A stretch of 64,000 nucleotides of DNA from a virus (lineage: Duplodnaviria; Heunggongvirae; Uroviricota; Caudoviricetes), in IMG/VR virus record IMGVR_UViG_3300031998_000001, positions 45,064 to 109,063 of that record, one strand, 5' to 3'. Under the pieces are notes generated by a model, which did not search any database, was not told where the DNA came from, and worked only from the letters and a program-made list of their open reading frames with translations. The position numbers were made by a program, and so were the translations under genes. Positions 1 to 64,000 of this stretch are shown piece after piece. Position 1 is the first letter of the stretch, and the number at the start of each line of letters is the position of its first letter.

Positions 1-2
1 AT

Positions 3-344
3 GTCCTTCGGGACGCTTTCTACGGGAAGAAGCCCTATATAACGGACATCAAGCCGTACCTCCGACAACTCGGCACTATGACGGAGGCGGAGATTGCGGA
101 CGGCATACGGCAGGTAAGGAAAGGAAAGATACTTTATACGGAGAGGGACGGTGTGGTCGGCTGGTACACATACTACAAGGGCGTGTACCGATATTTCGAC
201 GACTTCAACTGGAAACTCGGAGAATACGGGGTTGGTAACATCGACTGGCTGTTGAAGCACCATTTCGACATTCGGGAACTGCTTATCAACGGGCTGGCTC
301 TCCACGCCCCAGAGGGAATGTATGACAAGGAGAAGAAGATATGA
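3..344 (+). CDS. Hypothetical phage protein, 5'-truncated (KPYLRxL...HHFD family)
   Basis: Frame of ORF 78..344 is open back to the window start (…KPYLRQLGTMTEAE…IDWLLKHHFDIRELLINGLALHAPEGMY); paralog at 58182..58622. Confidence 0.7.
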   Translation, partial: VLRDAFYGKKPYITDIKPYLRQLGTMTEAEIADGIRQVRKGKILYTERDGVVGWYTYYKGVYRYFDDFNWKLGEYGVGNIDWLLKHHFDIRELLINGLALHAPEGMYDKEKKI

Positions 345-727
345 AAGGCAAGGTTGCAGTCAAGAGGAATGAAGGCGAGAACTTCACCGTGAAGGTGAGG
401 TATGACGACAATGTTGGGCGCGGGTTCATAAACTCCGTGCTTTCGGCTTGTTGCAGGAAAAGGAAGTTGTGCGCGAATGTCATAAGCGGTCAGGAGTTCG
501 TGATAACCCAGAAGTTCAGGAACGGGATAGACCTCTTCTTCGCCCTCAACGACATTATGTCGGAGAGCGCGAAGTCTGGTCGGGAGTTCAAGTGCGTGTA
601 TGTTGACGATAATGTCACATTCGGCAAGTGCGGTTACTATGAAACCGCGAAAGGTATGCTTCTCGGCTCGAAGTTTATGAGCATACGCAGGCAGGAGGAT
701 ATGGTGGGAAAATTCTTCTCGGAATGA
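341..727 (+). CDS. Hypothetical protein
   Basis: 128-aa ORF, ATGA-type overlaps with both neighbours. Confidence 0.7.
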   Translation: MKGKVAVKRNEGENFTVKVRYDDNVGRGFINSVLSACCRKRKLCANVISGQEFVITQKFRNGIDLFFALNDIMSESAKSGREFKCVYVDDNVTFGKCGYYETAKGMLLGSKFMSIRRQEDMVGKFFSE

Positions 728-927
728 GAGCGGGGGCGGTTGTCATAGCGGCTGTTGCGCTTCTCCTCTCCTTCGCGGGCTGTAGGACGGCATATACGGA
801 CGGTCTGTACCACCTTGACACATATTGCCCGTCATACGAGAAAATGCCTTATTCGGCAGATTCCCTGCTTTATTTCAGGGATGTGGTAAATGATATGTAT
901 AAATTTGAAACGGAAGATACAAAATGA
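724..927 (+). CDS. Small putative lipoprotein
   Basis: Hydrophobic N-terminus ending in lipobox-like LSFAG-C. Confidence 0.55.
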   Translation: MRAGAVVIAAVALLLSFAGCRTAYTDGLYHLDTYCPSYEKMPYSADSLLYFRDVVNDMYKFETEDTK

Positions 928-1643
928 AACTTGGAAAACCAAAAATAGAATTGCCGAGCGATATAGACAAGGAGTGCTTGGACTTGTGCAATGAACTGAA
1001 CCGACTGCCCGGGCTTGAAACATTCGACAGTTGCTGGGGGCACGGGACTTCTCCCTTTGTGGTGTTCTTCAAGTGCGACAACATTGATACGATAAGCAGG
1101 CTCGGAAGGACTGTCGATAGGCGTTATTCGGACGGTATGTGGCGCATAGAGGTTGATTCGTTGGACTTGCAGCCTCGCGGTTGCTTCGCCCTTACCGCAA
1201 GGGAGATACTCGACAGGGCTACGCTTGAAGAGTCGATAAAATCGTTCATAGAGAGCATCGACTACTGGTTCTCCGACCAGTTCGACTCATATTTTCTGGA
1301 CGACGGGCGGAAGAAGGAGAGAACACTTGACGGCTTCGACAATTTGTATATGCCGTTGCACTTGGTGCTAAAGGGCAAGTGGTACGATATGATTGTCAAC
1401 GGGGACAAGTGCGAGGAGTACAGGGACTTCACCAAACTCTACCGCAAGCGTCTGTGCCACCATTGCGACATAACGGGCGAGTTCGTGGAGTTCAAGCCCT
1501 ACACCCACATAGTGATACACAGGGGCTACACCAACACGACCGCGATATACCCGATAACAAGTATGCGGCTTGGTTTCGGCAATGCAAGGTGGGGCGCACC
1601 CGAAGACAAGAAGGTGTTTATAATCGGCTTCAGGAAGGATTAG
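924..1643 (+). CDS. Two-domain protein: N-terminal TxxSCxGH domain plus C-terminal ASCH-like domain
   Basis: LETFDSCWGHG motif; C-terminal LHLVLKGKWYDMIVNGDKCEEYR…HRGYT typical of ASCH/PUA-like domains. Confidence 0.55.
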   Translation: MKLGKPKIELPSDIDKECLDLCNELNRLPGLETFDSCWGHGTSPFVVFFKCDNIDTISRLGRTVDRRYSDGMWRIEVDSLDLQPRGCFALTAREILDRATLEESIKSFIESIDYWFSDQFDSYFLDDGRKKERTLDGFDNLYMPLHLVLKGKWYDMIVNGDKCEEYRDFTKLYRKRLCHHCDITGEFVEFKPYTHIVIHRGYTNTTAIYPITSMRLGFGNARWGAPEDKKVFIIGFRKD

Positions 1644-1646
1644 GAT

Positions 1647-2399
1647 ATGTACTACGACAGTTTTTATTACACCGACGGCTTTCCAGTGCCGTTGAAAGAA
1701 TCGGCGTTCAATGTGCTGAAGGAGCGTTGCGGGCTTGTAAGGAATGAAGTCAAGGTCGAGTTCTTTCGGCTTAACAAGGGAAGCGTTGGCAACGGTGGCG
1801 AGTGCGATGTGATTGAGGATATAAGGTACTGCACGAAGGTCTTTAAGGACGACCCCGTTGTATTCAGGGTTTTTCTTCCAGCCACTATGGAGTATTCGTT
1901 CATCCGTTATATGTTTTCGTCGAGGGACATTGACTTCGGCAAGGTTGACAGGAAGTCGCTTGAAGATGCCGTTATTAACCCAACACTCGACTTTCCGCAC
2001 GGGAAGGCAAGGCTCGGTATGATACTTGACGCTCTATATACTGGCGACTTCAAGTTGTTCCACGAGGAGGCGGACAATTACCTTGAATTTGAAATAAGGC
2101 GTTTCTTTGATACATTCCTCTTCAACTACGACTATGACAGTTTCTTTGATAACATTGCTTCCGATGTCAGGGTGTATCTCAAGTCAAAGGGCGTGAAGGA
2201 AAGCAAGTATTCGATATATTGCCATCCGAACAAGGGAGTAATCATTGAGTTCCGTGACGAGCCGTGCAATGAACGCCTGCTTGAAAGGTACTGGTTCGAC
2301 AATGTGAGGGACGACTTGCACAAGAACCCAGCCAAGTACGGCAGGAACGAGAAATATGCTGGAGCGGAAAAATTTAAGGCTGAAAAATGGGGAGATTAG
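1647..2399 (+). CDS. Hypothetical protein
   Basis: 250-aa ORF in operon upstream of gp46-like gene. Confidence 0.7.
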   Translation: MYYDSFYYTDGFPVPLKESAFNVLKERCGLVRNEVKVEFFRLNKGSVGNGGECDVIEDIRYCTKVFKDDPVVFRVFLPATMEYSFIRYMFSSRDIDFGKVDRKSLEDAVINPTLDFPHGKARLGMILDALYTGDFKLFHEEADNYLEFEIRRFFDTFLFNYDYDSFFDNIASDVRVYLKSKGVKESKYSIYCHPNKGVIIEFRDEPCNERLLERYWFDNVRDDLHKNPAKYGRNEKYAGAEKFKAEKWGD

Positions 2400-2402
2400 G
2401 AA

Positions 2403-4052
2403 ATGGAGATAAACAGGATAAGATGGAAGAATTTTGCCTCTTGGGGCAATGCTTGGAGGGAGATTGACTTCGGGCGGGAAGGCTCGCTTACGCTTCTCTG
2501 CGGTATGAACGGGAGCGGTAAGTCCTCCATAAGCAACCTCATCGTCTATATGCTGTACGGCAAACTCGAAGGCTTTACGCTTTCCGACATTGCCAACCGC
2601 ACGAACAGGCATTTCGAGGGGGAGATATATCTCACTTCGGGCGGGAAGTCCGTAGTCGTGAGAAGGGGGCTTAACCCCGCAAGTTTCAGTGTGGAGTGTG
2701 ACGGCAGGGAAATCGACACTGCTGGCAAGGCTAATGTCCAGAAGTGGCTCGACGAGGAGATATACGGCATACCGTACAATCTGTTCCGCAACTCTGTGGT
2801 GCTTTCGGTCGATACATTCAAGTCGTTCATCACGCTCACCCCGAAGGACAGGCGTGAAATCATAGACAGGCTCTTCGGCTACGAGGCGATAAACCTCGCC
2901 AGCGCGAAGGTCAAGGAGAAGGTCAAGGAGTACAAGGGCAAACTCGATGTGATTGACGGCAAGGTCACTGGCTACGAGAACTCGATTGCACAGATTGAGA
3001 AGAAGATGAAAGCCGAGGCGGAGAAGGCTGACGAGAAGCACCGAAGCGTTGACGAAATCAACGGTGACATTGCCGAGAATACGAAGCAGGAGAACAAGTA
3101 CGGTGACGCGAAGTCGAAAATCAACGGGATAATATCGAACATCAACGCGAAGATGGGGAACATATCCAACGAGCGTTACCGCATTGATGCAGACATACGG
3201 GGTTTCAAGCGTTCCCTTGAACTCTACAGGCAGGACAGGTGTCCGACCTGTGGGGCTAAACTTGACGGGGAGGAACACCTGCACCGCAAGGAACTGCTCG
3301 AAGGGAAACTTGCCGAGAACACGGAGAAGTACGATGCGCTCGGAAACGAGTATGACGCGGTAAAGGAGAAACTCCGCCTCGCCAACGAGAAGTTGAGCAA
3401 GTGCGAGAGCAGGCTCTACGAGTTGCAGGTGAAGTCAAGAAGCCTCAACCTTGAACTCGGTGCTGCGGGAAGCGCACGCAAGTCGTCCGAGAACTACTCC
3501 GATATGATTACAGAGTTGAGGGGGAACATCTCGGAGACGGAGAAGGAGAGGAAGGTCATAGAGAAGAAGGTCGAACTTCTCAACATTACGCTCGCGGTTT
3601 TCGGCGAGGGCGGCGTGAAGAAATATATAGGCAATATATACGCCCCTATGATAAACTCGTACATAAGGGAAATCGGGGAACGGCTCGGTGTCATCTACAG
3701 GATAGAGTTCGACGGCAACTACGAGTGCCGAATATTCCATCTCGGAAAGGAGGTCAACTACCGCACCCTCTCGACTGGGGAGCGGAAGAAGGCGAATGTG
3801 GCGGTCACCCTCGCATTCCTCCGTATGGTCAAGCAGAGGATAGGCAACATAAACATACTCATACTCGACGAGATATTTTCGAGCATAGACATAGTGAGCG
3901 TGAACGGTATGCTCTCTCTCATACGGGAGTATTCGAGGGAGTGGGGTGCTGACATCTGGCTCGTCCACCACGCGAACCTTGAGACTTCGGAGGTGGACAG
4001 GGTTATAGAGGTAGGCAAGGTAAACGGTTTCAGCAACTTCTTAAATTCATAG
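2403..4052 (+). CDS. SbcC/Rad50-like recombination endonuclease subunit (T4 gp46-like)
   Basis: Walker A GMNGSGKSS, coiled coil, zinc hook CPTC, ABC signature LSTGE, Walker B ILILDE. Confidence 0.93.
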   Translation: MEINRIRWKNFASWGNAWREIDFGREGSLTLLCGMNGSGKSSISNLIVYMLYGKLEGFTLSDIANRTNRHFEGEIYLTSGGKSVVVRRGLNPASFSVECDGREIDTAGKANVQKWLDEEIYGIPYNLFRNSVVLSVDTFKSFITLTPKDRREIIDRLFGYEAINLASAKVKEKVKEYKGKLDVIDGKVTGYENSIAQIEKKMKAEAEKADEKHRSVDEINGDIAENTKQENKYGDAKSKINGIISNINAKMGNISNERYRIDADIRGFKRSLELYRQDRCPTCGAKLDGEEHLHRKELLEGKLAENTEKYDALGNEYDAVKEKLRLANEKLSKCESRLYELQVKSRSLNLELGAAGSARKSSENYSDMITELRGNISETEKERKVIEKKVELLNITLAVFGEGGVKKYIGNIYAPMINSYIREIGERLGVIYRIEFDGNYECRIFHLGKEVNYRTLSTGERKKANVAVTLAFLRMVKQRIGNINILILDEIFSSIDIVSVNGMLSLIREYSREWGADIWLVHHANLETSEVDRVIEVGKVNGFSNFLNS

Positions 4053-4056
4053 CGCG

Positions 4057-4428
4057 ATGGAAAGAAAGGCAAGGATAATTTTTTACGCACTCGGTCAGAA
4101 GGTCGGGGAGGCGACAACGGACAGGGAGGCGTTCGACTTCCTGCTGGCGTGTATAAAGTCAACGGACGGTATGGCGAATACGGTTTCGTTCCATACGGGC
4201 AACGGCACGACCGAAGGCGTTTACATAGACGCTACATATTCGCAGAGGGACGATACCTGCTGCTATACGATATGCGGTTACAGCGGGGAGAGCGAGTGTG
4301 ATGTGAAGTGGGACATAATTGACTGCCACGACGACGGAAGCCTTCCGCCAGACTGGTATGTCGGAATTGTGTCGGAGAAGGCTGGCGGTGATGAGGTGGT
4401 TGTAAGGCTTGTTGAACTTAACAGTTAG
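4057..4428 (+). CDS. Hypothetical protein inserted between gp46- and gp47-like genes
   Basis: 123-aa ORF, same strand, tight spacing. Confidence 0.6.
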   Translation: MERKARIIFYALGQKVGEATTDREAFDFLLACIKSTDGMANTVSFHTGNGTTEGVYIDATYSQRDDTCCYTICGYSGESECDVKWDIIDCHDDGSLPPDWYVGIVSEKAGGDEVVVRLVELNS

Positions 4429-4432
4429 GAAA

Positions 4433-5485
4433 ATGGCAAAAATCTGGGTTATAGGCGATACGCACTTCGGTATAAGCAACAACAGCACGGAGTGGCAGAG
4501 GATACAGCAGGAGTGCTTTGACAACTGGCTCTTCCCCCTCTGGGAGAAGGAGGTCGGGGAGAATGATGTGCTTGTGCATCTGGGCGATGTGTTCGATGAC
4601 AGGCAGTCGGTCAATGTGCAGGCTATGAATATGGCTATCGGCATATTCGAGAGGCTCTCGGAGATATTTCGGGGCGGTGTTTACATACTCTGCGGAAACC
4701 ACGATATGAAGAACAACAGGAGCAACGAGGTCAACAGCCTCGCCTGCCTGAAGTACATACCCCGCGTGAACATCATAACGAAGCCTGCTGTGGTGCATAG
4801 TTTGAATAACATTAGACCGAGTATGGCGTTGCTTCCCTACACGCACGATGACGAACTGCTTAACAGGTGGGTGTCCGAACATTCGGGATGCGACTATATC
4901 TTCGCCCACGCGGAGGCTGTGGGGGCGAAGTACATAATGGGTGGCTCTACGAGCGACAGGGGCATACGCTATTCGGGGCAGGCGAAACTGATATGCGGTC
5001 ACATACACTTGCATCAGGAGACTTCGAGGGGCGTGCTTTTCGTAGGCACTCCGTACCAGTTGAACTTCGGGGACTGTGGCAACGACAGGGGGATACTCGT
5101 TATTGACGGCAAGGATATGAAGTTCATAGAGAACACCGTTTCACCGAAGTTCATCCGCGTCAAGTATTCGGAACTCTCGGAGAGGGAGAAGGACTTTGCT
5201 GGCAACTTCGTTCAGGTGTTCGTCACCAACGACGAGGCAATATCGGGCGGTGCGGAGCATACGGTCGCTAAACTCTCGGAGAGTGCTGGTGCAAGGGACA
5301 TAAGGATGACACCAGCCGATGAGGTCGGGGAGCAGGAGGTCAGCCTTGAGGTCGGCATAGGGGAGAGCGGGCTTGAACTCGAACGCATAGTCGAGGAGTA
5401 CATCGGAAGCCTCAACTATGACGACACCACGAAGGCGAATGTCCTTAAACTTTCCAAGCATTTCCTTTCTTCCGTAGCCAAGTAG
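4433..5485 (+). CDS. SbcD/Mre11-like recombination nuclease subunit (T4 gp47-like)
   Basis: Metallophosphoesterase motifs GDTH, GDVFD, GNHD, GHIH; adjacent to gp46-like gene; start taken at MAKIW. Confidence 0.92.
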   Translation: MAKIWVIGDTHFGISNNSTEWQRIQQECFDNWLFPLWEKEVGENDVLVHLGDVFDDRQSVNVQAMNMAIGIFERLSEIFRGGVYILCGNHDMKNNRSNEVNSLACLKYIPRVNIITKPAVVHSLNNIRPSMALLPYTHDDELLNRWVSEHSGCDYIFAHAEAVGAKYIMGGSTSDRGIRYSGQAKLICGHIHLHQETSRGVLFVGTPYQLNFGDCGNDRGILVIDGKDMKFIENTVSPKFIRVKYSELSEREKDFAGNFVQVFVTNDEAISGGAEHTVAKLSESAGARDIRMTPADEVGEQEVSLEVGIGESGLELERIVEEYIGSLNYDDTTKANVLKLSKHFLSSVAK

Positions 5486-5494
5486 GTGTTCAAA

Positions 5495-5514
5495 TATAAA
5501 TAAGTTATATATAA
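5495..5514 (+). promoter_or_regulatory. T4-type late promoter, extended form TATAAATAAGTTATATATAA
   Basis: TATAAATA consensus; identical 20-mer at 31278 and 45615. Confidence 0.7.
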
Positions 5515-5534
5515 CTCTTTAAATTTTTCCACCA

Positions 5535-5927
5535 ATGGTAGATGCAGGCAAATACAAGGGTATGCTTGACGCTCTCCGAGATGCGGGCGACAGGCTCATT
5601 TCGGAAAACCAGTCGCTTATGGAGTGCGGCTGGCAGGAGTTCTCGATAGGGGACAGGGTTTACTTCGGGAGAAGCACGGACAACGGCTATTCGCTCGACA
5701 GGGGTACTGTCGTGAGCATTGCCCGACACGAGACGAGGATGTGGCAGAACCCCAACCGAAGGAACAGGGATGAGAACGCATACGACATACGCAGGTACAA
5801 CATACTTACGGTGGAAACCGCCAACGGCAAGTTTGAGATAGACAGCACTTATGTCTATAAGGACAAGACCGAAGCGGTGCTCGTGCTTATGAACAATATC
5901 CTCCACAACCACTCGGAGATAAAGTGA
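5535..5927 (+). CDS. Hypothetical protein
   Basis: 130-aa ORF directly after TATAAATA. Confidence 0.7.
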   Translation: MVDAGKYKGMLDALRDAGDRLISENQSLMECGWQEFSIGDRVYFGRSTDNGYSLDRGTVVSIARHETRMWQNPNRRNRDENAYDIRRYNILTVETANGKFEIDSTYVYKDKTEAVLVLMNNILHNHSEIK

Positions 5928-6421
5928 TGGACGCACCCGACGCATACGGCATCATTGTCGGCTCTCCCGCTGTCAGCGAGAAGTGGGGGAGGCACATTAC
6001 ATTCAGGCTTATGGAGGATGGCGGAAGGGGCGTGAAGTTTCTTCCCGACGCTGGGGGGCAAGGCGTGAACTATATACACTTCTATGTACCGAAGGGCGGG
6101 TGTATTTCCGAAAGCGAACTCGGCAGGCTCTTGCAAAGCGTGGCTGGATATGTGCCTTCTGGCGGAATTGTCACTTCGCGTGGCGGGTGTACGCCCGGTG
6201 GACTTTGCGCCATAAAGCGTCTTGTGAAGTACGGCTTCGAGAAAATCGGGGAATACACTGGGTACGACCTCGACTGGTCTGAACCCCTCATCGACAGGGC
6301 TAAATATATTCGTTTCGTGAACAATCCGAAACATTACGGAGACTACCACCTGCTTGACGAGCGTGAGCAACGCCAGATGAAGAACACAGTTCCGATAATA
6401 TGGATTTTGAGGAAGATATGA
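5924..6421 (+). CDS. Hypothetical protein
   Basis: 165-aa ORF overlapping the previous stop, followed by a terminator. Confidence 0.65.
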   Translation: MMDAPDAYGIIVGSPAVSEKWGRHITFRLMEDGGRGVKFLPDAGGQGVNYIHFYVPKGGCISESELGRLLQSVAGYVPSGGIVTSRGGCTPGGLCAIKRLVKYGFEKIGEYTGYDLDWSEPLIDRAKYIRFVNNPKHYGDYHLLDEREQRQMKNTVPIIWILRKI

Positions 6422-6425
6422 TATG

Positions 6426-6453
6426 AAAGGCACTCGCTTGAGTGCCTTTTTTT
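6426..6453 (+). terminator. Intrinsic terminator
   Basis: AAAGGCACTC-GCTT-GAGTGCCTTT followed by T run. Confidence 0.85.
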
Positions 6454-6499
6454 GTATGCGGTGCTTTGCTGTCCGCCGAAATGCCCGTTCGACGAGGCG

Positions 6500-6507
6500 T
6501 ATAAATA
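6500..6507 (+). promoter_or_regulatory. T4-type late promoter TATAAATA
   Basis: Exact consensus 24 nt upstream of ATG 6532. Confidence 0.55.
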
Positions 6508-6531
6508 ATCCGAAACCAAAACATATAAGTT

Positions 6532-7266
6532 ATGTCTGAAAAGAAGGGCAACATATTGTTCGTGTGCTGCGCCGATGATACGGCTCGCGAGAACTATATT
6601 GCGGAGAACTGCTCCGATATGGTGGCAGTCCCGTTCACCGACGGTGACTATCACCTGTGCTCCAACATACTTGTTATGAACCCAGAGTACAAGCGGACAT
6701 TCAAGGATGTCCTCCGCAGTCCGAGCGATATGGTCGTAAGCACCCCGATTATAGATGTCAACATACTCGACGGGCTTTTCCTGAAGAGGGTTCTCAAAGG
6801 CTCTCACAGGTGCAGTGCGGTGGTCATATTCCCGCAGTCCGACATACCTTCGGATGTGCTGTCGAAGTACCGCCCGCCTTTCGTCGGGAACGAATTTGCG
6901 GAAATCAGGTATGTGTGCCAGCAGGCGGGCGACGGGTATGACTTCTGCAACGCCAAGTACGAGAGGGCTGTCGGACTTATCGGGGAGTACAATGACGACG
7001 ATATGCTTCGGCTGGTCAACGACTGCGTGTTTCGGGTGGCTTCCGTTCGGAACGCTGGGGCTGCTGCGTATTCCGTAGCCCCGTATCTCGTCAATACCCG
7101 CTCGGCTTGTATGAAGGATGTGATATTCGCGCAGGGCATCGTCTATTCGCTTCGGCTTTCGAGGTCGAGGGACAGCGAGATTGCGTTGCAGAGGATAAGG
7201 GACAGCATAGGGGTTCGGGCTTACAACGCCTTCGCCCTGCTCAAAATAATTTACTCGGAACTCTGA
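6532..7266 (+). CDS. Hypothetical protein
   Basis: 244-aa ORF; no motif recognised with confidence. Confidence 0.7.
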   Translation: MSEKKGNILFVCCADDTARENYIAENCSDMVAVPFTDGDYHLCSNILVMNPEYKRTFKDVLRSPSDMVVSTPIIDVNILDGLFLKRVLKGSHRCSAVVIFPQSDIPSDVLSKYRPPFVGNEFAEIRYVCQQAGDGYDFCNAKYERAVGLIGEYNDDDMLRLVNDCVFRVASVRNAGAAAYSVAPYLVNTRSACMKDVIFAQGIVYSLRLSRSRDSEIALQRIRDSIGVRAYNAFALLKIIYSEL

Positions 7267-7293
7267 AAATGTTTTTATTTTCCTATATATTAG
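7263..7293 (+). promoter_or_regulatory. Bipartite promoter-like motif CTGAAA-N14-CTATATATTAG
   Basis: One of 8 copies with identical spacing, all upstream of + strand genes. Confidence 0.65.
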
Positions 7294-7326
7294 CAATAGA
7301 TAGGAAAGAAAGGATTGGAGACAGGT

Positions 7327-8295
7327 ATGAATATATTTGTAACATCGGACTTGTGGTTCTACCGCCACAACATAATAGGCATATTCAAGCGTCCGTTCGA
7401 GGACATCGCCCATATGAACGAGGCACTCGTGGAGAGGTGGAACTGCGTGGTCGGGGAGGACGACATAGTGTTCGTCCTCGGAGGCTTCAACTACGACAGC
7501 ACGAAGTACGAGAGCCTGCTCAACTGCCTGCGCGGAAGGATAGTGCTCGTCCCTACGGCTACGGACACCCTCGTCGCCCAGCAGAATATGAACTTTATGC
7601 GCTTCACATACTCCGACATATTGTCGCCCCTGCTCAACCGCTTTGACGATGTTCCGTCAGGCGACACGCTGAAGGCACTCGAAGGTATGTGCATAAGGTT
7701 CGCCATAGAGGAGAGTTCAAAGAAACGCAAGATTTCGAGGGAGTCGCTCTCGAACCAGTTGTACGGTATGGTGCTTCGGCAGATGATTGGCTCGGACGAG
7801 GTGAACATAGAACTTGCGGATATGCTCGTCGAACTCTGTAGCGCGATAGTGTACGGGGAGGGTAATGTGAAGTCCCTCGTGGATATGCTCTCGGACAGGG
7901 TGAAGGACAAGTTTGCGGGACGCTCGGTGGGCGATACCGACATAACGCAGAAGGTTCTCGACAGGGTGAATGTGGAAAGCCCAGTCAAATACTGGGACAG
8001 GCTCGTTTCGAGCGAGGACTCGTTCACGATGAGCGAGAAGAACATAATAGAGATACCGACGGAGGGTGTCGTGTTGAGCGCATACCCCCTGCTCGACTGG
8101 AACGGGAAGGCTCACGGCACTCTGAACATACACGGTGGCACGGTGAAGTCGAACCTGTACGAAGGGCGTTTCAATGTCCGCACCGACCTGTGCGACTTCT
8201 CGCCAGTGTCGTTGCAGTCGGTAATAGACCTCAACTTGATAGTGAAAGGATACTCGGATGATAAGGAAACTGATAAGGGAAATAAAGACGCATAG
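7327..8295 (+). CDS. Degenerate calcineurin-like phosphoesterase with large internal insertion
   Basis: IFVTSDLWF…MNEALVERWNCVVGEDDIVFVLGGF and LSAYP…LNIHGG…FNVRTD match the family layout but metal ligands are substituted. Confidence 0.7.
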   Translation: MNIFVTSDLWFYRHNIIGIFKRPFEDIAHMNEALVERWNCVVGEDDIVFVLGGFNYDSTKYESLLNCLRGRIVLVPTATDTLVAQQNMNFMRFTYSDILSPLLNRFDDVPSGDTLKALEGMCIRFAIEESSKKRKISRESLSNQLYGMVLRQMIGSDEVNIELADMLVELCSAIVYGEGNVKSLVDMLSDRVKDKFAGRSVGDTDITQKVLDRVNVESPVKYWDRLVSSEDSFTMSEKNIIEIPTEGVVLSAYPLLDWNGKAHGTLNIHGGTVKSNLYEGRFNVRTDLCDFSPVSLQSVIDLNLIVKGYSDDKETDKGNKDA

Positions 8296-8698
8296 GGTTG
8301 TGCGCAAGATTTTCAAGGACAAGGACAACCTTGCCCGCCTTCACGAACTCGGTTTCGACATAGACTGGGTTGGAAGGATATACGGGGTGATAGCGGTGGA
8401 CACGGAGATACTCTACCTCCCAGAGAGGAACTGGCAGGAGCAGTATGACAAGATGGCTGCCGTTGACACATACATAAAGGATAAACTCGTAAGGCTCGTG
8501 AAGTTCTTCAACGAACTCCAGATTTCAAACCTGCTCATATATCCAGAGCAGTACGAGCAGTTCGACGGGACTAACGACTTCCTCGTGGTGCTTGAGCCAG
8601 AGCACAGTTTCTACTCACCGAAGAGGCTCGTCGTGTTCCTGTGCATACTCGGAGGTCTTGTACTCGGTGCGGGCATAACTGCGCTTATACTGGTTTAG
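8258..8698 (+). CDS. Protein with C-terminal transmembrane anchor
   Basis: C-terminal LVVFLCILGGLVLGAGITALILV. Confidence 0.65.
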   Translation: MIRKLIREIKTHRVVRKIFKDKDNLARLHELGFDIDWVGRIYGVIAVDTEILYLPERNWQEQYDKMAAVDTYIKDKLVRLVKFFNELQISNLLIYPEQYEQFDGTNDFLVVLEPEHSFYSPKRLVVFLCILGGLVLGAGITALILV

Positions 8699-8701
8699 GC
8701 T

Positions 8702-8926
8702 ATGGAGAAGGTAAGCGTAAGGTTCATATCGGATGTCATCGACGGGGACGAGGTGGTGTTCTCCGCAGGCGACACTGCTGTTATGCTCGGCGTTATGCTT
8801 GACGCTCGCGGCGTGCCGTGCGGTGCTACGGTTGACGGCAACGGGGAGGTGAGGCTCGTGCCGACAGGCATATTCAGGGTGCTTGGGTGCGGTAAGCCGA
8901 ATGTTGTGAATATGATTAACGGATAG
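8702..8926 (+). CDS. Small hypothetical protein
   Basis: 74-aa ORF in operon. Confidence 0.6.
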   Translation: MEKVSVRFISDVIDGDEVVFSAGDTAVMLGVMLDARGVPCGATVDGNGEVRLVPTGIFRVLGCGKPNVVNMING

Positions 8927-8932
8927 TCGGAA

Positions 8933-9694
8933 ATGTCGGAATACAGGCTGTATAACGGGGACTGCCTCGAAGTGATGGGTGGCTTGCCAGACAGGTCGGT
9001 TGACTGCGTGGTGTGCGACCTCCCGTATTTCGGGGTGGTGGAGTTCGACTTCGACAACCAGTGGGCTTCGCTGGACGAATATCTCGGCTGGGTGGAAATG
9101 TTGGTAGCCGAGTACGCTCGGCTCGCGAAGGACAACGCCAATGTGTTCCTCTTTACATCACGGCAGTACAACAGGCATATCTGCGCCCTGCTCGACAGGT
9201 ACTTCGACGAGAGGCGCATAATAGTCTGGTGCAGGAAGCGGGGCTTCAACACCACGAGGGGGCACGCCCTTGCAAGCGGGTACGAGCCGATATGCTACTA
9301 TTCGAGGGGCGAAGCCGTGTTCAACAACCTGAAGATAAAGCCCGACACCAAGAGGAAGGAGTACACCGAAGGTATGCTTCGAGACGGGATATGCCTCTCG
9401 GATGTCTGGTCTGACATTCCAGCCCTGCCCCACAACTCGAAGGAAAGGACATCTCACCCGACACAGAAGCCGATTGCCCTTATGGAGAGGATAGTGCTTC
9501 TCGGAAGCAACGAGGGTGATACGGTGCTCGACAACTGTATGGGAAGCGGAAGCACGGGCGTAGCCTGCGTGAACACTGGTCGGAATTTCATCGGCATAGA
9601 GGTTGACAGGCACTACTTCGGGGTTGCCGAGCAGAGGATAAGGGAGAGCGAGAGGAAATGCACCGAAGAGCAGAACAGGAGGAAACTATGGTAG
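8933..9694 (+). CDS. DNA N6-adenine/N4-cytosine methyltransferase (beta class)
   Basis: Motif IV DLPY near N-terminus, HPTQKP, motif I VLDNCMGSGSTGVA; no cognate endonuclease adjacent. Confidence 0.9.
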   Translation: MSEYRLYNGDCLEVMGGLPDRSVDCVVCDLPYFGVVEFDFDNQWASLDEYLGWVEMLVAEYARLAKDNANVFLFTSRQYNRHICALLDRYFDERRIIVWCRKRGFNTTRGHALASGYEPICYYSRGEAVFNNLKIKPDTKRKEYTEGMLRDGICLSDVWSDIPALPHNSKERTSHPTQKPIALMERIVLLGSNEGDTVLDNCMGSGSTGVACVNTGRNFIGIEVDRHYFGVAEQRIRESERKCTEEQNRRKLW

Positions 9695-9834
9695 GGAATG
9701 TGGTCGAAGCGGAATATGACGGCGTTGATGTTATCGATGTGAAGTATGACGGGGAGAATGACCGTGTGGATATGTTCGTATTTCCCCGCGTGGAGAGCCT
9801 GACAATCGAGGCTGTAATTAAGAGAGAGGAATAG
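9688..9834 (+). CDS. Small acidic hypothetical protein (48 aa, absent from ORF track)
   Basis: Translated by hand: MVGNVVEAEYDGVDVIDVKYDGENDRVDMFVFPRVESLTIEAVIKREE*; fills the gap exactly. Confidence 0.55.
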   Translation: MVGNVVEAEYDGVDVIDVKYDGENDRVDMFVFPRVESLTIEAVIKREE

Positions 9835-9836
9835 TT

Positions 9837-10280
9837 ATGGGAACGAAGGGAATACTCGGACAGGTGCAGTTGAACGACCTTGTGGTCGTTGCCGACGCTG
9901 GCGTGGTGAGGGTTGATGCCGTGCATAGGAGGAAACTCGGCTACCACAGGCGGGAGACCGTTATGGCTTGGGCTTGGGCTGACACCGTTTCGGCACTGCC
10001 GATAGACGAGAAGTTTATGGACGCTAACTTCTGGGAGAGGATTTCGGAGAGCGTCTATTCGGATGGGAACGACGGGGCGGAAGTCCTTGCGATGTGGTGG
10101 AGCGAACTCTGCGGGTGCGAGTTCCAACTCCTGTCTGGCGGGAAGTTGAGGATATTCGACCACTGCGGTACGCCAGCCTATGAGTGTTCGGAAGTCCATA
10201 GGCTACAGAACTGGCTTCGGGACAGGGGGGTTGTCAAGTTCGCCAACTCTATGGTAGCGGAGAAACAGAATGCGTTGTAG
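9837..10280 (+). CDS. Hypothetical protein
   Basis: 147-aa ORF, last of + strand block. Confidence 0.65.
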   Translation: MGTKGILGQVQLNDLVVVADAGVVRVDAVHRRKLGYHRRETVMAWAWADTVSALPIDEKFMDANFWERISESVYSDGNDGAEVLAMWWSELCGCEFQLLSGGKLRIFDHCGTPAYECSEVHRLQNWLRDRGVVKFANSMVAEKQNAL

Positions 10281-10312
10281 ATAGCCTATATATTGCGTAC
10301 TGATAAAAAGAA

Positions 10313-10337
10313 AACGGCTGGTCTTGTGCCAGCCGTT
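10313..10337 (-). terminator. Terminator hairpin between convergent blocks
   Basis: AACGGCTGG-TCTTGTG-CCAGCCGTT with A run on the left (U tail on minus strand). Confidence 0.75.
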
Positions 10338-10350
10338 CGTGTATCTTGTC

Positions 10351-10800
10351 CTATCGGATTTCCCTTACTGTTCCGTTCTTCACGGAGTATGTCCCGACTG
10401 GCGTGAGTTCACGGCTTCTTAACACTCCTGTGTCGGTCTTGTACTTCCGTCCGTCCGAGAGTTCAAGGCAGTATGCGTACCAGCGTCCCTCGTATGTCCC
10501 GTCGGGGAGTTCGGATATGTGGTGTCCGAGACCGTTCCCGGACTCTGCCACTTCGGTTGCATCCCCGTTCCTCACCTCATAGTTCTTGAAACTTGACCAC
10601 CGCCTGCTCTGGCGTATGCCGTACGGCAGTGAGAACTTCCGTCCGTCCGCGAGTTCAAACACCCAGTCGTATATGATTGCCCTGTATGTCCCGTCCTGAA
10701 GTTCCGAGAGGGGCGGGTATTCGCTTTCCTCCGTGAAGCCGTCGCAGTCCGCTGGCTTCGCTCCCCTCTTCCACATTGCGAGTTCCGATATTCCTTTCAT
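10351..10800 (-). CDS. Hypothetical protein with internal tandem duplication
   Basis: ELQDGTYRAIIYDWVFELADGRKF vs ELPDGTYEGRWYAYCLELSDGRKY. Confidence 0.7.
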   Translation of the reverse strand: MKGISELAMWKRGAKPADCDGFTEESEYPPLSELQDGTYRAIIYDWVFELADGRKFSLPYGIRQSRRWSSFKNYEVRNGDATEVAESGNGLGHHISELPDGTYEGRWYAYCLELSDGRKYKTDTGVLRSRELTPVGTYSVKNGTVREIR

Positions 10801-10806
10801 AGTGCC

Positions 10807-11349
10807 TTATGATTTGCGTACAAATTCGTATCCGTTTTCCTTGTCCAGCCCTCCTTCGAGGAATGTGCTCCTGACAAACCCCACATAGTGCTTGTATATG
10901 CACCGCCTCGTGAACTGGGACTTTATTCCGTTGAAGTCCCTGACGAAATCGGAGAAGTCGCAGTCGTCCGTGTAGCGTATCGAGAAGCAACTCGTATCAA
11001 GGGGGTAGAACGGGCTTTCCGTGTCGAGCCAGCCCTCCGCGATGACCTTGAGGTTGTACGGTCTGGAACACATCCTGACCACTTCCTCGTCCGTTGCGTC
11101 CAGAGTTATGAACCTGCCGTCCACGAAAAGTTGGTAGTCCTTGTGCTCGTTGAGGTCGAATACGGCTTCCTTCGTGAGTTGTATCCTCCGTATCGTGCCG
11201 ATGTTGTCATCTGGCTCGGACTCCCGCACGAAGATTGTCGTGTCGTCGGAGAGCATATAGTTGCCTCGATTACCGAACCTCATCGAGTCCTCGTTCCATC
11301 TGGTATATGCCTCGTTCAGCATTTCATTGTATCTTTTGATGTGTACCAT
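10807..11349 (-). CDS. CTS-like tagged putative internal head protein
   Basis: N-terminus MVHIKRYNEMLNE. Confidence 0.7.
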   Translation of the reverse strand: MVHIKRYNEMLNEAYTRWNEDSMRFGNRGNYMLSDDTTIFVRESEPDDNIGTIRRIQLTKEAVFDLNEHKDYQLFVDGRFITLDATDEEVVRMCSRPYNLKVIAEGWLDTESPFYPLDTSCFSIRYTDDCDFSDFVRDFNGIKSQFTRRCIYKHYVGFVRSTFLEGGLDKENGYEFVRKS

Positions 11350-11376
11350 AGTGCTATAAATTGTCAATATATTATA

Positions 11377-11874
11377 TTAGAGGGCACAGGACAACTTGCG
11401 TACCACTTCCGCCCCGAATATCTTTCCTATCGTTATGAACATCATATCGTCCATAATGCGTCTTGGTTCGCTGTCATTCGGAAAGTTCCACCCGCCATTA
11501 CAGAAAGCCTCCACGAAACTCCTGTAATAGACCTCGAACTGCCTCATATCGTCGGAGAACTGCGAGAGGTAGCGGGCAATCTCATATCTTGCTTCCGTGT
11601 GGTAGTTTTCCGATGTCATATTGGCGAGCCATACGAGCAGGTCTTCATTGATGCTAATCCTTACTTTCCGATGCAGGGATTTCCCTACATTTTCAAGCCC
11701 GCCAGTTGCGTCCTTCGTACCGCCGTGATAGTTGGCGAGCCTGCGCTCGATGTTTTCCTTGTACCTGTTCCAAGAACTGTCCCCGCGCTCGATTGCTATT
11801 TCGGGGTATTCTTGGCTGAAATAACCAGCAAGGTCGGTGCGTTCGCTTTCGTCAATCCTCCTGATGTGTATCAT
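11377..11874 (-). CDS. CTS-like tagged putative internal head protein
   Basis: N-terminus MIHIRRIDESE; TATAAATA on minus strand at 11900..11907. Confidence 0.7.
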   Translation of the reverse strand: MIHIRRIDESERTDLAGYFSQEYPEIAIERGDSSWNRYKENIERRLANYHGGTKDATGGLENVGKSLHRKVRISINEDLLVWLANMTSENYHTEARYEIARYLSQFSDDMRQFEVYYRSFVEAFCNGGWNFPNDSEPRRIMDDMMFITIGKIFGAEVVRKLSCAL

Positions 11875-11909
11875 AATGTCCTGTGTTCCTATTATGAATT
11901 ATTTATATC

Positions 11910-12176
11910 TTATAATGTCGCGGGGTCTGGAAGCCCCTTGAGCGCATTGTGTATCTCCGAATATATGTAGTGGTATCTTCGGAAGCCTCTGTCCTCGCTT
12001 CCCTGATACAATATGTAGCAGTGGTCGTCAACGACTATATGGGCTATCCCTCCCGCGTTGTCTCGGAGCGATACTACGGAAGTCCATTCGATGCCGTCCG
12101 CGTCGGTGAACCTTATCCCGCGACCGTATTCCTTGTAACCGCCGTCTGTGTATTCCTTGTATTTCTTTATTTTCAT
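11910..12176 (-). CDS. CTS-like tagged small protein
   Basis: N-terminus MKIKKYKEYTD; TATAAATA on minus strand at 12207..12214. Confidence 0.6.
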   Translation of the reverse strand: MKIKKYKEYTDGGYKEYGRGIRFTDADGIEWTSVVSLRDNAGGIAHIVVDDHCYILYQGSEDRGFRRYHYIYSEIHNALKGLPDPATL

Positions 12177-12198
12177 ACAGTTACAGATTGTCAATATG

Positions 12199-12573
12199 TT
12201 ATGAATTATTTATATCCTTGCTCATCTCTGGCGAAAACCTCTCCGCGAGGAACTTCCTCGACTCTTCTGTCAGGAACGACAGCAGGTATGCGAACGGCTC
12301 GTCGTTGTCGGTGTCGTGCTTCGCCCCTATGCAGTTCCAGATGTTGTTCGCCCCGTGGTAGCACTCGTGCATTATAGTGCCGAACTCGAAGTCGCTGTTG
12401 TAGTGTATGAGCAACTTGTGGTCGCAATAGACCGTAAGCCCGTCGCTTGACGAGTATTCCTCTATCGTCTTCTTCCAGTCTCCGTCGTGGAATATGCTCT
12501 CATATTCCTCTTCCGTTGTGCAGTATCCGAGCCAGATGCTCACGGGGTACAGCGTGTCAATCTTCTTAATCAT
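12199..12573 (-). CDS. Putative HExxH zinc metallopeptidase-like protein
   Basis: TIMHECYH…EPFAYL; TATAAATA on minus strand at 12605..12612. Confidence 0.6.
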   Translation of the reverse strand: MIKKIDTLYPVSIWLGYCTTEEEYESIFHDGDWKKTIEEYSSSDGLTVYCDHKLLIHYNSDFEFGTIMHECYHGANNIWNCIGAKHDTDNDEPFAYLLSFLTEESRKFLAERFSPEMSKDINNS

Positions 12574-12618
12574 CGCCTTTCGGTTTTAGGGTTGGTGTAC
12601 GGGTTATTTATAGGGGTG

Positions 12619-13440
12619 CTACAGTTTAATCATATCACCGAACATCCTGTCAATTCTGGGATTAGTCCATTTTATAAAACCTGTCGCTGGGGTGAATGTA
12701 AGTTCGCCGAGATATACCGTTCCGTCAACCTCATAGAAGTCCACCCTGACAAAGTGGAAATCCCGCGAGAGTATGCTGGCGTATTCTTTCATCTGTTCAA
12801 AATGCTCTGGCTTCCTGTCGAGTTTGTTCGGGTTGTTCGGGTGGTCTAACCTTGATATGTTTTTTATACGCCAGTTCATATCATACCAGTTTATTGAATA
12901 TGGGGTGTTGCCGTTGCTCCCTATGTTTGCGTTCACGGTACAATAGGTCGGTGTCCCGTCAAAGCACCAGAACTTGTAGTCTATCGGGTTGCCGATGTGT
13001 GTTTCGGAGAAACAACGTCTTTGTATGTTCAGATAGTGTATCTCCACCGACTTGTCCCCGAACGGGGTATCCAGCCATTGCTGTAACTTTTGCTTGCAGT
13101 CATTCGGGTTTGCTTTGGCTTTATCGTTTACGACAATGTTCATATTCCACCCGTGATTGCATTTCAGCACGAACTTGTCGGGGAGTTCTGCTATGCCGAC
13201 ATTATCGGGGCTGTCATAAATTCTTATGATTGGTACACAGATGTCCTTGCCGAGTTTTTCCATTGAATATTCGTGTACTCGGATTTTGTCCGCGCACCTT
13301 GCACGCAGGTCTATGTCATCATTGAGTTGAAGCCACGCCATCTTTTCGCACCAAGTATGCGGGTTGTCTATGCTGAAGTTCTGAAATCCCCGCGCTGATG
13401 CTTTCTGTAATAGTTTTTGTTTTGTAATATTACTTTCCAT
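12619..13440 (-). CDS. TupA-like ATP-grasp protein
   Basis: FVLKCNHGWNMN, DYKFWCFDG, FVRVDFY, YLGELTFTP motifs; start at MESNIT. Confidence 0.88.
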   Translation of the reverse strand: MESNITKQKLLQKASARGFQNFSIDNPHTWCEKMAWLQLNDDIDLRARCADKIRVHEYSMEKLGKDICVPIIRIYDSPDNVGIAELPDKFVLKCNHGWNMNIVVNDKAKANPNDCKQKLQQWLDTPFGDKSVEIHYLNIQRRCFSETHIGNPIDYKFWCFDGTPTYCTVNANIGSNGNTPYSINWYDMNWRIKNISRLDHPNNPNKLDRKPEHFEQMKEYASILSRDFHFVRVDFYEVDGTVYLGELTFTPATGFIKWTNPRIDRMFGDMIKL

Positions 13441-14227
13441 ATCCAAAATCATTCTTTAAATCCAATGAAACGATAACATCGGACAAGTGCAATGGTTTGT
13501 GTTCTTCTTCCAGTTTTATTGTTGTATAAGACTGCGGTTGCCTTGTCCATATAAAACGAGTGGTTTTGTCATCTTTGTCATAGTCGAAGAAATCGGCATC
13601 AAGTTCGTGTAGTCCCCAATTCTTATATTCGGCTTCGATTATGTGTTTCCAATTAGGGTGGTTGCCATTATGTTTCTTTGCGACTTCGTGGACTATGAAA
13701 GGAAACTCGTTTGTGAAACTGATTTTTGTGGAATATATTATAGAAGCACAGCAGGTGAAGAAACCTGTTGTACCGATGTATGACGGGCTGAACAAATGGG
13801 GTTCGTCTTCGCCTTTGATTAGAGTAGCACCGTTCAAAAAGCCGAACATCTTAAAGTTTACCGAACTGTTAATCGACTGCTTTATTATCTTTAAATTGTC
13901 CTTATGGAAAAAGTCGTCATAGTCCGATACCGTACTAATGATATAGTCATAGTTATTTAAGGATGATTTTATATCGGCGATGATACCGTCATAGGTGAAC
14001 ACTTTAACTTTTATCGGAAACGATAAGGACTTTACATATTCTACATTTCGCGGATTTGTTATGATGGCACATTCGTAATCATCATCTGTTTGATTTTTTA
14101 GCGTGCTTATAAAACCGTTCATAAGAACATTTGTAACATTCTTCTTGTAACCGTCATCAAATATTCTGCCGTCACCAAAGAAATCGAAAAGTAAAAATCG
14201 TGTTGATACCAAATGTCGTATTTTCAT
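13430..14227 (-). CDS. Putative glycosyltransferase-like protein
   Basis: STRF…LKNQTDDDYECAII…SDYDDFFH resembles GT-A/rhamnosyltransferase-like proteins; between two glyco genes; AT-rich. Confidence 0.5.
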   Translation of the reverse strand: MKIRHLVSTRFLLFDFFGDGRIFDDGYKKNVTNVLMNGFISTLKNQTDDDYECAIITNPRNVEYVKSLSFPIKVKVFTYDGIIADIKSSLNNYDYIISTVSDYDDFFHKDNLKIIKQSINSSVNFKMFGFLNGATLIKGEDEPHLFSPSYIGTTGFFTCCASIIYSTKISFTNEFPFIVHEVAKKHNGNHPNWKHIIEAEYKNWGLHELDADFFDYDKDDKTTRFIWTRQPQSYTTIKLEEEHKPLHLSDVIVSLDLKNDFGYGK

Positions 14228-14244
14228 ATTTGTATATGTATAAA

Positions 14245-17200
14245 CTACATTTCATCTTTGGTTTTTGGCTGCCATTTGTCTATGCCTATCTGTGACCACA
14301 ATCGTTTTGCTTCATTCTCAACTCCAACTATTTTGATGCCATTGAAAAAGTTTCTCTCCTTTTCACGCATACCATTCTTATAGAACCGTTTGTTTTCATT
14401 CCATAGTGAATCTGTTTGGCTGTCTTTTATGGCAGGATAATCACTATTGTCCCAGTCGTGCAAGGCATTTATTTTGATGTGGTGTTTCATTAGGTAAGGT
14501 CTCAACCATCCCTCATCGCATTTGGTAACATACTTGTCGCGTAATTCTGACTTTTCATAAGCATCAAACGGATAGATGAAAGGTGGGAAGCAGTTTCGCC
14601 CTCCCATATATGCGTTGTATTCAGATGGTGTTTTTGCTATTTTGGATTTTATGACTTCGTTCCCGACATATTTTACGGATGTTGTGCTATAAACAGTAAT
14701 ACAGTCTGTATGTAGTTTTGCCTGTGTTATTAGTTCATTGACAATGTTCGGCTTATATAGAGTATCATCATCCAGTTCAATGTTATAGCAATAGTTGTAG
14801 TATTTAAAACATTGTTGCTTTTTGTGTCCATATATGTTTTTTGGTATCCATTTTATGCAACTTAATAGACCATCGTTTAAGCATTTAATGATGTGTTCGG
14901 GTAGATTGTCCTTGTCATATTCATCAGATGAGAGCCATAATATTATTCGGTCTGGCTTGCGTGTTTGTTTTGTTAAATTTGATAGCATTACTGGAAGGCA
15001 GTGGTCGCGTTTTTTCCAAGTTGTAATATTGATATGCACGGGTGCATTTTTATAGAACTCTTGTGCATATATTTCAGAATTTCGTTTAAGTCTTTCCTGT
15101 GGTGTGCTCTTTTGCTTATATGTATCGCTTAATGCGGGTGTTCCATTTTTGGTCATAGTGAACGGGAATCCCTTGTTCATAAATCGTTGTTTCAAGTGGC
15201 ATTTGTCGATTATGAATTGAAAGAACATATCGTCCTCATTGGTATTGACTATGTTTTCGTTTATGACACCATATAGGTCATCAAAATATATCGGGTTGTA
15301 TAATGTTGCCGCCCCACAGTTTGTAACCATTTTATCGTGCCTGTATGAAATAGTAGCAACGGATTTGTCCTTGCACCATTCTTGATACAATTCATCTGCA
15401 TAGTTTCTTGTGTATGCCACATCATCATCCGCACTTATGATTGGTACATTTCCATATTTTTCTATTGTTGGTAATACTTTTTTGAATGCCTTGTAGTTCT
15501 CATTTACCCATAATATTTCAAGACCCTTTGTATCCACCAGAGTTAATATTGATTGTGGCAGTTCCTTTTCTTGGTTTGGAAATTCTTTTTTTGATAAAAC
15601 GAGTACAATGTGATAGTTAGGGCACATTTTAAATAGAGATTCGATGCTTTTGTGCGCAATACCTATTCGTGCTTTCCAAGATGTCAGGCTGATAATCGCA
15701 TTTAGTGTAATTGCTTTATATTTAGTAGTTGAGCATTCGATTATCTTGTCTTGTCTTGATTTCTCCACTACGAATTTATTGAGTGTTTTGCGCAGTTCTG
15801 ATTGCATATTTGTATCCGTGTTATGCTCAAGTGAGTTATCTCTGACCCTTCTGTTGTAAAATACATTGTCATCGGTCAATGATTTAGTGTCTGTTCCTAT
15901 TCTATGCAGGAAGTCATAGTCTGCGCTAATTCTCCATTTTCGATACCCTCCATATTCGTTCCATATTTCGTGTCTTACGAAATGGACACCGCACGCTATA
16001 CCTTGATTGTTTTTCTTACCGAAGTTATGATAGAATACTCTAAATACATCAATCTGCTTGCCTTGTTGTTTATTATAGAATTTTTCAATCATATCTTTCG
16101 GCATCACATCGTCACTGTCGAAGCGCAACAGCCACTTGTACTTCGCCTCCTTCATTATCGTGTTGCAGGTGACATAAGTGCCGACATTCTCGTCCATCAT
16201 AAACACGCGCAGGTTTCTGTACTTGTGCATTATGCTCCTGACTTTTTCGAGCGTCTTTTCGCATCCGTCTATGCCGAGCAGGACTTCCCAGTTGCTGTGG
16301 CTCTTGAACCAAGTCTGCGCCTCCACGCTGTCGAGGCACTCCTCTATGTAGTCCTGTGTCTGGTATGCGCTTATGCACACGCTCACGCCTTCGGGGTATT
16401 CGCCGACCTGTGCTGGCGCGGACTGTACGGTGGCTGACTTCGCCGTCTTCGCTTCGGGCTTCGGCTCTTGTTCCGCCACCGCCTTCAGTGCTTCGGCTTG
16501 CTTCTGCGGGAGCACCTTCACGGTGTCCTTCAGCATCCCGTCCAGCACGACCGTTTCGGGCTTCCTGTCTATGTGGACTTCGAGTGCGCCAGCGTTGGAC
16601 TTCGCTACGGTGGCGACATCAATGCCGACAATTTCCGCCACATACCTGTCCTTCTCCTCCGTGTGCTCGTTGAAGTTGAAGAAGAAGCCCACCGTGAGCC
16701 TCCGAGCATCGTCCTTCTTCCCCCGCTTGTTCCTGAAATACTCCTCCGCAGACTTCGTTATGTAGTGGTCAACCCAAGCGCAGTCATACGCCACGCCACC
16801 CCTCGTGTATGTTGACTGGGAGTAGTTTATCCTCTTCCCGTTGCAGTCGATTATGTTGGAGAGGTGGTTGGAGAAGTGGACATTTATCATCTTGAACTCC
16901 TCCCTCCTCGTCGAGAAGAGCATCTTATAGAAGTACCTCCCGTCCTTCGGCTCTACGACCTGCGGGAAACGCTCCCTCACTGGCTTGTCCTCGTAGTGCA
17001 GGTTTCCGCTGTCGGAGTGGCACTTCCAGTAGAGCCTCGTCCCCTCCGCGTTCCTTACCACGCGGGCTATGTAGTCCTTCAGCCCGTTGAAGTCGTCCGA
17101 CACATTGAGGAACTCGTCGCAGTCCAAGAAGGCGAAGTGTGTGAAGTCGCCCCTGTGCGCCCTGTACCACTCGTTGTAGCACTTGAGTTGTATCTCGACA

Positions 17201-17403
17201 TTCCTCTGCAATGCGTTGCGGTATCGGTTGTTGATATGGACATAGGGCAGGTCGCCCACCGCCTCGTCTATCCTTTCCCCGACAAGGTTGTTGTCATATA
17301 TGTAGATTTCATCGAAGCCTATGCCCCTGTGCCATTCGCACCATTCTCGGATGTACCTGTTCTCGCCCTTCGCTATGCAGACGAGTGCTGTCCTTATTTC
17401 CAT
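14245..17403 (-). CDS. Multi-domain glycosyltransferase (about four GT-A-type domains)
   Basis: Domain 1 ALVCIAKGENRYIREW…FLDCDEF (GT92/GT2-like); domain 2 VCISAY…RFDSDD (GT2); domains 3 and 4 ISLTSWKAR…ISADDD and INITTWKKR…IELDDD; TATAAATA at 17435..17442 (-). Confidence 0.88.
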   Translation of the reverse strand: MEIRTALVCIAKGENRYIREWCEWHRGIGFDEIYIYDNNLVGERIDEAVGDLPYVHINNRYRNALQRNVEIQLKCYNEWYRAHRGDFTHFAFLDCDEFLNVSDDFNGLKDYIARVVRNAEGTRLYWKCHSDSGNLHYEDKPVRERFPQVVEPKDGRYFYKMLFSTRREEFKMINVHFSNHLSNIIDCNGKRINYSQSTYTRGGVAYDCAWVDHYITKSAEEYFRNKRGKKDDARRLTVGFFFNFNEHTEEKDRYVAEIVGIDVATVAKSNAGALEVHIDRKPETVVLDGMLKDTVKVLPQKQAEALKAVAEQEPKPEAKTAKSATVQSAPAQVGEYPEGVSVCISAYQTQDYIEECLDSVEAQTWFKSHSNWEVLLGIDGCEKTLEKVRSIMHKYRNLRVFMMDENVGTYVTCNTIMKEAKYKWLLRFDSDDVMPKDMIEKFYNKQQGKQIDVFRVFYHNFGKKNNQGIACGVHFVRHEIWNEYGGYRKWRISADYDFLHRIGTDTKSLTDDNVFYNRRVRDNSLEHNTDTNMQSELRKTLNKFVVEKSRQDKIIECSTTKYKAITLNAIISLTSWKARIGIAHKSIESLFKMCPNYHIVLVLSKKEFPNQEKELPQSILTLVDTKGLEILWVNENYKAFKKVLPTIEKYGNVPIISADDDVAYTRNYADELYQEWCKDKSVATISYRHDKMVTNCGAATLYNPIYFDDLYGVINENIVNTNEDDMFFQFIIDKCHLKQRFMNKGFPFTMTKNGTPALSDTYKQKSTPQERLKRNSEIYAQEFYKNAPVHINITTWKKRDHCLPVMLSNLTKQTRKPDRIILWLSSDEYDKDNLPEHIIKCLNDGLLSCIKWIPKNIYGHKKQQCFKYYNYCYNIELDDDTLYKPNIVNELITQAKLHTDCITVYSTTSVKYVGNEVIKSKIAKTPSEYNAYMGGRNCFPPFIYPFDAYEKSELRDKYVTKCDEGWLRPYLMKHHIKINALHDWDNSDYPAIKDSQTDSLWNENKRFYKNGMREKERNFFNGIKIVGVENEAKRLWSQIGIDKWQPKTKDEM

Positions 17404-17456
17404 ATAAGAGTGTGTTTTGTAGTCATTTATATATTATTTATATATAGTCCTGCGGT

Positions 17457-17951
17457 TTATAGTATCGGTATTCGGCTGTCCTCCGTCACGAACTTGTACT
17501 CCCAGCCCCTCTGCTTGCAGAACATCTCGCACGCCCTTGCCTTCTCGGTGTTGCGCACGAAGGTCTCCGCCTCATACTTGAAGCGTTTCAGGGACTTCTC
17601 CGTGACGCGCTTCGGCTGTTCGGGCTTCGTCAGGTACTTCTTCGGCTTGACTTCGAGGACATAGTGCTTGGTGTTCCCCTCGCCGTCCGTCCTCTCGAAG
17701 TAGAAGTCTGGGAAATACTCGTGGTACTTCTGGTCGAGGGAACTGAAATACTTTACCGATATGCACTCGCTCCCCCACCTCTTCACCTCTGGGGAGAGGT
17801 CGAGCAACTTGCATACGCGGAGTTCCCACGAACTCCTGTATATTATCGGGTAGCCCCCGCAGTATTTCTCCCTGTTGACTGGGGCGTAGTAGCCCTGACT
17901 GTATTTGAGCGACTCGCTCTGCGAGTGCGGTTTGAGTGCCTTTATGTCCAT
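17457..17951 (-). CDS. Head completion nuclease (T4 gp4-like, TnsA-type endonuclease)
   Basis: IIYRSSWE…WGSE…YFPDF…LEVKPKK…WEYKFVTE; TATAAATA at 17978..17985 (-); start MDIKALK. Confidence 0.88.
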   Translation of the reverse strand: MDIKALKPHSQSESLKYSQGYYAPVNREKYCGGYPIIYRSSWELRVCKLLDLSPEVKRWGSECISVKYFSSLDQKYHEYFPDFYFERTDGEGNTKHYVLEVKPKKYLTKPEQPKRVTEKSLKRFKYEAETFVRNTEKARACEMFCKQRGWEYKFVTEDSRIPIL

Positions 17952-18050
17952 AAGTCCCTGTCCTTTGCTGTACTCTATATTTATAATTCGGCTTCCGCCG
18001 TCGGTTTCCCGACATTTATAAATAATGTATATATAGTATCTTATAGCCGA

Positions 18051-18551
18051 ATGAACTTTTCCGCGCATACATACGAAGTGATACTCGACCTCGCAGACAG
18101 GTTCGGGAAGTTCGGCTTCGATATGACGGATGTGCGCATAGCCTATGTGCGCCCAGACGGTATGTCGAACTTCCGTTCATTCACAGACCGAGAGGCACTT
18201 GCCGAATACTTCGGGGACACCGTTTCGACTGGTGCTTTCACGAAGGAGAACGGCGGGTACTGGAAACTCTGCGACTGCACCCTTACCCGCACGCTTCGGT
18301 TTCTCCCGCGCATATCGTTTCGGGTGACCGATGCCTGCGGGAAAAGGAGGAGGATTTCGGAACGCTCCGTAGTTCGTCCGACCGCCACCGTTACGAGGGA
18401 GGCTGATGCGAGCCGTGTTCTCGGAGTGGTCGAGCGCACGCTCGACAGGTATTGCGCGATAGTCGGGGAGGCGGAGAGGCGCACAGCCGAAGGTGTTTTC
18501 GGAGACCTGTGCTTCGGCGACTGGTACTGGAAGGAAATCCATAGATTATGA
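18051..18551 (+). CDS. Hypothetical late protein
   Basis: Start MNFSAHTY, after TATAAATA at 18017..18024; divergent from gp4-like gene. Confidence 0.65.
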   Translation: MNFSAHTYEVILDLADRFGKFGFDMTDVRIAYVRPDGMSNFRSFTDREALAEYFGDTVSTGAFTKENGGYWKLCDCTLTRTLRFLPRISFRVTDACGKRRRISERSVVRPTATVTREADASRVLGVVERTLDRYCAIVGEAERRTAEGVFGDLCFGDWYWKEIHRL

Positions 18552-18569
18552 ATATTTGATTGCTGGCTT

Positions 18570-20438
18570 ATGAAAAGGACGCTTACGGTAGATGCGAATA
18601 TTACGATTGATGACCAATATGCGGGAACAAGGAACATTGTTATCCGTATGAAAGGCGATGTCGGCGAGGACAGGGTTGTCGAGGAACACACTGGCGGGAG
18701 TTACTACCCAGTGGCACTTACGGAGAACTGGGCTACGGTAAACGGGGAACTGCTACCGAACCCGTTTGAACTCGACCCGCAGATGTTATATCTTTCGGAG
18801 AGGGACACGACGGACGCGGACAAAGTGTTCCTTATAATTCGCACAAAGGACGAGGAAGAAGGCGAGGTGGCGTATCGGTGGGTTGCGTTTTCGCTCTACG
18901 AATATGCGCGTAAATCGGGAATATCCCCAGATATATGGGTGATAGCCAACACAGCAAGCGTCCCAGTTGCGGACAGCCTTACGGAGAAGATAGCATACAG
19001 GGGAGAGAAGGGGCGCGAACTCACGGTGGCGGAGATTGACGAGAACTTCCGCAAGGTCGCTAACCCGTGGAACTCCAAGCGTGCATACCGTTCGCAGGAC
19101 ATAGTGTACGAGTATGACGACGATACCCAGACCTGCGGCTGGTATATGTACTATAACATAAACAGGGACGGTACTTCACTTATAGGCGTGCGCCCTTCGG
19201 AGTACGACAACATTCCTGCCGATATGTGGATACCCATTGGTGGCAGGGGCAACGGCGGTGGAAGTTCCGAAGGTGACTGTGTGTATCATATAGACGGCAA
19301 TATGGTATGGCTCGGAGGCTTAAATGCCGAGAAGATGTCATCGGGGCTTACGAAATTTGACGGTCAGTCGCAAGATGACGAAAATGAAGGTGGCGGACTG
19401 CTTGGACGGTCGGCTTCCTCGCCTATGTATGAACTCACAATATCCACAAGCGGAGAGGATATAGTTTCGGCACTTGACGATGCGGCTGTGTCCGCTGGCG
19501 AATGGGGAAAGGGAGTTGTCCTTGACATTGATGTCACGCTTCCGAAAGGTGAGCCTGTCGGGAGATACACGCTACAACTCATATCTGACGATATGGGGCG
19601 CAGGAACGACGGGATAAGGAGGGCTTGCTTCGGTGCGTTCGTCCGCACCGACAATATATCTTCCTCCGATGGCATCAGTGAATTTGAAACCATTGACAAG
19701 GAGACTTTTGAGAACAACGGTGGCGTATCGTCCGATGATGTTACGCACAAAGGCTACGAAACCATTACTGGTATTTCGGACGATGACGACACCTCCGACA
19801 ATGGCGATACTGGCGGGGACGGCGATACGAATGACGGAGGCGATGTCGGGCTTGGCTCGTCCGCACCCGTTTCAAGCCAGAATGTTGCCACCCCGAAATC
19901 CATTTCTGGCGTGTATGTGCTCGTTACGATATACATCGCCACGATACAATCACCGTATCCTGTGGGCGCGGATATGTATATGGTCGATGCAAAGGGCAAG
20001 AAAGGCGACAAGGGCGACAAGGGCGACAAGGGCGACAAGGGCGACAGTGGCACTGGCGTTCCCGCGTTGAAGCAAAATGAATATGAATATGTGGCTTATA
20101 AGTGTTTTCCTATAGGTGACGGGCGCGGAAACGGCATAGAGTTTACATTTGGCACTGGCGCAAATTATGAGGATTTTTCCAATGAACATCTTTCGCCCGC
20201 AACAGTTAATGCGGTAATGTGCATCAAGTCCGCAGAGCCAGCGTGGAGCAGTGTAATGCAGACACCGACGCTTTCTATCGACCAGTCGAACAGGGGGATT
20301 GTAACCGTATATCCCGTTGGCGGGACGATTGCAGATGATTATGTTGCGAGGGTGTGCCTGTATCTATATAAGGATGACTACGGCTACTACGATGCGCTTT
20401 TTACTTTTGAACTATTTGAAGGTTTTCCAAATACATAA
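18570..20438 (+). CDS. Putative tail/baseplate fibre-like structural protein with short collagen-like segment
   Basis: KGRELTVAEIDENF motif, D/G-rich linkers, (KGD)n collagen-like run. Confidence 0.6.
   Translation: MKRTLTVDANITIDDQYAGTRNIVIRMKGDVGEDRVVEEHTGGSYYPVALTENWATVNGELLPNPFELDPQMLYLSERDTTDADKVFLIIRTKDEEEGEVAYRWVAFSLYEYARKSGISPDIWVIANTASVPVADSLTEKIAYRGEKGRELTVAEIDENFRKVANPWNSKRAYRSQDIVYEYDDDTQTCGWYMYYNINRDGTSLIGVRPSEYDNIPADMWIPIGGRGNGGGSSEGDCVYHIDGNMVWLGGLNAEKMSSGLTKFDGQSQDDENEGGGLLGRSASSPMYELTISTSGEDIVSALDDAAVSAGEWGKGVVLDIDVTLPKGEPVGRYTLQLISDDMGRRNDGIRRACFGAFVRTDNISSSDGISEFETIDKETFENNGGVSSDDVTHKGYETITGISDDDDTSDNGDTGGDGDTNDGGDVGLGSSAPVSSQNVATPKSISGVYVLVTIYIATIQSPYPVGADMYMVDAKGKKGDKGDKGDKGDKGDSGTGVPALKQNEYEYVAYKCFPIGDGRGNGIEFTFGTGANYEDFSNEHLSPATVNAVMCIKSAEPAWSSVMQTPTLSIDQSNRGIVTVYPVGGTIADDYVARVCLYLYKDDYGYYDALFTFELFEGFPNT
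20004..20047 (+). repeat. 9-bp tandem repeat GGCGACAAG x4 plus partial (Gly-Asp-Lys)
   Basis: Read directly in the sequence, in frame in 18570..20438. Confidence 0.95.
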
Positions 20439-20449
20439 GGCGATAACTA

Positions 20450-23400
20450 ATGGTAACACAGGAAGGTAACGGCATATATGTTTCTCACATCGACGATGTG
20501 TATGCGGACGGGGTGGAGTTCACCCTTTCCATTTCATTGAACGGGTGCTATGATGTTTCTCGGCACTTGGACGACTTTTCGCCAGACGACAACGCTGGCA
20601 ACTACAGGAAGGGTGTCCTGCTCAACTATGTCGGTTTTCAGGTGCTTCGGCACGAGGGGGCTAACGCCACTCTGATGAACAACCCTTCTGGCTGGGTTGA
20701 TGTGACCGCTTGGGCGGTTGGAAGTTCGGTCGGTTCAGACTGCCTTGCCGACAAGTACGGGAACGGGGACATAAGTATCAGGGTCGGCGGGCACGCATAC
20801 ACCCCGTTGACACCCGAAGCACTTTTCACGAAGTATTCGGCGGACGACGAGCCTTACAGTTACTGGTACAACGGGGTTTCGGAAGTTCATACCGACATAG
20901 AGTATGCCTTCAACTTCGGGAGTTATTTTTCCGCAGGGGACTGGGCTGATGCAGACTTTCGGGAGCACACGCTCGATTGGTTCGGGAATGATGAGGTGAG
21001 GGCTTCCCACAGGGGGCTGGATTCCGATGACGACACGAGCGCAACGGTCGAGATAAGGTACAAGTTTCCCGACACATATCCGTATGGCGACTGGCAGGAA
21101 GCCGACCAGCATACATACTGCATAATATTCAAGTACCCCGTGTCCGAAAACGAATGGGGTTCGGAAATCTCGTACATACAGCCGTACGACGAGAACAATG
21201 TCATAAGTTACAGGACGCAACTTCTGCCGTCGGGAGACTATGCACCGCCTCCGAAATGCCGTCCCGTGGATGATGTAGATGCCGTAATTGCAAGCGGTTC
21301 GGCTGATTATAACAGGTATGACCTCTCGATACGCTGCCGAGACGGTATCGACACGACAAATGCGAGTGTCAAGTTCTACCTGCAAGTCGTCAAGGAGAAC
21401 GCATACAGGATAACCTCATCGTCTGGCGAGGGCGGGAGCATAAGCCCAGTTGAAGGTACGGTCTATGCACCGAAAGGTTCTGACAGGAGATATACGGTAG
21501 TTCCAGACGAGGGGCATCGCATAAGCGAGTTCCTTGTTGACGGGCAGGCATCGATGCTTGAGGAGAACAACAACTATACATTCAGGAGAATACTGCGCGA
21601 CCATACCATATATGCGGAGTTCGAGGACATTTCGGGCAAGCGTCTGCTTGTGGTGAGGTTCGGCGCAAGGAACTACAACACGGGGGATGTGGTCTGGAAC
21701 AGTGGCTGTACGGTCTATGTCAACGATGTGATAGTCCCCGAAAGCGGAAGCGAGATATATGTGGACGACGGCTCGCGACCAGTCATAACAATCGCGCACG
21801 AACTCGGCTATGAGAGTGCGACCGTTACGGAACTTGGCGCGACAAGGGTGGTTACGGGAGATGTCTTGGACGATGATGAATATGTGTATGAACCGATTGA
21901 GCATAATTCGGAGTTCACCGTCGTAGTCCATAAGGACAATCCGTTCGTGCTTGAAACACAGGCTATGCCGCCTGAAGGCGGAACGACATCCCCGTTGCGC
22001 CGATACTGCTATGCGGGCGAGACCATTCCAATCCACGCAGAGCCGTATGAGGGCTGGAGGTTCGACAGGTGGATATATGGCGATGAACTCGACAGCCCCG
22101 ACAGGGATACGGAGTTTGTTATGCCGTACCACTCGGTATTGCTTGATGCGCACTTCTCGCGGGAAGCCGTGTTATACAGCATATATTCGATGGTCAACGG
22201 AACAGGCGGGACAATAGAGCCTCTTGAAACAATAGCCGTACCAGAAGGCGAAACCCGCGTATATGTGGTTACGCCAGACGAAGGCTATGTGGTGGACAGT
22301 GTTATCGTTGACACTGCTCCGCAGACGCTTGTGGACAATACATATACATTCGAGAATGTCCAGAGCAACCACACGATTATAGTTTCATTCGCGGAAGCAC
22401 CAGAACCGCCAGCGAATACGGTTACATTCCATTGCTTCGACATAATCGAGGGCGAGGCTGTCATCTTGGACGGCAATCCGAGGGGCGAGGTTGTTCAGGA
22501 CGGCACGAGCCTTGCCTTTGGTGTCGCCTACCCGCTTGCAAGCGGTGATGCGTTCAAGTTCATACCTTTGTCTGGGTTGTTCATAACAGAACTTCATCTC
22601 GGAAGCGTTGACGGGGAGAGCATAATGGGAAGCCTTGTCCCAGACAGGACATACATCTTCGGTGAGGTTGACGGGGACAAGGAGGTCTATGTCCGCTTCA
22701 ACAAGGACGGCGCGATTGATGTCGCGACGCTTGAATATCCGACGGGCGCGGGTGAAACGACAGGAAGCGGTCAGTATTCGTACAGCGAGACCGTCGAGGT
22801 GTCCGCTACACCCAACGGGAACTATGAGTTCCTCAACTGGACGAAGGACGGAGAGGTTGTTTGTACAGAGCGGGCATATTCGTTTGATGTCTATGAGAGC
22901 GTAACGCTCATAGCCAACTTCGCCTCGACACTGCCGAGATATTCGGTGGGAGTGACCGCAAGCCCTGCGGGTGGCGGGACTGCAACTGGCGGTGGCGAGT
23001 ATGACGAGGGAAGCCTTGTGACGCTTGTCGCTACGGCTAACAGCGGATACATCTTCACTGGGTGGAGCGACGGCAATACGGACAGCACCCGCATAATAAC
23101 GGTTACAGCCGATGCGACCTATGTCGCGAACTTCGTGGCTGAACGCAGGATAACGGTGGTCGCCACTGGCAACTCTTCGGTTGACATAGACGGCACGCAA
23201 CTTTTGGCAGGGGACTTTATAGTTGTTCCTGACGGCTCGTCCCCAGTCCTGACGGTCGCCCCGCAGTACGGGTTTGAAGTTTCATCGGTGTATGTTGACA
23301 GCACGGAGGTTGCACTCGTTGACGGGCATTACACATTCGGTTTAATATCGGCAGACCATACGGTCAAGGTCATAACGAAGATTACACCGTCGTACTTGGT

Positions 23401-24379
23401 CAAGGTTCAGTGTGACCCGGACAAGGGTACGGTGTCTGGCGGAGGTACTTATATGAGGGGCGTTCAGGTTACGGTCAACGCGCAGGCTAACGAGAACTAT
23501 GCGTTCGTCAACTGGACTGAAAACGGAACTGCCGTTTCGACCGATGCCGAATATACATTCACTATGCCAGACGACAACAGGATTCTTACTGCGCATTTCA
23601 TATCCACGATACCGAGATATGCAATAGGCGTTTCGGCAACTGTTGGCGGTACTGCAAGCGGTGGCGGGGAATATGACGAGGGAAGCCTCGTAACGATAGC
23701 GGCGGAAGCCAGTGAGGGCTACCATTTTGTCGGCTGGGTTGACGGGAACGGTGAACCAGTATCGGCAGACACGACATATTCGTTCACTGCGGACAGCGAT
23801 ATGGTATTTGTCGCGCAGTTCGACATAAACCAGTACACGATAAATGTCGGCGTATCATCGATGCGAGACTTTGAGGGTGCGGTGGGATGCGATGATATTC
23901 CTACGCATTCTGGTGACTTCCAAGTCAACGGTGTCCAGCACGGTTCTGCACCCGTGTTCTATATCAAGGAAAACCCGAACGGGGGCATAGAGAGCGTGGT
24001 CGTTGACAAGACACTTGCTACGGAGCGCGTAGTGACTGGCGAACTCGTTGCCACGCAATATCAGAACCAATATACATATACGCTTCCGCCAGTCACAGCG
24101 AACTGTTCCGTTGATATTCGTTTCAACAAGAACGGGGCGTTGCGTATTCCGTTGAGCATAGTGCCGTCTGGCGCGGGCGCGGTGACGGCAAACGGTCAGC
24201 CTGTATCCGCTGGTATGCTGTATTCGTATGAGGGGCAGGCTGTCGAGTTCCACGCGGTTCCTTCGGCTGGCTATTCCTTTGGGGGCTGGAGCATTGACGG
24301 GGTGCAGGTGTCCACCGATGCCGATATGACATATGCGCAGGACGACAGGGAGCATATCATCGAGGCTGTGTTCACATAA
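20450..24379 (+). CDS. Large repeat protein with divergent InlB B-repeat / Ig-like domains (putative virion adhesin)
   Basis: Repeated GGTASGGGEYDEGSLVTL.A.A..GY.F.GW and GGSI.P…V.PDEGY units over 1309 aa. Confidence 0.8.
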   Translation: MVTQEGNGIYVSHIDDVYADGVEFTLSISLNGCYDVSRHLDDFSPDDNAGNYRKGVLLNYVGFQVLRHEGANATLMNNPSGWVDVTAWAVGSSVGSDCLADKYGNGDISIRVGGHAYTPLTPEALFTKYSADDEPYSYWYNGVSEVHTDIEYAFNFGSYFSAGDWADADFREHTLDWFGNDEVRASHRGLDSDDDTSATVEIRYKFPDTYPYGDWQEADQHTYCIIFKYPVSENEWGSEISYIQPYDENNVISYRTQLLPSGDYAPPPKCRPVDDVDAVIASGSADYNRYDLSIRCRDGIDTTNASVKFYLQVVKENAYRITSSSGEGGSISPVEGTVYAPKGSDRRYTVVPDEGHRISEFLVDGQASMLEENNNYTFRRILRDHTIYAEFEDISGKRLLVVRFGARNYNTGDVVWNSGCTVYVNDVIVPESGSEIYVDDGSRPVITIAHELGYESATVTELGATRVVTGDVLDDDEYVYEPIEHNSEFTVVVHKDNPFVLETQAMPPEGGTTSPLRRYCYAGETIPIHAEPYEGWRFDRWIYGDELDSPDRDTEFVMPYHSVLLDAHFSREAVLYSIYSMVNGTGGTIEPLETIAVPEGETRVYVVTPDEGYVVDSVIVDTAPQTLVDNTYTFENVQSNHTIIVSFAEAPEPPANTVTFHCFDIIEGEAVILDGNPRGEVVQDGTSLAFGVAYPLASGDAFKFIPLSGLFITELHLGSVDGESIMGSLVPDRTYIFGEVDGDKEVYVRFNKDGAIDVATLEYPTGAGETTGSGQYSYSETVEVSATPNGNYEFLNWTKDGEVVCTERAYSFDVYESVTLIANFASTLPRYSVGVTASPAGGGTATGGGEYDEGSLVTLVATANSGYIFTGWSDGNTDSTRIITVTADATYVANFVAERRITVVATGNSSVDIDGTQLLAGDFIVVPDGSSPVLTVAPQYGFEVSSVYVDSTEVALVDGHYTFGLISADHTVKVITKITPSYLVKVQCDPDKGTVSGGGTYMRGVQVTVNAQANENYAFVNWTENGTAVSTDAEYTFTMPDDNRILTAHFISTIPRYAIGVSATVGGTASGGGEYDEGSLVTIAAEASEGYHFVGWVDGNGEPVSADTTYSFTADSDMVFVAQFDINQYTINVGVSSMRDFEGAVGCDDIPTHSGDFQVNGVQHGSAPVFYIKENPNGGIESVVVDKTLATERVVTGELVATQYQNQYTYTLPPVTANCSVDIRFNKNGALRIPLSIVPSGAGAVTANGQPVSAGMLYSYEGQAVEFHAVPSAGYSFGGWSIDGVQVSTDADMTYAQDDREHIIEAVFT

Positions 24380-24396
24380 AAAAATTTTAAATATTT

Positions 24397-24436
24397 CTGA
24401 ACTTTATAAATTTTTCCAATATATTGCTTATAAATA
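24397..24436 (+). promoter_or_regulatory. Bipartite motif variant (CTGAAC-N14-CAATATATT) followed by TATAAATA
   Basis: Same spacing as other copies; TATAAATA at 24429..24436; upstream of RNase H. Confidence 0.55.
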
Positions 24437-24457
24437 ACAAGGAAAAAGGAAACTCGG

Positions 24458-25795
24458 ATGAGAACATTTTTAGTGATAGACGGACACAACTTCATTTATC
24501 GGAGTCTTTTCGGGATGCCGAAGCCGAGCAAGGGCAAGTATCTCGAAAAGAAGCAGGACAGGGCTTTCTTCAACAAGCAGTTGATAATACAGACGATGGC
24601 ACTTCTCCACGGATGGAAGACTGTCGCGGACGGTATGGTGTTCGTATGGGACTTCGGCACTTGGAGGAAGGAACTGGCAGCAAGGGAATACGCTGGTGTC
24701 ATCGACTACAAGGGCAACAGGAAGGAGACCGAGCAGAAGGTTGACAAGGTTCGTTTCGGAGAGTGCATAGCCGAGTTCAAGAAGTGGCTCGACCTGTGCA
24801 GGATTGCGCAGTGCGAACTGCCCGGTGCGGAGGGCGACGACTGGATATGCTCCCTTGCGAGACGCTTCAACGGAATGGGAGACAGCGTAATCATATACAG
24901 CACAGACCACGACTTGCACCAACTCATAACCGACGGGGTTATGGAACTTGCGCCAGCGGGCGAAAGGAACTTCACCCTCTTTGCAACGGAATCCGACTGC
25001 GGAAGGCTTACGGAGAAGGAGGGCGGTGACATAATAGAGCGTATGCTCGGAGGCGGTTCTATGAAGATAGACGCTCTCAAACTCCTGCTCAACGAACTGC
25101 GTGTAGCGAACAGGCTGAAGATAGAGCCTGTCAAAGCGCAGGGGGCACTTTTCGACAAGATAATAAGCGGTGACACTTCGGACAACATACCGAGCGTATG
25201 CACATTCGCCAAGACCACCAAGCGTCACGGCGAGGATGTACAGACGACATACGGGCTTACAGCGAAGATGAGCAAGGGGATACTTGAAAGGTTTGACGGC
25301 AAGACGGGTATCTCGGAGATAAACACATCCTGCTATTTCAACGACGAGTTGAAGTCCGTCCTGTGCGAGTGCATACTTGAAGTCGCCAAGCAGAAACTGA
25401 AGGATACAAAGACGCAGACCTGCTATGGCGGGACATTGGACGATGTTAAGCGGAACTTCGACAGGAATATGAAGTTCGTTATGCTCGGATGCGAGGAAGT
25501 CCTGCCTCCGCAGATATTCGAGGGGCTGGCAAGGCGTACCGACGAGATTGTGGCGGACGGGGCGTACCTGAACTGGAGCGCAATCGACAACTGGTGGGTT
25601 GAGCACGCGCCCGAATACAGCAAGATGGATGTCAACGCTATGCGCAAGATTCTTACGAAGGAGGAGCGCGAAACGGACTGGAGTTTCTTGAAAAAGGACG
25701 GGGAGCAGTCGTCAAATAATACGGAAACGAGCGGTGAATTGCCTGTAAACGAGGAAGATAGCCTTGGCATTGTAATAAATGGAAAATTATTCTGA
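24458..25795 (+). CDS. rnh: 5'-3' exonuclease / phage RNase H (T4 rnh-like)
   Basis: LVIDGHNF, YKGNR, EGDD, STDHDLHQL, GDTSDNIP motifs of the 5'-nuclease family. Confidence 0.88.
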   Translation: MRTFLVIDGHNFIYRSLFGMPKPSKGKYLEKKQDRAFFNKQLIIQTMALLHGWKTVADGMVFVWDFGTWRKELAAREYAGVIDYKGNRKETEQKVDKVRFGECIAEFKKWLDLCRIAQCELPGAEGDDWICSLARRFNGMGDSVIIYSTDHDLHQLITDGVMELAPAGERNFTLFATESDCGRLTEKEGGDIIERMLGGGSMKIDALKLLLNELRVANRLKIEPVKAQGALFDKIISGDTSDNIPSVCTFAKTTKRHGEDVQTTYGLTAKMSKGILERFDGKTGISEINTSCYFNDELKSVLCECILEVAKQKLKDTKTQTCYGGTLDDVKRNFDRNMKFVMLGCEEVLPPQIFEGLARRTDEIVADGAYLNWSAIDNWWVEHAPEYSKMDVNAMRKILTKEERETDWSFLKKDGEQSSNNTETSGELPVNEEDSLGIVINGKLF

Positions 25796-25820
25796 AATTT
25801 ACGGAAATTCCCTATATATT
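25792..25820 (+). promoter_or_regulatory. Bipartite motif CTGAAA-N14-CTATATATT
   Basis: Overlaps the rnh stop codon; upstream of SSB operon. Confidence 0.65.
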
Positions 25821-25836
25821 ATAGTCGTATGTTTAA

Positions 25837-26214
25837 ATGAACACAAGAAAGAAGATGGTTTCAAAGAAGGAGTACAGGGCACTTGTCGCGGAGCATTTCC
25901 CGAAAATCTGCAAGTTCTACGCGCTTATGGCGCACAGGAACGGGGAAGGCGTATGGAAGGGCGAGTACAAGGCTCGTATGAACGAGCATATCGCAGTCCT
26001 GCGGGACAACGATGTGGCGAAGGACTCGAAGTCCAAACTCATAGCCCGCTTCCGCGAGGAGAACGGCTATGATACGGTCGAGAACCTTGCGACCACTCTC
26101 GGAGGGGTGCTTTCGGAGCAGGGTATGGAGAACGAGTTTGTTCTCGGCTTGTGCGAGAGCCTTATAAATAATATGGAGACCATTATGTCGAGGATTGAAA
26201 TAGAACAGGCGTAA
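25837..26214 (+). CDS. Hypothetical protein
   Basis: 125-aa ORF between rnh and SSB. Confidence 0.65.
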   Translation: MNTRKKMVSKKEYRALVAEHFPKICKFYALMAHRNGEGVWKGEYKARMNEHIAVLRDNDVAKDSKSKLIARFREENGYDTVENLATTLGGVLSEQGMENEFVLGLCESLINNMETIMSRIEIEQA

Positions 26215-26273
26215 AACGATTTTTGAATAGAGTTAATTTTTTAAATAGTGTTAAATTATAAAAGTTTAGTCAA

Positions 26274-27272
26274 ATGGAATTAAAGAAGTTAAATTACGAT
26301 TCGCTTTTTGGAAGCGAGTTCACAGATGTCAACAAGTCAGTAAGCACGAAGGAGTCGAAGTATTCGGTTGACGAAAATCTCTACCAGCCGAAACTGGAAG
26401 ATGCAAAGAAGGGCGTATATACGGCACTTATCCGTTTTATCCCGAACCCAATGGACTACAGCAAGTCAATCATCAACAAGACGCAGTATTTCTTCAAGGA
26501 TGTGGACGGCGAGAACGGTGTCCGCGTGGACAGTCCAGAATCAGTAGGTCAGAGATGCCCTATCGGTCAACTCCGCGCAAAGTTGTGGAACACTGGAATT
26601 GCGTCGAACATCGAGATTGCGAAGAAGAACGCAGGCAAGGAGAACAAATACTGGTCGCTCATCTACATATACAAAGACCCGCAGCATCCAGAACTCGAAG
26701 GTCAGGTAAAGGTGTTCCGCTTCGGAAAGAAACTCTACGAGAAGTACCTCTTGGCAAGTTCACCGAACGAACTCGAAGGCGAGGAAGGCATTGCGGCTAA
26801 CCACCTTCTTTTCGGAAAGAACCTCCGCCTTGTCGTCAAGAAGAAGGAGGATTATGTCAACTATGACGACTCGGAGTTCAGCGCGAAGAAGCCTCTGGAA
26901 ATCGACGGTGTTGCAATCGACAACAGCGACAAGGGGCGCAAGTTGCTCGCCAAGATGTACGCTGGCGCACCAGACCTTTCGGAATATGAGTTCCAGCCGT
27001 GGGACGAAACCCAGACCGACAGGGTTCTTACCAACATCAAGACATATGACCGTCTTCTTCCGAACTCGGAGGCAAGCAGGATTGCCACCAAGTCGGTGAA
27101 CGCGCTCAAGAACAACGGCGGTTCGGACAGCAAGATAGACGAGACCAAAATCGACAGCACGGACTTCTCTGACGAAGTACGCGGTAACGAAACCACTGCC
27201 GAGAACGCTGACGCTGGAAAGAAGAGCGATGAGGACTTGCTCAACGAAATCGGTGATGAACTCGACCTCTAA
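26274..27272 (+). CDS. Single-stranded DNA-binding protein (T4 gp32-like)
   Basis: ALIRFIP, CPIG, VKVFRFGKK, YDDSEF and acidic C-terminal tail EDLLNEIGDELDL. Confidence 0.88.
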   Translation: MELKKLNYDSLFGSEFTDVNKSVSTKESKYSVDENLYQPKLEDAKKGVYTALIRFIPNPMDYSKSIINKTQYFFKDVDGENGVRVDSPESVGQRCPIGQLRAKLWNTGIASNIEIAKKNAGKENKYWSLIYIYKDPQHPELEGQVKVFRFGKKLYEKYLLASSPNELEGEEGIAANHLLFGKNLRLVVKKKEDYVNYDDSEFSAKKPLEIDGVAIDNSDKGRKLLAKMYAGAPDLSEYEFQPWDETQTDRVLTNIKTYDRLLPNSEASRIATKSVNALKNNGGSDSKIDETKIDSTDFSDEVRGNETTAENADAGKKSDEDLLNEIGDELDL

Positions 27273-27313
27273 TAGATAGGCAATATATTGTATAACACTT
27301 AAAACACTTTAAG

Positions 27314-27910
27314 ATGAGTGAAGAAGTAAAGAAAGAAAAGGAACTCCCGAAGAAAAGCGAACTTCTCGAAGAGCAGAAGAAACTTTGGGAACAGTACAAC
27401 AAGGGCGAGGAGGAACTCTTGAACAAGGAGTTCATCGTAAAAATCGGAACTAAATCCAAGATGAACGCATTGCAGAAGTTCGTCGAGCACGACATACCGA
27501 GCAGTTACTACAAGGCACCTGCCGTCATCGCGCTCCACACGAACATAAGGATGCAGAAGCCGTACACCAAAGCACCAGACTGGGACGGAACGATACTGCT
27601 CAATTCGATTTCAATCAGGGCATTGTTCGGTGGCTTTCAGGAATGGAAGGGTAACGGAGCGTTCGCAACAAAGGAATTTCTCGAACTCCTGAAGGATGTT
27701 GCACCCGAAATCGTAAAGCACATCAAGACAATCAACGAATGTCAGGATGCCAACAACGGGCTTCATATCCGCCTCAATGAAATCGACACGATACTCGACA
27801 GCAAGGAGTATATAGACGACTGCCCAGAAGTCGAGGCGAAGAGCGTGATAAAGGTGGAAGAGGAAGAGAAGGAGAAGTTGCAGGAGGAAGTCCAGCCTAT
27901 TGTAGAATAA
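27314..27910 (+). CDS. Hypothetical charged protein
   Basis: 198-aa ORF co-oriented after SSB. Confidence 0.7.
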   Translation: MSEEVKKEKELPKKSELLEEQKKLWEQYNKGEEELLNKEFIVKIGTKSKMNALQKFVEHDIPSSYYKAPAVIALHTNIRMQKPYTKAPDWDGTILLNSISIRALFGGFQEWKGNGAFATKEFLELLKDVAPEIVKHIKTINECQDANNGLHIRLNEIDTILDSKEYIDDCPEVEAKSVIKVEEEEKEKLQEEVQPIVE

Positions 27911-27944
27911 TTATTTGTCATAATAGTAATTTGTTGTTTGTTTT

Positions 27945-27983
27945 CGGGGCGGAGTGATACCCAATGTCGCCCGCCCCGTTTTT
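27945..27983 (+). terminator. Intrinsic terminator
   Basis: CGGGGCGG…CCGCCCCG followed by T5. Confidence 0.75.
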
Positions 27984-27997
27984 AATTCCCGCGAAAA

Positions 27998-28669
27998 ATG
28001 AGTTATTTTGTTGACACGCCCCTTTCCAGCGACAGGTTGAGGAAGTCGGTCGTACAGGACATAATCCCGCTTCTGCCGAAGCGCATAGACACCGCTTGGG
28101 ACATATTTTCGGGAGATGCCCTCGCTGGTGTCAACCTAATCCCGTTTTCAAATAATGTGGTGTGCAATGTTATGGACATTGACACCGAGAGGTCTATGCT
28201 CCTGATAAGGGACGGAAAGTCGGACATATCCTGTCCGAAGCGCACGCTTGACGCTTACCGCGTGGCTCTCGGAAAGGTGAAACTCGTCCACTTCTCTTGG
28301 GAGCATATAGTCCGTGTCGGCTTCGGAGGAAGGGAACTTCCGCTTTCGGCGGGGGACTTCGTGTTCTGCTACGCGCCTCTAATCGGGGAGTATGTGCCAG
28401 ACAGGTCGGACAACGGCAAGGCACGGCATCCTTTCAGGTGGACGCAGGGGAATATGTCCGAACTGCTTGGGCTTCTCTCGTCCGTCCAGTCGGCTGGTGC
28501 TGGCTTCGGTGCAGTGCTTTCGTTCGGTCGTGGCATAAGCCCGAACAGCGATGCTGTCGGCTTCTGTGAAAAGAACGGATATGAATACAGGAGGGTGGGT
28601 AGCATCAACAGTTTTTCGAGGGGGACTACGACAGACGACATAGTTTATGTCACTAACCGAAAACCATAG
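27998..28669 (+). CDS. Degenerate Dam-like (D12 class) adenine methyltransferase homolog
   Basis: IIPLLPKRIDTAWDIFSGDALAGVN…VVCNVMD and GDFVFCYAPL (DPPY replaced); central TRD region very short. Confidence 0.7.
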   Translation: MSYFVDTPLSSDRLRKSVVQDIIPLLPKRIDTAWDIFSGDALAGVNLIPFSNNVVCNVMDIDTERSMLLIRDGKSDISCPKRTLDAYRVALGKVKLVHFSWEHIVRVGFGGRELPLSAGDFVFCYAPLIGEYVPDRSDNGKARHPFRWTQGNMSELLGLLSSVQSAGAGFGAVLSFGRGISPNSDAVGFCEKNGYEYRRVGSINSFSRGTTTDDIVYVTNRKP

Positions 28670-28674
28670 AAGAT

Positions 28675-29454
28675 ATGACTGAAAACGAATTTGCCCTGCT
28701 CTCCGAAGACCTGAAGCGTCTTGCAGCGAGTATGCCGCTTGAATGGGGGGAGATGCAGAATGACAATATGGACAACCTCACCGACATATTCAGGATAAAT
28801 TCCTACGGTGAACTTGAGCGTTTCGTAGCACCGTATGCAGACAGCACGAAGGACTACGCCAGACGGAGGTGGTATCTCTACAAGTGCTCCGAATGCGACA
28901 AGCACCTTATGGCTAACAACGGCAGTGCAACGCCAGTTTCTCTCGGCGGGAGCAGGAACAGCGGGCATAACATCACGATAGGCGGGTACGACTTCGGTAT
29001 GTACTGCACGGTTGTGCCGAGACTTTTTGCCGACAACCGCATAGAGAGCCTGCTTGCCCGTCAGGAGGATATAATCGACAGTTACTATGACAGGCAGAGC
29101 AAGGAGTCGCGCAACAAGATACAGAACAGGCTCTTCGTCATACACCATTCGCTCATAGACGGTAGCAGGGAGATGGTTTTGCGGAGCGCGTGGAATGCGA
29201 AGCGCGTGCTGTACAGGAAGTTCTGCGACAGCATATCCGACATACGCTTCTATGAGACGCACGGGGTTATTGCTGGAACGATATTCCTGATAGAGAGGGA
29301 ACTCGGCAAGGTCAAGGGTGTAATCTACGGACTTGATAATAAAAATAGCAAAGATAATGAAAGTGATTGTGATAGGCGACATACACGGTCGCAGGAACTG
29401 GAAGGAACTTATAGACACGAAGGCTCTGAATGTGTTTGTCGGGGACTATTTTGA
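28675..29454 (+). CDS. Putative restriction-endonuclease-fold protein with eroded catalytic motif
   Basis: YARRRWY…CTVVP…YYDRQSKESR…QNRLFVIHHS recalled from an R-M-associated family; acidic/Lys catalytic pair not evident. Confidence 0.45.
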   Translation: MTENEFALLSEDLKRLAASMPLEWGEMQNDNMDNLTDIFRINSYGELERFVAPYADSTKDYARRRWYLYKCSECDKHLMANNGSATPVSLGGSRNSGHNITIGGYDFGMYCTVVPRLFADNRIESLLARQEDIIDSYYDRQSKESRNKIQNRLFVIHHSLIDGSREMVLRSAWNAKRVLYRKFCDSISDIRFYETHGVIAGTIFLIERELGKVKGVIYGLDNKNSKDNESDCDRRHTRSQELEGTYRHEGSECVCRGLF

Positions 29455-30100
29455 CCCGTATGACGACATATCGTTCTCGGAGCAGGCGGACAACTTCAAG
29501 GAGATTGTTGCGCTCAAGTATTCGCGCCCAGACAACTTCGTGCTGTTATACGGCAACCACGATGCCCACTACTTTATGAGGGGTGAGCGTTCGAGCAGGT
29601 ACAATGATGCCCACGCGCAGGAGACGAAGGACTTGTTCGAGTCGAGCAAGGCGTTGTTCTACGGGGTTGCATTTGCGCCAGACAACGGGCATCTTATTTC
29701 CCACGCTGGCGTTACGAGGCAGTGGGCGTACTTCAGGCTCGGATACAAGGACGGCACTCCCGTCCCGTCACCGAAGGAACTCGAAGTTATGGTGAACAGG
29801 CTGTGGAACACCGACAGGGGCGCGTTCTCGTTTATGAACAATGCGCAGGACTGGTACGACTGCTACGGCACATCGAGTTCGCACAGCCCGATTTGGGTGC
29901 GTGACGAAACCCTTGTGAACAATGCGATAAACAACGGCTGCGGGTGGATACAGGTCGTGGGGCATACCCAGCACCCGAAGGTCGAAAGATGGCAGGACTG
30001 CGTATTCGTTGACTGTCTCGGCTTCTCGACGGATGCCTATGTGTTTGAAACGGAAAGTTTAACTGAAAATACCGATAGCGATGGCAAGGACAACAAGTAA
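29357..30100 (+). CDS. Metallophosphoesterase (intact motifs)
   Basis: GDIHG, GDYFD, GNHD, SHAG, GHT. Confidence 0.88.
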   Translation: MKVIVIGDIHGRRNWKELIDTKALNVFVGDYFDPYDDISFSEQADNFKEIVALKYSRPDNFVLLYGNHDAHYFMRGERSSRYNDAHAQETKDLFESSKALFYGVAFAPDNGHLISHAGVTRQWAYFRLGYKDGTPVPSPKELEVMVNRLWNTDRGAFSFMNNAQDWYDCYGTSSSHSPIWVRDETLVNNAINNGCGWIQVVGHTQHPKVERWQDCVFVDCLGFSTDAYVFETESLTENTDSDGKDNK

Positions 30101-30776
30101 AAAGACGAGCAAGGGCAAGGGGAGCGAAAAGCGTTACCTTGTCGAAGTGAACAGGGAGCAACTGTGGGTTCTCGAAAATATGACGGAGATTATGATGCGC
30201 CTCATCTGCGGGCAACTCGACATTGCCCTGACGAACATCTTTATGAAGGCGTATGAAAAGAACTTCCCGACACAGGCGAGGGACGCTGACGGAAAGTTGA
30301 CGCAGGCGTACTGGGACAAGCGCGATACGCTGACCGTCCATATAAACGAGTTCAGGCGCGAATACTGGAACTGCGTGAGCCAATACTTCGGAGTGAACTA
30401 TGACAACGAAGCGGACATACTTTATGATATGCATCAGGTCATACGCAAGTTCCGCTACGACCACCTGTTCACCAAGAAGGAGCAGGATGAGATGAAATAT
30501 ACGGTTATGGCTAACACCCCGCTTTCATTCGGGAGCGAGCCTCTCATCCGCATATTCGAGCGTACTGGCTTCGACAAGGACAAGTTCATCGGCGAGGCGG
30601 TGAAGTTCGTCAAGACGATAACGGACAAGTGCGACATCATATTCAGGAAGTCTGGCGAGAAGGTCAACGGGAAGATACTCGTGGACGACTTCAAGCGTCT
30701 GCTCGGTGAAATCGACTGCGGTGAACTCTCGAAAGCCGATATGGAGGCGAGCGAGGGGAATATAAATAATAAGTAA
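30081..30776 (+). CDS. Hypothetical protein
   Basis: 231-aa ORF in operon. Confidence 0.7.
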   Translation: MARTTSKKTSKGKGSEKRYLVEVNREQLWVLENMTEIMMRLICGQLDIALTNIFMKAYEKNFPTQARDADGKLTQAYWDKRDTLTVHINEFRREYWNCVSQYFGVNYDNEADILYDMHQVIRKFRYDHLFTKKEQDEMKYTVMANTPLSFGSEPLIRIFERTGFDKDKFIGEAVKFVKTITDKCDIIFRKSGEKVNGKILVDDFKRLLGEIDCGELSKADMEASEGNINNK

Positions 30777-30787
30777 AATTTAACATT

Positions 30788-31258
30788 ATGTCATATAATT
30801 TTTTAGATGATTTGAAAAAGGCGGGTTTCTATGAGATTTTCGGAAACCCGAAGTTCTATGCCGCCTGCAACGGCAACGGCTGTAACTGCCACAGCAACAA
30901 TGAAAGCAATGAAGCACCAGAACCAGACGACTTCTACGAGGACGGCGGGGACTGGCGTGCGCAGGTGAAGGACGGCGAGTTCTTTCTGCACGCGATAGCG
31001 ACTGGAAACGAAAAGGAGGACTGCATCGTGAAGGTCAACAAGGACAAGGGCGTGCTTGTCGTCAAGAACAGGATTGACGACGACATACTCAATGACGATG
31101 ATTTCTGGTTCATACACAGCATAGACATCCGTGTAAGGCTTCCGAAGCACATAGACTACAAGTCGTTCCGCAAGGAGGTCGAGAACGGTGTGCTTATCGT
31201 GACGGCTGACATCGTGAAGCCAGCCGAGAAGAAGGATGAGGAGATTACGGTCGAGTAG
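30788..31258 (+). CDS. Small heat-shock protein (Hsp20/alpha-crystallin domain)
   Basis: IRVRLPKHID…KEVENGVLIVTAD…KKDEEITVE; TATAAATA at 30761..30768. Confidence 0.8.
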   Translation: MSYNFLDDLKKAGFYEIFGNPKFYAACNGNGCNCHSNNESNEAPEPDDFYEDGGDWRAQVKDGEFFLHAIATGNEKEDCIVKVNKDKGVLVVKNRIDDDILNDDDFWFIHSIDIRVRLPKHIDYKSFRKEVENGVLIVTADIVKPAEKKDEEITVE

Positions 31259-31277
31259 CAGTGCTTTCCGTGCGATA

Positions 31278-31297
31278 TATAAATAAGTTATATATAA
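31278..31297 (+). promoter_or_regulatory. T4-type late promoter, extended form
   Basis: TATAAATAAGTTATATATAA at the head of the tagged-gene cluster. Confidence 0.75.
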
Positions 31298-31308
31298 GCA
31301 TATTTGAT

Positions 31309-31656
31309 ATGGTAAGTAGATACGGTGAATTTAGGGATAGCGGGTGCTTTGTTTCAGAGCCGTGCTATATTTCCCAAGTTGTCGAGAACAAGGCGCACGC
31401 CATACTTGTCTATTATGACAGGTACGAAACCGCGATGGCTTTCGGGTATGACGATATATCCGAACTTGCATCCGAGTGGAGCAAGAAAGCCCCAGAGATA
31501 ACCACGAATCGTGGCACAAGGCTGTCGTTTGAAGAAATGTACGGGCGTGAACTGGAGGACATTGATGCCCTTATGACTGGTGAGTCGTATTCGTTCCTGC
31601 CTCCTGCTGCGAACGGTCTGCCAAGGAAAAGAATAATCGTTCTTAAAATCAAATGA
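31309..31656 (+). CDS. CTS-like tagged protein
   Basis: N-terminus MVSRYGEFRD. Confidence 0.6.
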   Translation: MVSRYGEFRDSGCFVSEPCYISQVVENKAHAILVYYDRYETAMAFGYDDISELASEWSKKAPEITTNRGTRLSFEEMYGRELEDIDALMTGESYSFLPPAANGLPRKRIIVLKIK

Positions 31657-31684
31657 AGTCGGAAGAATAATATAAGGTCGAGAT

Positions 31685-32296
31685 ATGGTACACATTAAAC
31701 GGTTGGACGAAATGATGACACCGAATGTAACTGGTGGTGTAGCAAATATTGATGAGATTGTCAGGAAATATAATCTCAAATACAATGAAGATACAGGTCG
31801 CTATGATTGTAACGGTAATGTAGATGTCGTTAGTGCAAAGGATGATTTGGTTGCAAATGGAAGATTTGTCATTCCGTTTGGTGTCGTTAGCGGAAATTTC
31901 TATTGCCAGCACATTCGTCTTGAATCCCTTAATGGTGCGCCAACGGAAGTCGGCGGTACTTTCTACTGCCAGTATAATAGGTTCAGTACGCTCGAAGGCG
32001 CACCAAGTAAGGTTGGTAGAGATTTTATCTGTGCATATAATTATTATCTTACATCAATCAAGGGTGCGCCAGCGGAAGTCGGCGGAGATTTTTTTTGTAG
32101 CCATTGCAAAATAGAATCGCTCGAAGGCGCACCGAGAAAAGTCGGTGGTGATTTTGAATGTTGCGATAATCATTTGACATCGCTCGAAGGCGCACCGCAG
32201 GAAGTGGGCGGTGAATTTGATTGTAGGGGTAATAAACTTATTTCCCTTGATGGTGCACCCGAAAAGGTTGGTAGTATGCTTTCTGATTTTGATTAA
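31685..32296 (+). CDS. CTS-like tagged 21-aa LRR-like repeat protein
   Basis: MVHIKRLDEM tag; 5-6 repeats LxSLEGAPxxVGGxFxCxxN. Confidence 0.85.
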   Translation: MVHIKRLDEMMTPNVTGGVANIDEIVRKYNLKYNEDTGRYDCNGNVDVVSAKDDLVANGRFVIPFGVVSGNFYCQHIRLESLNGAPTEVGGTFYCQYNRFSTLEGAPSKVGRDFICAYNYYLTSIKGAPAEVGGDFFCSHCKIESLEGAPRKVGGDFECCDNHLTSLEGAPQEVGGEFDCRGNKLISLDGAPEKVGSMLSDFD

Positions 32297-32309
32297 GGAT
32301 TTTTGGCTT

Positions 32310-32645
32310 ATGCGCATATTCAGGTTCATACGGGCTTTGTTCAGGCATATTTTTGCGGGGCGCGAGAATGTATATTTCGCCGAGTACATCGAGAGGCTTC
32401 GCACCTGCAACAAGTGCGAGCATATCGACAAGCGCAAATACACCTGCGGTGTCTGCGGTTGCAAGATGGATGTCAAGTGCAAGTGGGCGGACAGCGAGTG
32501 TGCGATAGGCAGGTGGAAGGTCGTATCGGACGATAAGCCCGCGAAGACTTCACTCCCGACCTGTTCGGATTGCGCCAAGTATTCCGCCTGTGCGTTGAGT
32601 CTCGGCTCTCACGATGTAATATGCGAGAACTATGAGAGTAAATAA
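32310..32645 (+). CDS. Small Cys-rich (zinc-binding) protein
   Basis: RLRTCNKC…CGVCGC…CAIGRW plus CSDC…C…C. Confidence 0.65.
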   Translation: MRIFRFIRALFRHIFAGRENVYFAEYIERLRTCNKCEHIDKRKYTCGVCGCKMDVKCKWADSECAIGRWKVVSDDKPAKTSLPTCSDCAKYSACALSLGSHDVICENYESK

Positions 32646-32663
32646 TATATATCTTATTGTAGG

Positions 32664-33281
32664 ATGGTAAAGAAATTCAGTGAGTTTATAGCCGAGTCGT
32701 CGCTTCCAGACTATGAGGCGTTGCCTTACAATCCGAAAGGCACGGGCGAGGACTTCTACAAATATGTGTACGGGCTTTTCCCGAAGGAGTGGAGGACGCT
32801 GGAGGAAACGGAGGTCGGCACGATATGGGTGCATAGCGACATAACATCGCCCATAACGAAGAAGGTCATTGTTGATGCCAGCGAGGGCAATGTCTATCAT
32901 TATTTCAGGAAGGCGAGCGACGGCACTTGGGATGAGTTCGAGAAGCGCGATATGTCGCGCGACAGCAACGAGCCAGTGGAGCACGGTGTCGTTGTCACCA
33001 ACAATGACATTATGGACGCAAGCGGCAGGTATCTCGGCTTGTACGCGCCAGCATACGACAGGAACGGAAACCTCGTATGCTACCCCACGACAGGGAAGGA
33101 CAGGAGCGGCTTGTATGTTATGAAGGGCATACGCCCGATATTGTTTTCCGAACTTTGGAACGACTGTGGCGAGGAACTTCGCGCCGAGTCAAACGGCAGG
33201 CGGGGTACAGTGTGCCTTTACGATGGGCACGGGCACAAGTGGGTTGCACGCGACTGTGACGAGTTAAGGAGGTTCATATAA
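32664..33281 (+). CDS. CTS-like tagged protein
   Basis: MVKKFSEFIAE, the closest match to T4 MKTYQEFIAE. Confidence 0.75.
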   Translation: MVKKFSEFIAESSLPDYEALPYNPKGTGEDFYKYVYGLFPKEWRTLEETEVGTIWVHSDITSPITKKVIVDASEGNVYHYFRKASDGTWDEFEKRDMSRDSNEPVEHGVVVTNNDIMDASGRYLGLYAPAYDRNGNLVCYPTTGKDRSGLYVMKGIRPILFSELWNDCGEELRAESNGRRGTVCLYDGHGHKWVARDCDELRRFI

Positions 33282-33300
33282 AATATATAATGTTGGAATT

Positions 33301-33750
33301 ATGATAAAGAGATTTGAAGACTTTGAAAATATAGATGATGTTACCGCTGGTGCAAAGGTCGTAACCCGCGAAGGGGAACTTAAGGACATACTTCCCGTTC
33401 TCGCTGGATGCCTTGACGAGATATCAAGGTTGTCTGGGTGGTTCGGCTCACCAGAGATGGTTGCGAAGTGCAAGGTTGATGGCGATACTGCATATTATGA
33501 AATGGAGTCGAAGACCCAATGGGCTAATGACGGTTATCTTTTGCTATATATGATGCCACAGACATTTACTCCGTACCTGCTGTTCGGTTTCTCGGAGAAT
33601 GATGTCGATTTGCATCATTTGAAAATCAGCGACCTGTCGTTCAGCATCAAGGATGTCGAACACAAGTTTGCGGTCACGAGCAGGATAAGGAGGATTGACC
33701 CGACGGATGGTGTCAATAGGTTGATTGCGAAGGTTCGGGTGCATAATTAA
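33301..33750 (+). CDS. CTS-like tagged protein, paralog of 33903..34400
   Basis: MIKRFEDFE; CKVDGDTAYYE vs CKVENGIAYYE. Confidence 0.7.
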   Translation: MIKRFEDFENIDDVTAGAKVVTREGELKDILPVLAGCLDEISRLSGWFGSPEMVAKCKVDGDTAYYEMESKTQWANDGYLLLYMMPQTFTPYLLFGFSENDVDLHHLKISDLSFSIKDVEHKFAVTSRIRRIDPTDGVNRLIAKVRVHN

Positions 33751-33791
33751 ACACGGCTACTTGTATTTTTTTTACTTTTTAGTTTTGTCTC

Positions 33792-33824
33792 AAGGTCGGG
33801 AATCCCAAGCCCGACCTTCTTTTT
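33792..33824 (+). terminator. Intrinsic terminator
   Basis: AAGGTCGGG…CCCGACCTT followed by T run. Confidence 0.8.
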
Positions 33825-33877
33825 CTGAAATCATTATAAATAGCCAATATATTAGTGTCGGAGAGAATTTATAAATA
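33825..33877 (+). promoter_or_regulatory. Bipartite CTGAAA motif with nested TATAAATA, plus second TATAAATA at 33870
   Basis: CTGAAA-TCATTATAAATAGC-CAATATATTAG; TATAAATAAGTTATAT at 33870. Confidence 0.7.
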
Positions 33878-33902
33878 AGTTATATAGTATAAACATTTTA
33901 TT

Positions 33903-34400
33903 ATGGTTAAGAGATACAGCGAATTTATAACGGAAGGAAGGAGCGAATACATAATGTCGAGGCTCGCGCTCGGATTTGCCCTTGAAGTGAAGCGCAAGTC
34001 GGAGGACGGAAGTTTCGCCCGCGACTGCAAGGTCGAGAACGGCATAGCGTACTATGAGTACGACAGCATATATGAGCCAGACGCAATGACAAGGCACAAC
34101 GGGGATTTTGTCCTTATGGTTCTTCCAGACAACCAGAACCCCCAGTTCCTTGCTGGGTATGTGTCTCACGATATGCCCGTTGACAAGATAAGTTTCAGGA
34201 ATGTGAACGCGCTCGACCTCAATGACGGTGAACTCGCAGACCTCCGAAGCCGAGTGAGCGTCAATATGGCTGGCAACGGTGTGAGGATGCTTATCATAAA
34301 GGCTCGCATAGACGACGACAAGAGGACGGAAACACCTCCGATAAGGATTACTCCGACAAGGGCTTCTGGTCTTGCGCTACATAAACTTCCAGAATGGTAG
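33903..34400 (+). CDS. CTS-like tagged protein
   Basis: MVKRYSEFITE. Confidence 0.75.
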   Translation: MVKRYSEFITEGRSEYIMSRLALGFALEVKRKSEDGSFARDCKVENGIAYYEYDSIYEPDAMTRHNGDFVLMVLPDNQNPQFLAGYVSHDMPVDKISFRNVNALDLNDGELADLRSRVSVNMAGNGVRMLIIKARIDDDKRTETPPIRITPTRASGLALHKLPEW

Positions 34401-34466
34401 GAGAATAATTGCTTATGCTTCATATAGTACACATAAGGAAGAAATAGAATATATAATAGTACGGAT

Positions 34467-35147
34467 ATGATACACATCAAGAGATTAAATGAGATGGCTT
34501 CCCAGCAGGAAAGCCTCGATTTTCCAGAATATGCAAGGGAGAATGTCGCGTTCCGTATGGACAAGGCGATGTCGGGGTACTACAGGCTTCTTATGTATAG
34601 CCCCGAAGCGGAGAAGCGTCACTATGGCGGGCAGAGCGTATTCCTTTCGGACGACCCCGCAGCGGAGGATATGTTCGACTATGACATCGCAAGGGAGCAG
34701 TTCGAGGAATATCTCTCGGAGAAATTTGATGACCGCACCCTCAATGTGATAAACCGCGCAGTCGGAGAGTTCAACTACCAACTTTCGGACACACCGAAGG
34801 ATATGGGCGAGTACGACATAGAGGAACTCGTGTGCGAGTGCGAGAACTTGATTTTCGACAAGGTTGCTTCTGATGGTGAATATGATTATTGTGAACTTCA
34901 CTACTCTGGGCATAACCAGTATTACAACTACTATGACGGTGACTTTACGAAGAACTGCTCTGGGGAAATCTGGCATTATGACAGGCGCGGGGATTTTTAT
35001 GGCGAGAACAGCAACGGGGAAATCGACTTCGACCACCCGTTGAAGGGCTATGAACTCGAACGCGGACGCTCATACGCATTCATATACGACAGGGTTATAA
35101 ATTCCGATGCGAAGGTTGTCGGGCTTTATGACTTCTACAAGGAATAG
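34467..35147 (+). CDS. CTS-like tagged acidic protein
   Basis: MIHIKRLNEM. Confidence 0.75.
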   Translation: MIHIKRLNEMASQQESLDFPEYARENVAFRMDKAMSGYYRLLMYSPEAEKRHYGGQSVFLSDDPAAEDMFDYDIAREQFEEYLSEKFDDRTLNVINRAVGEFNYQLSDTPKDMGEYDIEELVCECENLIFDKVASDGEYDYCELHYSGHNQYYNYYDGDFTKNCSGEIWHYDRRGDFYGENSNGEIDFDHPLKGYELERGRSYAFIYDRVINSDAKVVGLYDFYKE

Positions 35148-35150
35148 GAT

Positions 35151-35402
35151 ATGCCAGTAAAGACCTTTGACGAATACACGGCAAGCGGTAAGGTCAATGA
35201 TGCTCCGTTTGTCGGTGCTTACTTCCGCGTTGACATAGTAGAGGTTGCGGGCAAGGAGACCGTTAGGATTGGGGAGATAGTCCAGATATTGCATTGCACC
35301 GATATTGACGGAGAGCCTGACGAGAACATTTGCGCTGGCACGGACTACAATGAGTTGCCTATAACGATTATGGGCGTGCTGTATGATATAAGGAAGAAAT
35401 AG
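35151..35402 (+). CDS. CTS-like tagged small protein
   Basis: MPVKTFDEYTAS. Confidence 0.7.
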   Translation: MPVKTFDEYTASGKVNDAPFVGAYFRVDIVEVAGKETVRIGEIVQILHCTDIDGEPDENICAGTDYNELPITIMGVLYDIRKK

Positions 35403-35420
35403 AATATATAATATAATAGT

Positions 35421-35885
35421 ATGGCTATGATACACATTAAGAGATTGAACGAGATGATGAACCAGAACGATGAGGTTCGGTTCGCAAACCCAGAGAACCA
35501 GATGCGCTTTGAGCGTTTTAAGGAGATTTGTGAGGAAGACGGGTGGAAACTCTATATCACTAATCAGAGAGGTGAAGCGTGCATAGATGTTTCCAAGTAT
35601 TCGGATGCTGGTCAGGACTTCACATTTACCATTTGTACAAAACCGGAAGACAGGAGTGACATATATTTCCACTCGCTTGTTGACGACTATGCCGAAGGAT
35701 ACGATGTCGATGACGAGGCTAAAATCTGGTGCGAGGGCACTGGCGAGTTTGATGACGACGGCAACGAGATACTTGTTGGCAAGAACGGTGCGCCCCACGA
35801 CTACGAGGATGTGGTTGCCGATATGCAGAATTGCCTCGACAATATGAAGAGCCTTGCCTTCAACTTGAAGAAGGAGAATATATAG
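35421..35885 (+). CDS. CTS-like tagged protein
   Basis: (MA)MIHIKRLNEM; body SKYSDAGQDF…GKNGAP. Confidence 0.75.
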   Translation: MAMIHIKRLNEMMNQNDEVRFANPENQMRFERFKEICEEDGWKLYITNQRGEACIDVSKYSDAGQDFTFTICTKPEDRSDIYFHSLVDDYAEGYDVDDEAKIWCEGTGEFDDDGNEILVGKNGAPHDYEDVVADMQNCLDNMKSLAFNLKKENI

Positions 35886-35894
35886 CATAGTGTT

Positions 35895-36476
35895 ATGCCA
35901 GTAAAGACTTTTGACGAATACACCGCAAGCCCGAAGGGGAAGAACGGGCGCATAGTGCTGTACCACGGCACGAAGTCCGCGTTCGACCGTTTCGACAGGC
36001 AGTTCGTGAACAGCGGCTGGGGAGAGCAGGCGTACGGCTACGGCTTCTACTTTACGGACGACTATGAGTGTGCGAGCCAGTACAGCCGCAACGGGAGCGT
36101 CATCCGCGTTTCCGTCCCTTCGGGGAAGTACCTTTCGTACAAGGGTATTTCCCGCGCGGAGGCAATGGCAGTCGCCCGCAAGTTCTTCAGGTATTACACG
36201 GAGGTCGATGACTACGGCAGGGAGGCGTATCCCGATGCCGAGTCGAGGCGCGAGTTCTGGGACGGTGAGTGCAAGTACCTCGCCGACTGCGAGGACGGAG
36301 GTGACATATACGGCACTGTCGCCTCTATGATGGGAAGCGACGAGGAGACGAGTTCGTTCCTCCGTTCGCTCGGCTATGTCGGGATAAAGTTCCCGGCAGA
36401 TGACGGAAGCACCGGGCGGGAGTTTACCAACTATGTGATATTCGATGAAAAGGACATTGAGATAATAAAAAAGTAA
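35895..36476 (+). CDS. CTS-like tagged ADP-ribosyltransferase-fold protein (ART-PolyVal-like)
   Basis: LYHGT…GYGFYFT…ASQY…GYVGI…NYVIFD; tag MPVKTFDEYTAS. Confidence 0.75.
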   Translation: MPVKTFDEYTASPKGKNGRIVLYHGTKSAFDRFDRQFVNSGWGEQAYGYGFYFTDDYECASQYSRNGSVIRVSVPSGKYLSYKGISRAEAMAVARKFFRYYTEVDDYGREAYPDAESRREFWDGECKYLADCEDGGDIYGTVASMMGSDEETSSFLRSLGYVGIKFPADDGSTGREFTNYVIFDEKDIEIIKK

Positions 36477-36480
36477 TGCT

Positions 36481-36843
36481 ATGGTACACATAAAGAGACT
36501 TAACGAAATGTTCGGGAATATTCGGAAGTATCTGAGTGATGATTCCGACTGGTTCTTTGGTGGCGAGGAAGGCGCAAACCGTTGGATGGATGCAGAAATG
36601 CGCAGAAAAAAGAATGCACGCTTGTTTGACTTGAACTGGAATGTACTTAAAGGCGTAACCGATGATGATATGGCGGTTATGTGCGGTTCGGACATTTCCG
36701 CTGCACGCTGGAAGGTAGCCAAGTGCATACGGCTCGGTATCGCTTTCGAGGACTTGCTTGCCGATGTGCGCTTTTGCAGGGGGTTGAATAAAAAGGAGGC
36801 TCTTGCCGTTGAAAGCAGGTTGAGAGATATGTTTGAAGAATAG
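36481..36843 (+). CDS. CTS-like tagged protein
   Basis: MVHIKRLNEM. Confidence 0.7.
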   Translation: MVHIKRLNEMFGNIRKYLSDDSDWFFGGEEGANRWMDAEMRRKKNARLFDLNWNVLKGVTDDDMAVMCGSDISAARWKVAKCIRLGIAFEDLLADVRFCRGLNKKEALAVESRLRDMFEE

Positions 36844-36867
36844 GTGTTATAATATAAACTTGAAATT

Positions 36868-37548
36868 ATGGCGCATATACTAAATTTCAATGATTTTATC
36901 GCGGAGTACCGCAGTGTCGGCGGAAACAGCGGATATGTCGGCTACTCGATGAGCGTCCGCGCGGCGGAAGCGAGGCGGGACGGGAAGTTTCCCAAGACCG
37001 ACTTCAAGCGCGAGTACGGGATGAGCGACAAGGTTCTGTCCGAACTTGTTTCGTTCGGCTACATCGACAACAGCGAATGGCATCATACGTCGAAGTTCGG
37101 GAATCGCACTACATTCTATTCTTTCTTGGACGAGCCGTACAGGGACTGCTGGCTGGAGCACTCGGACGAGATAAAGGCGTTAATCAGGAAAGGCGACGAC
37201 GAAGCCATCGTCGCGCTGTTTGACAATTATCGGGACGAAGCCCTCGCGGAGCACGAACGACGGATGAAAAAAATAGAGGACGAAAACGAGGAATATATGC
37301 GCTACAAGGACGAGTACCGCAAGGCGCACGACAAGTTTGACGACAGCGTTCCGTTCGTGGCTTCCAACGGATATACGGTCAAGGGCTATGAAACGGTCTA
37401 TAACCAAGACGGTGAGATTTGCACCAAGCGTCATTGCCGCAGCGGGCGCGACCTTGCCCGCTCGGAATACCTGAAAGCGAAGAACAAATGGACGGAGGGG
37501 CTGTTGACACCACAGGAGTATTTCGCACGGAAGGAGAAAAATGTTTAG
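36868..37548 (+). CDS. CTS-like tagged protein
   Basis: MAHILNFNDFIAE; body GYVGYSMSVRA…EWHHTSKF. Confidence 0.75.
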   Translation: MAHILNFNDFIAEYRSVGGNSGYVGYSMSVRAAEARRDGKFPKTDFKREYGMSDKVLSELVSFGYIDNSEWHHTSKFGNRTTFYSFLDEPYRDCWLEHSDEIKALIRKGDDEAIVALFDNYRDEALAEHERRMKKIEDENEEYMRYKDEYRKAHDKFDDSVPFVASNGYTVKGYETVYNQDGEICTKRHCRSGRDLARSEYLKAKNKWTEGLLTPQEYFARKEKNV

Positions 37549-37556
37549 CAACCCAT

Positions 37557-38183
37557 ATGATACACATTAAGAGAATAGACGAGATGGCAGGCGGCAAGCA
37601 GTACACCTGCATAGTCGAGAGCGACACGAAGGACATCGACAGGCTCTGGGCTGTCGCGGTATGCACGGAGAACGAGAGCGAATACAATGGACTCGCACAG
37701 TTGTCATACGACACGAGGGGCGAAATGTCGTTCGAGTTTAAGGGCGAGTGGGCTTCTGGCAGGGAGGAGATTGAGTGCTACGGTAAAACGCTCGACTACA
37801 AGAAGTTCAGGCGTATGTTCAATGACGACCTCAAAGGCTCGAAACGGCTTCACAGGTACACTATGAAGAACCCCGTCGGGGATATGTACGAGCACCACAT
37901 TTACGGGGACAGGGACAAGGGGGATGTAATCGAACTTTCCGACAGACCAGTCCTCGACGGGATAACCCGCCCGTATGTGCAGAGCGAGTGGGAGAGCGCG
38001 TGCGATAGGGAGATACGGGTTTTCGAGAGGAAGTTCGGGACTGAACTCTATCGGCTCGGTCGCGGTGGCAGGCACTTGTGCGTGGAGAACACCCGCGAAA
38101 ACCGCGTGCGTTTCTTGGAGATGCTCGAAGAACTTGACAGGGCACTGGACAGGACGCTCGAAGCATACAACAGAATGAAGTGA
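37557..38183 (+). CDS. CTS-like tagged protein
   Basis: True start MIHIKRIDEM at 37557 inside track ORF 37419..38183. Confidence 0.75.
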   Translation: MIHIKRIDEMAGGKQYTCIVESDTKDIDRLWAVAVCTENESEYNGLAQLSYDTRGEMSFEFKGEWASGREEIECYGKTLDYKKFRRMFNDDLKGSKRLHRYTMKNPVGDMYEHHIYGDRDKGDVIELSDRPVLDGITRPYVQSEWESACDREIRVFERKFGTELYRLGRGGRHLCVENTRENRVRFLEMLEELDRALDRTLEAYNRMK

Positions 38184-38217
38184 TATAAATAATAGGAATA
38201 ATATAAACTTTGATGCT

Positions 38218-39162
38218 ATGGCGCATATATTGAAATTTGAAGATTTCTGCAAGTCCCGCTTCAACGAAAGCAGGGAGTATGACCGTCCGACGAGAAGGTC
38301 GTACCGCAGGCTGTACGAGAGTGAGAACGCCGACGCTGTGTTTGCAAAGCACAAGGGTGATGAACTCACCAAGACCGATGCGGAGGACGCATACAAGATT
38401 GCGGTCGAGATGCTCGGAAAGGAAAACGCGAAGAGCATATACGGAACGGAGGATGAATTTGCCGAAAGGTATGACGCTGCGCAGGAAAGCGCGGAAAAGA
38501 ACGGCAAGTACAAGAGGGGTGCTATGCCAGTCATAAACAACTCCAACTTCAAGGGCTTCAGCGGTGGCAAGGACGACAAGGACAGCGCACCGAGAAAGGA
38601 AGAACTTGAAAAGGTGCTTGACGAGAAGGATGTTGACAAGAAGATTAAGGACGCTGTGTTGAGCAATCAGGTGGTTGCCTTCAAGTTCCTTGTGGGAAAC
38701 GGCTTCATTGACATCAGTGGCGAGGACAAGGACATTGCGAAGAAAACCCAGCAGGACTTGTTCAAGGACGATGCTCTTGCGCAGGAATGGCTTTCGAGCG
38801 GTGGGGGACTGAAGGACACGAAGGATGTCGTCAAGGGCGACTACGAGTACATTTCGGTAGAAGACCTCAAGCCTATACAGGAGCAGATATTCGTGGCGAA
38901 GGCTTTGAAGATGTCGGCGGGCGCGGAAGGCGACAAGGGGAAGTTGAACTGGTTGCTCAAGGCTGACGAGAAGAGTCCGCTCGTAATCGTAAGTTCGGAC
39001 AACTACATACTCGACGGACACCACAGGTGGCTGGGCGCATATCTGGTTGACCCAGACGCGAAGATGAGGTGCGTGAAGATTGATATGGACTGCAAGGACT
39101 TGCTCGCCCTTACCAACAAGTTCACGGGCGCAATCGGAAACAAGCCGAATGTAACCGCATAA
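38218..39162 (+). CDS. CTS-like tagged protein with C-terminal ParB/Srx-like domain
   Basis: MAHILKFEDF…RFNE; LKPIQEQI…PLVIVSSDNYILDGHHRW; TATAAATA at 38184..38191. Confidence 0.8.
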   Translation: MAHILKFEDFCKSRFNESREYDRPTRRSYRRLYESENADAVFAKHKGDELTKTDAEDAYKIAVEMLGKENAKSIYGTEDEFAERYDAAQESAEKNGKYKRGAMPVINNSNFKGFSGGKDDKDSAPRKEELEKVLDEKDVDKKIKDAVLSNQVVAFKFLVGNGFIDISGEDKDIAKKTQQDLFKDDALAQEWLSSGGGLKDTKDVVKGDYEYISVEDLKPIQEQIFVAKALKMSAGAEGDKGKLNWLLKADEKSPLVIVSSDNYILDGHHRWLGAYLVDPDAKMRCVKIDMDCKDLLALTNKFTGAIGNKPNVTA

Positions 39163-39193
39163 TAATATAAATGGTTATGGTGCATATCAGCCG

Positions 39194-39523
39194 ATGATAA
39201 CGATGAAGATTAAATACGAAGCGAGCGATGAGGCGAGGGCGTTCATCCTGAAGTGCAGGCGGCAGTATTCGTCCGCGCTCCGCTTCGCGTACAACCGTGT
39301 CATCGGCGGCTGGAGCGGTAATGAAAGAAAAAAGATAAAGCACAGTATAGTGTTTCCAGACGGCGAAGCCTACAGAGCGTCCATCTCCAAGTCGCTGGAA
39401 GAATTTGGACTGGACGACGGCACGACCCTTCTGGAAGCGTATGAGGCGTTAAAAAAGTCTGGAGACAGATACAGGCTTTCCCATCAGTCTTTGGCGGATG
39501 GTTTAAGGTGCTTTCCCATATAA
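39194..39523 (+). pseudogene. Probable 5' remnant of an IS200/IS605 tnpB-like gene fused to unrelated sequence
   Basis: MITMKIKY…RRQYSSALRFAYNR resembles a TnpB N-terminal helix; no RuvC or zinc finger. Confidence 0.5.
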
Positions 39524-39532
39524 TATAACGAA

Positions 39533-39892
39533 ATGTTTATGAATGATAAAAAGCAACATCTGAAGACATACATTGACATAAAGAATGACGAGTTGAAGGA
39601 AGCCGAACTTCTTGAACGGTTCATAGAACTCTATTCGTCGGAGGTCAATTCCAACGAACTCCGCTCGGCTTTGCAGTCGGTTGACTTGCAGAAGATGATA
39701 AGTGAGTCGCAGGAGACGGACGAGGGCTTGCTCGGCGGTGTCGCTGGGTTTGTCGGAGGTCTTGCCTTCGGCACCAAACTCGGTGACGCTATCTGCCGTG
39801 CGCTCGGAATAACGAAGGGGCTTCTCTACGACCTGTTCCACTCGAAACTGTTTACGACTGCGGTCTGCACGATACTTGGGGTGAAGATGTAG
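39533..39892 (+). CDS. Hypothetical protein with Gly-rich hydrophobic segment
   Basis: GLLGGVAGFVGGLAFG; N-terminus MNDKKQ shared with topoisomerase gp52-like gene. Confidence 0.65.
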   Translation: MFMNDKKQHLKTYIDIKNDELKEAELLERFIELYSSEVNSNELRSALQSVDLQKMISESQETDEGLLGGVAGFVGGLAFGTKLGDAICRALGITKGLLYDLFHSKLFTTAVCTILGVKM

Positions 39893-39907
39893 AATAAAAT
39901 TTGGATT

Positions 39908-40477
39908 ATGGTACACATTAAGAGGATAGATGAGATGTACGGCTACGGATTGCTGTTTGACAATATGCCTTCCGCCGATACGGACGAATGCAGACCTGTT
40001 GGTTGCGACTCCGCGAAAATAAAGGCGATACTCCAGCAGGACGCGGCGAAAAGGATAATCAGGAAATATGACGCGAATATCGGTTATGGTAGCGGAAATA
40101 TTACGCTTGCGATTTTCTTTGAGGGAAATCGGAATGAAGACGCATCGCTCTACTGGAAAAACAAGGAGTCGGCGGAGAAAAAAATCCAGAACCTGATTCA
40201 CGAACTTGATGTCGAGACCGAACTCTATTTCGAGGTTGCTTACAGCGGTAATGTCGGCTGGGATGCCGACAAGAATGTGTACGATGCGGGCGGTATCTGG
40301 GACTATGATAGAATGATTGACGAGTCGAAGTACCCGTTCGAGATGTTCTATGGTCTGAAGGGTGCGATAACGGCTTTTGCGAACGCGCACGGCAAGGACA
40401 ACACGATGTGCGTGTGCTTCAGTTGGAACAGGTATAAATACCAGTTAAAGGGCTACGCCAGTTCAACGAAATCTTGA
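39908..40477 (+). CDS. CTS-like tagged protein
   Basis: MVHIKRIDEM. Confidence 0.75.
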   Translation: MVHIKRIDEMYGYGLLFDNMPSADTDECRPVGCDSAKIKAILQQDAAKRIIRKYDANIGYGSGNITLAIFFEGNRNEDASLYWKNKESAEKKIQNLIHELDVETELYFEVAYSGNVGWDADKNVYDAGGIWDYDRMIDESKYPFEMFYGLKGAITAFANAHGKDNTMCVCFSWNRYKYQLKGYASSTKS

Positions 40478-40521
40478 TAAAAACTATGAATAGTTATTAA
40501 ATCTGACGGCATATAAATAAT

Positions 40522-41772
40522 ATGATGTTAAGGGCGTTGAAGATACGGCTATATCCCAGCGGGGAACAGCAGACCAAGATGAACAAGGTCTTGGGTTGCT
40601 ACCGCTTCGTATATAACCAGTGCCTTGAACGGAAGATGAACGCATACAAGGAAGATGGAAGTTCGTTAGGTCTGACTGACCTGTCCAAGTGGTTTCACGG
40701 AACATTGCTTAAAGATGATAAGTATGCTTGGCTTCGCGAGCAGAACACGAAGGTTATGAAGCAGTCCATAAGGCAGATGCTCGGTGCATACAATAACTTC
40801 TTTAAACTCCATAGGGGCTTCCCGAAGTTTAAGAGCAAGCACGACACCGTTCTGACGGCTCTATTTCCCATCGAGGCAATATCATCCCGTAACACATTCG
40901 ACGATAGAAAGATAACATTAACCAAAGATTTATATAACATTCGTTTCAGGTGCTCCAAGTTATACCACAACAAGTTAAAATTGTTCAAGGACAATATAAG
41001 GAGTGCAAACCTGTCGAGAACCAAGACGGGCAATTATTTCCTTTCAGTCCTTATGGACATTCCAGACGAAGAACTGGTTAAATACAGGAAGACTGGAAAC
41101 AGCGTGGGCATAGACTTGGGTGTTAAGGATTTTGTTATAACCAGTGACGGTGAGGTGTTCGAGAACAAACACTTCCTTAAACGCACGGAGCACAGGATTA
41201 AAGTGTTGCATAAGCAGTTGAGCAGGAAGGTGAAAGGCTCGAACAACCGTATGAAGCAAAGGGTTAGGCTTGCGACTGCCTATGAACGGCTGACCAACCA
41301 GAATGAGGCGTACATACACTATGTTGTAAACTCGTTGCTGAAGGATTACGATACGGTGTTTATGGAAGACCTTAATGTCAAGGGTATGCTGAAGAACCAT
41401 AGACTTGCGAAGGCTATCGCCGAGGTCGGCTTGTACAGGTTCAGGCAGGTCTTGACCGACAAGGCTATGCTAAACGGCAAGAGCGTAGTCTTTGTCGATA
41501 GGTTCTATCCGAGTTCAAAGACCTGTTCCGTATGTGGTTACATAAAGCGTGACTTGACGCTCAATGACCGCGAGTGGACTTGTCCCGTATGCGGAACGCA
41601 CCACGACCGAGACTTGAACGCCTCGATAAACATCTTGAACGAAGGAAAACGAATTGTAGGTGTCCGTAGCACCGAACTTACGCCTGTGGACTGCCCAACT
41701 ATGGATGACCGTTGTGCAAGCAACCTAAAAAGTAGCGGCAGGGCGAAGCAGGAAGGAGGGACAGATGAATAG
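40522..41772 (+). CDS. tnpB: TnpB RNA-guided endonuclease (IS200/IS605 family), no tnpA nearby
   Basis: HTH N-terminus ALKIRLYP, RuvC motifs GIDLG, EDLNV, HDRDLNASINI; zinc finger CSVCG…CPVCG. Confidence 0.93.
   Translation: MMLRALKIRLYPSGEQQTKMNKVLGCYRFVYNQCLERKMNAYKEDGSSLGLTDLSKWFHGTLLKDDKYAWLREQNTKVMKQSIRQMLGAYNNFFKLHRGFPKFKSKHDTVLTALFPIEAISSRNTFDDRKITLTKDLYNIRFRCSKLYHNKLKLFKDNIRSANLSRTKTGNYFLSVLMDIPDEELVKYRKTGNSVGIDLGVKDFVITSDGEVFENKHFLKRTEHRIKVLHKQLSRKVKGSNNRMKQRVRLATAYERLTNQNEAYIHYVVNSLLKDYDTVFMEDLNVKGMLKNHRLAKAIAEVGLYRFRQVLTDKAMLNGKSVVFVDRFYPSSKTCSVCGYIKRDLTLNDREWTCPVCGTHHDRDLNASINILNEGKRIVGVRSTELTPVDCPTMDDRCASNLKSSGRAKQEGGTDE
41665..41760 (+). ncRNA. Probable omegaRNA scaffold overlapping the 3' end of tnpB
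   Basis: Position follows known TnpB biology; tail after the last RuvC motif ends …GCGAAGCAGGAAGG; limits are estimates. Confidence 0.4.
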
Positions 41773-42100
41773 CATAGTTTTTCATAGGTTTTTTCCATAC
41801 GGTGATATGCTCGAATACGCCAAGTCCTACATCGGCAGGAAATATCCGAAACTGGATATATGCCTTACCACTGGGAAGCGGGCTTTGGACAGCGGGCAAC
41901 CCTACGAGGCTTTTGTCGTGGAGTACAGGAACGCCAAGACAGCGTTTGACCAGAAGGGGAGTTTTGTGATAACGCAGAACAAGTTCGGCGACGGTACTGC
42001 GGTGGTGCGTGCCCCGCTTGCTGGTCAAAGCGAACGGAAGTTCGATTTCAACGACTGGCGGAAGGAGTTGGAGGAAATCATAGACTGGCTTTGCAATTAG
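41765..42100 (+). CDS. Hypothetical protein
   Basis: 111-aa ORF overlapping tnpB stop; true start may be MLEYAK. Confidence 0.6.
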   Translation: MNSIVFHRFFPYGDMLEYAKSYIGRKYPKLDICLTTGKRALDSGQPYEAFVVEYRNAKTAFDQKGSFVITQNKFGDGTAVVRAPLAGQSERKFDFNDWRKELEEIIDWLCN

Positions 42101-42124
42101 ACAGTATAATATATTTTTTGCACT

Positions 42125-42751
42125 ATGACGGCGAAATATTCAATGGATGAGTATGATGCTCTCGTGATATACGACAGACCTGTGTCGGACAAGGGCGGTG
42201 CGGAGTTCGAGTCGTCCATATTCTATGACGAGGGGGAGGCGTTTGCCGATGCCCGCAAGTATGTGGGCGCAGGCAAGTGTGACAGCGCAAGGGTGTACCG
42301 CTACAACGGCACTGCAAGGGAATATCTGTTCGCGAAGTCAACCGACCGCCTTCTCGACAAATGCACCCTCATAGGCGAGGTCAACAGGAGGGGGACTACC
42401 CTCTATGACAGGCGCGGGAAGGTCGTCACGGAATATGACGATATGTATGAGGGCGAAGGCGTGCTCACATACGGGGAGTTCCTGAACGAGAGTATGCAGT
42501 TGCCCGAAATAGAGTTCGAGTGTACTTGCGCCGACATATCCCAGAGCGAATGGGACAGGCTTATGAAGGGCAGGCGCAAGTATTCGTACAGGAAGATTGT
42601 CGAGGCGATACGGAGGACATATCCAGAGATGTACGAGCAACTCGGACTTATGTATAACAATCCGTGGTCTGATGATACATACCGTACAAGCACCCATATA
42701 ATAATGACGCACTCCGCTACGGAGTATTTCTTCCGTGTAATCAGGTGGTAG
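42125..42751 (+). CDS. Two-part hypothetical protein with internal CTS-like motif
   Basis: Internal GVLTYGEFLNE (GTG at 42461) resembles MGVLRYNEFITE. Confidence 0.65.
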   Translation: MTAKYSMDEYDALVIYDRPVSDKGGAEFESSIFYDEGEAFADARKYVGAGKCDSARVYRYNGTAREYLFAKSTDRLLDKCTLIGEVNRRGTTLYDRRGKVVTEYDDMYEGEGVLTYGEFLNESMQLPEIEFECTCADISQSEWDRLMKGRRKYSYRKIVEAIRRTYPEMYEQLGLMYNNPWSDDTYRTSTHIIMTHSATEYFFRVIRW

Positions 42752-42752
42752 G

Positions 42753-44735
42753 ATGGCAGGCTCGAAGACGATAGAGGAGAAATACAAGTCCCTTACCGAT
42801 GTGGAGCACATACTCCTGCGACCGGGCACTTATGTCGGGAGCACAGTCCTCTGCGACACCTGCAAGGAATATCTATATGACGAGAAGAGCGGGAAGTTCT
42901 CGCTCGAAGATGTCCGATATGTGCCAGCCTTCCTCAAACTCTTCGACGAGATTGTGAGCAACTCGATAGACGAGAGCAGGCGGAACAAAAAACTCGACAC
43001 GATAAAGGTGGAGATAGACAGGGAGAAGAACATCATAAGCGTATATGACAACGGGGGTATCCCAGTGGTGATACACAAGGAGGCGAACCAGTATGTCCCA
43101 GAGTTCATATTCTCCCGCCTCCGTGCTGGAAGCAACTTCGATGACACGGAGCAGAGGGGCTGGGTGGGGACGAACGGTCTCGGCTCTACGCTGACCAATG
43201 TGTTCTCCACGGAGTTCACGGTGGAAACCTGCGACGGCAAGAACCTGTTTACCCAGACATTCACGGACAATATGTCCCATAGGACGAAGCCCGCCATAAA
43301 GCCGTCAAGGAAGGGGCATACTACCATAACATACAAGCCCGACCTGAAGCGTTTCGGGCTTGACGGCATTGACGACACGCACTACAGGATGATGGAGAAA
43401 CGCCTCTATGACGCTTCCGCCACCAACCCTTCCGTAAGCATATACCTCAACGGCAGGAAGATAGAGTTCGGCTCGTTCGCCGACTACTGCTCTATGTATG
43501 CGGACGGGATAATATTCGAGAAGGGGAAGGGCTGGGAGGTCGGCTTCGCACCGAGCGAGACATTCCGACACATATCGCTCGTCAACTCGGCTATGACGAG
43601 GGACGGCGGGACTCACGTGAACTACATCGCCGACCAAGTTGTGAACTACCTGCGGGAGAGGATAAGGAAGAAGCACAGGGTTGACCTGAAGCCGAGCGAG
43701 ATAAAGAACCACCTGTTCATATTCATATCCTGCACGGTCAACAACCCGTCGTATTCTTCCCAGACGAAGGAGAAACTCATAACCGAGCCGAAGAACTTCG
43801 GCACTTCGCATACTGTTTCCGAAAAGACACTGAAGGACATATTCGCCTCCGAAATCACGCAGACCATACTCGACTGGGTGAACAGGAGGAACGAGGCTGA
43901 CGAGAAGGCTGCCGTCCGTGCCGCCAACAAGAGCCTCTCCAAAGAGAAGATAAGCAAACTGGTCGAGGCGAAGGGGCGCGACAGGCGCAGGTGTAGCCTT
44001 ATGCTCTGTGAGGGGGACAGCCCTATGGCTGGCTTCCGCAAGTACAGGAATCCAGAGACGCAGGGTGCTTTCCCGTTGCGGGGGAAGAGCCTCAATGTCC
44101 GCGAACTTTCGGAGAAGAAGGCGATAGAGAATCAGGAGATAAAGTCGATAATGGGTGCGCTCGGACTGAAGTTCGGGGTGTCCCCGTTCACATACGGCAA
44201 CGACGGGAAACTCGTCAGGGACAACCTGCGGTACGGGGAGGTGTGGATTTACAGCGATGCCGATGTTGACGGCATATCCTGCGCGAGCCTGCTCGTAAAC
44301 TTCTTCGAGCGTTTCTTCCCCGAACTCATAAGGGAGCACCGTATCGCCCGCTGTGAAACGCCAGTGATAATAGCCACGAACAAGAGTTCAAAGAAAACGG
44401 TTTCGTTCTACTACGAGGACGAGTGGGACGAGTGGCAGAAGAAGAATGATGTGTCGAAGTGGAACATATCCTACAAGAAAGGTCTGGCGGCACTCACCGA
44501 CGAGGAGTATGCGGAGATAATCCGCAAGCCCCGACTTTACTACTATGAACTCACGGACGCTTCCCGCCAGAAACTTGAAGTCTGGTTCGGCGGGGACAGC
44601 GATGCACGCAAGAAGGCTATTGCGGAAGCCGACATAGAAAGGGAGTACATCGAGCCGAAGAAGGAAACGAGGAGGCGGGAGCAGAAGCCTCCCGAAAGGA
44701 AGAAACTGAAATTGTTTGATTGCACTATATATTAG
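42753..44735 (+). CDS. DNA topoisomerase II large subunit (GyrB/ParE-like; T4 gp39+gp60 equivalent)
   Basis: EHILLRPGTYVGS, DEIVSNSID, GTNGLG, TOPRIM EGDS and DADVDG, YKKGL. Confidence 0.95.
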   Translation: MAGSKTIEEKYKSLTDVEHILLRPGTYVGSTVLCDTCKEYLYDEKSGKFSLEDVRYVPAFLKLFDEIVSNSIDESRRNKKLDTIKVEIDREKNIISVYDNGGIPVVIHKEANQYVPEFIFSRLRAGSNFDDTEQRGWVGTNGLGSTLTNVFSTEFTVETCDGKNLFTQTFTDNMSHRTKPAIKPSRKGHTTITYKPDLKRFGLDGIDDTHYRMMEKRLYDASATNPSVSIYLNGRKIEFGSFADYCSMYADGIIFEKGKGWEVGFAPSETFRHISLVNSAMTRDGGTHVNYIADQVVNYLRERIRKKHRVDLKPSEIKNHLFIFISCTVNNPSYSSQTKEKLITEPKNFGTSHTVSEKTLKDIFASEITQTILDWVNRRNEADEKAAVRAANKSLSKEKISKLVEAKGRDRRRCSLMLCEGDSPMAGFRKYRNPETQGAFPLRGKSLNVRELSEKKAIENQEIKSIMGALGLKFGVSPFTYGNDGKLVRDNLRYGEVWIYSDADVDGISCASLLVNFFERFFPELIREHRIARCETPVIIATNKSSKKTVSFYYEDEWDEWQKKNDVSKWNISYKKGLAALTDEEYAEIIRKPRLYYYELTDASRQKLEVWFGGDSDARKKAIAEADIEREYIEPKKETRRREQKPPERKKLKLFDCTIY

Positions 44736-44761
44736 TAATGTATTAGATATATCTATTGGTT

Positions 44762-45178
44762 ATGGCAACACATATTAAGAGATTGAATGAGATGCAGAAT
44801 CTGACAGAGGACGAACTTGACGCTCTCCGCAGGCTTGCTGGCATAATTTCGGACGCATTCGGCGGACGATGCACGAGTTCGGTGAACCGTGCGGAACATA
44901 CGGTGACATACGACTTCGGTTCGGTCGCTGGGAACTTCGACGACCTTCGCGACAGGTTTATGGAGAGCGTTTCTATGTGCCTGTCCGAAATGGAGAGCAT
45001 AGGGCTGTCGGTTGACACGGAGGACTTGTGGGAGTGCGTCGCAGTCTATGCGAATGACGGAGATGGAGGCTTCATCTGCTCGGTCGAGATAGTTCCCGAA
45101 AGGGACGGAAGCAACCGCTTTGCAAGGCGCGTGGTCGTTTCTATGGAGTATAACGAAAGTCTTGGCTTCGATGAATAG
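44762..45178 (+). CDS. CTS-like tagged protein
   Basis: MATHIKRLNEM. Confidence 0.7.
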   Translation: MATHIKRLNEMQNLTEDELDALRRLAGIISDAFGGRCTSSVNRAEHTVTYDFGSVAGNFDDLRDRFMESVSMCLSEMESIGLSVDTEDLWECVAVYANDGDGGFICSVEIVPERDGSNRFARRVVVSMEYNESLGFDE

Positions 45179-45623
45179 CCGTGCGAAAGAAAGGGAGATA
45201 GAGTATCGCGGACGGCATCTCTGCGGTCAGTGGTACTATGGCAACCTCATCGAGCGCATAGCCGACTCACCTGTTCCTGAAACACCCTGCGCATACAGGA
45301 GCGTTATGATAGGGGACAAGGAGGACGGAAGCGCGGAAGGAGTCGAGGAAGAAACAGTAGGTCAGTTCACTGGGCTTTTCGATATTGGCGGCAACCGCAT
45401 ATACGAGGACGACATCCTGCTTACCGAAGGTGGCTGGGGTGGCGTTGTCGCTTGGAACACCAGCGGGTACTTCTACATAGTCGAGAAGTGGAGATATGTT
45501 TCGGACGAACGGGAAGAGCCTTCGTGTACTCCGCTCGGAGAGATGCTTTCTGTGACGAAACTCCGCGTGGTCGGGAATGTCTTTGACAATCCAGAGATTG
45601 TTCGGGATTGGAAATATAAATAA
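45171..45623 (+). CDS. YopX-family protein
   Basis: REIEYRG…WYYGNL…TVGQFTGLFDIGGNRIYEDDI…VVGNVFDNPE. Confidence 0.88.
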   Translation: MNSRAKEREIEYRGRHLCGQWYYGNLIERIADSPVPETPCAYRSVMIGDKEDGSAEGVEEETVGQFTGLFDIGGNRIYEDDILLTEGGWGGVVAWNTSGYFYIVEKWRYVSDEREEPSCTPLGEMLSVTKLRVVGNVFDNPEIVRDWKYK

Positions 45624-45634
45624 GTTATATATAA
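45615..45634 (+). promoter_or_regulatory. T4-type late promoter, extended form, encoded by the last codons of the YopX gene
   Basis: TAT AAA TAA (Y-K-stop) followed by GTTATATATAA. Confidence 0.7.
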
Positions 45635-45649
45635 TATGATTTGAACATT

Positions 45650-46600
45650 ATGGCATATATTAAGAAACTCGATAATTTTGTGAACGAAGGGAGAATGACC
45701 GAAAGCCGTGTCAACGAGGCGTTGCGCAGGGGCAACAACGATGACTACCGCTTCTATGTGGTTTCGCAGAATGAAGCGGACAAACTCGCTGGTGAATACG
45801 GAAGCGTTGAAGCCATACCGAACGATGTCTTCATAAGGGAGGCGGAGGCGGAAGGCACTGTTTACAGCATAGACGGCTTCGCTGACGCATACAACAATAT
45901 GGACTTGCCGACTGTCGGCTACAGCGTCCTGCGCATACTTCCGAAGATTGTTTACTCGAAGGTTTCTGAAAGCCGTAGTTCCCGTGGCGGAAAGATGCTG
46001 AACGAGGGGTATTCGGTGAATTTCCTTCGGAAACTCGTCCACAGGATTGTCAACTCAAAGACGAACAATGAGTATTTTAATTTCTACGGCAAGAAGATTG
46101 AACTCCAGTCTGGAACAGAAAATTATGTCGATGTGTGCATAGATGATAATATTCATTTTTCGATAGACTATGACACAAATGAGGTTAACTTCGAGTCGAT
46201 AGGAGAAGAGGATGAGAAGTTTGTCGAGGATATTTCCGATGCGCTCCACAAGGAACTTGATGGCAGATTCGGCAAGGTGCAGATTTCATTTAATGATAAT
46301 ATATCATACGAAGATGATACCCCATCGCAATGGTATTATTTAAGCAATGACGACAAGAGGGTTCTTCGTACAATGACATCGAATCCAGAAGACATAAAAG
46401 AGATTGCTGAACTTACCGACAATGAAAAGATAGAGTTCAGGGACAACAAGGGTATTCTAATAAGTGCAGATGATGCGTTTGAGCGTCTTGGTCAGGAACA
46501 GTTCCTTTCTGGGCTTCTCCGTGCGACATATCATTGGAGTTGTGCGCGTGGTGAAGGACAAAACGAGGTTACTTTCAGATTAAAAAGAAAAGGAGAATAA
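45650..46600 (+). CDS. CTS-like tagged multi-domain acidic protein
   Basis: MAYIKKLDNFVNE; internal linker ESRSSRGGKMLNE. Confidence 0.75.
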   Translation: MAYIKKLDNFVNEGRMTESRVNEALRRGNNDDYRFYVVSQNEADKLAGEYGSVEAIPNDVFIREAEAEGTVYSIDGFADAYNNMDLPTVGYSVLRILPKIVYSKVSESRSSRGGKMLNEGYSVNFLRKLVHRIVNSKTNNEYFNFYGKKIELQSGTENYVDVCIDDNIHFSIDYDTNEVNFESIGEEDEKFVEDISDALHKELDGRFGKVQISFNDNISYEDDTPSQWYYLSNDDKRVLRTMTSNPEDIKEIAELTDNEKIEFRDNKGILISADDAFERLGQEQFLSGLLRATYHWSCARGEGQNEVTFRLKRKGE

Positions 46601-46625
46601 ATAAGATAATATAAACTAAACGAAT

Positions 46626-47409
46626 ATGGTACACATCAGAAGAATTGACGAAAAAAATATCCAATGGCAATGCCAACTACGGAAGCAAGAACATCTTTTT
46701 TGCCGTAGTCATCGGCTATGACAAGAACGGAAACAAAGTTTCCTGCAACAAAGATTCAAGGAATACCGTAGTGAAGTTCCAAGCAATACCGTTGAAAGTC
46801 AGTACGAATACCAATCTTGCGACCGAACTTGGGGTATATGATACTGCACAATATTGCGAGACATACAAGAGCGCGGTTGAAATTGCGGATTACTGGAATA
46901 AATCCTATAAGAGCAACGGGACATACTTCGATGACTTTGGCGGAAATATCGGTGAAAGCCGTAGTTTTCGTGGTAGGAGGATGCTGAACGAGAGCAAACT
47001 CCTTGACGCTATCAGGAAGTATGACAGCGATAAGTTGGACAGCATAGAAGCACTCGTGCATAGCGAGTATTCATTAACGCTTGATGGACTTATTGCATTG
47101 TATAGACATTTTTATAGAACCGACATAGACTTCTTCACCGAGTTCTTGGAATATACTGGCGACAGGCGCAACGAGTGGTTGAAAGACGAGTATGAATGGT
47201 GGGATTTCATCAAGACTTATGTTGCATACAAACTCTTGGATGATATAAGCGTCAACGAGATTGTTCAGGCGGTCATAGACGAGGAATATGTGAATTACAT
47301 AAGCGACCCAGATGACATATTTGAAGAGTTTAACCGTAACGAAATCGGCAAATGGGCTGAAGGTATCTGTGCGGAACTCGGAATACAAGCACCCGATATG
47401 GAAGATTAG
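46626..47409 (+). CDS. CTS-like tagged protein, frameshifted at an A7 run (46651..46657)
   Basis: ATG 46626 gives MVHIRRIDE in a different frame from the 254-aa ORF; removing one A fuses them (…IDEKISNG…). Confidence 0.7.
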
Positions 47410-47441
47410 GCAAGACAACATTGTGCAAAGTTTTATATTCT

Positions 47442-47477
47442 GGAAGGTCGGGGCGATACCCGACTTTCCTTTTTTTT
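47442..47477 (+). terminator. Intrinsic terminator
   Basis: GGAAGGTCGGG-GCGATA-CCCGACTTTCC then T8. Confidence 0.8.
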
Positions 47478-47506
47478 CTGAAATCATTATAAATAGCCTA
47501 TATATT
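47478..47506 (+). promoter_or_regulatory. Bipartite CTGAAA motif with nested TATAAATA
   Basis: CTGAAA-TCATTATAAATAGC-CTATATATT, nearly identical to 33825. Confidence 0.7.
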
Positions 47507-47543
47507 ATTAGTGAATCACAGGATGGACAATACGGTTTTTAAT

Positions 47544-48920
47544 ATGAATGATAAAAAGCAATATCTGGAGATTAGGTTACGGACGATAGATAATTTTCTG
47601 GATGTTGACCAGAAGCAGTTTGCTATGTCGGTCATAGAGGACAGGGCGATACCCTCCGTTATTGACGGCTTCAAGCCAGTGCAGAGGAAGATAATATATG
47701 TCGCCAGCAAACTCTGGAAGTCGGGCGGGGAGAAGCCTATGAAGGTCTTTCAGTTGGGCGGGCAGGTGTCCTCGCTTGCGCTCTACGCGCACGGGGATAT
47801 GAGTATGAACGGGGCTATAACGGCAATGGGACAGGGCTTCAAGAACAACCTGCCGTTGCTCGAAGGCATCGGTCAGTACGGAAGCCTCCGTGTTCCCAAT
47901 GCTGGCGCACCCCGATACATCGGCACGAAACTCTCCCCGAACTTTCGGATGATATACAAGGACTTTGAACTTCTCGAAGGCAAGGTCGAGGAGGGCTACG
48001 AGATAGAGCCTTCATTTTTCCTGCCGATAATCCCTATGGTCATAGTGAACGGGAGTTCTGGCATCGCTGTCGGGTATGCGAGCAACATACTCAACCGCAA
48101 CCCGCTCGATGTAACGGAAGCCTGCCTTGCACTGCTTGCAGGCAAGCGCGTCCCCGAACTCAAGCCGTGGCTCTCGGAGTTCAGCGGGACATACACCCGC
48201 GATGCCGACAACCCTAACAGGTGGGCGGTGTCTGGCTCGTACAAGGTCGTGAACACGACCACCGTGCGGGTGACCGAACTCCCCCCGTCAATGACATTCG
48301 AGAAGTACGAGGAGTACCTTGACAGCCTTGTCGAGAAGAAGGTCATAGCGGACTATGAGAACAACAGTTCCTCTGGCGTTGACTACTTGTTGAAATTTAC
48401 CCGTGCAGACCTGAAGAGCCTCATCGACAGCAGGAAACTCGAAGGCATACTTAAAGTCAATGCGAGCGAAACGGAGAATTTGACCACGCTTGACGAGCAC
48501 GGGCATCTCAAGATATTCGACAGGGTGGAGGACTTGGTTCGCTACTTCGTGTCATACCGCCTCGAATGGTATGAAAGACGCAAGGCGTATATGCTCGACA
48601 AACTTCGGGACGAGTATGTGACGCTCATCAACAGGGCGAAGTTCGTGAAGGCTATAATAGAGAGGAAACTCAAGGTCGGGAATGTGCCGAAGTCGGAGGT
48701 TACGGACTGGCTCTCGAAGAACAAGTACGACACCCGCTCTGGAAACTACGACTACCTGCTCAATATGGGCATATCCTCACTGACGAAGGAGAAGCACGAG
48801 GCGTTGCTTGCGGAGACGAAATCGGTGGAGGCAAGGCTCGACGAGATGATGAAGGCGAACCCGAAGGATATGTATGTGTCGGACTTGAAGGAACTCAAGA
48901 AGTGCCTTGCCAGAAAATAG
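47544..48920 (+). CDS. DNA topoisomerase II medium subunit (GyrA/ParC-like; T4 gp52)
   Basis: RAIPSVIDGFKPVQRK, HGDMS, APRY active-site Tyr, GIAVGYA. Confidence 0.95.
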   Translation: MNDKKQYLEIRLRTIDNFLDVDQKQFAMSVIEDRAIPSVIDGFKPVQRKIIYVASKLWKSGGEKPMKVFQLGGQVSSLALYAHGDMSMNGAITAMGQGFKNNLPLLEGIGQYGSLRVPNAGAPRYIGTKLSPNFRMIYKDFELLEGKVEEGYEIEPSFFLPIIPMVIVNGSSGIAVGYASNILNRNPLDVTEACLALLAGKRVPELKPWLSEFSGTYTRDADNPNRWAVSGSYKVVNTTTVRVTELPPSMTFEKYEEYLDSLVEKKVIADYENNSSSGVDYLLKFTRADLKSLIDSRKLEGILKVNASETENLTTLDEHGHLKIFDRVEDLVRYFVSYRLEWYERRKAYMLDKLRDEYVTLINRAKFVKAIIERKLKVGNVPKSEVTDWLSKNKYDTRSGNYDYLLNMGISSLTKEKHEALLAETKSVEARLDEMMKANPKDMYVSDLKELKKCLARK

Positions 48921-48932
48921 TCTGCATTTTTT

Positions 48933-48963
48933 CTGAAATCGCAATGGATAAACTATATATTAG
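48933..48963 (+). promoter_or_regulatory. Bipartite motif CTGAAA-N14-CTATATATTAG
   Basis: Exact spacing; heads the small-gene block. Confidence 0.7.
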
Positions 48964-48987
48964 TGTTGGAAAGAAAGACACAATGCG

Positions 48988-49293
48988 ATGAAAATATTTA
49001 GCAAGACAGCAATACTGAAAATCGGGACTAACAAGAATGTCCGCTGGCACATACAGGCTTCGGGCAAATGGTGGAACGAGGTCGAGAACAGGTGGACGGA
49101 CTACACCCCTGATGCTGACCTGTCGAGCACCAACAAGTCATTCTCTGGCAAGATGAGTTCCCGAAAGGTCGCCCGCCTTGTCCGCAGGTGGAATCTTCCC
49201 TCCGGGACGGTGGTGCGCTTCTTGGGCGTGTACCACTGGAGGGGCAGGAACGCGGTCGTTCCAGCGGAAGTGTTTGAAGTAGCAATTAAATAG
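48988..49293 (+). CDS. Hypothetical basic protein
   Basis: 101-aa ORF after promoter motif. Confidence 0.65.
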   Translation: MKIFSKTAILKIGTNKNVRWHIQASGKWWNEVENRWTDYTPDADLSSTNKSFSGKMSSRKVARLVRRWNLPSGTVVRFLGVYHWRGRNAVVPAEVFEVAIK

Positions 49294-49314
49294 TAACTAA
49301 AAAAGGCATAAATT

Positions 49315-49698
49315 ATGAACACAATCAAAAAGTGCTGCGCGAACTGCGCAAAGTTTCAGAATGGTGATGCCTGTACGCATCAGAGTAATATCTTCTTCTC
49401 CTGCGGGGGTGGTGAAATGGAGTTCCACATTTCCTGCGATGAGTATGAAGTTGATGAAAGAAGAGTCGAGAAGGGTAAGGATGTTCTGGACGAAATCGTC
49501 CCAATAAATCCGCCTGTGCCAATTATACCTCCGTATTATCCTTCGCCTTGCAGTGACTGGGCGCATTGTAGCAACCCCCACCACGATTGTATAAATTGCC
49601 CGCTTATGTATGGCAGAGGAGACTTGGGCACTTGGGGTACTACTACTGAACTCAAGACAAGACAGGACGGAACTGGCGATGCCGAAACCACCAAATAG
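49315..49698 (+). CDS. Cys-rich hypothetical protein
   Basis: CCANC…C…C and CSDWAHC…CINCP. Confidence 0.6.
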   Translation: MNTIKKCCANCAKFQNGDACTHQSNIFFSCGGGEMEFHISCDEYEVDERRVEKGKDVLDEIVPINPPVPIIPPYYPSPCSDWAHCSNPHHDCINCPLMYGRGDLGTWGTTTELKTRQDGTGDAETTK

Positions 49699-49712
49699 TC
49701 GGAGGGACGGTT

Positions 49713-50390
49713 ATGAAGAAGTCTGGTGAAATATTGAAGTCAGTCGGTATCGCATTCGCCATTGTCGCGTGCGCAACCGTCGTTTCGGTGGGGGCGGTGG
49801 CATTGTGCCACTGGCTCAAGCCATTGGTCGGGGAGTATGCCCTCTATGGTTCTATCGGTGTCATACTTCTCGGTGCTGTGTCATATACCGTGTATGACAT
49901 ACGCAAGACGAACAGGGCTTTCGCGCAGGAAATGGATGAATCCAGTGCCGATGACGCGAACGAAGTTCCGAACGCGCCCGCGTCGGACGATTCTGGGGCT
50001 GTTTCTGGGGCTGTTTCCGATGAGGTGGAAGATTGCCCCGCCGAAGATGAAAGCCCCGAAAAAGGGGCTGAAAGAAAGTTCCATAAGTTGTGTGGTGTTG
50101 ACGAGGGAAGGCTTCTTCCTTTCGGCGACCTCAACTATGTCGTTCAGGCGTGGTGCTCGGACGACGGCAAGACCGCGACCTGCGACAACTATATGCCCAG
50201 AAAGAACAGGATTGAGCCGTGCCAGTTTGAATCAAGGGAGGACTTGTGCAGGAACTTGGCTGACACGAGGGAGCGTATGAAGATGGCGATTGTGGTTATC
50301 GACAAGTTCATCGCTGGGGAGACAAACAACTTCTACTACTGGGACGAAACATCAATGCCCGAAGGCTGGGCTGACGACAAGGAAAGTTAA
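49713..50390 (+). CDS. Membrane protein (two N-terminal TM helices)
   Basis: Hydrophobic segments at about aa 10-33 and 40-58, acidic linker. Confidence 0.65.
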   Translation: MKKSGEILKSVGIAFAIVACATVVSVGAVALCHWLKPLVGEYALYGSIGVILLGAVSYTVYDIRKTNRAFAQEMDESSADDANEVPNAPASDDSGAVSGAVSDEVEDCPAEDESPEKGAERKFHKLCGVDEGRLLPFGDLNYVVQAWCSDDGKTATCDNYMPRKNRIEPCQFESREDLCRNLADTRERMKMAIVVIDKFIAGETNNFYYWDETSMPEGWADDKES

Positions 50391-50408
50391 ACAACCAAAG
50401 ATACGGAT

Positions 50409-51239
50409 ATGGAAAGGAATTTGACAGACGACAGGTTTGAAGTAAATCTCGGCAACTGCGGTGTAAGTGCCGAAGCGGTGGAGATGAAGAACAGGAACGA
50501 GTCCCTCGCAAGGGATGTTGTGGAGGCTGTAAGGGTTGCGCTCGGAATGCGTGAAGGCGGGCAGGACAGCCGTTTTATCAGAAATAACCCGAAGGAGGTT
50601 ATGTGCTTCGCCAACCACATACTGACCATCTTTGAAATGAGCGACCTGACAATGTGGGAAAGGGCGGAGAAGTACACGGAGCGTGTGAAGAGGTATGCAG
50701 GGGATATGGGCTTGGGTGTGTCCGATGCGCAGGTCGAACTCTACAGGCAGGCGTACATTGACGGTGAACTCGCCCAGAACGAGGTTGATATGGCAGCATA
50801 TATGAAGGGGCACGTAAGCGTGGAGTTCAAGGACAGACCAGCCATATATTATGTCTGCGTGAGGGGCGAAGGCACTATGAATGTCTTTCCCTGCACGGTC
50901 GAGGACTACACCCCGACCAACACGAACAAGCCCGCCGTCAAACTCTCGTGGAGGTATGTCGGCGGTGAGAAGGGTGATTATGTCATCTACGGAAGCCTTC
51001 CCGAAGTCGTGGCTGAAACCCCGAAGGCGTACAGCAACGGGCTTATAACATTCTGCCGAAGCAAGGAGCAGTGCAGGAAAGTCCTCAAAGCGTACAACGA
51101 GGACAAGGCTACGGAGTTGAGGAATGAAATCGAAAGGCTCAATGTGGAAGTGAAGGCTAACGAAACCCTGCTCGAAGATTATGATAACAGGGACGCACAC
51201 TGGATAGAGTTGAAGTTGAACGAACACTTGGATGATTGA
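50409..51239 (+). CDS. Hypothetical protein
   Basis: 276-aa ORF. Confidence 0.7.
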   Translation: MERNLTDDRFEVNLGNCGVSAEAVEMKNRNESLARDVVEAVRVALGMREGGQDSRFIRNNPKEVMCFANHILTIFEMSDLTMWERAEKYTERVKRYAGDMGLGVSDAQVELYRQAYIDGELAQNEVDMAAYMKGHVSVEFKDRPAIYYVCVRGEGTMNVFPCTVEDYTPTNTNKPAVKLSWRYVGGEKGDYVIYGSLPEVVAETPKAYSNGLITFCRSKEQCRKVLKAYNEDKATELRNEIERLNVEVKANETLLEDYDNRDAHWIELKLNEHLDD

Positions 51240-51240
51240 T

Positions 51241-51867
51241 ATGAAAAAGGAAACAGAGAGCATACTTTTCTACTTGAAGAAGGCGGAGAGCCTCATCGCT
51301 TCGAGTACGGACTGCGAGAACGCCACATTCGCAATGGTTATGTGCAACGCCCACGAAATCCTGACGGGAAACACCGCTTGGGCTACCGTTATGGCTTCGG
51401 ACTATGACGATGGCGGAAGGTCGCACGATGGCTATATGGCGTATCTTGCGGCAAGGTGCAGGGAATGTTCGGGGCTTCTTGCCGACTACAGGAACTTCTT
51501 CGCCAAGGGCGATGCCGTTAAACTTGTTGTTGACCGTATCATAAACCTGCTTTCGAGCGCGGACAAGTGCATAGATGCTGCCGTCCCGCGTGAGAGGGTT
51601 AGGGGCGAGGAAAGCGAGGACAGGAAAGCGTTGAGGTCGTTGTCTGTCCCCCGTTCCGAATACGAGGCTGACAGGTGGAGGAACATCGCGAGCGAGGAGT
51701 TCTATGTCATAAAGGGCTTCATATATGACTTTATGGAGAAGAACGGATGCGGCGAGAACGAAGGCTTCCCCGGCAGGTGCGACTTGCCCTGCCCGCGCGC
51801 GAACGGGCTGTGCCAGTTCGTCAAGAGGGGGATGGAACTCGGCAAGGTTATTTGCTCTGGCGATTAG
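51241..51867 (+). CDS. Hypothetical protein
   Basis: About 208-aa ORF, last of + block. Confidence 0.65.
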   Translation: MKKETESILFYLKKAESLIASSTDCENATFAMVMCNAHEILTGNTAWATVMASDYDDGGRSHDGYMAYLAARCRECSGLLADYRNFFAKGDAVKLVVDRIINLLSSADKCIDAAVPRERVRGEESEDRKALRSLSVPRSEYEADRWRNIASEEFYVIKGFIYDFMEKNGCGENEGFPGRCDLPCPRANGLCQFVKRGMELGKVICSGD

Positions 51868-51919
51868 CGGGTGACCATATTTTTATTGTATTATACACAT
51901 ATTTATGTCTTTCAAAGCG

Positions 51920-51955
51920 AAAGGGGAGCAGACCGCTCGGTCAACTCCCTTTCTT
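51920..51955. terminator. Probable bidirectional terminator
   Basis: GGGAG…GACC-GCTC-GGTC…CTCCC between convergent genes. Confidence 0.6.
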
Positions 51956-51978
51956 ATTTCCTTGTGTTCGGCTTGTGC

Positions 51979-52362
51979 CTATTCGTCCTCGTCGGGCAAC
52001 TGCAATACGAACTGCTCGTTGCACTCGCCAGAACTTCTCCACTCGAAACTCTCGCCCATCGTGCGGCAGTATATTTCGTCGAATCCCTCGTTGAGTATCA
52101 ACTGCGAGTTTTCCCACGGATTGAGGCGACCCTTGTAGGACTTGTTTACCCAGATGTCAACATAGTACCCGCACCAGTTGTCAATCTTTACGACACAGCC
52201 CCCGCGCGAGAGTGCTGGACGCTCGGTGAAGAACTCGTCTGGGATTACATATTCCGCCTCCGCGCCCCTCGACTTAACTACGCGGGTAGCGGTCAGGACT
52301 TCCTGTGAGAACGCACATACTGCGAACAAAAGCATAATAGCCGTAAACAATATCTTTTTCAT
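51979..52362 (-). CDS. Secreted protein with Sec signal peptide
   Basis: MKKILFTAIMLLFAVCAFS|QE; Gln at +1 fits the Bacteroidota Q-rule. Confidence 0.7.
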   Translation of the reverse strand: MKKILFTAIMLLFAVCAFSQEVLTATRVVKSRGAEAEYVIPDEFFTERPALSRGGCVVKIDNWCGYYVDIWVNKSYKGRLNPWENSQLILNEGFDEIYCRTMGESFEWRSSGECNEQFVLQLPDEDE

Positions 52363-52433
52363 AGCACTAAACAAAAATATAATATGCCCGACAATATGCA
52401 ATAATCATTCCAAAACCGTGCCTGTGTCCTGTG

Positions 52434-53153
52434 CTATTCCATATATTTGCTCAACTCGTCCTTCGCCCTTGCGGTTGACGGTCTGGTGTAGTTGAGTATC
52501 GTCACCCCGTTGCGAGACGCGAACTCGAATATGTCCCTGTCGATGCCGTCCCAGAAGTTCTCATTCCCTCCGAACTCCGAGACGCAGTATGCGTAGTGCA
52601 TTGCGTATCCGAGATAATTCGTGTCCCCGCCCCGAATGCGTGCAACCCACTCGTCATAGTCGCCCGACATCTTCGAGAGGATTTCGTCCCTTGAACCGTG
52701 CCCTCTCCTTATTGCTTTCTCCACATCCCTGCGGTGCTCCTCCATAACTTCGAGAACCTTGCCAACGAACTCCCCGCTTCCCTTCGTGTCGATGTCCGCG
52801 TAGAGCCTGTCGTTCCCAGTGGCGTAACTTCTCGGTGCTTCTATGCGGTCGAACGAGAGCCTGAATGTGTCCCCGAACACCTCCGAGTAGTACCTTTGCA
52901 TCTGCTTCGTGTAGAACTTCCCGACAGCCTTCTTGTACTCGTCCCAGTTGGTCTTCCATTCGTGGCGGTACTGCGGCTCGTGCCCGAAGCGCGTTTCGTA
53001 TTCGTTGGCATCGAGCAGGTCGTCATACCTGTATTCGCTCCATTCGGTCTTGTGGAAGCCCTTGAACGAGGGTATCACTATGCTTCCCCTGTCGAGCATA
53101 CCGACATTCACGCTTTCGTTCATTTCCGTAAAGTCCTTAAATTTGAGTATCAT
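52434..53153 (-). CDS. CTS-like tagged protein
   Basis: MILKFKDFTEMNE; TATAAATA on minus strand at 53181..53188. Confidence 0.75.
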   Translation of the reverse strand: MILKFKDFTEMNESVNVGMLDRGSIVIPSFKGFHKTEWSEYRYDDLLDANEYETRFGHEPQYRHEWKTNWDEYKKAVGKFYTKQMQRYYSEVFGDTFRLSFDRIEAPRSYATGNDRLYADIDTKGSGEFVGKVLEVMEEHRRDVEKAIRRGHGSRDEILSKMSGDYDEWVARIRGGDTNYLGYAMHYAYCVSEFGGNENFWDGIDRDIFEFASRNGVTILNYTRPSTARAKDELSKYME

Positions 53154-53180
53154 AGTCTGTTCAAAGTTTATACTATATGT

Positions 53181-53230
53181 TATTTATATTGCGGTTTTTC
53201 TGAAATTCCTATTTATTCACTATATATTAG
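53181..53230. promoter_or_regulatory. Divergent promoter pair: late TATAAATA (minus) and CTGAAA-N14-CTATATATTAG (plus, 53200..53230)
   Basis: Both motifs read directly; same layout at 60328..60372. Confidence 0.7.
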
Positions 53231-53262
53231 GTTTGGAAAGAAACAATTAAAAATTAAAGAAA

Positions 53263-53748
53263 ATGGAAAGTAACGACAAAAGCAAAAGCGCAATGAATAC
53301 GATGACCATCGTCTTGCGCGACAAGGAAATGATTAAGGAAATACTCAAGGACGAAGATTGCCTTGTGAAGATTAAGGACAAGGCGGTTGCGCAGGCATCG
53401 AAGCAACTCGCGAGGAATTTGCTGTTCAACGACGACTATGAACTTGACAGCCAAGCAGCAGACATCATCGTCAAGGAATTGTTTGAACAGCGTGGCGGAC
53501 GACTTATGCTCCGCGACAGGTATTCGAGCGTTTTGAACACCGCCGTCAATGAAATAATCGAGAAGGTGCTGAACGAAAGGCTTGAAGAGATTACCAAGAA
53601 ACTCAACACCGAGATTGACCGCTTCAAGTCGAACATTGAGCATTTCATCGAGGACTGGGAGATTGAAAAGAAAGCCGATAGAATACTCCGCCAGAGCATA
53701 GAGGAAAAGGTCGGTGATGTAGTAAAGCAACTTATTGGCAAGAAATAG
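53263..53748 (+). CDS. Hypothetical coiled-coil protein
   Basis: 161-aa charged ORF. Confidence 0.7.
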   Translation: MESNDKSKSAMNTMTIVLRDKEMIKEILKDEDCLVKIKDKAVAQASKQLARNLLFNDDYELDSQAADIIVKELFEQRGGRLMLRDRYSSVLNTAVNEIIEKVLNERLEEITKKLNTEIDRFKSNIEHFIEDWEIEKKADRILRQSIEEKVGDVVKQLIGKK

Positions 53749-53752
53749 CACT

Positions 53753-53971
53753 ATGACGAAGAACGAGGAACTTGCGAAGAAACTTGCCGACTGCTCGGCG
53801 ATTGTGGACGACGAGACCGAACACCTGATATATTTTCACGGTGCATTGAGGATGGCGAAGGAGAAGGACAGGATGTTCGTGGAATGGTTGCAGTCCAAGA
53901 TTGAACTTCCGAAAGAACTGAAAGACGAACTCTTAAAGGAATTTGGCGATGGAAACGAAAACAACGGTTGA
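53753..53971 (+). CDS. Small hypothetical protein
   Basis: MTKNEELAKK…GALRMAKEKD. Confidence 0.6.
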   Translation: MTKNEELAKKLADCSAIVDDETEHLIYFHGALRMAKEKDRMFVEWLQSKIELPKELKDELLKEFGDGNENNG

Positions 53972-54323
53972 CAACCACAATGAATATTTCCTGCGTGGCA
54001 GGATGCAGGAACTTATCGGCGAGATAGTTGCAGGGAACGGCAGGGTAGGCTTTGCTCCGCTTCGCTTTGAAAATAACGCAACCCCGTTTTCGGACGGCTG
54101 TGCAAGGGAGGTCAGGGACCTGCCGATATGCGACTGCGTGGCGGAGGCTGTCTCCGTCATAACGGTCGGCTCGGAGGGCGACGAGGAAGTGATTGCGGAG
54201 TGCTACAAGGCGGGCACTCGCACGCCGATACTCGTGCGCGTTTCGGAACTCGGCTATATGAACACGCTCAAACTTTTGTGGCGCGTGCTTGGTGCTTGTA
54301 TTGTTGAACCAAATAGAAAGTAA
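53949..54323 (+). CDS. Hypothetical protein
   Basis: ORF in tightly packed block. Confidence 0.6.
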   Translation: METKTTVDNHNEYFLRGRMQELIGEIVAGNGRVGFAPLRFENNATPFSDGCAREVRDLPICDCVAEAVSVITVGSEGDEEVIAECYKAGTRTPILVRVSELGYMNTLKLLWRVLGACIVEPNRK

Positions 54324-54328
54324 CGATT

Positions 54329-54649
54329 ATGAACAAGCAGATATTATCACTGGCGGGCTGGAACAGCGAGATACTCCGAAAGGGGGACATAGTGCTGTTC
54401 AAGGTATGGCACGCAAGCAAAGGAAAGTTCACGCTCCACGCTGGCAGGGTCGTAAAGGGCTACGGTGTTGAAGAGGAAGATGAAATCAAGGGCAACTGGC
54501 GCGTGGAAGACCTTATTTCGGGCAATGAATACTACCCGTATGCTTCGGATGTGTGCAAGTTGGAGCGGGGAGGCAATCCAGTAATGGGGGTTGAAGCCAC
54601 ATTGGTTGAAACTCCGAAACCGCATAAATTTACAAGCAGGGAGGAATAG
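54329..54649 (+). CDS. Hypothetical protein (SH3-like beta pattern)
   Basis: RKGDIVLF…GRVVK…WRVED. Confidence 0.55.
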   Translation: MNKQILSLAGWNSEILRKGDIVLFKVWHASKGKFTLHAGRVVKGYGVEEEDEIKGNWRVEDLISGNEYYPYASDVCKLERGGNPVMGVEATLVETPKPHKFTSREE

Positions 54650-54651
54650 CA

Positions 54652-54891
54652 ATGGAAGGAATAACGAACAGAAGGCTTGCACAGGACTTGGAGAGCATAC
54701 GCGAGATGCTCAAGGACTACAGCGAGGCTATATGGTGTCGTCAGGAGGGCAGCCCAGCCGACTACGACCACCAGATGAAACTTGTAAGGCTCGCTATGTG
54801 CGATGTCCGTACTGGGCTTTATCTGGCACAGGAGGCGTTGCGCAAGTTGACGGAAGTCGGAGTGATTGAAGATACGGAGGAAAGACGATGA
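54652..54891 (+). CDS. Small hypothetical protein
   Basis: 79-aa helical ORF. Confidence 0.6.
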   Translation: MEGITNRRLAQDLESIREMLKDYSEAIWCRQEGSPADYDHQMKLVRLAMCDVRTGLYLAQEALRKLTEVGVIEDTEERR

Positions 54892-55598
54892 GCGATAGTT
54901 TTGAATACGAAAAACTCAAGGAGTGGATGGACAGCCCCGAAGGGCAGGAGGCACTCGAAAGGGAAGCGGAGAAGATAGCCCGTGCGGAAAAAGTGAAGAA
55001 GAACTTTGCGAAGCGCATAAAGGCAATGCCGATGGCGGAGCAGGACAAGTGGATGCGCAAAGTAATCGCCAAGTATGCTTCGGACGGGTATAAGAAACGC
55101 TGGTACGACCGTGGCATATTCCCGCCCGAAGACCTGTTCTACTACATAGGCGAGTTTATCGTGTGGAACGGTGTTGAGGTTGGGGAGACGAAGGACGGAG
55201 AGCCGATATTCCAGTATAACCACTGGCGTATGGACTGCAAGTGCGGGCAGGGCGAAACGCACTACAACTTCGAGTATATGGAGGATATTCCAGACAAGTA
55301 CGGTCGCTACACGAATTCGGACAGGTACTGGGAGAATGTGTTCTTCTCGGAGACCAACCGCGACAAGGACTTGCACGGTGCGTTCGCCGAACTCCACGAC
55401 AGGCTCGTGAACGAGATAGTCGCCTTCTGCAAGGAGCGTGACATTGATGTCGTCGATGTGTCCCTCAATGTGAGCAATGTGCTCGGAAGCAAGGATGCGG
55501 GCGAATGGACACCAGCGACCGACAGTTGTATGAAGATGTTTAAGTATAATGAGGACGATGACATCGACTATGACGAGCCGTTCCTCTACAGGATATGA
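54888..55598 (+). CDS. Hypothetical protein
   Basis: 236-aa ORF, ATGA overlap. Confidence 0.7.
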   Translation: MSDSFEYEKLKEWMDSPEGQEALEREAEKIARAEKVKKNFAKRIKAMPMAEQDKWMRKVIAKYASDGYKKRWYDRGIFPPEDLFYYIGEFIVWNGVEVGETKDGEPIFQYNHWRMDCKCGQGETHYNFEYMEDIPDKYGRYTNSDRYWENVFFSETNRDKDLHGAFAELHDRLVNEIVAFCKERDIDVVDVSLNVSNVLGSKDAGEWTPATDSCMKMFKYNEDDDIDYDEPFLYRI

Positions 55599-55602
55599 CA
55601 TT

Positions 55603-55767
55603 ATGGCAGGAAAAGTTAATAAGGAAATCATAATTGAAAGCGCGAAGGAATACGCCCGTACCCATTCGGATGTTACGGGCAATCCTCCGCAGTGGCTCTA
55701 TGACGCTCTCTATTGCGCATACATTTCAGGCGCGGAAAGGGCACTGGGAATAAGAATTATAAACTGA
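55603..55767 (+). CDS. Small hypothetical protein
   Basis: MAGKVNKE…AYISGAERALG. Confidence 0.55.
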   Translation: MAGKVNKEIIIESAKEYARTHSDVTGNPPQWLYDALYCAYISGAERALGIRIIN

Positions 55768-55772
55768 AAGAT

Positions 55773-56696
55773 ATGGAAATGACTTCAAAGGACGAACTTG
55801 CAAGGAAATACAATCTGAAACTCAACCCGACCACTGGGCTGTATGATTGTGATGGTGATGTCAAGGTTGAAAATGATTTGGTTGAGGACGGAAGACTTGT
55901 CATTAGGTTCGGAACGGTTAGGGGGGATTTCTATTATGGCTGTAATAACTTGTCCGCACTCGAAGGAACACCGAATGAAGTGGGCGGGGATTTTGATTGC
56001 AGTCATAGCAAATTGACTTCCCTCGAAGGTGCACCAAAGAAAATTGGTAAGAATTTCTATTGCAACAGCAACAACTTGACTTCCCTCAAAGGCTGTCCGC
56101 AAAGCGTCGGTGGGGATTTTGATTGTAGCCATAACAGTCTGACTTCCCTTGAAGGAACGCCACGCGAAGTAAGCGGGTGGTTCGATTGCAGTTATAACAA
56201 ACTAACCTCCCTCAAGGGCGCACCACAGAAGGTTGGCGAAACTTTCTATTGCAACAAGAACAATCTGACTACGCTTGAAGGAGCACCACAGGAAGTCGGT
56301 GAAAGTTTCTATTGTGACCGCAATAGACTTACATCCCTCGAAGGCGCACCGCAGGAGGTCGGTAGGCATTTTGATTGTAGCGTCAACAAACTTACTTCCC
56401 TCGAAGGTGCACCGCGTGAAGTTAGCGGGTATTTCTATTGCTATGGAAACGACTTGACATCGCTCGTGGGCGCACCGCATAAGGTCGGCAGGGGTTTCTA
56501 TTGCCATAATAACAAACTTACTTCCCTCGAAGGTGCACCACGCGAAGTCGGTGGGAATTTTGGTTGCAGTTATAACAAACTGGCTTATGATGAAGCCCAC
56601 TTCTACGGCTTCCTTCCAAAAGTCATCGGAAGTGAATTGGTAGCGGATGACGGGTGTGACTACGAACTGGCTAAAACATACTACAAAAAGATATAG
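55773..56696 (+). CDS. 21-aa LRR-like repeat protein (ten repeats), untagged paralog of 31685..32296
   Basis: LTSLEGAPxEVGGxFxCSxNK repeats; N-terminus RKYNLKLNPTTGLYDCDGDV matches the paralog. Confidence 0.85.
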   Translation: MEMTSKDELARKYNLKLNPTTGLYDCDGDVKVENDLVEDGRLVIRFGTVRGDFYYGCNNLSALEGTPNEVGGDFDCSHSKLTSLEGAPKKIGKNFYCNSNNLTSLKGCPQSVGGDFDCSHNSLTSLEGTPREVSGWFDCSYNKLTSLKGAPQKVGETFYCNKNNLTTLEGAPQEVGESFYCDRNRLTSLEGAPQEVGRHFDCSVNKLTSLEGAPREVSGYFYCYGNDLTSLVGAPHKVGRGFYCHNNKLTSLEGAPREVGGNFGCSYNKLAYDEAHFYGFLPKVIGSELVADDGCDYELAKTYYKKI

Positions 56697-56723
56697 GAAT
56701 AATTAGGATTAAAACTAAACGAT

Positions 56724-57209
56724 ATGGAAGATATTTTGTACAGGGCGCAAAGACGCTCGGATAGGAAATGGGTACACGGCTTCTATGTAAGGCTCGATGA
56801 CGAGTACAGAAACCGCACGAGCCACAGAATATATTCGGGCTATGCCGAAACGGACTGCGATGACTTCTTCGGGGACTGGGACGAGATAGACCCAGATACG
56901 CTTGGTGTGTTGCTCGGCGAGGACGGCAACGGCAACGATGTTTACAGCGGGGACATACTCCGCTCGGATATGTATCCGTTTACCAGTGACGAGGAGGACA
57001 ACTACTATGCGTGGGCGTGCTTTGACGATATGCACGGCTATCTCTATTGCATAAAGAACAGGCTGAAGGAAGATAACCCAGTAAGCGGTGCAAGCGAGGG
57101 TAACACCTACGAACTTGAGGACTTGAGCGGGTTTTATGTCATAGGCACGGAGTTCGACGACAACCTGAAGGGATTGTTCCCATCAAGAGATGAAAATAAC
57201 AATGAATAA
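56724..57209 (+). CDS. YopX-like protein
   Basis: ILYRAQR…WVHGFYV…IDPDTLG…DGNGNDVYSGDIL…VIGTEFD. Confidence 0.75.
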   Translation: MEDILYRAQRRSDRKWVHGFYVRLDDEYRNRTSHRIYSGYAETDCDDFFGDWDEIDPDTLGVLLGEDGNGNDVYSGDILRSDMYPFTSDEEDNYYAWACFDDMHGYLYCIKNRLKEDNPVSGASEGNTYELEDLSGFYVIGTEFDDNLKGLFPSRDENNNE

Positions 57210-57219
57210 CATTTAGTAT

Positions 57220-57510
57220 ATGGCAAGGAAAAGAGAAATAGAAATAGAGGAATTTGCGAAGGAGGTTGGTCGCAAATGGTACAATGACGGACACGAGAGC
57301 GTGGCATACGCATCCGCAAGGCAGGGCGCGTTGTGGGCTGATGAGAACCCTAAACCGAACTTGGTAGATGTTGACAAGGCTACCAAATGGTTTAAATCTT
57401 GGAATATGCTTCGATATGTTAGTGAACATCTTGATGAAGATGGCTACCCAGAAAATGTCTTTGATATGGACGAATTTATAGAGGACTTTAAAAAAGCAAT
57501 GAAGAAATAG
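57220..57510 (+). CDS. Small hypothetical protein (GAxWADxNP family)
   Basis: QGALWADENP…EDFKKAMK. Confidence 0.65.
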   Translation: MARKREIEIEEFAKEVGRKWYNDGHESVAYASARQGALWADENPKPNLVDVDKATKWFKSWNMLRYVSEHLDEDGYPENVFDMDEFIEDFKKAMKK

Positions 57511-57512
57511 TT

Positions 57513-57875
57513 ATGGCAGGAGAAAGAAAGAAGGAGATAAGACAGGCTTCGATGATAATTGCTGGTGGCAAGGTGTCGTCGGAGAACTTTGTGCGCGGTG
57601 CGGAATGGGCTGACAGCAACCCGTCGCCGAAGGTGCTTGAGAAGGGAATGAAGAAACTCGGTCTGCGCACGGACAAGGACGGCAACCTTATCACGAAGAA
57701 GGAGTTTGCCGACGACTTGAAGAACCGCGACACAATCCAACGGGAGAAGTTAATATCAAGGGCAGCCGAGTGGCTGAAGGGGCACGCATATCTCTATAAA
57801 GAACATTCGGACACCCCGTACAACGACTTGGATTTGGTAAGGGATTTCATAGTTGCAATGGAGGAGGACAAGTGA
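57513..57875 (+). CDS. Small hypothetical protein (GAxWADxNP family, tandem paralog)
   Basis: RGAEWADSNP…RAAEWLK…RDFIVAMEE. Confidence 0.65.
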   Translation: MAGERKKEIRQASMIIAGGKVSSENFVRGAEWADSNPSPKVLEKGMKKLGLRTDKDGNLITKKEFADDLKNRDTIQREKLISRAAEWLKGHAYLYKEHSDTPYNDLDLVRDFIVAMEEDK

Positions 57876-58189
57876 TGTGCGCAGTTAAGATGCTTTTGTT
57901 GTTTGTCATAGTTGCGTCGCTCCTTTCCGCTTGGCTGTGGAAAGTGAACGCGGTGTGCGACTATATGCTCGGTGTGAACGCCCGATGCGCTCGCATAATA
58001 TCGAGATATGCCGACGACCATAATCTGACGGACGAGGTGATGGCGAACATAGGCGATATGATTGTTGTGTGGCACGAGATAATGGCAACGCCGTACTCGA
58101 AGATGATATGGTCGTTCAAGCCTCTGGCTGACGAGAGTTTCTTTGACGGAAAACAGTTAAGGCTTTTAAACGGGACATTATATGATTGA
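57872..58189 (+). CDS. Membrane-anchored small protein
   Basis: Hydrophobic N-terminus MLLLFVIVASLLSAWLW. Confidence 0.6.
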   Translation: MMCAVKMLLLFVIVASLLSAWLWKVNAVCDYMLGVNARCARIISRYADDHNLTDEVMANIGDMIVVWHEIMATPYSKMIWSFKPLADESFFDGKQLRLLNGTLYD

Positions 58190-58622
58190 ACAGGAGAGAA
58201 AGATATTGCACGGTGCATTGTGCCGTATGCTTCCCTATGGCGTGAAGTTCATAGTGAAGGTGACCGTTGGTGAATCGCCCGAAGGTGAAATCAAGGTCAG
58301 CAAGGTCGCGACTATGAGCGCGATTTCGGAAAAGACCGTCATAGTGAAGTTCGACAACGGGGGCGGATATATGGAACTGCCTCTGGAAAGCCCAGAGTGC
58401 AGACCAGTTTTGCGCCCTATGGAATGGATGAAGCCGAATGAGTTGAGTGAGTTCACCGACTTCGCGAGCCAGACCAACCACAGTTTCTGGCATTGCGGAA
58501 GCCGATACTGGTACAACGCATACGAGGAGGAGGACTGGCTTGAAGCCCACCACTTCGACTATCGCGGTCTGCTCAAGATGGGCTTGGCGATAGATGATAT
58601 GCAGGGGCTATATATTGACTAA
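58182..58622 (+). CDS. Hypothetical protein (RPxLRP…HHFDYRGL family)
   Basis: LCRMLPYGVK…CRPVLRPM…DWLEAHHFDYRGLLKMGLA; paralog of 3..344. Confidence 0.7.
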   Translation: MIEQERKILHGALCRMLPYGVKFIVKVTVGESPEGEIKVSKVATMSAISEKTVIVKFDNGGGYMELPLESPECRPVLRPMEWMKPNELSEFTDFASQTNHSFWHCGSRYWYNAYEEEDWLEAHHFDYRGLLKMGLAIDDMQGLYID

Positions 58623-58634
58623 ATATAAGATTTT

Positions 58635-59063
58635 ATGATAAGCGAGAAGATAAGGGAACTTGAAGAACGGCGGAGCAGGCTCGAAGAGGAGCACAGCGCG
58701 GTGCTGGAGGAGATAGCGAAACTGAAGTACAGCCGAAAGGACGAACTCCTTGAAGAACTCAAGGAAAAGTTCGTGGGCAAATGGGCTGTCATCGACGAGG
58801 GGGACAGCGGTATCGAGATTATGTTGATAAACTCAATCACCCCGTTTTCTGGCAGTGACACGGAGAATTTCATATTGGGCGGATATGATGTCTATATGTC
58901 CCGAACCCGCAACTACTATATGTGCGGTGAGGAGAGGAACACATACACCGTTTCCGACCTGAACGAGATGCGACTGCCGTCAGCCGATGAGGTGGGTATG
59001 ATTATCGGGAAATGCAGGGACGGCTTCAACAGGTTTATTGACAGTGCTGAAAAAATCGGATAG
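58635..59063 (+). CDS. Hypothetical protein
   Basis: 142-aa ORF with N-terminal coiled coil. Confidence 0.65.
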   Translation: MISEKIRELEERRSRLEEEHSAVLEEIAKLKYSRKDELLEELKEKFVGKWAVIDEGDSGIEIMLINSITPFSGSDTENFILGGYDVYMSRTRNYYMCGEERNTYTVSDLNEMRLPSADEVGMIIGKCRDGFNRFIDSAEKIG

Positions 59064-59066
59064 GCT

Positions 59067-59789
59067 ATGGAAAGTATAAGCGACATTTTGAGGAATGTTC
59101 CGTGCGGTGCGGACATCGGGCTTTATTCGCCTATGTTCGGCGAGTGCAAGTTCGTGCGCATAATGGAGGGCTGTGATGAAATAGTTGTGCTGCACGGGGA
59201 GAAGTTCGGGACGCAAGATGAATTTTTCTCCGACGGGAAGTATTACAGGACGGGCGAGTGCCTTTTGTTTCCAAGCAAGGGGCACAGGAGTTGGGAAAAT
59301 TGGCAGGACATTCTTTTCCCGCAGACCGCTGCTGCGGTGGTCAAGGACAAGTTAGGCGGGCTTTATTCGATAGTTGCAAGGGACGGAGGCGTGTCGGTGC
59401 TTGACAGTGCTGGTCATACGGTCAGGAGCGACGCGATATATGATATGACATATGCGACCGTCGATGAGGCGGAGGTGTTCTACCGCAAGGTTGCCCTCAA
59501 CTGCGGGGTGGAGAAGGAAGACTTGCAAAGCATCAACTGCAAGCCGTTCACATATTCGGACTTCAAGCCGTTTGACAGGGTGGTGTGCAGGCGGAAATGC
59601 GATGCCAGCCGAACATACGACAGCGATGTGTGGCGCATTGACTTCTTCGGCAAGTATTACGGAGGCTGGTCAGTGCCTTACCAGTGTATGACGGACAACT
59701 ACGACCAGTGCGTGCCGTACAACGAGGAGACGGAGAAACTCATAGGCACTCGCGATGACTATGCTGGTCGCTACAAGACTTGGAGATAG
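59067..59789 (+). CDS. Hypothetical protein of a Bacteroidales-phage-like family
   Basis: LYSPMFGEC…GECLLFPSK and KPFDRVVCR…CVPYNEETEKLIGT. Confidence 0.7.
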   Translation: MESISDILRNVPCGADIGLYSPMFGECKFVRIMEGCDEIVVLHGEKFGTQDEFFSDGKYYRTGECLLFPSKGHRSWENWQDILFPQTAAAVVKDKLGGLYSIVARDGGVSVLDSAGHTVRSDAIYDMTYATVDEAEVFYRKVALNCGVEKEDLQSINCKPFTYSDFKPFDRVVCRRKCDASRTYDSDVWRIDFFGKYYGGWSVPYQCMTDNYDQCVPYNEETEKLIGTRDDYAGRYKTWR

Positions 59790-59796
59790 CAAAAAG

Positions 59797-59825
59797 AAAA
59801 ACTCGGAGCGATGTCCGAGTTTTTT
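59797..59825. terminator. Bidirectional intrinsic terminator
   Basis: AAAAACTCGGA-GCGATG-TCCGAGTTTTTT between convergent genes. Confidence 0.85.
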
Positions 59826-59846
59826 ATGTCCTGATGTGATGCCGAA

Positions 59847-60305
59847 CTAATAGAGGAGGGGCTTGACGGACTTGAACTCGAATGTCCCCGCAGCCTTTTC
59901 GCACCTTTCCTTCAGTTCCTTTATGTCCGATTTCTCGTATGCGTATATGAAAAGGTCTTTGCCCAGAATGACATTTCCGAACTTGTGCATATTGGCTTGT
60001 ATCCTGTCATAGTCGTTAGGTTCTATGTCCTGTTTGTCCCAGTCATATATCGCAAGCCAGAACTCACGGCTTGCCGTTGTGTTGGTAAAGTCTTCCATTT
60101 CTCTTTTGAGCCTGAATGTGAACTTGTACCTCGGCATATTCTCGAAGTCGTCCTCATCGTGCCACAGCCTTAAACTCACATCCTTTCCGTTCGGAAAGGA
60201 TATTCCAGCGAGAGGGGTGTTCCTGATATATTCCCCTGCGGAATTTTTAAGTGTGTCATACCCTCTCATTTCGGTTATAAATTCATTATATCTCAATACG
60301 CCCAT
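59847..60305 (-). CDS. CTS-like tagged protein
   Basis: MGVLRYNEFITE; TATAAATA on minus strand at 60328..60335. Confidence 0.75.
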   Translation of the reverse strand: MGVLRYNEFITEMRGYDTLKNSAGEYIRNTPLAGISFPNGKDVSLRLWHDEDDFENMPRYKFTFRLKREMEDFTNTTASREFWLAIYDWDKQDIEPNDYDRIQANMHKFGNVILGKDLFIYAYEKSDIKELKERCEKAAGTFEFKSVKPLLY

Positions 60306-60327
60306 AATGGTAAGTTATATTCTTACT

Positions 60328-60372
60328 TATTTATATTTTTTCTGAAATTCCTATTTATTAACTATATATTAG
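60328..60372. promoter_or_regulatory. Divergent promoter pair: late TATAAATA (minus) and CTGAAA-N14-CTATATATTAG (plus, 60342..60372)
   Basis: Near-identical to 53181..53230 (TTTTTCTGAAATTCCTATTTATT shared). Confidence 0.7.
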
Positions 60373-60403
60373 TTATGGAAAGAAACAACAAACATTAAAG
60401 GAT

Positions 60404-60901
60404 ATGAATAACGAAAATCAAACGACGGAATACTACAAGGGCGGTCAGTTCGTACTGAAGTTCCGCCAGTCGATAGGCGTGAACGATGTGGACTACGCCC
60501 AGCAACATTGGGCTGATGCGCTTCGGCTTCACGGGGACGCTGGTTGCGCAATGCGCAACTATCCCGATGTCATTATGTCGGCGAGCGTGCCTGACGACTG
60601 CAACGAGGACGAGTCGCAGGTAATCTATGTGATGAAGCGTCCGCAGGGCTATCCGAAGAGCAAGGAAGTTTGCCTCGGTATGTTCGTGCCGATGCTTATT
60701 CCGATAGGGACTGGCAACAAGGAGTATTTGCTCGTGCCGTGCTTTCTTAACGCATTGACATCTTGTGAAACAGGCTACGACTGCGATGCGCCGTCTGCGA
60801 TAAGGATGGATATTGGGAAACTCCACTATGCCGTGAACGACAGCGAACTGTTCGAGGTTGTAAAGAAGTCATACAAGACATTGGGAATGTACTTTAAATA
60901 G
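60404..60901 (+). CDS. Hypothetical protein
   Basis: Ends KKSYKTLGMYFK; probable tandem paralog of next gene. Confidence 0.65.
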   Translation: MNNENQTTEYYKGGQFVLKFRQSIGVNDVDYAQQHWADALRLHGDAGCAMRNYPDVIMSASVPDDCNEDESQVIYVMKRPQGYPKSKEVCLGMFVPMLIPIGTGNKEYLLVPCFLNALTSCETGYDCDAPSAIRMDIGKLHYAVNDSELFEVVKKSYKTLGMYFK

Positions 60902-60908
60902 AACGGAT

Positions 60909-61397
60909 ATGATAGGAAAGGAAATAACATTCAAGTTCCCGTACAAGATGCGGGAGGATTTCAAGCAGTCGTACAAGCGTTGCTGGACTGAATCGGCATT
61001 GCCTGTGGAGTACGGCTACACGAGGTTGCAGACAAACGAGCCGCTTTATGTGAAGCCCGAATACAATGCCGACGGGGAGAAGGTATTGAAGGTTGTCGGA
61101 CGCGACTGGTTGCCTCTCGGTGAGTTTGCGCTTGAATACGAGGGTGATGTTCCTGAACTCCGCTTCTACTCGCAGTTGTATCTCGGTGCGGAGAACAAGG
61201 ACTATTTCAAGGCGATGTGCATAGCCAATGCGCCAGTCGGTATGACACCGAATATGGTCTTGTTCCCGCGTGATGTCGATGCGAGCGAACTGGAGCAGGC
61301 GACGAGAACGGAGGGTGCTTGCTTCGTGGTTACGGAGAGAGACCTTCTTGCAGCGATAAAGTCGGCGTATGCCACGATAGGTATGTTGTTCAAATAA
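60909..61397 (+). CDS. Hypothetical protein
   Basis: Ends KSAYATIGMLFK. Confidence 0.65.
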   Translation: MIGKEITFKFPYKMREDFKQSYKRCWTESALPVEYGYTRLQTNEPLYVKPEYNADGEKVLKVVGRDWLPLGEFALEYEGDVPELRFYSQLYLGAENKDYFKAMCIANAPVGMTPNMVLFPRDVDASELEQATRTEGACFVVTERDLLAAIKSAYATIGMLFK

Positions 61398-61408
61398 AGG
61401 ATACGGCT

Positions 61409-61672
61409 ATGCAGACATTTACAAGGAAGGACTACGACAGCGTAATGGAGGTGGTCGGGCATATAAACACCCTCAATGCTTCGGGCAGAGGGGGCGAAGC
61501 CGTTGCCGTGCTTGACAATATGCTTGCCGAAAGGGGATACTCCCACAGGCACTATCGGGCGGTTACGCTTGCGGTCGCAAGGCTGGCGGAGAGCAAGGGT
61601 GTTGACTTCCGCACATATATTCCAGCGGATGACGAGATTGACGGAATACTTGAAACACTGAACAGGAGATAA
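61409..61672 (+). CDS. Small hypothetical protein
   Basis: Start MQTFTRK. Confidence 0.55.
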   Translation: MQTFTRKDYDSVMEVVGHINTLNASGRGGEAVAVLDNMLAERGYSHRHYRAVTLAVARLAESKGVDFRTYIPADDEIDGILETLNRR

Positions 61673-61675
61673 ATT

Positions 61676-61873
61676 ATGGACAAGATTTATTACATCGAGA
61701 ACACCGTTGACGAGTGGCACACCAAGATTTCAGGCTACTTTGCCACATTCGACAAGGCGAAGGAGGCGTTGAAGGACTGCTGTGACTGGTACAGACCGCA
61801 AGGCACTGGAAGGATATACGAGGTCGAACTTGGTCTCGGCAAGCGGGAGAAACTCGTTTACAAGAACTATTAA
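61676..61873 (+). CDS. Small hypothetical protein
   Basis: 65-aa ORF in operon. Confidence 0.6.
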   Translation: MDKIYYIENTVDEWHTKISGYFATFDKAKEALKDCCDWYRPQGTGRIYEVELGLGKREKLVYKNY

Positions 61874-61887
61874 GGGGGAGTGCGGAT

Positions 61888-62130
61888 ATGGAATTTGAAG
61901 TTGACAAGTTGCCGTTTGACGGGTATGCGGAGGCATATCTTGAACGCAGGAGCGATATGCTCGGCAAGAAGCACTACAACATTGTGTTCGGCAAGCCCTA
62001 CACCGACATTGCGGACGCACCGACAGGATACGAGTTGCCTTGCGATACCTACAAGCATATCGGGAAAGTGAAGATAACCATAAGTGAAACATTGGACATT
62101 ACGAAGAATGAGGAAGGTACTGCTGAATAG
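61888..62130 (+). CDS. Small hypothetical protein
   Basis: 80-aa ORF in operon. Confidence 0.55.
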   Translation: MEFEVDKLPFDGYAEAYLERRSDMLGKKHYNIVFGKPYTDIADAPTGYELPCDTYKHIGKVKITISETLDITKNEEGTAE

Positions 62131-62395
62131 CGAGGACGAATACTTCAAGTATTGCACCGAACACAATGTCGGGAGGATTATGGACGGCAATGACGGCTCT
62201 CCGTTCACCGATGCGGTGGTTGCGTTCGGGGACACCTGCTGTTATGTGGTAGAGAGGAAGGACGCTCCGAACCTGTGCGTTGGGGTGAAGCCGAAGTCCT
62301 ATCCGTGCATTATGGTATGGGAGTGGATTGTCGATGTGAACAGGGGCTTGGACTGCAAGCGTGCATTCATATATGAAGATGACTTTGGAATTTGA
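62108..62395 (+). CDS. Small hypothetical protein
   Basis: Start MRKVLL. Confidence 0.55.
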   Translation: MRKVLLNSEDEYFKYCTEHNVGRIMDGNDGSPFTDAVVAFGDTCCYVVERKDAPNLCVGVKPKSYPCIMVWEWIVDVNRGLDCKRAFIYEDDFGI

Positions 62396-62409
62396 CGGGA
62401 GGTAGAATT

Positions 62410-62730
62410 ATGGAATTTGTACTCGGTACTGAAAACGGCATATTGCTCTGCTTTGATGCGGACGATATTTTTTCGGCTGGCGAGAAGGGATTTGTGTTTA
62501 CAAGAAAGGGAAGCCCGTGCGAAGCGGATTTCTTCAAGGTGTGGTCTATGGAACGCTTCAAGAAGGATGTGCTCCCGAAGTTGAGCATATCGGATATTGC
62601 GGAACGCTTCGAGAAGGATGCAGTCCCGAAGTTGAGGCTTCCAGACGACGGGGGCGGCTTTTGCGCCGTGCTTGGTGATGGTGACAAGGACATATTGCTT
62701 GGAATTTTAAGACAGAATGATAATGAGTAA
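62410..62730 (+). CDS. Small hypothetical protein
   Basis: Start MEFVLG. Confidence 0.55.
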   Translation: MEFVLGTENGILLCFDADDIFSAGEKGFVFTRKGSPCEADFFKVWSMERFKKDVLPKLSISDIAERFEKDAVPKLRLPDDGGGFCAVLGDGDKDILLGILRQNDNE

Positions 62731-63160
62731 GGAAAACAACGGATATTCGGAGGGGGAGAAGTATCTCCGCGACTGCATAGTGCATAACAGGGATGCCGAG
62801 CATTGCGTCCGCGTCCCCGATGCCTTTGACGCTGTGCGTATGGAGCGCGAGAGCGTGATAAGGAAGGCTTGCGCTTGGCTTTTGGAAAACACCAATCTGG
62901 ACGACAATGACGGGGAGGAGTTCATAAGGGCGGTCGGTGGTTCGGACGAGCCGATTATGAGGTGCTTCATATTCGACTTGGCGTATGACGACTTCGTTGA
63001 GCCAGTCGCCAAACTTGTGATATCCGAGAATGTGTCGGAGGCACGCAGGCTTCTTGACGAGTATATGGCGAAGGACGGCAACGCCCGTTGGCGCATAGTT
63101 TCAATGCCGAAGGAGATTGATATGTCGTCAGCCGAAAGCAAGGGCGTGCTTAATGTTTAA
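62717..63160 (+). CDS. Hypothetical protein
   Basis: AFDAVRMERE…KACAWL motif. Confidence 0.65.
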   Translation: MIMSKENNGYSEGEKYLRDCIVHNRDAEHCVRVPDAFDAVRMERESVIRKACAWLLENTNLDDNDGEEFIRAVGGSDEPIMRCFIFDLAYDDFVEPVAKLVISENVSEARRLLDEYMAKDGNARWRIVSMPKEIDMSSAESKGVLNV

Positions 63161-63180
63161 CTTGTGAAAAAAACAACGAT

Positions 63181-63945
63181 ATGGAAGATTACGACATAGA
63201 GCCAATAGACAAGACGGTGGAATATCTCATAGGGGAGTTCCCAGAGGGTGAAGGTGTGAAGAAGAACGACATTGCCGAAGCGGTGAAGTCCGTGTTTAAT
63301 GGTGGTGTCAAGTATTATCAGGAGATAAGGGATGTGCTCTACAATGCCTTGCACAAGGTGTTGCCGTATCCTACGGACGAGCAGTGGAACGAGAACTTGA
63401 GGCGTGGCAGGTCAACTGACGGTAAGAAGGACTATGTTGACCGATACTGGGAATATGCCGACAAAAAGTTCCGCGAGTGGTCGGAAAGGGTGGAACTCTA
63501 TTTTCGTACCACTTTTGGAAAGAGGCGCACATACGATGAGGCGTGCAGTCTTGCCGCCGACAAGTGGTGCGGGTTGCTTTTTGGTAGCCCGTTTCAGGAC
63601 AACGGGGACAGGAGCGGACACTCGGACGGTATGATGTTTCTCGGCACGCTCTTGAAGTCCGATGCGCAGAAGAACATAACCCCAGAGATTATGGAGAATG
63701 TGCATAACGGCATAGAGAAGTTCTACCTGCACGGCTGTATGTGGGAGTCCGAAAGCGGAAGCAGGTTTCGCATAGACCTCTCCTGCGACTACTACCCGAA
63801 TACGCCCTTTTATGAGATATTATTGAACGCGGGCGTAAAGGAAGATGACATACGGAGCATCTGCCCGTGGAAGACTGGCATTGAGATTGACCGCAAGGAC
63901 AATGCGGTGATGGTAAGGCAATACAGGGAGAGGAACTATTTTTAG
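63181..63945 (+). CDS. Hypothetical protein
   Basis: 254-aa ORF; C-terminal CDY.P…CPWKTG. Confidence 0.7.
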   Translation: MEDYDIEPIDKTVEYLIGEFPEGEGVKKNDIAEAVKSVFNGGVKYYQEIRDVLYNALHKVLPYPTDEQWNENLRRGRSTDGKKDYVDRYWEYADKKFREWSERVELYFRTTFGKRRTYDEACSLAADKWCGLLFGSPFQDNGDRSGHSDGMMFLGTLLKSDAQKNITPEIMENVHNGIEKFYLHGCMWESESGSRFRIDLSCDYYPNTPFYEILLNAGVKEDDIRSICPWKTGIEIDRKDNAVMVRQYRERNYF

Positions 63946-63952
63946 GACTGCT

Positions 63953-64000
63953 ATGGAGGAGAAGGAAAGGCTGACGAGGGAGCAGGTGCGCCAGTTGTGC
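63953..64000 (+). CDS. 3'-truncated ORF at window end
   Basis: ATG GAG GAG AAG… open to the end of the window. Confidence 0.45.
   Translation, partial: MEEKERLTREQVRQLC

Follow-up and report, generated by a model that had tools for sequence, protein, structure and literature searches.

Fifty-eight of the 519 called genes of an uncultured, T4-like rumen phage (an IMG/VR genome of 387,654 bp) open with one short peptide tag, [VI]-H-I-K-R-[ILFY]-[DN]-E-[MFY], and five further genes carry weak variants of it. We consider it reasonably probable that this shared opening is a T4-type capsid-targeting propeptide, whose bearers would be loaded into the head, cleaved, and delivered. An unusually large protein cargo is probably packed with the DNA in the head of this phage.

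Distribution of the tag

The window, a stretch of 64 kb, is part of this genome; its tagged genes are listed in Table 1. Tags were scored with a seven-column PSSM, and a strong call corresponded to at least 8 bits at residues 2–6. Before start correction, 55 of the 519 gene calls reached this score, against 0.8 expected from the chance rate at internal positions. The correction of five mis-called starts gave the 58 strong and 5 weak tags. The core begins at residue 2–6 in all 58 strong tagged proteins, and a strict core pattern occurred 23 times at N-termini and once in 109,868 internal residues. The approximately 60 tagged proteins make up 9% of the coding sequence. Their genes are spread over 18 of 20 genome bins, and 15 of them lie in a 9-kb island (31.3–40.5 kb).

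A sequence-only reading of the window had listed 22 tagged starts, claimed a repertoire far beyond the three internal proteins of T4, and called for a genome-wide search of N-termini. That search, reported above, agreed with the claim, and the approximately 60 bearers exceed the approximately 22 then seen. Each of the 22 starts is an ATG that opens an ORF with the peptide given for it. Twenty carry a strong tag (11.6–22.3 bits), whereas the tag at 31309 is weak (3.8 bits) and that at 46626 is cut from its body: the ORF from this start has only 31 codons, and the 254-codon body (46645–47409) lies in the +1 frame behind the A7 run. As the same reading had stated for replication genes, the recognisable replication and recombination set of the window (gp46/47-, gp32-, and topoisomerase II-like genes) is untagged.

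Table 1. Tagged genes of the window and the gp4-like gene
Coordinates	Strand	Feature	Opening	Basis or remark
10807..11349	-	tagged gene, 180 aa	MVHIKRYNEMLNE	21.9 bits; no Pfam family
11377..11874	-	tagged gene, 165 aa	MIHIRRIDES	15.6 bits; TATAAATA upstream
11910..12176	-	tagged gene, 88 aa	MKIKKYKEY	14.1 bits; TATAAATA upstream
17457..18068	-	gp4-like head completion gene (context)		T4 gp4, 35% identity, E=3e-24; upstream of three minus-strand tagged genes
31309..31656	+	weak tag variant, 115 aa	MVSRYGEFRDS	3.8 bits only; TATAAATA upstream
31685..32296	+	tagged gene, 203 aa	MVHIKRLDEMM	body paralogous to tagged G42879 (453 aa)
32664..33281	+	tagged gene, 205 aa	MVKKFSEFIAES	T4-type form with I-A-E; PSSM, T4 comparison
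33301..33750	+	tagged gene, 149 aa	MIKRFEDFENI	PSSM
33903..34400	+	tagged gene, 165 aa	MVKRYSEFITEG	PSSM; TATAAATA upstream
34467..35147	+	tagged gene, 226 aa	MIHIKRLNEMAS	22.3 bits
35151..35402	+	tagged gene, 83 aa	MPVKTFDEYTAS	PSSM
35421..35885	+	tagged gene, 154 aa	MAMIHIKRLNEMM	PSSM; start may be 35427
35895..36476	+	tagged predicted ADP-ribosyltransferase, 193 aa	MPVKTFDEYTAS	ART-PolyVal at residues 20-104, PF18760, E=3.7e-10
36481..36843	+	tagged gene, 120 aa	MVHIKRLNEMF	consensus tag; PSSM
36868..37548	+	tagged gene, 226 aa	MAHILNFNDFIAE	ORF start and peptide
37557..38183	+	tagged gene, 208 aa	MIHIKRIDEMAG	ORF start and peptide
38218..39162	+	tagged gene, 314 aa	MAHILKFEDFCKS	ParB_N/ParBc_2-like, lead only; structural matches from residue 18-30
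39908..40477	+	tagged gene, 189 aa	MVHIKRIDEMYG	body related to tagged G224795
44762..45178	+	tagged gene, 138 aa	MATHIKRLNEMQ	PSSM
45650..46600	+	tagged gene, 316 aa	MAYIKKLDNFVNE	TATAAATA upstream; tagged homologue (45% identity) in relative G003
46626..47409	+	tag with frameshifted body	MVHIRRIDE	+1 frameshift at A7 run 46649-46655; tagged body homologue in relative G001
52434..53153	-	tagged gene, 239 aa	MILKFKDFTEMNES	PSSM; TATAAATA upstream
59847..60305	-	tagged gene, 152 aa	MGVLRYNEFITEM	PSSM; TATAAATA upstream

Similarity to the T4 capsid targeting sequence

In the T4 record (AF158101), ipII and ipIII open with MKTYQEFIAE and ipI opens with MKTFKEF. The proposed resemblance of the tag to the T4 capsid targeting sequence (CTS) was upheld by comparison with these three genes, since its best-conserved columns are those equivalent to T4 residues 4, 6, and 7 (Y4, E6, and F7), conserved at 98%, 98%, and 91%. 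Column 3 is I, F, L, Y, or V in 57 of the 58 tags, column 6 is M, F, or Y in 53, and Glu or Asp stands between them in 57. The CTS of IPI, IPII, and IPIII (Mullaney and Black 1996, as summarised in the reviews PMC9026906 and PMC3012670) likewise occupies approximately the first 10 residues of proteins that are otherwise unrelated. Its hydrophobic/acidic spacing matches that of the tag, and its KTY-EF core is near-identical in several tags; T4-like forms in this genome include MIKTYREFNE, MVKKFSEFIAE, and MVKRYSEFITE. CTS residues 4 and 7 are targeting determinants, and residues 8 and 10 are processing determinants (PMC9026906). Candidate hydrophobic-x-Glu sites, a gp21-family protease, and putative TATAAATA promoters are also features that this phage has in common with T4. 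In contrast to the CTS, the dominant consensus has two extra residues ([VI]-H) before the core, Met for the Phe of T4, and no I-x-E at residues 8–10. Furthermore, the approximately 60 predicted bearers are scattered over the genome, whereas T4 has three (plus Alt) in one or two loci. To our knowledge, sixty cargo species would far exceed any documented T4-type head.

Protease and candidate cleavage sites

A 686-aa protein of this phage matches Peptidase_S77/head maturation protease at residues 3–194 (PF03420, 34.8 bits, above the cut-off; phrog_207, E=4.6e-38; 29% identity to T4 gp21), and its tail contains 14 tandem 14-aa repeats, each with Y-L-A-E. By homology, this protein is a gp21-family protease fused to a putative repeat scaffold. 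The similarity of the tag to the scaffold repeats was weak, with no N-terminus reaching 8 bits.

The motif [LIVMF]NE[SAG] was enriched 13-fold in the first 40 residues of the tagged proteins, 14 of which have hydrophobic-N-E-[SAG] within that distance. The capsid protein has this motif at residue 47, and untagged proteins encoded next to the protease and capsid genes have it close to their N-termini. The column of T4-type processing is Glu in 15 of the 58 tags, and in T4-type forms I, V, L, or F stands two residues earlier. The majority form carries [ILFY]-[DN]-E within the core in place of (L/I)-x-E at T4 residues 8–10. In the dominant form, HIKRLNEM, the sole conserved Glu site is part of the targeting core and has Met at P1'; we know of no documented gp21 site of this kind.

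Promoter linkage and gene neighbourhood

The T4 late-promoter consensus TATAAATA was present at most 60 nt upstream of 28 of the 58 tagged genes (48%) and of 64 of the 456 others (14%). The enrichment check suggested by the sequence-only reading was therefore significant (Fisher p=1e-8), and its statement that many tagged genes sit just behind TATAAATA applies to 8 of the 22 in the window. The distance to the ATG of tagged genes was always 21–30 nt, and the exact consensus was found at only half of these genes. The genome holds 127 copies against approximately 15 expected, 103 of them correctly oriented just upstream of genes, including those of the portal and the protease, and TATAAATA appears to behave as a promoter genome-wide. 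Homologues of gp55, gp33, and gp45 were not detectable in this genome by BLAST or phmmer, and "late" timing is therefore an analogy with T4, under which the tagged genes would fit late expression. Tagged genes adjoin the portal gene, the capsid gene, the protease module, and a gp2-like gene, and three are situated downstream of the gp4-like gene, across a glycan locus.

Modularity of the tagged proteins

From residue 21 onward, 47 tagged proteins fell into 44 BLASTP clusters; the bodies are mutually unrelated. Pfam domains of tagged proteins vary between bearers and begin at residue 20–52, never inside the tag. AlphaFold modelling gave a helix at residues 3–10, followed by a low-confidence linker and a confident domain. 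Among the best 120 of the 3380 homologues of the WDGH domain, only the six closest bear the tag, and one that is 94% identical is untagged. These patterns indicate that the tag is a modular unit separable from the body. If the tag works, a captured gene such as that of the WDGH protein could be recruited to the virion by the addition of approximately 15–20 residues (the tag and a short linker).

Approximately 85% of the tagged bodies are without a known family. The domains found on the remainder included ART-PolyVal, DUF4314, WDGH, WYL_2, and, as a lead, a ParB-like domain, a handful of predicted domains that may hint at an anti-defence or host-takeover role of the cargo. A retropepsin-like protease was also present.

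Comparison with other phages

PAU (JQ362498), a cultured relative of the same wider clade (capsid protein 27% identical), also has one opening common to 17 genes, MK[TS][LI]xxL[YF]E, which compares with none for a control pattern. We found no paper describing this family in the literature. PAU tags are often followed by L-N-E-[AS], and 13 of the 17 genes belong to the head module; among these 13 are one annotated as the scaffold and two whose depositor labels read "internal capsid protein". PAU differs from this phage in its consensus, in having fewer bearers that are tightly clustered round the head genes, and in the tagging of the scaffold itself. Lak-A1 has approximately 8 tagged genes, and IMG/VR commonly shows openings of the form M(x)K-x-[YF]-x-EFI-x-E.

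The polymorphic internal-protein loci of T-even phages, as cited in PMC3012670 and PMC9026906 (Repoila et al. 1994), hold diverse, fast-evolving proteins that share only the CTS, and the 31.3–40.5 kb island looks similar. Unlike those loci as outlined there, the present system is larger and includes lone tagged genes next to those for the portal, the capsid, the protease, gp2, and gp4. PhiKZ-like giant phages such as SPN3US have dozens of head-internal proteins and a related prohead protease that cuts after Glu, and their N-terminal propeptides were proposed to target proteins into the prohead (PMC5694885, PMC7411985). However, these propeptides have approximately 100–130 residues and no tag common to unrelated proteins, the cleavage motif is A/S-x-E, and only eight head proteins of SPN3US are cleaved. 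The polyvalent proteins of phages and conjugative elements (Iyer et al. 2017, as cited in PMC7824862) also carry effector-type domains (ART-PolyVal and DUF4314) and are supposed to be delivered with the incoming DNA. As characterised in that source, their domains are strung together in one giant protein, whereas each domain here is a small, separate tagged protein.

Proposed mechanism and alternatives

We propose that the tag is a short N-terminal amphipathic helix with a flexible linker, which would dock a protein made late in infection onto the scaffolding core while the prohead assembles. The gp21-family protease may then cut behind a Glu and so remove the tag; candidate sites are [LI]-[ND]-E within the tag, I-x-E immediately behind it, and a downstream hydrophobic-N-E-[SAG]. 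The mature protein would remain in the head with the DNA and pass into the next host cell together with the DNA or before it. The approximately 60 bearers are likely to be a mixture of head-core or scaffold parts and ejected effectors, the latter including two ADP-ribosyltransferase-fold enzymes that may parallel T4 Alt. More tentatively, and with less than even expectation, we speculate that this phage and, to a lesser extent, its clade (reaching PAU and the Lak megaphages) turned the CTS into a general delivery platform, by which most of the approximately 60 rapidly exchanged proteins are injected as a first-wave proteome.

Alternatively, the tag may be a docking and processing handle for assembly, with most bearers being transient core, scaffold, or assembly factors, or being attached elsewhere, that are degraded or expelled after cleavage and not delivered. 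T4 core proteins are cut by gp21 and then leave the head (PMC5694885). Two tagged genes directly follow the portal gene, in the position of T4 genes 67 and 68, the tagged 382-aa protein G40404 has apolipoprotein-like helical repeats of the type that is usual in scaffolds, and the annotated PAU scaffold bears the PAU tag. For some tagged proteins, such as G40404 and the two behind the portal, a place in the head core or scaffold is more likely than an effector role. However, we regard this explanation as unlikely for most bearers. A conserved machine does not need sixty unrelated bodies with fast turnover (13 of 18 tagged genes of the relatives are without a homologue in this genome), and complete domains of enzyme or effector type occur among these bodies (ART-PolyVal, WDGH, DUF4314, and the retropepsin-like protease).

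The tag could also be a leader for a non-capsid factor, such as a modifying enzyme or a chaperone, or a degron for timed proteolysis. Common leaders serving one maturase are known, and the genome has one radical-SAM gene (G000:C1:301480-302664). However, its product has a generic domain only, with no SPASM reported, and no tagged neighbour, whereas tagged genes occur genome-wide. The tag sequence, the hydrophobic-x-Glu sites, and the neighbourhood all indicate the head, and we consider such a leader very unlikely.

Conservation may instead serve the nucleic acid, as a promoter-plus-initiation cassette for translation without a Shine-Dalgarno sequence or as a recombination handle for gene shuffling. 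Shine-Dalgarno-like sequences are scarce at tagged genes (6 of 58 vs 106 of 456 other genes), these genes have their own A/T-rich boxes just upstream, and near-identical leader-plus-tag DNA recurs within the 31–40 kb island. However, selection acts on the peptide, because synonymous codons vary freely and the tag is kept in relatives with a GC content of 35% and 45%. In the tags, Ile is encoded by ATA, ATT, and ATC in a ratio of 16/14/10, Glu by GAA and GAG in a ratio of 23/16, and Leu by five codons. The two relatives have 9 and 12 tagged ORFs with different codons, and their DNA is alignable to this genome over only approximately 4 and 10.5 kb, respectively, at 67–72% identity; the capsid protein of the GC-45% relative is 55% identical to that of this phage. 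Moreover, the highly expressed late genes (capsid, portal, and protease) are untagged, and a shuffling cassette is compatible with a peptide function. A role of the nucleic acid in place of the peptide is thus highly improbable. Equally remote is an amphipathic helix that directs its bearers to the cell membrane or elsewhere in the cell: the tag is predicted to form a helix, in which Lys/Arg flank the hydrophobic positions i, i+3, and i+6, but its approximately 8 residues with an invariant acidic residue are too short and polar for known membrane-targeting helices, and the protease-site enrichment and head-gene neighbourhood would be left unexplained.

Significance

If the tag works as in T4, one sequence rule reveals the whole injected or head-internal proteome of an uncultured rumen megaphage, and this rule may be easily tested in the cultured relative PAU. 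The approximately 60 proteins would be candidate first-wave effectors, mostly without a family, and a source of anti-defence and host-takeover functions for Bacteroidota, in which few are known. If the phage does use the CTS as a delivery platform, this repertoire would be the largest known for a T4-type head, and the ten-residue tag would be a portable handle for loading proteins into Bacteroidota phages. With a T4-like function of the tag, the internal-protein system of T4 would also prove to be ancient and scalable, spanning a deep clade, and not a curiosity of the T-even phages.

Phage genome and tag census

The window spans bases 45,064-109,063 of one IMG/VR virus contig of 387,654 bp (GC 49%; estimated completeness 93%). 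The phage carries T4-type genes for a gp46/47-like nuclease, a gp32-like ssDNA-binding protein, and both topoisomerase II subunits, together with gp20-, gp21-, gp23-, gp2- and gp4-like head genes. Shine-Dalgarno sequences are largely absent from its genes. Similarity searches did not identify DNA-level relatives among cultured phages. By capsid protein, the nearest records were the 462-kb metagenomic phage LR756500 (40% identity), the Prevotella Lak megaphages (30%), Tenacibaculum phage PTm1 (29%), and phage PAU (27%).

The sequence-only reading listed 22 starts in the window with a shared N-terminal opening (the tag). All of these were ATG codons with the reported peptides and 20 were strong, whereas the start at 31309 was weak and that at 46626 was frameshifted off its body. 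Genome-wide, a regular expression for the tag matched 47 ORF starts, nearly all within 13 codons of an upstream in-frame stop. A seven-column position-specific scoring matrix (PSSM) was built from these starts, and the tag was exclusive to N-termini: 55 of 519 gene calls scored at least 8 bits at residues 2-6, against 0.8 predicted from the rate at internal positions. After five mis-called starts had been corrected, 58 tags counted as strong and 5 as weak variants. The claim that the repertoire exceeds the three internal proteins of T4 was thus extended from approximately 22 to approximately 60 genes, which encode 83-453 aa each and 11,698 residues in total (9% of the genome). The bearers are otherwise unrelated, as initially proposed; 47 bodies, with the first 20 residues removed, fell into 44 BLASTP clusters.

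The tag consensus is [VIMA]-H-I-K-R-[IFLY]-[DN]-E-[MFY], with forms such as MVHIKRLNEM...; a 292-aa tagged protein opens MVHIKRTNEM. A minority of tags is shorter and T4-like (e.g., MVKKFSEFIAE, MVKRYSEFITE, MIKTYREFNE, and MGVLRYNEFITE). The frameshift at 46626 may be an artefact of assembly, mark a pseudogene, or allow slippage that yields tagged and untagged forms; the body behind it has a tagged homologue in the relative G001. The opening of a 119-aa gene seems to be a tag that is decaying or has been extended, judging from its 42%-identical homologue in another relative (G003), which is cleanly tagged (MENVKTYNDMVN).

Coordinates of the features discussed (window, positions along the 64-kb stretch; G000:C1, whole phage genome; L322 and L320, local coordinates of the phage and PAU loci)
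Feature	Coordinates	Strand	Remarks
ART-PolyVal ADP-ribosyltransferase	window 35895-36476		tagged body with recognisable family
Consensus-tag gene	window 36481-36840		
ParB-like lead	window 38218-39162		tagged gene
Frameshifted tagged gene	window 46626-47409	+	MVHIRRIDE; tag runs into A7 tract (46649-46655); 254-codon body in +1 frame
119-aa gene	window 39533-39892	+	opens MFMNDKKQHLKTYIDIKNDE
109-aa ORF	window 39194-39523	+	opens MITMKIKYEASDEARAF
463-aa genes (two)	G000:C1:206096-207487 and 340962-342353		MITLKLKYEASDEAKAF; one adjoins the capsid gene
TnpB/IS605-type transposase-like gene, 416 aa	window 40522-41772	+	opens MMLRALKIRLYP; closes the tagged-gene island
TnpB/IS605-type transposase-like gene, 414 aa	G000:C1:378260-379504		opens MMLRALKIRLYP; just upstream of the protease gene
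Two-box leaders (examples)	window 33865-33902, 38180-38217, 45612-45649		no Shine-Dalgarno sequence
Head protease-scaffold, 686 aa	G000:C1:380818-382878 (L322:4818-6878), outside window	+	gp21-family protease at residues 3-194
PAU tag family	100.2-113.7 kb of JQ362498 (L320:5322-18809)		

Conservation of the peptide

Synonymous codons vary freely within the tag (Ile ATA/ATT/ATC 16/14/10, His CAC/CAT 19/7, Glu GAA/GAG 23/16, and Leu by five codons). An exact back-translation of M-[VI]-H-I-K-R-x-[ND]-E-M matched only three other IMG/VR contigs, one of which was a near-identical fragment. The remaining two (GC 45% and 35%) were alignable with the phage at the DNA level over only approximately 10.5 and 4 kb, respectively, with identities of 67-72%, and the capsid protein of the GC-45% relative was 55% identical. 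These relatives contained 12 and 9 tagged ORFs, respectively, with forms such as MTHIMRIDEM, MEHIKRINEY, MNRIKRFDDFVNE, and MLVKNYNEFINE. Of 18 tagged genes from these relatives, 13 had no homologue in the phage; four homologues (23-45% identity) were also tagged in the phage, including the frameshifted 46626, and a fifth retained only a degenerate tag. Therefore, the peptide is conserved across the clade while the cargo turns over. A pure DNA cassette was rejected on the basis of the synonymous variation and the conservation across GC 35% and 45%, and a radical-SAM leader on the basis of the absence of linkage to the tagged genes.

Modularity and cargo

Tagged proteins are modular. Their Pfam domains (ART-PolyVal, WYL_2, DUF5856, WDGH, DUF4314, and retropepsin-like Zn_protease) start at residues 20-52, and the ten residues behind the tag are rich in Ser, Asn, Gln, Ala, Thr, and Pro, with few aromatics. 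The WDGH protein had 3380 homologues at approximately 70% identity, which typically start approximately 15 residues ahead of the domain; among the best 120, only the six closest were tagged, and one 94%-identical homologue had no tag. In an AlphaFold model based on the WDGH alignment, a helix at residues 3-10 (pLDDT <50 over residues 1-16) was followed by coil and then by the domain at pLDDT 85-97. Based on the domain starts, the WDGH homologues, and this model, the tag is an add-on before complete, independently occurring domains.

Pfam and PHROGs searches named few cargo families, and approximately 85% of the bodies had no Pfam family match. A helical, apolipoprotein-like tagged protein of 382 aa looks like a scaffold. 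PHROG 'tape measure' matches probably reflect only the helical-repeat protein. The tagged ART fold parallels T4 Alt, an enzyme that is packaged and whose termini are cleaved (PMC9026906).

Promoters and gene neighbourhood

The T4 late-promoter consensus, TATAAATA, occurred 127 times genome-wide against approximately 15 expected; 103 copies lay no more than 60 nt ahead of a gene on the same strand, and only 16 were inside genes. Copies of it lie upstream of the portal and protease genes. Its association with tagged genes, noted from the sequence, was borne out: it preceded 28/58 tagged genes versus 64/456 others (p=1e-8), 21-30 nt from the ATG in all tagged cases. Query searches did not find homologues of T4 gp55, gp33, or gp45 in the phage; therefore, 'late' timing is by analogy only.

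We also noted a two-box leader upstream of tagged genes, in which TATAAATA(AGT) is followed 6-9 nt downstream by an A/T-rich box ([AT]A[AT]TATA[AT], often TATATAA or TAATATAA) that ends 5-15 nt before the ATG. Many tagged genes without TATAAATA are preceded by the second box alone. Tandem promoters or an initiation region of the Bacteroidota type may account for the two-box leader.

Tagged genes are syntenic with head genes. Two lie directly 3' of the portal gene, the site of T4 core genes 67 and 68, four surround the gp2-like gene, and others adjoin the capsid gene or belong to the protease module. In the window, three are downstream of the gp4-like gene, across a glycan locus, and fifteen form an island at 31.3-40.5 kb; the rest are dispersed over 18/20 genome bins. 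A TnpB/IS605-type transposase-like gene is present twice in the genome. The 109-aa ORF resembles a truncated copy of the two 463-aa genes, which may be another repeated mobile gene.

Comparison with T4 and with other phages

The tag was likened in the sequence-only reading to the capsid targeting sequence (CTS) of T4, and the alignment agreed: T4 Tyr4, Glu6, and Phe7 align with the three columns of highest conservation. Of the 58 tags, 57 are hydrophobic in the first of these columns, 57 have Glu/Asp in the second, and 53 have Met/Phe/Tyr in the third. In T4's own record, IPII and IPIII open MKTYQEFIAE and IPI opens MKTFKEF. According to a review of Black's work (PMC9026906), residues 4 and 7 of the CTS are the main determinants of targeting, and residues 8 and 10 those of processing. 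I-x-E at the processing positions is kept solely by the T4-like minority; the majority form instead has [ILFY]-[DN]-E inside its core. In IMG/VR, openings of the type M(x)K-x-[YF]-x-EFI-x-E were common (at least 120 matches in each of two scans; among the matches listed, 92/238 loci contained one or more plausible starts of tagged ORFs), which indicates that the T4-type signal is widespread.

In the cultured relative PAU (JQ362498), whose host is Sphingobacterium HER1398, 17 genes open MK[TS][LI]xxL[YF]E, often followed by L-N-E-[AS], versus none for a reversed control pattern. Thirteen are located between the head-completion and capsid genes, and the bearers include an annotated scaffolding protein (gp152) and two annotated 'internal capsid proteins' (gp142 and gp154). 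In Lak-A1 (MK250016), approximately eight genes (e.g., at 34240, 60222, 22495, 184279, and 189728) open M-x-x-x-I-K-x-[LF]-x-E (e.g., MNKLIKRLIE), versus one control match. These openings have the form MN[KT]xIKxL[ILMV]E, and they share an I-K-R-L-x-E core with the phage tag. By the phage-tag PSSM, neither LR756500 nor PTm1 nor Lak-A1 has a tag within 20 kb of its capsid gene; a looser pattern found approximately eight in Lak-A1 and one in LR756500. The N-termini of the PTm1 head module had no common opening. The searchable literature yielded no paper describing the PAU or Lak-A1 families.

Protease-scaffold and candidate cleavage sites

The phage encodes a 686-aa head protease-scaffold protein, whose protease domain was assigned to Peptidase_S77 and phrog_207 and is followed by approximately 490 residues. 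Residues ~268-495 are made up of a 14-residue unit (H-S-D-Y-L-A-E-Q-L-E-K-T-x-N) in 14 tandem copies. Every copy contains a hydrophobic-x-Glu site, as would be expected if the scaffold is fragmented by proteolysis. The phage protein is probably a self-cleaving repeat scaffold. In PTm1, the corresponding protein carries the annotation of a scaffold-protease fusion.

The motif [LIVMF]-N-E-[SAG] was enriched 13-fold within the N-terminal 40 residues of tagged proteins. It also occurs near the N-termini of four large untagged neighbours of the protease and capsid genes and at residue 47 of the untagged capsid protein, where it reads M-L-N-E-S, a few residues N-terminal to the stretch that we take to align with the mature N-terminus of T4 gp23. 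The matching region of the capsid protein has L-N-E-S in PAU and I-N-E-S in PTm1. We infer from these motifs a putative clade-wide cleavage preference for hydrophobic-N-E followed by a small residue.

That the tag is a copy of the scaffold repeat is a weak idea. A repeat PSSM ranked tagged N-termini somewhat higher (Mann-Whitney p=1e-6), with none reaching 8 bits, and the resemblance is confined to the [DE]-[YF]-[LI]-x-E element of T4-type tags. A complex prediction between the protease-scaffold and the N-terminal 40 residues of the consensus-tag protein gave a score of 0.00, which speaks neither for nor against binding.

Implications

We favour, with moderate confidence, the reading of the tag as a T4-type capsid-targeting propeptide expanded to approximately 60 genes. 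The tag would dock proteins to the core and then be cleaved off, and the cargo would be retained in the head and injected. It is a reasonable guess that many tagged proteins are anti-defence effectors. Searches of the literature found no paper describing a large CTS expansion or this tag motif. This kind of system is already known from T4; as far as the searchable literature shows, its scale, dispersed layout, derived consensus, and host clade are new.

What the first reader, a model, noticed from the sequence alone, without database searches (positions are those of the whole stretch)
31278..40477. Dense 9-kb cargo island with reused leader+tag DNA modules suggesting cassette shuffling
Seen: 14 tagged genes cluster between Hsp20 and tnpB. 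The 5' DNA is shared between genes with unrelated bodies. ATGCCAGTAAAGACxTTTGACGAATACACxGCAAGC (36 nt, MPVKTFDEYTAS) starts both 35151 and 35895. About 55 nt of leader plus tag (AAATAGAATATATAAT…ATGATACACAT[CT]AAGAGATT[AG]AA[TC]GAGATG) recurs at about 34442 and 35398. ATGGCGCATAT… starts both 36868 and 38218. Inference: recombination at the leader/tag repeats swaps new cargo behind a ready-made late expression and packaging signal, analogous to the hypervariable ip loci of T-even phages.
Basis: partly seen in the sequence, partly recalled or inferred. Interest (0 to 1): 0.75.

Follow-up and report, generated by a model that had tools for sequence, protein, structure and literature searches.

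The report
Shuffling cargo-gene island in rumen phage
A 387-kb rumen phage carries an 11-kb row of small genes that all start with the same short "load me into the capsid"-type label, and closely related phages have gained, lost and swapped these genes at that shared start, much as phage T4 does on a far smaller scale.

Summary
Fourteen genes between Hsp20 (30788-31258) and tnpB start with a 10-12-residue tag resembling the T4 capsid-targeting sequence, and their bodies are unrelated.

Two of the three DNA repeats exceed what the peptide motif explains:
- The MPVKTFDEYTAS start is 34/36 nt identical (P = 0.004).
- The leader+tag module 34433-34496 / 35388-35456 has 59 matching bases, the second-best leader score of 378 pairs.
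- The ATGGCGCATAT pair, and tag DNA in general, are no more alike than motif plus codon bias predicts.

The cassette-shuffling reading is supported by relatives. Contigs sharing a backbone of mostly 92-98% nt identity carry different gene sets at seven slots in this island, and at least 25 cargo families occur across strains. Homology resumes 11 nt before to 45 nt after a start codon. One cassette is flanked by a 22-nt leader+tag direct repeat that is single where the cassette is absent. One contig carries a hybrid tag. Gene 35151 is the ART gene's tag fused to the tail of a longer gene.

Some turnover has other causes: microhomology deletions and TnpB-type insertions. One insertion splits gene 39908.

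Packaging, cleavage and late expression are inferred, not shown. This scan has reported similar tagged cassette arrays in at least 21 other genomes.

The parts
30788..31258 (+). Hsp20 gene, conserved left border of the variable island
   Evidence: Pfam HSP20. Present and collinear in L030, L034, L040 and L060.
31278..31297 (+). TATAAATAAGTTATATATAA, class-1 (T4 late-promoter-like) element
   Evidence: Coordinates. In L030 and X12 the breakpoint lies right after it, so it then drives the 32310 gene.
31309..31656 (+). Tagged gene (MVSRYGEF), 115 aa, with three alternative 5' ends among strains
   Evidence: L034 has MGGVKKYGEF. L040 has MAHIKRIDETINSDF+IKKYGEF with a body 92% nt identical from 31320. 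Absent in L030 and X12.
31685..32296 (+). Tagged gene (MVHIKRLDEM), 203 aa, with 63-nt internal repeats
   Evidence: Repeats (D2, D3). Absent in X11, L034 and X12. L030 has a 352-aa homologue (54%) with a different tag (MVRIKNLDEFITEG) in a different slot.
32310..32645 (+). Untagged Cys-rich gene, conserved
   Evidence: Present in all strains that cover it.
32664..33281 (+). Tagged gene MVKKFSEFIAE|S, 205 aa
   Evidence: Six of 10 residues match the T4 CTS MKTYQEFIAE (PMC8442874).
33301..33750 (+). Tagged gene MIKRFEDFE, 149 aa
   Evidence: Distant paralogue of 33903. In L037 its ATG is replaced by a mobile-element end that adds MNDKKQHL.
33792..33887 (+). Composite intergenic element: GC hairpin plus T-run (33792-33824), class-2 promoter-like motif (33820-33863), class-1 TATAAATA (33870-33887). 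It is an insertion hot spot.
   Evidence: L030 and L041 have an extra 149-aa gene here, and L034-L036 have a 601-aa TnpB-like gene.
33903..34400 (+). Tagged gene MVKRYSEFITE|G, 165 aa
   Evidence: Conserved in all strains; L041 and L044 have an alternative 3' end.
34424..34447 (+). Relic of a deleted tagged gene: a dead tag start (ATAGTACACATAAGG) joined to that gene's last codons and stop (AAGAAATAG)
   Evidence: It aligns with the start (ATGGTACACATCAGG) and the 3' end of the intact 140-aa gene of L030. PSSM score 16.5.
34433..34496 (+). Repeat R1: gene-end fragment plus leader plus tag
34467..35147 (+). Tagged gene MIHIKRLNEM, 226 aa, so far specific to this strain type
   Evidence: Absent from X11, X12, L030, L034, L037, L041 and L044.
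35151..35402 (+). Chimeric 83-aa gene: the ART gene's tag (MPVKTFDEY) fused at shared ACGGCAAGC to the last 71 codons of a 140-aa gene
   Evidence: The L030 orthologue is 140 aa with its own tag MVHIRRLNEM. Homology with it starts at about 35174.
35388..35456 (+). Repeat R2: end of 35151 plus leader plus tag of 35427
35427..35885 (+). Tagged gene MIHIKRLNEM, 152 aa
   Evidence: Present in L030, L041, L044 and X11. Absent in L034-L037, X12 and L040.
35895..36476 (+). Tagged ADP-ribosyltransferase (ART-PolyVal), 193 aa, conserved anchor
   Evidence: Pfam PF18760, 3.7e-10. Homologues of 51-95% identity mostly start with a tag of this kind; P0023 and P0027 do not. Its body was also found behind another lineage's tag (L038).
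36481..36843 (+). Tagged gene MVHIKRLNEM, 120 aa, one of at least six alternative occupants of this slot
   Evidence: Alternatives: a 160-aa gene (L034), 102 aa (L030), 159 aa (L042, L060; cut short in L041), none followed by 36868 (X11, X7, L040), none followed by 37557 (L044).
36868..37548 (+). Tagged gene MAHILNFNDFIAE|Y, 226 aa
   Evidence: Absent in L030 and L044.
37557..38183 (+). Tagged gene MIHIKRIDEM, 208 aa, conserved body
   Evidence: L044 carries a hybrid tag on this body.
38184..38208 (+). Class-1 TATAAATA leader of 38218
   Evidence: Breakpoints in L030, L034, L037 and X12 fall at 38187-38207.
38218..39162 (+). Tagged gene MAHILKFEDF, 314 aa, possibly a ParB-like nuclease fold (lead only)
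   Evidence: Atlas feature hits to ParB_N/ParBc_2 clusters at 0.92. phrog_2859. 94.6% aa identical in L060, whose Hsp20 is only 76% identical. Deleted in L030, which keeps its last ~40 nt.
39177..39197 (+). Second relic tag (ATGGTGCATATCAGCCGATGA, MVHISR-stop)
   Evidence: It corresponds to the start of the 91-aa gene MVMIHIKKVNEM that follows this slot in L040.
39194..39562 (+). Decayed copy of a 1.5-kb mobile element. The ORF at 39194-39523 holds the N- and C-terminal parts of its 463-aa protein. Its 3' end at 39539-39562 replaces the ATG of the next gene.
   Evidence: Intact copies lie at window-relative 161033-162424 and 295899-297290.
39533..39892 (+). Gene that starts MKTY... at the position of 39560 in relatives. 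Here ATG has become CTG, with an 8-9 codon extension from the mobile-element end.
39908..40477 (+). Tagged gene MVHIKRIDEM, truncated by the TnpB insertion
   Evidence: Intact at 294 aa in L041 and L060.
40466..41800 (+). IS200/605-type TnpB element (tnpB 40522-41772), a strain-specific insertion
   Evidence: Pfam OrfB_IS605, Cas12f1-like_TNB, HTH. Absent in X7, X11, X12 and L041, with 25-28 nt in its place.
41765..42100 (+). C-terminal remainder of the split 294-aa gene, with a new start supplied by the IS end
42125..42751 (+). Conserved right border gene (208 aa), followed by the topoisomerase II large subunit

Best explanation
The stretch 31.3-42.1 kb is a hypervariable array of genes for capsid-loaded (internal or ejection) proteins. 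It belongs to a huge rumen phage whose head module is of the T4 type.

Each cassette has three pieces:
- A short A/T-rich leader, either TATAAATA-type or ATAATATAA-type. These motifs also precede the portal and major capsid genes.
- A tag of 10-12 codons of the form h-[KR]-[KR]-[FYL]-x-[ED]-[FM]. Some tags extend to ...FIAE.
- An unrelated protein body.

Inferred mechanism, by analogy with T4. The tag docks the protein onto the scaffolding core of the prohead. The gp21-family protease then cuts after [LI]xE. The trimmed protein, for example the ADP-ribosyltransferase, enters the host with the DNA.

Shown here: the evolutionary behaviour. Every cassette begins with nearly the same 30-70 nt. Recombination between misaligned cassettes, or between co-infecting relatives, therefore deletes, duplicates, replaces and re-tags bodies. 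The phage's own T4-like recombination genes probably carry this out. Selection keeps the in-frame products.

Microhomology joins and TnpB-type elements add further turnover.
For: Turnover:
- Contigs sharing a backbone of mostly 92-98% nt identity differ at seven slots between Hsp20 and 42125.
- The same variant structures recur in independent samples and assemblers: L030-L033, L034-L036, and X7/X11/L040.

Breakpoints:
- Homology resumes at -11 to +45 nt of a start codon. The positions are 32301/32309/32310, 35177, 35426, 35894, 35909, 36867, 37557, 39558 and 42114/42124.

Recombination signatures:
- A 22-nt direct repeat ATTAGTCGTATGGYGCATATA flanks the 160-aa cassette of L034. There is one copy where the cassette is absent.
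- L044 has a hybrid tag.
- In L034 the crossover lies at the ATG inside a 31-nt, 77% leader repeat.
- R1/R2 form a 64/69-nt duplicate.

Re-tagging:
- Gene 35151 is the ART tag joined to the tail of L030's 140-aa gene.
- Gene 31309 has three alternative 5' ends.
- The ART body sits behind a foreign tag in L038.
- Two relic tags are confirmed by intact genes in relatives.

Cassettes are younger than the backbone:
- 38218 is 94.6% aa identical in L060 where Hsp20 is 76%.
- The L040 block from 35909 to 38125 is 91-93% nt identical, against 71-86% for the backbone.

Packaging reading:
- The T4 CTS is MKTYQEFIAE (PMC8442874), compared with MVKKFSEFIAE and MVKRYSEFITE here.
- T4 Alt is cut at ITE-6 (PMC5694885).
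- [LI]xE lies in residues 4-14 of 27/40 tagged against 52/486 untagged ORFs.
- The genome encodes an S77 protease, a Gp23-type capsid protein and a T4-type portal.
- Class-1 TATAAATAA[GT] precedes 40% of tagged against 10% of other ORFs, and also precedes the portal gene.
- One cargo is ART-PolyVal.
- Synonymous variation within tags (CGG/AGA, TTG/CTT) points to selection on the peptide.
- Rad50/Mre11-like, gp32-like and FEN genes lie in the window.
Against: - No proteomic or expression data exist, so packaging, cleavage and timing are analogy only.
- All tagged island proteins are acidic (pI 4.3-6.6), whereas T4 IPI-III are highly basic (PMC8442874).
- Only 9 of the 14 tags have a clean [LI]xE.
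- Tag DNA in general is not more alike than motif plus codon bias predicts. Homology-driven exchange is therefore demonstrated for particular junctions, not as a general rule.
- Breakpoints at gene borders are also what selection against broken genes would leave.
- The hybrid tag rests on a single 2.9-kb Logan contig.
- Several events are clearly not tag-mediated. These are the deletion of 38218 in L030 from its leader to 40 nt before its stop, junction J1, and the TnpB insertions.
Confidence: 0.65

Rival explanations
1. This is an ordinary hyperplastic region. Genes come and go by illegitimate or microhomology recombination and by mobile elements. Selection merely removes events that break genes. 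The leader and tag repeats are conserved for function and play no causal part in the exchanges.
For: - Tag DNA identity is at the level the motif predicts.
- Junction J1 and the L030 deletion of 38218 lack repeats.
- The 35151 fusion used only about 9-12 nt of chance homology.
- TnpB-type insertions occupy three slots.
Against: - A 22-nt leader+tag direct repeat flanks one cassette and is single in strains without it, across at least three samples.
- L044 has a hybrid tag.
- A crossover lies inside the leader repeat at the ATG.
- Right-hand breakpoints fall within 1 nt of the ATG again and again, which is tighter than selection for intact genes requires.
Confidence: 0.2
2. The cassettes shuffle as described, but the tag is not a capsid-loading signal. 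It serves some other shared need, such as translation initiation on leader-poor mRNAs, targeting to another compartment or partner, or regulated degradation.
For: - The cargo proteins are acidic, unlike T4 IPs.
- At least 47 tagged genes would be a very large capsid cargo.
- Pfam hits exist only for the ART. Ten other tagged proteins gave nothing above cut-off.
Against: - The tags closely resemble the T4 CTS, including the ...EFIAE ending.
- [LI]xE is enriched at the tag end.
- The phage has a gp21-family protease and a T4-type head.
- Tagged genes share upstream motifs with the portal and capsid genes.
- Synonymous variation argues against an mRNA-level signal.
- The tagged ART parallels packaged T4 Alt.
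Confidence: 0.15
3. The apparent gene-content differences are metagenome assembly chimeras, made by joining reads across the repeated tags.
For: All comparison sequences are short-read assemblies. The tags are repeated many times per genome.
Against: - The same arrangements recur in different samples, studies and assemblers.
- The shared stretches are shorter than the 31-nt words of the Logan index (tag 30 nt with mismatches; longest perfect run 26 nt). MEGAHIT-style record names (k141_...) suggest still longer words.
- Junctions carry their own unique filler bases, such as GGATTAGTCG and CACA.
Confidence: 0.03

Closest known systems
Internal-protein (ip) loci of T-even phages, with the capsid targeting sequence (CTS, MKTYQEFIAE) and gp21 processing (Mullaney & Black 1996 and Repoila et al. 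1994, as cited in PMC5694885 and PMC2839356; CTS in PMC8442874)
   Same: - A short N-terminal tag of nearly the same consensus (xKxFxEFIAE) ends in [LI]xE.
- The bodies are unrelated and polymorphic.
- The genes are clustered in a locus that differs between close relatives.
- The phage has gp21, gp23 and gp20 homologues.
- One cargo is an ADP-ribosyltransferase, as T4 Alt is.
- Conserved 5' regulatory sequence has been proposed as the exchange site.
   Different: - Scale: 14 tagged genes here and at least 47 in the genome, against a handful in two small loci.
- Tagged genes are scattered over the whole genome.
- The main tag variant is MxHIKR[LI][ND]EM.
- The proteins are acidic, not basic.
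- The leaders look like late (TATAAATA) promoters, whereas the IP-associated elements were described as based on early promoters (PMC2839356).
- Packaging is not demonstrated here.
PeSL (promoter-early stem-loop) cassettes that mediate modular shuffling in T4-type hyperplastic regions (Arbiol et al. 2010, PMC2839356; Comeau et al. 2014, PMC4122927)
   Same: [quoted passage not shown]
- These ORFans are bounded by a repeated regulatory element.
- A single element is left where the ORF is missing.
- Crossovers map between the -10 box and the ATG.
   Different: - The repeated unit here extends into the coding sequence (the tag), and one crossover lies inside the tag.
- Most leaders have no stem-loop; only 33792-33824 does.
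- The motif resembles a late promoter, not a sigma-70-like early one.
- Mini-circles were not looked for.
Polyvalent and ejected effector proteins of phages and conjugative elements (ART-PolyVal context, Pfam PF18760)
   Same: An ART-PolyVal domain lies on a protein predicted to travel with the DNA.
   Different: Here each effector is a separate small tagged gene, not a domain of one giant polyvalent protein.
Integron gene-cassette arrays
   Same: A row of promoter-proximal, exchangeable single-gene cassettes with a shared boundary sequence.
   Different: No integrase appears among the island genes. Exchange appears to use general homologous and microhomology recombination.

Membership tests
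T4-type internal proteins with a capsid targeting sequence | N-terminal peptide of about 10 residues resembling MKTYQEFIAE on otherwise unrelated proteins | tested here: met
   MVKKFSEFIAE, MVKRYSEFITE, MAHILNFNDFIAE and the MxHIKRLNEM variants. CTS sequence from PMC8442874. The motif is N-terminal in 40/526 ORFs against 0.5 expected. Bodies are unrelated.
T4-type internal proteins with a capsid targeting sequence | Tag ends in a prohead-protease site (cut after Glu, [LI]xE in T4) | tested here: inconclusive
   Nine of the 14 island tags have [LI]xE at residues 7-13. Genome-wide the figures are 27/40 tagged against 52/486 untagged. The remaining five have FDE, DFE or no clear site. Actual cleavage is untested.
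T4-type internal proteins with a capsid targeting sequence | The phage encodes a gp21-family prohead protease and a T4-type head | tested here: met
   Peptidase_S77 2.2e-9. Gp23 9.3e-24. Portal_T4 2.3e-65.
T4-type internal proteins with a capsid targeting sequence | Proteins are physically packaged in the capsid, trimmed and injected | not testable with these tools
   This needs virion proteomics. No cultured relative was found in the phage collection.
T4-type internal proteins with a capsid targeting sequence | Small, highly basic proteins (IPI-III) | tested here: not met
   pI is 4.3-6.6 for all tagged island proteins. This feature is not essential for CTS-driven loading, because foreign proteins fused to the CTS are packaged in T4 (PMC3012670, PMC8442874).
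Hypervariable ip-type locus / PeSL-type modular shuffling | Close relatives differ by whole-gene insertion, deletion or replacement within the locus while the flanks stay collinear | tested here: met
   Seven variable slots, at least 25 cargo families in eight strain types, collinear flanks.
Hypervariable ip-type locus / PeSL-type modular shuffling | Variable genes are bounded by a repeated regulatory element, with a single copy at the empty site | tested here: met
   The 22-nt direct repeat around the 160-aa cassette of L034 is single in X11, X7 and L040. R1/R2 bound 34467+35151. This does not hold for every junction.
Hypervariable ip-type locus / PeSL-type modular shuffling | Element contains a promoter plus a stem-loop, and excised mini-circles form | tested here: inconclusive
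   Promoter-like motifs are enriched. A hairpin was seen only at 33792-33824; the other leaders were not folded. Mini-circles are not testable here.
IS200/IS605-type TnpB element (the right-hand 'tnpB') | TnpB domains, and presence/absence polymorphism with clean borders | tested here: met
   Pfam HTH_OrfB_IS605, OrfB_IS605 and Cas12f1-like_TNB. The element at 40466-41800 is absent in X7, X11, X12 and L041, where the 294-aa gene is intact.

The most novel reading that the evidence does not exclude
In huge T4-headed gut phages the capsid-targeting tag has a second role as a portable recombination site. Every tagged gene in the genome (about 50 here) and in co-infecting relatives then forms one exchangeable pool of injected effectors. 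This would be an integron-like system without an integrase, in which new bodies are captured in frame behind a ready-made promoter and address label.
Probability: 0.4. Interest if true: 0.7.

Novelty: new variant of a known kind. Interest (0 to 1): 0.58.

Why it matters
Injected phage proteins are a first line of counter-defence, yet beyond T4 few are known and their evolution is mostly inferred.

Here natural rumen populations give a base-level record of how such a repertoire turns over:
- whole cassettes lost between leader+tag repeats;
- a hybrid tag;
- a body re-tagged with its neighbour's label;
- a body moved into another phage lineage behind the resident tag;
- relic tags left behind.

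This gives comparative support to the old proposal, made for the T-even ip loci, that conserved 5' sequences drive cassette exchange. It also yields a catalogue of at least 25 candidate injected effectors, nearly all of unknown function, for anti-defence screens.

It suggests a practical rule for mining huge-phage genomes: look for the tag to find the cargo.

Tried and rejected
- INPHARED megablast of the island found no match.
- IMG/VR relatives found through the topoisomerase gene (68-71% aa, L002-L008) are too distant. They lack the island at that place, although they carry their own tag type (MKILxxxxFVNEKLxIKP).
- The anchor 30081-30776 found nothing in IMG/VR.
- A tag-DNA pattern scan of IMG/VR gave only three contigs, none covering the island.
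- Pfam and PHROGs on the island proteins gave only ART-PolyVal, phrog_2859 and a sub-threshold phrog_36647 match.
- Pfam on ten tagged proteins from elsewhere in the genome gave nothing above cut-off.
- PDB sequence searches for 38218 and for the 463-aa element protein gave nothing.
- A search for the hybrid tag in other contigs found none, by exact protein look-up and by an IMG/VR pattern scan. It therefore rests on one contig.
- Several contigs were listed without DNA.
- Run X6 gave only short, scattered pieces and no usable joints.
- Joints from 45641 into 35426/37555/39906/44770 were set aside as tag-only similarity.
- I first took X11's skip of 34370-35425 for a simple R1 x R2 recombinant and dropped that reading. 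L041 and L044, which share X11's arrangement, have a different 3' end of 33903 and a different leader there.
- Phage_sheath_1 was not found in the genome.
- The tag pair 36868/38218 was rejected as evidence of DNA reuse.

Full report
**Source.** The window is bases 45064-109063 of a 387,654-bp IMG/VR virus record, estimated 93% complete. Sequencing runs that hold the island are bovine and goat gut metagenomes. The genome encodes:
- a T4-type prohead protease (Peptidase_S77);
- a Gp23-type major capsid protein;
- a T4-type portal.

The window itself also holds Rad50/Mre11-like, gp32-like, FEN and topoisomerase II genes. This is a huge phage with a T4-like head and a T4-like replication-recombination core.

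**Check of the observation.** All island genes are on the + strand.
- Fourteen begin with a short tag: starts 31309, 31685, 32664, 33301, 33903, 34467, 35151, 35427, 35895, 36481, 36868, 37557, 38218 and 39908.
- All variants fit one core, [IVLM][KRLSH][KRNTS][FYLIM]x[EDN][FYM]. It lies within the first 12 residues of 40 of 526 crude ORFs genome-wide, against 0.5 expected from its internal frequency. With hand-curated island genes the count is 47, and more variants turned up later.
- BLASTP finds no similarity between bodies, apart from the distant paralogues 33301 and 33903.

**The three DNA repeats.**
- The two MPVKTFDEYTAS starts are 34/36 identical. Nine of 11 codons match against 4.4 expected, P = 0.004.
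- The leader+tag module is longer than reported. It spans 34433-34496 against 35388-35456, with 59 matches and a 5-nt indel, including a 26-nt perfect run. Its leader score is the second highest of 378 pairs, 26 against a mean of 8.6 and sd of 3.8.
- The ATGGCGCATAT pair is 76% identical over 37 nt. Read from the starts printed, its codon agreement (4 of 7) is at motif level.
- Across all 28 MxHIKR tags, island pairs are barely more alike than other pairs: 24.5 against 22.9 of 30 nt, and codon identity 0.57 against 0.56.

Tag DNA as such is therefore explained by the peptide motif. Only particular modules are recent copies.

**Relatives.** Distant IMG/VR relatives were uninformative. Two routes gave close ones.
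- Laying Logan contigs of four runs from four studies on 27000-46000 showed collinear contigs, about 95% identical, with cassette-sized gaps.
- Homologues of the ART protein and their cluster members led to contigs with DNA: L030-L037, L040-L044 and L060.

Shared blocks are mostly 92-98% identical. Gene maps show seven variable slots between Hsp20 and gene 42125.

| Slot | This genome | Other strains |
|---|---|---|
| Hsp20 to 32310 | 31309 + 31685 | 31309 only (L034, X11); none (L030, X12) |
| 32310 to 32664 | none | 352-aa homologue of 31685 with another tag (L030) |
| 33301 to 33903 | none | 149-aa gene (L030, L041); 601-aa TnpB-like gene (L034-L036) |
| 33903 to ART | 34467 + 35151 + 35427 | 140-aa gene + 35427 (L030); 35427 only (X11, L041, L044); none (L034-L037, X12) |
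| ART to 37557 | 36481 + 36868 | 160-aa gene + 36868 (L034); 102-aa gene (L030); 159-aa gene (L042, L060; cut short in L041); 36868 only (X11, X7, L040); none (L044) |
| 37557 to 39533 | 38218 + element remnant | 122-aa gene (L030); 151-aa gene (L037); none (L034); 162 + 298 + 91-aa genes (L040) |
| 39533 to 42125 | split 294-aa gene with TnpB | intact 294-aa gene (L041, L060, X11); none (L030, L034, L037) |

At least 25 cargo families occur across eight strain types. The same structures recur in different samples and assemblers, so assembly error is unlikely.

**Breakpoints.** Homology with relatives resumes at 32301/32309/32310, 35177, 35426, 35894, 35909, 36867, 37557, 39558 and 42114/42124. 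These positions lie from 11 nt before to 45 nt after a start codon. Homology ends in leaders (31297, 31305, 38187-38207, 39897-39902), at the ATG (34465-34469), at the end of the next gene's tag (36508-36510), or near stop codons.

**Base-level signatures.**
1. In L034 the 160-aa cassette is flanked by (G/A)ATTAGTCGTATGG(T/C)GCATATA, which is 11 nt of leader plus the first 11 nt of the tag. X11, X7 and L040 have one copy and no cassette.
2. L044 joins ART directly to the 37557 body through a tag whose bases 1-20 equal the 160-aa gene's tag and whose bases 16-30 equal the 37557 tag. This is the cleanest evidence of a crossover inside a tag, but it comes from one contig.
3. L034, L037 and X12 read identically to this genome up to ...GTACGrATATG at 34469 and then continue as the ART gene. 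The crossover lies at the ATG within a 31-nt, 77% leader repeat.
4. Gene 35151 is a fusion. The L030 orthologue is 140 aa long with its own tag MVHIRRLNEM. Here the ART tag is joined at the shared ACGGCAAGC (residues TAS) to its last 71 codons.
5. The dead start of that 140-aa gene survives at 34424-34447 (ATAGTACACATAAGG plus AAGAAATAG), which explains why R1 begins with a gene's last codons. A second relic at 39177-39197 matches the start of a 91-aa gene present in L040.
6. Gene 31309 has three different 5' ends on one body.
7. In another phage lineage (L038/L039) the ART body is 89% nt identical to ours from 35940 on. It sits behind that lineage's own leader and tag (MKILSINEFASA) and drags along a 19-codon relic of our downstream tag. 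P0019 shows that this locus normally holds a 58%-identical orthologue.

**Cassettes can be younger than the backbone.**
- 38218 is 94.6% aa identical in L060, where Hsp20 is 76% and ART is 78%.
- The block 35909-38125 is 91-93% nt identical in L040, where the backbone is 71-86%.

**Events that are not tag-mediated.**
- L030 lost 38218 from its leader to 40 nt before its stop.
- Junction J1 has no repeat.
- The tnpB element at 40466-41800 is a strain-specific insertion that splits a 294-aa tagged gene into 39908-40477 and 41765-42100.
- ORF 39194-39523 plus 39539-39562 is a decayed copy of a 1.5-kb element. The end of that element replaces the ATG of the downstream gene.

**What the tags do (inferred).**
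- The T4 CTS is MKTYQEFIAE and is removed by one cut (PMC8442874).
- T4 internal head proteins dock on the core through the CTS, and T4 Alt is cut at ITE-6 (PMC5694885).
- Tags here read MVKKFSEFIAE|S, MVKRYSEFITE|G, MAHILNFNDFIAE|Y and MxHIKR(L/I)(N/D)E|M.
- [LI]xE lies in residues 4-14 of 27/40 tagged against 52/486 untagged ORFs.
- Codons within tags vary synonymously, so selection acts on the peptide.
- TATAAATA occurs 127 times against 13 expected. It starts 29-38 nt before the ATG of tagged genes. Class-1 TATAAATAA[GT] precedes 40% of tagged against 10% of other ORFs, and also the portal gene. The capsid and protease genes have the ATAATA/ATATAA-type leader seen inside the island. That TATAAATA is the T4 late promoter is textbook knowledge; late timing here is inference.
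- One cargo is an ART-PolyVal enzyme, a parallel to packaged T4 Alt.
- Against a simple equation with T4 IPs, all tagged island proteins are acidic.

**Comparison with what is known.** The closest published systems are two.
- The hypervariable ip loci of T-even phages.
- The PeSL cassettes of T4-type hyperplastic regions. There, close relatives differ by ORFans bounded by a repeated promoter element, and crossovers map between the -10 box and the ATG. That paper also discusses the ip loci and Repoila et al. 1994 (PMC2839356).

The present case matches in logic. It differs in these respects:
- scale;
- the main tag variant;
- acidic cargo;
- late-type leaders;
- a repeat that reaches into the coding sequence;
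- the involvement of TnpB-type elements.

I found no paper linking capsid-targeting tags to huge gut phages.

**Earlier findings of this scan.** Similar tagged, shuffled cassette arrays have been noted in at least 21 other genomes. No look-alike of this stretch was on record.

**Verdict.** The cassette-shuffling interpretation is supported by population data. The packaging and late-expression parts remain well-founded inference.

Noticed in passing
window 39194-39562 and 47523-47567; genome C1:206096-207487 (L045:297-1688) and C1:340962-342353 (- strand): A 1.5-kb mobile element encodes a 463-aa protein with no Pfam or PDB match. Its N-terminal region shows weak, in-register similarity to TnpB (22% over 135 aa). 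Its 3' end (...GGTTTTTAATATGAATGATAAAAAGCAAYATYTG) replaces the ATG of the downstream gene and supplies a new start, MNDKKQ(H/Y)L. This is seen in front of three different genes in this genome and in L037.
   Followed up: partly
window 40466-41800: The TnpB element splits a 294-aa tagged gene. Its right end also provides a new ATG (MNSIVFHRFFPY) in frame with the downstream half. A TATAAATA motif lies just upstream of tnpB.
   Followed up: partly
window 33820-33863 and at least 17 other sites in the genome: A second conserved intergenic motif, TTTTCTGAAATYATWATAAATAGCCWATATATTAGTGTYGGAAGG, is probably another promoter class. Here it follows a GC hairpin with a T-run and precedes a TATAAATA element.
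   Followed up: partly
L038:10001-10650 and L039:3026-3680: In a different phage lineage the ART gene keeps its own leader and tag but carries a body 89% nt identical to this genome's. A 19-codon relic of this genome's next tag follows it. This looks like allelic replacement between co-occurring phages.
   Followed up: yes
genome C1:158754 (- strand) and C1:338440 (- strand); window-relative 113691 and 293377: The leaders of two tagged genes 180 kb apart are nearly identical over about 45 nt. Their leader score of 49 is the highest of 378 pairs, so leader reuse is not confined to the island.
   Followed up: no
window 46626-46721: A perfect tag (MVHIRRIDEK) opens an ORF of only 31 codons, probably a truncated cargo gene. 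The neighbouring 45650 gene is 316 aa here but 376 aa in L030 and L034.
   Followed up: no
window 44736-44761: L030, L031 and X11 carry an extra gene of about 730-790 nt here, between the topoisomerase gene and 44762. It encodes a 243-aa N6_N4 DNA methyltransferase. This is another variable slot outside the reported island.
   Followed up: partly
L002-L008 (IMG/VR relatives, 50-71% topoisomerase identity): These lower-GC relatives use a longer tag type, MKILxxxxFVNEKLxIKPVT, on clustered small genes. The tag system therefore seems widespread, and the tag itself variable, in this phage group.
   Followed up: no
window 31918-32274: Gene 31685 contains 63-nt tandem repeats encoding GAPxxVGGxFxCxxNxLxSLE units. 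Run X6 holds many divergent copies of this repeat in other contexts.
   Followed up: no
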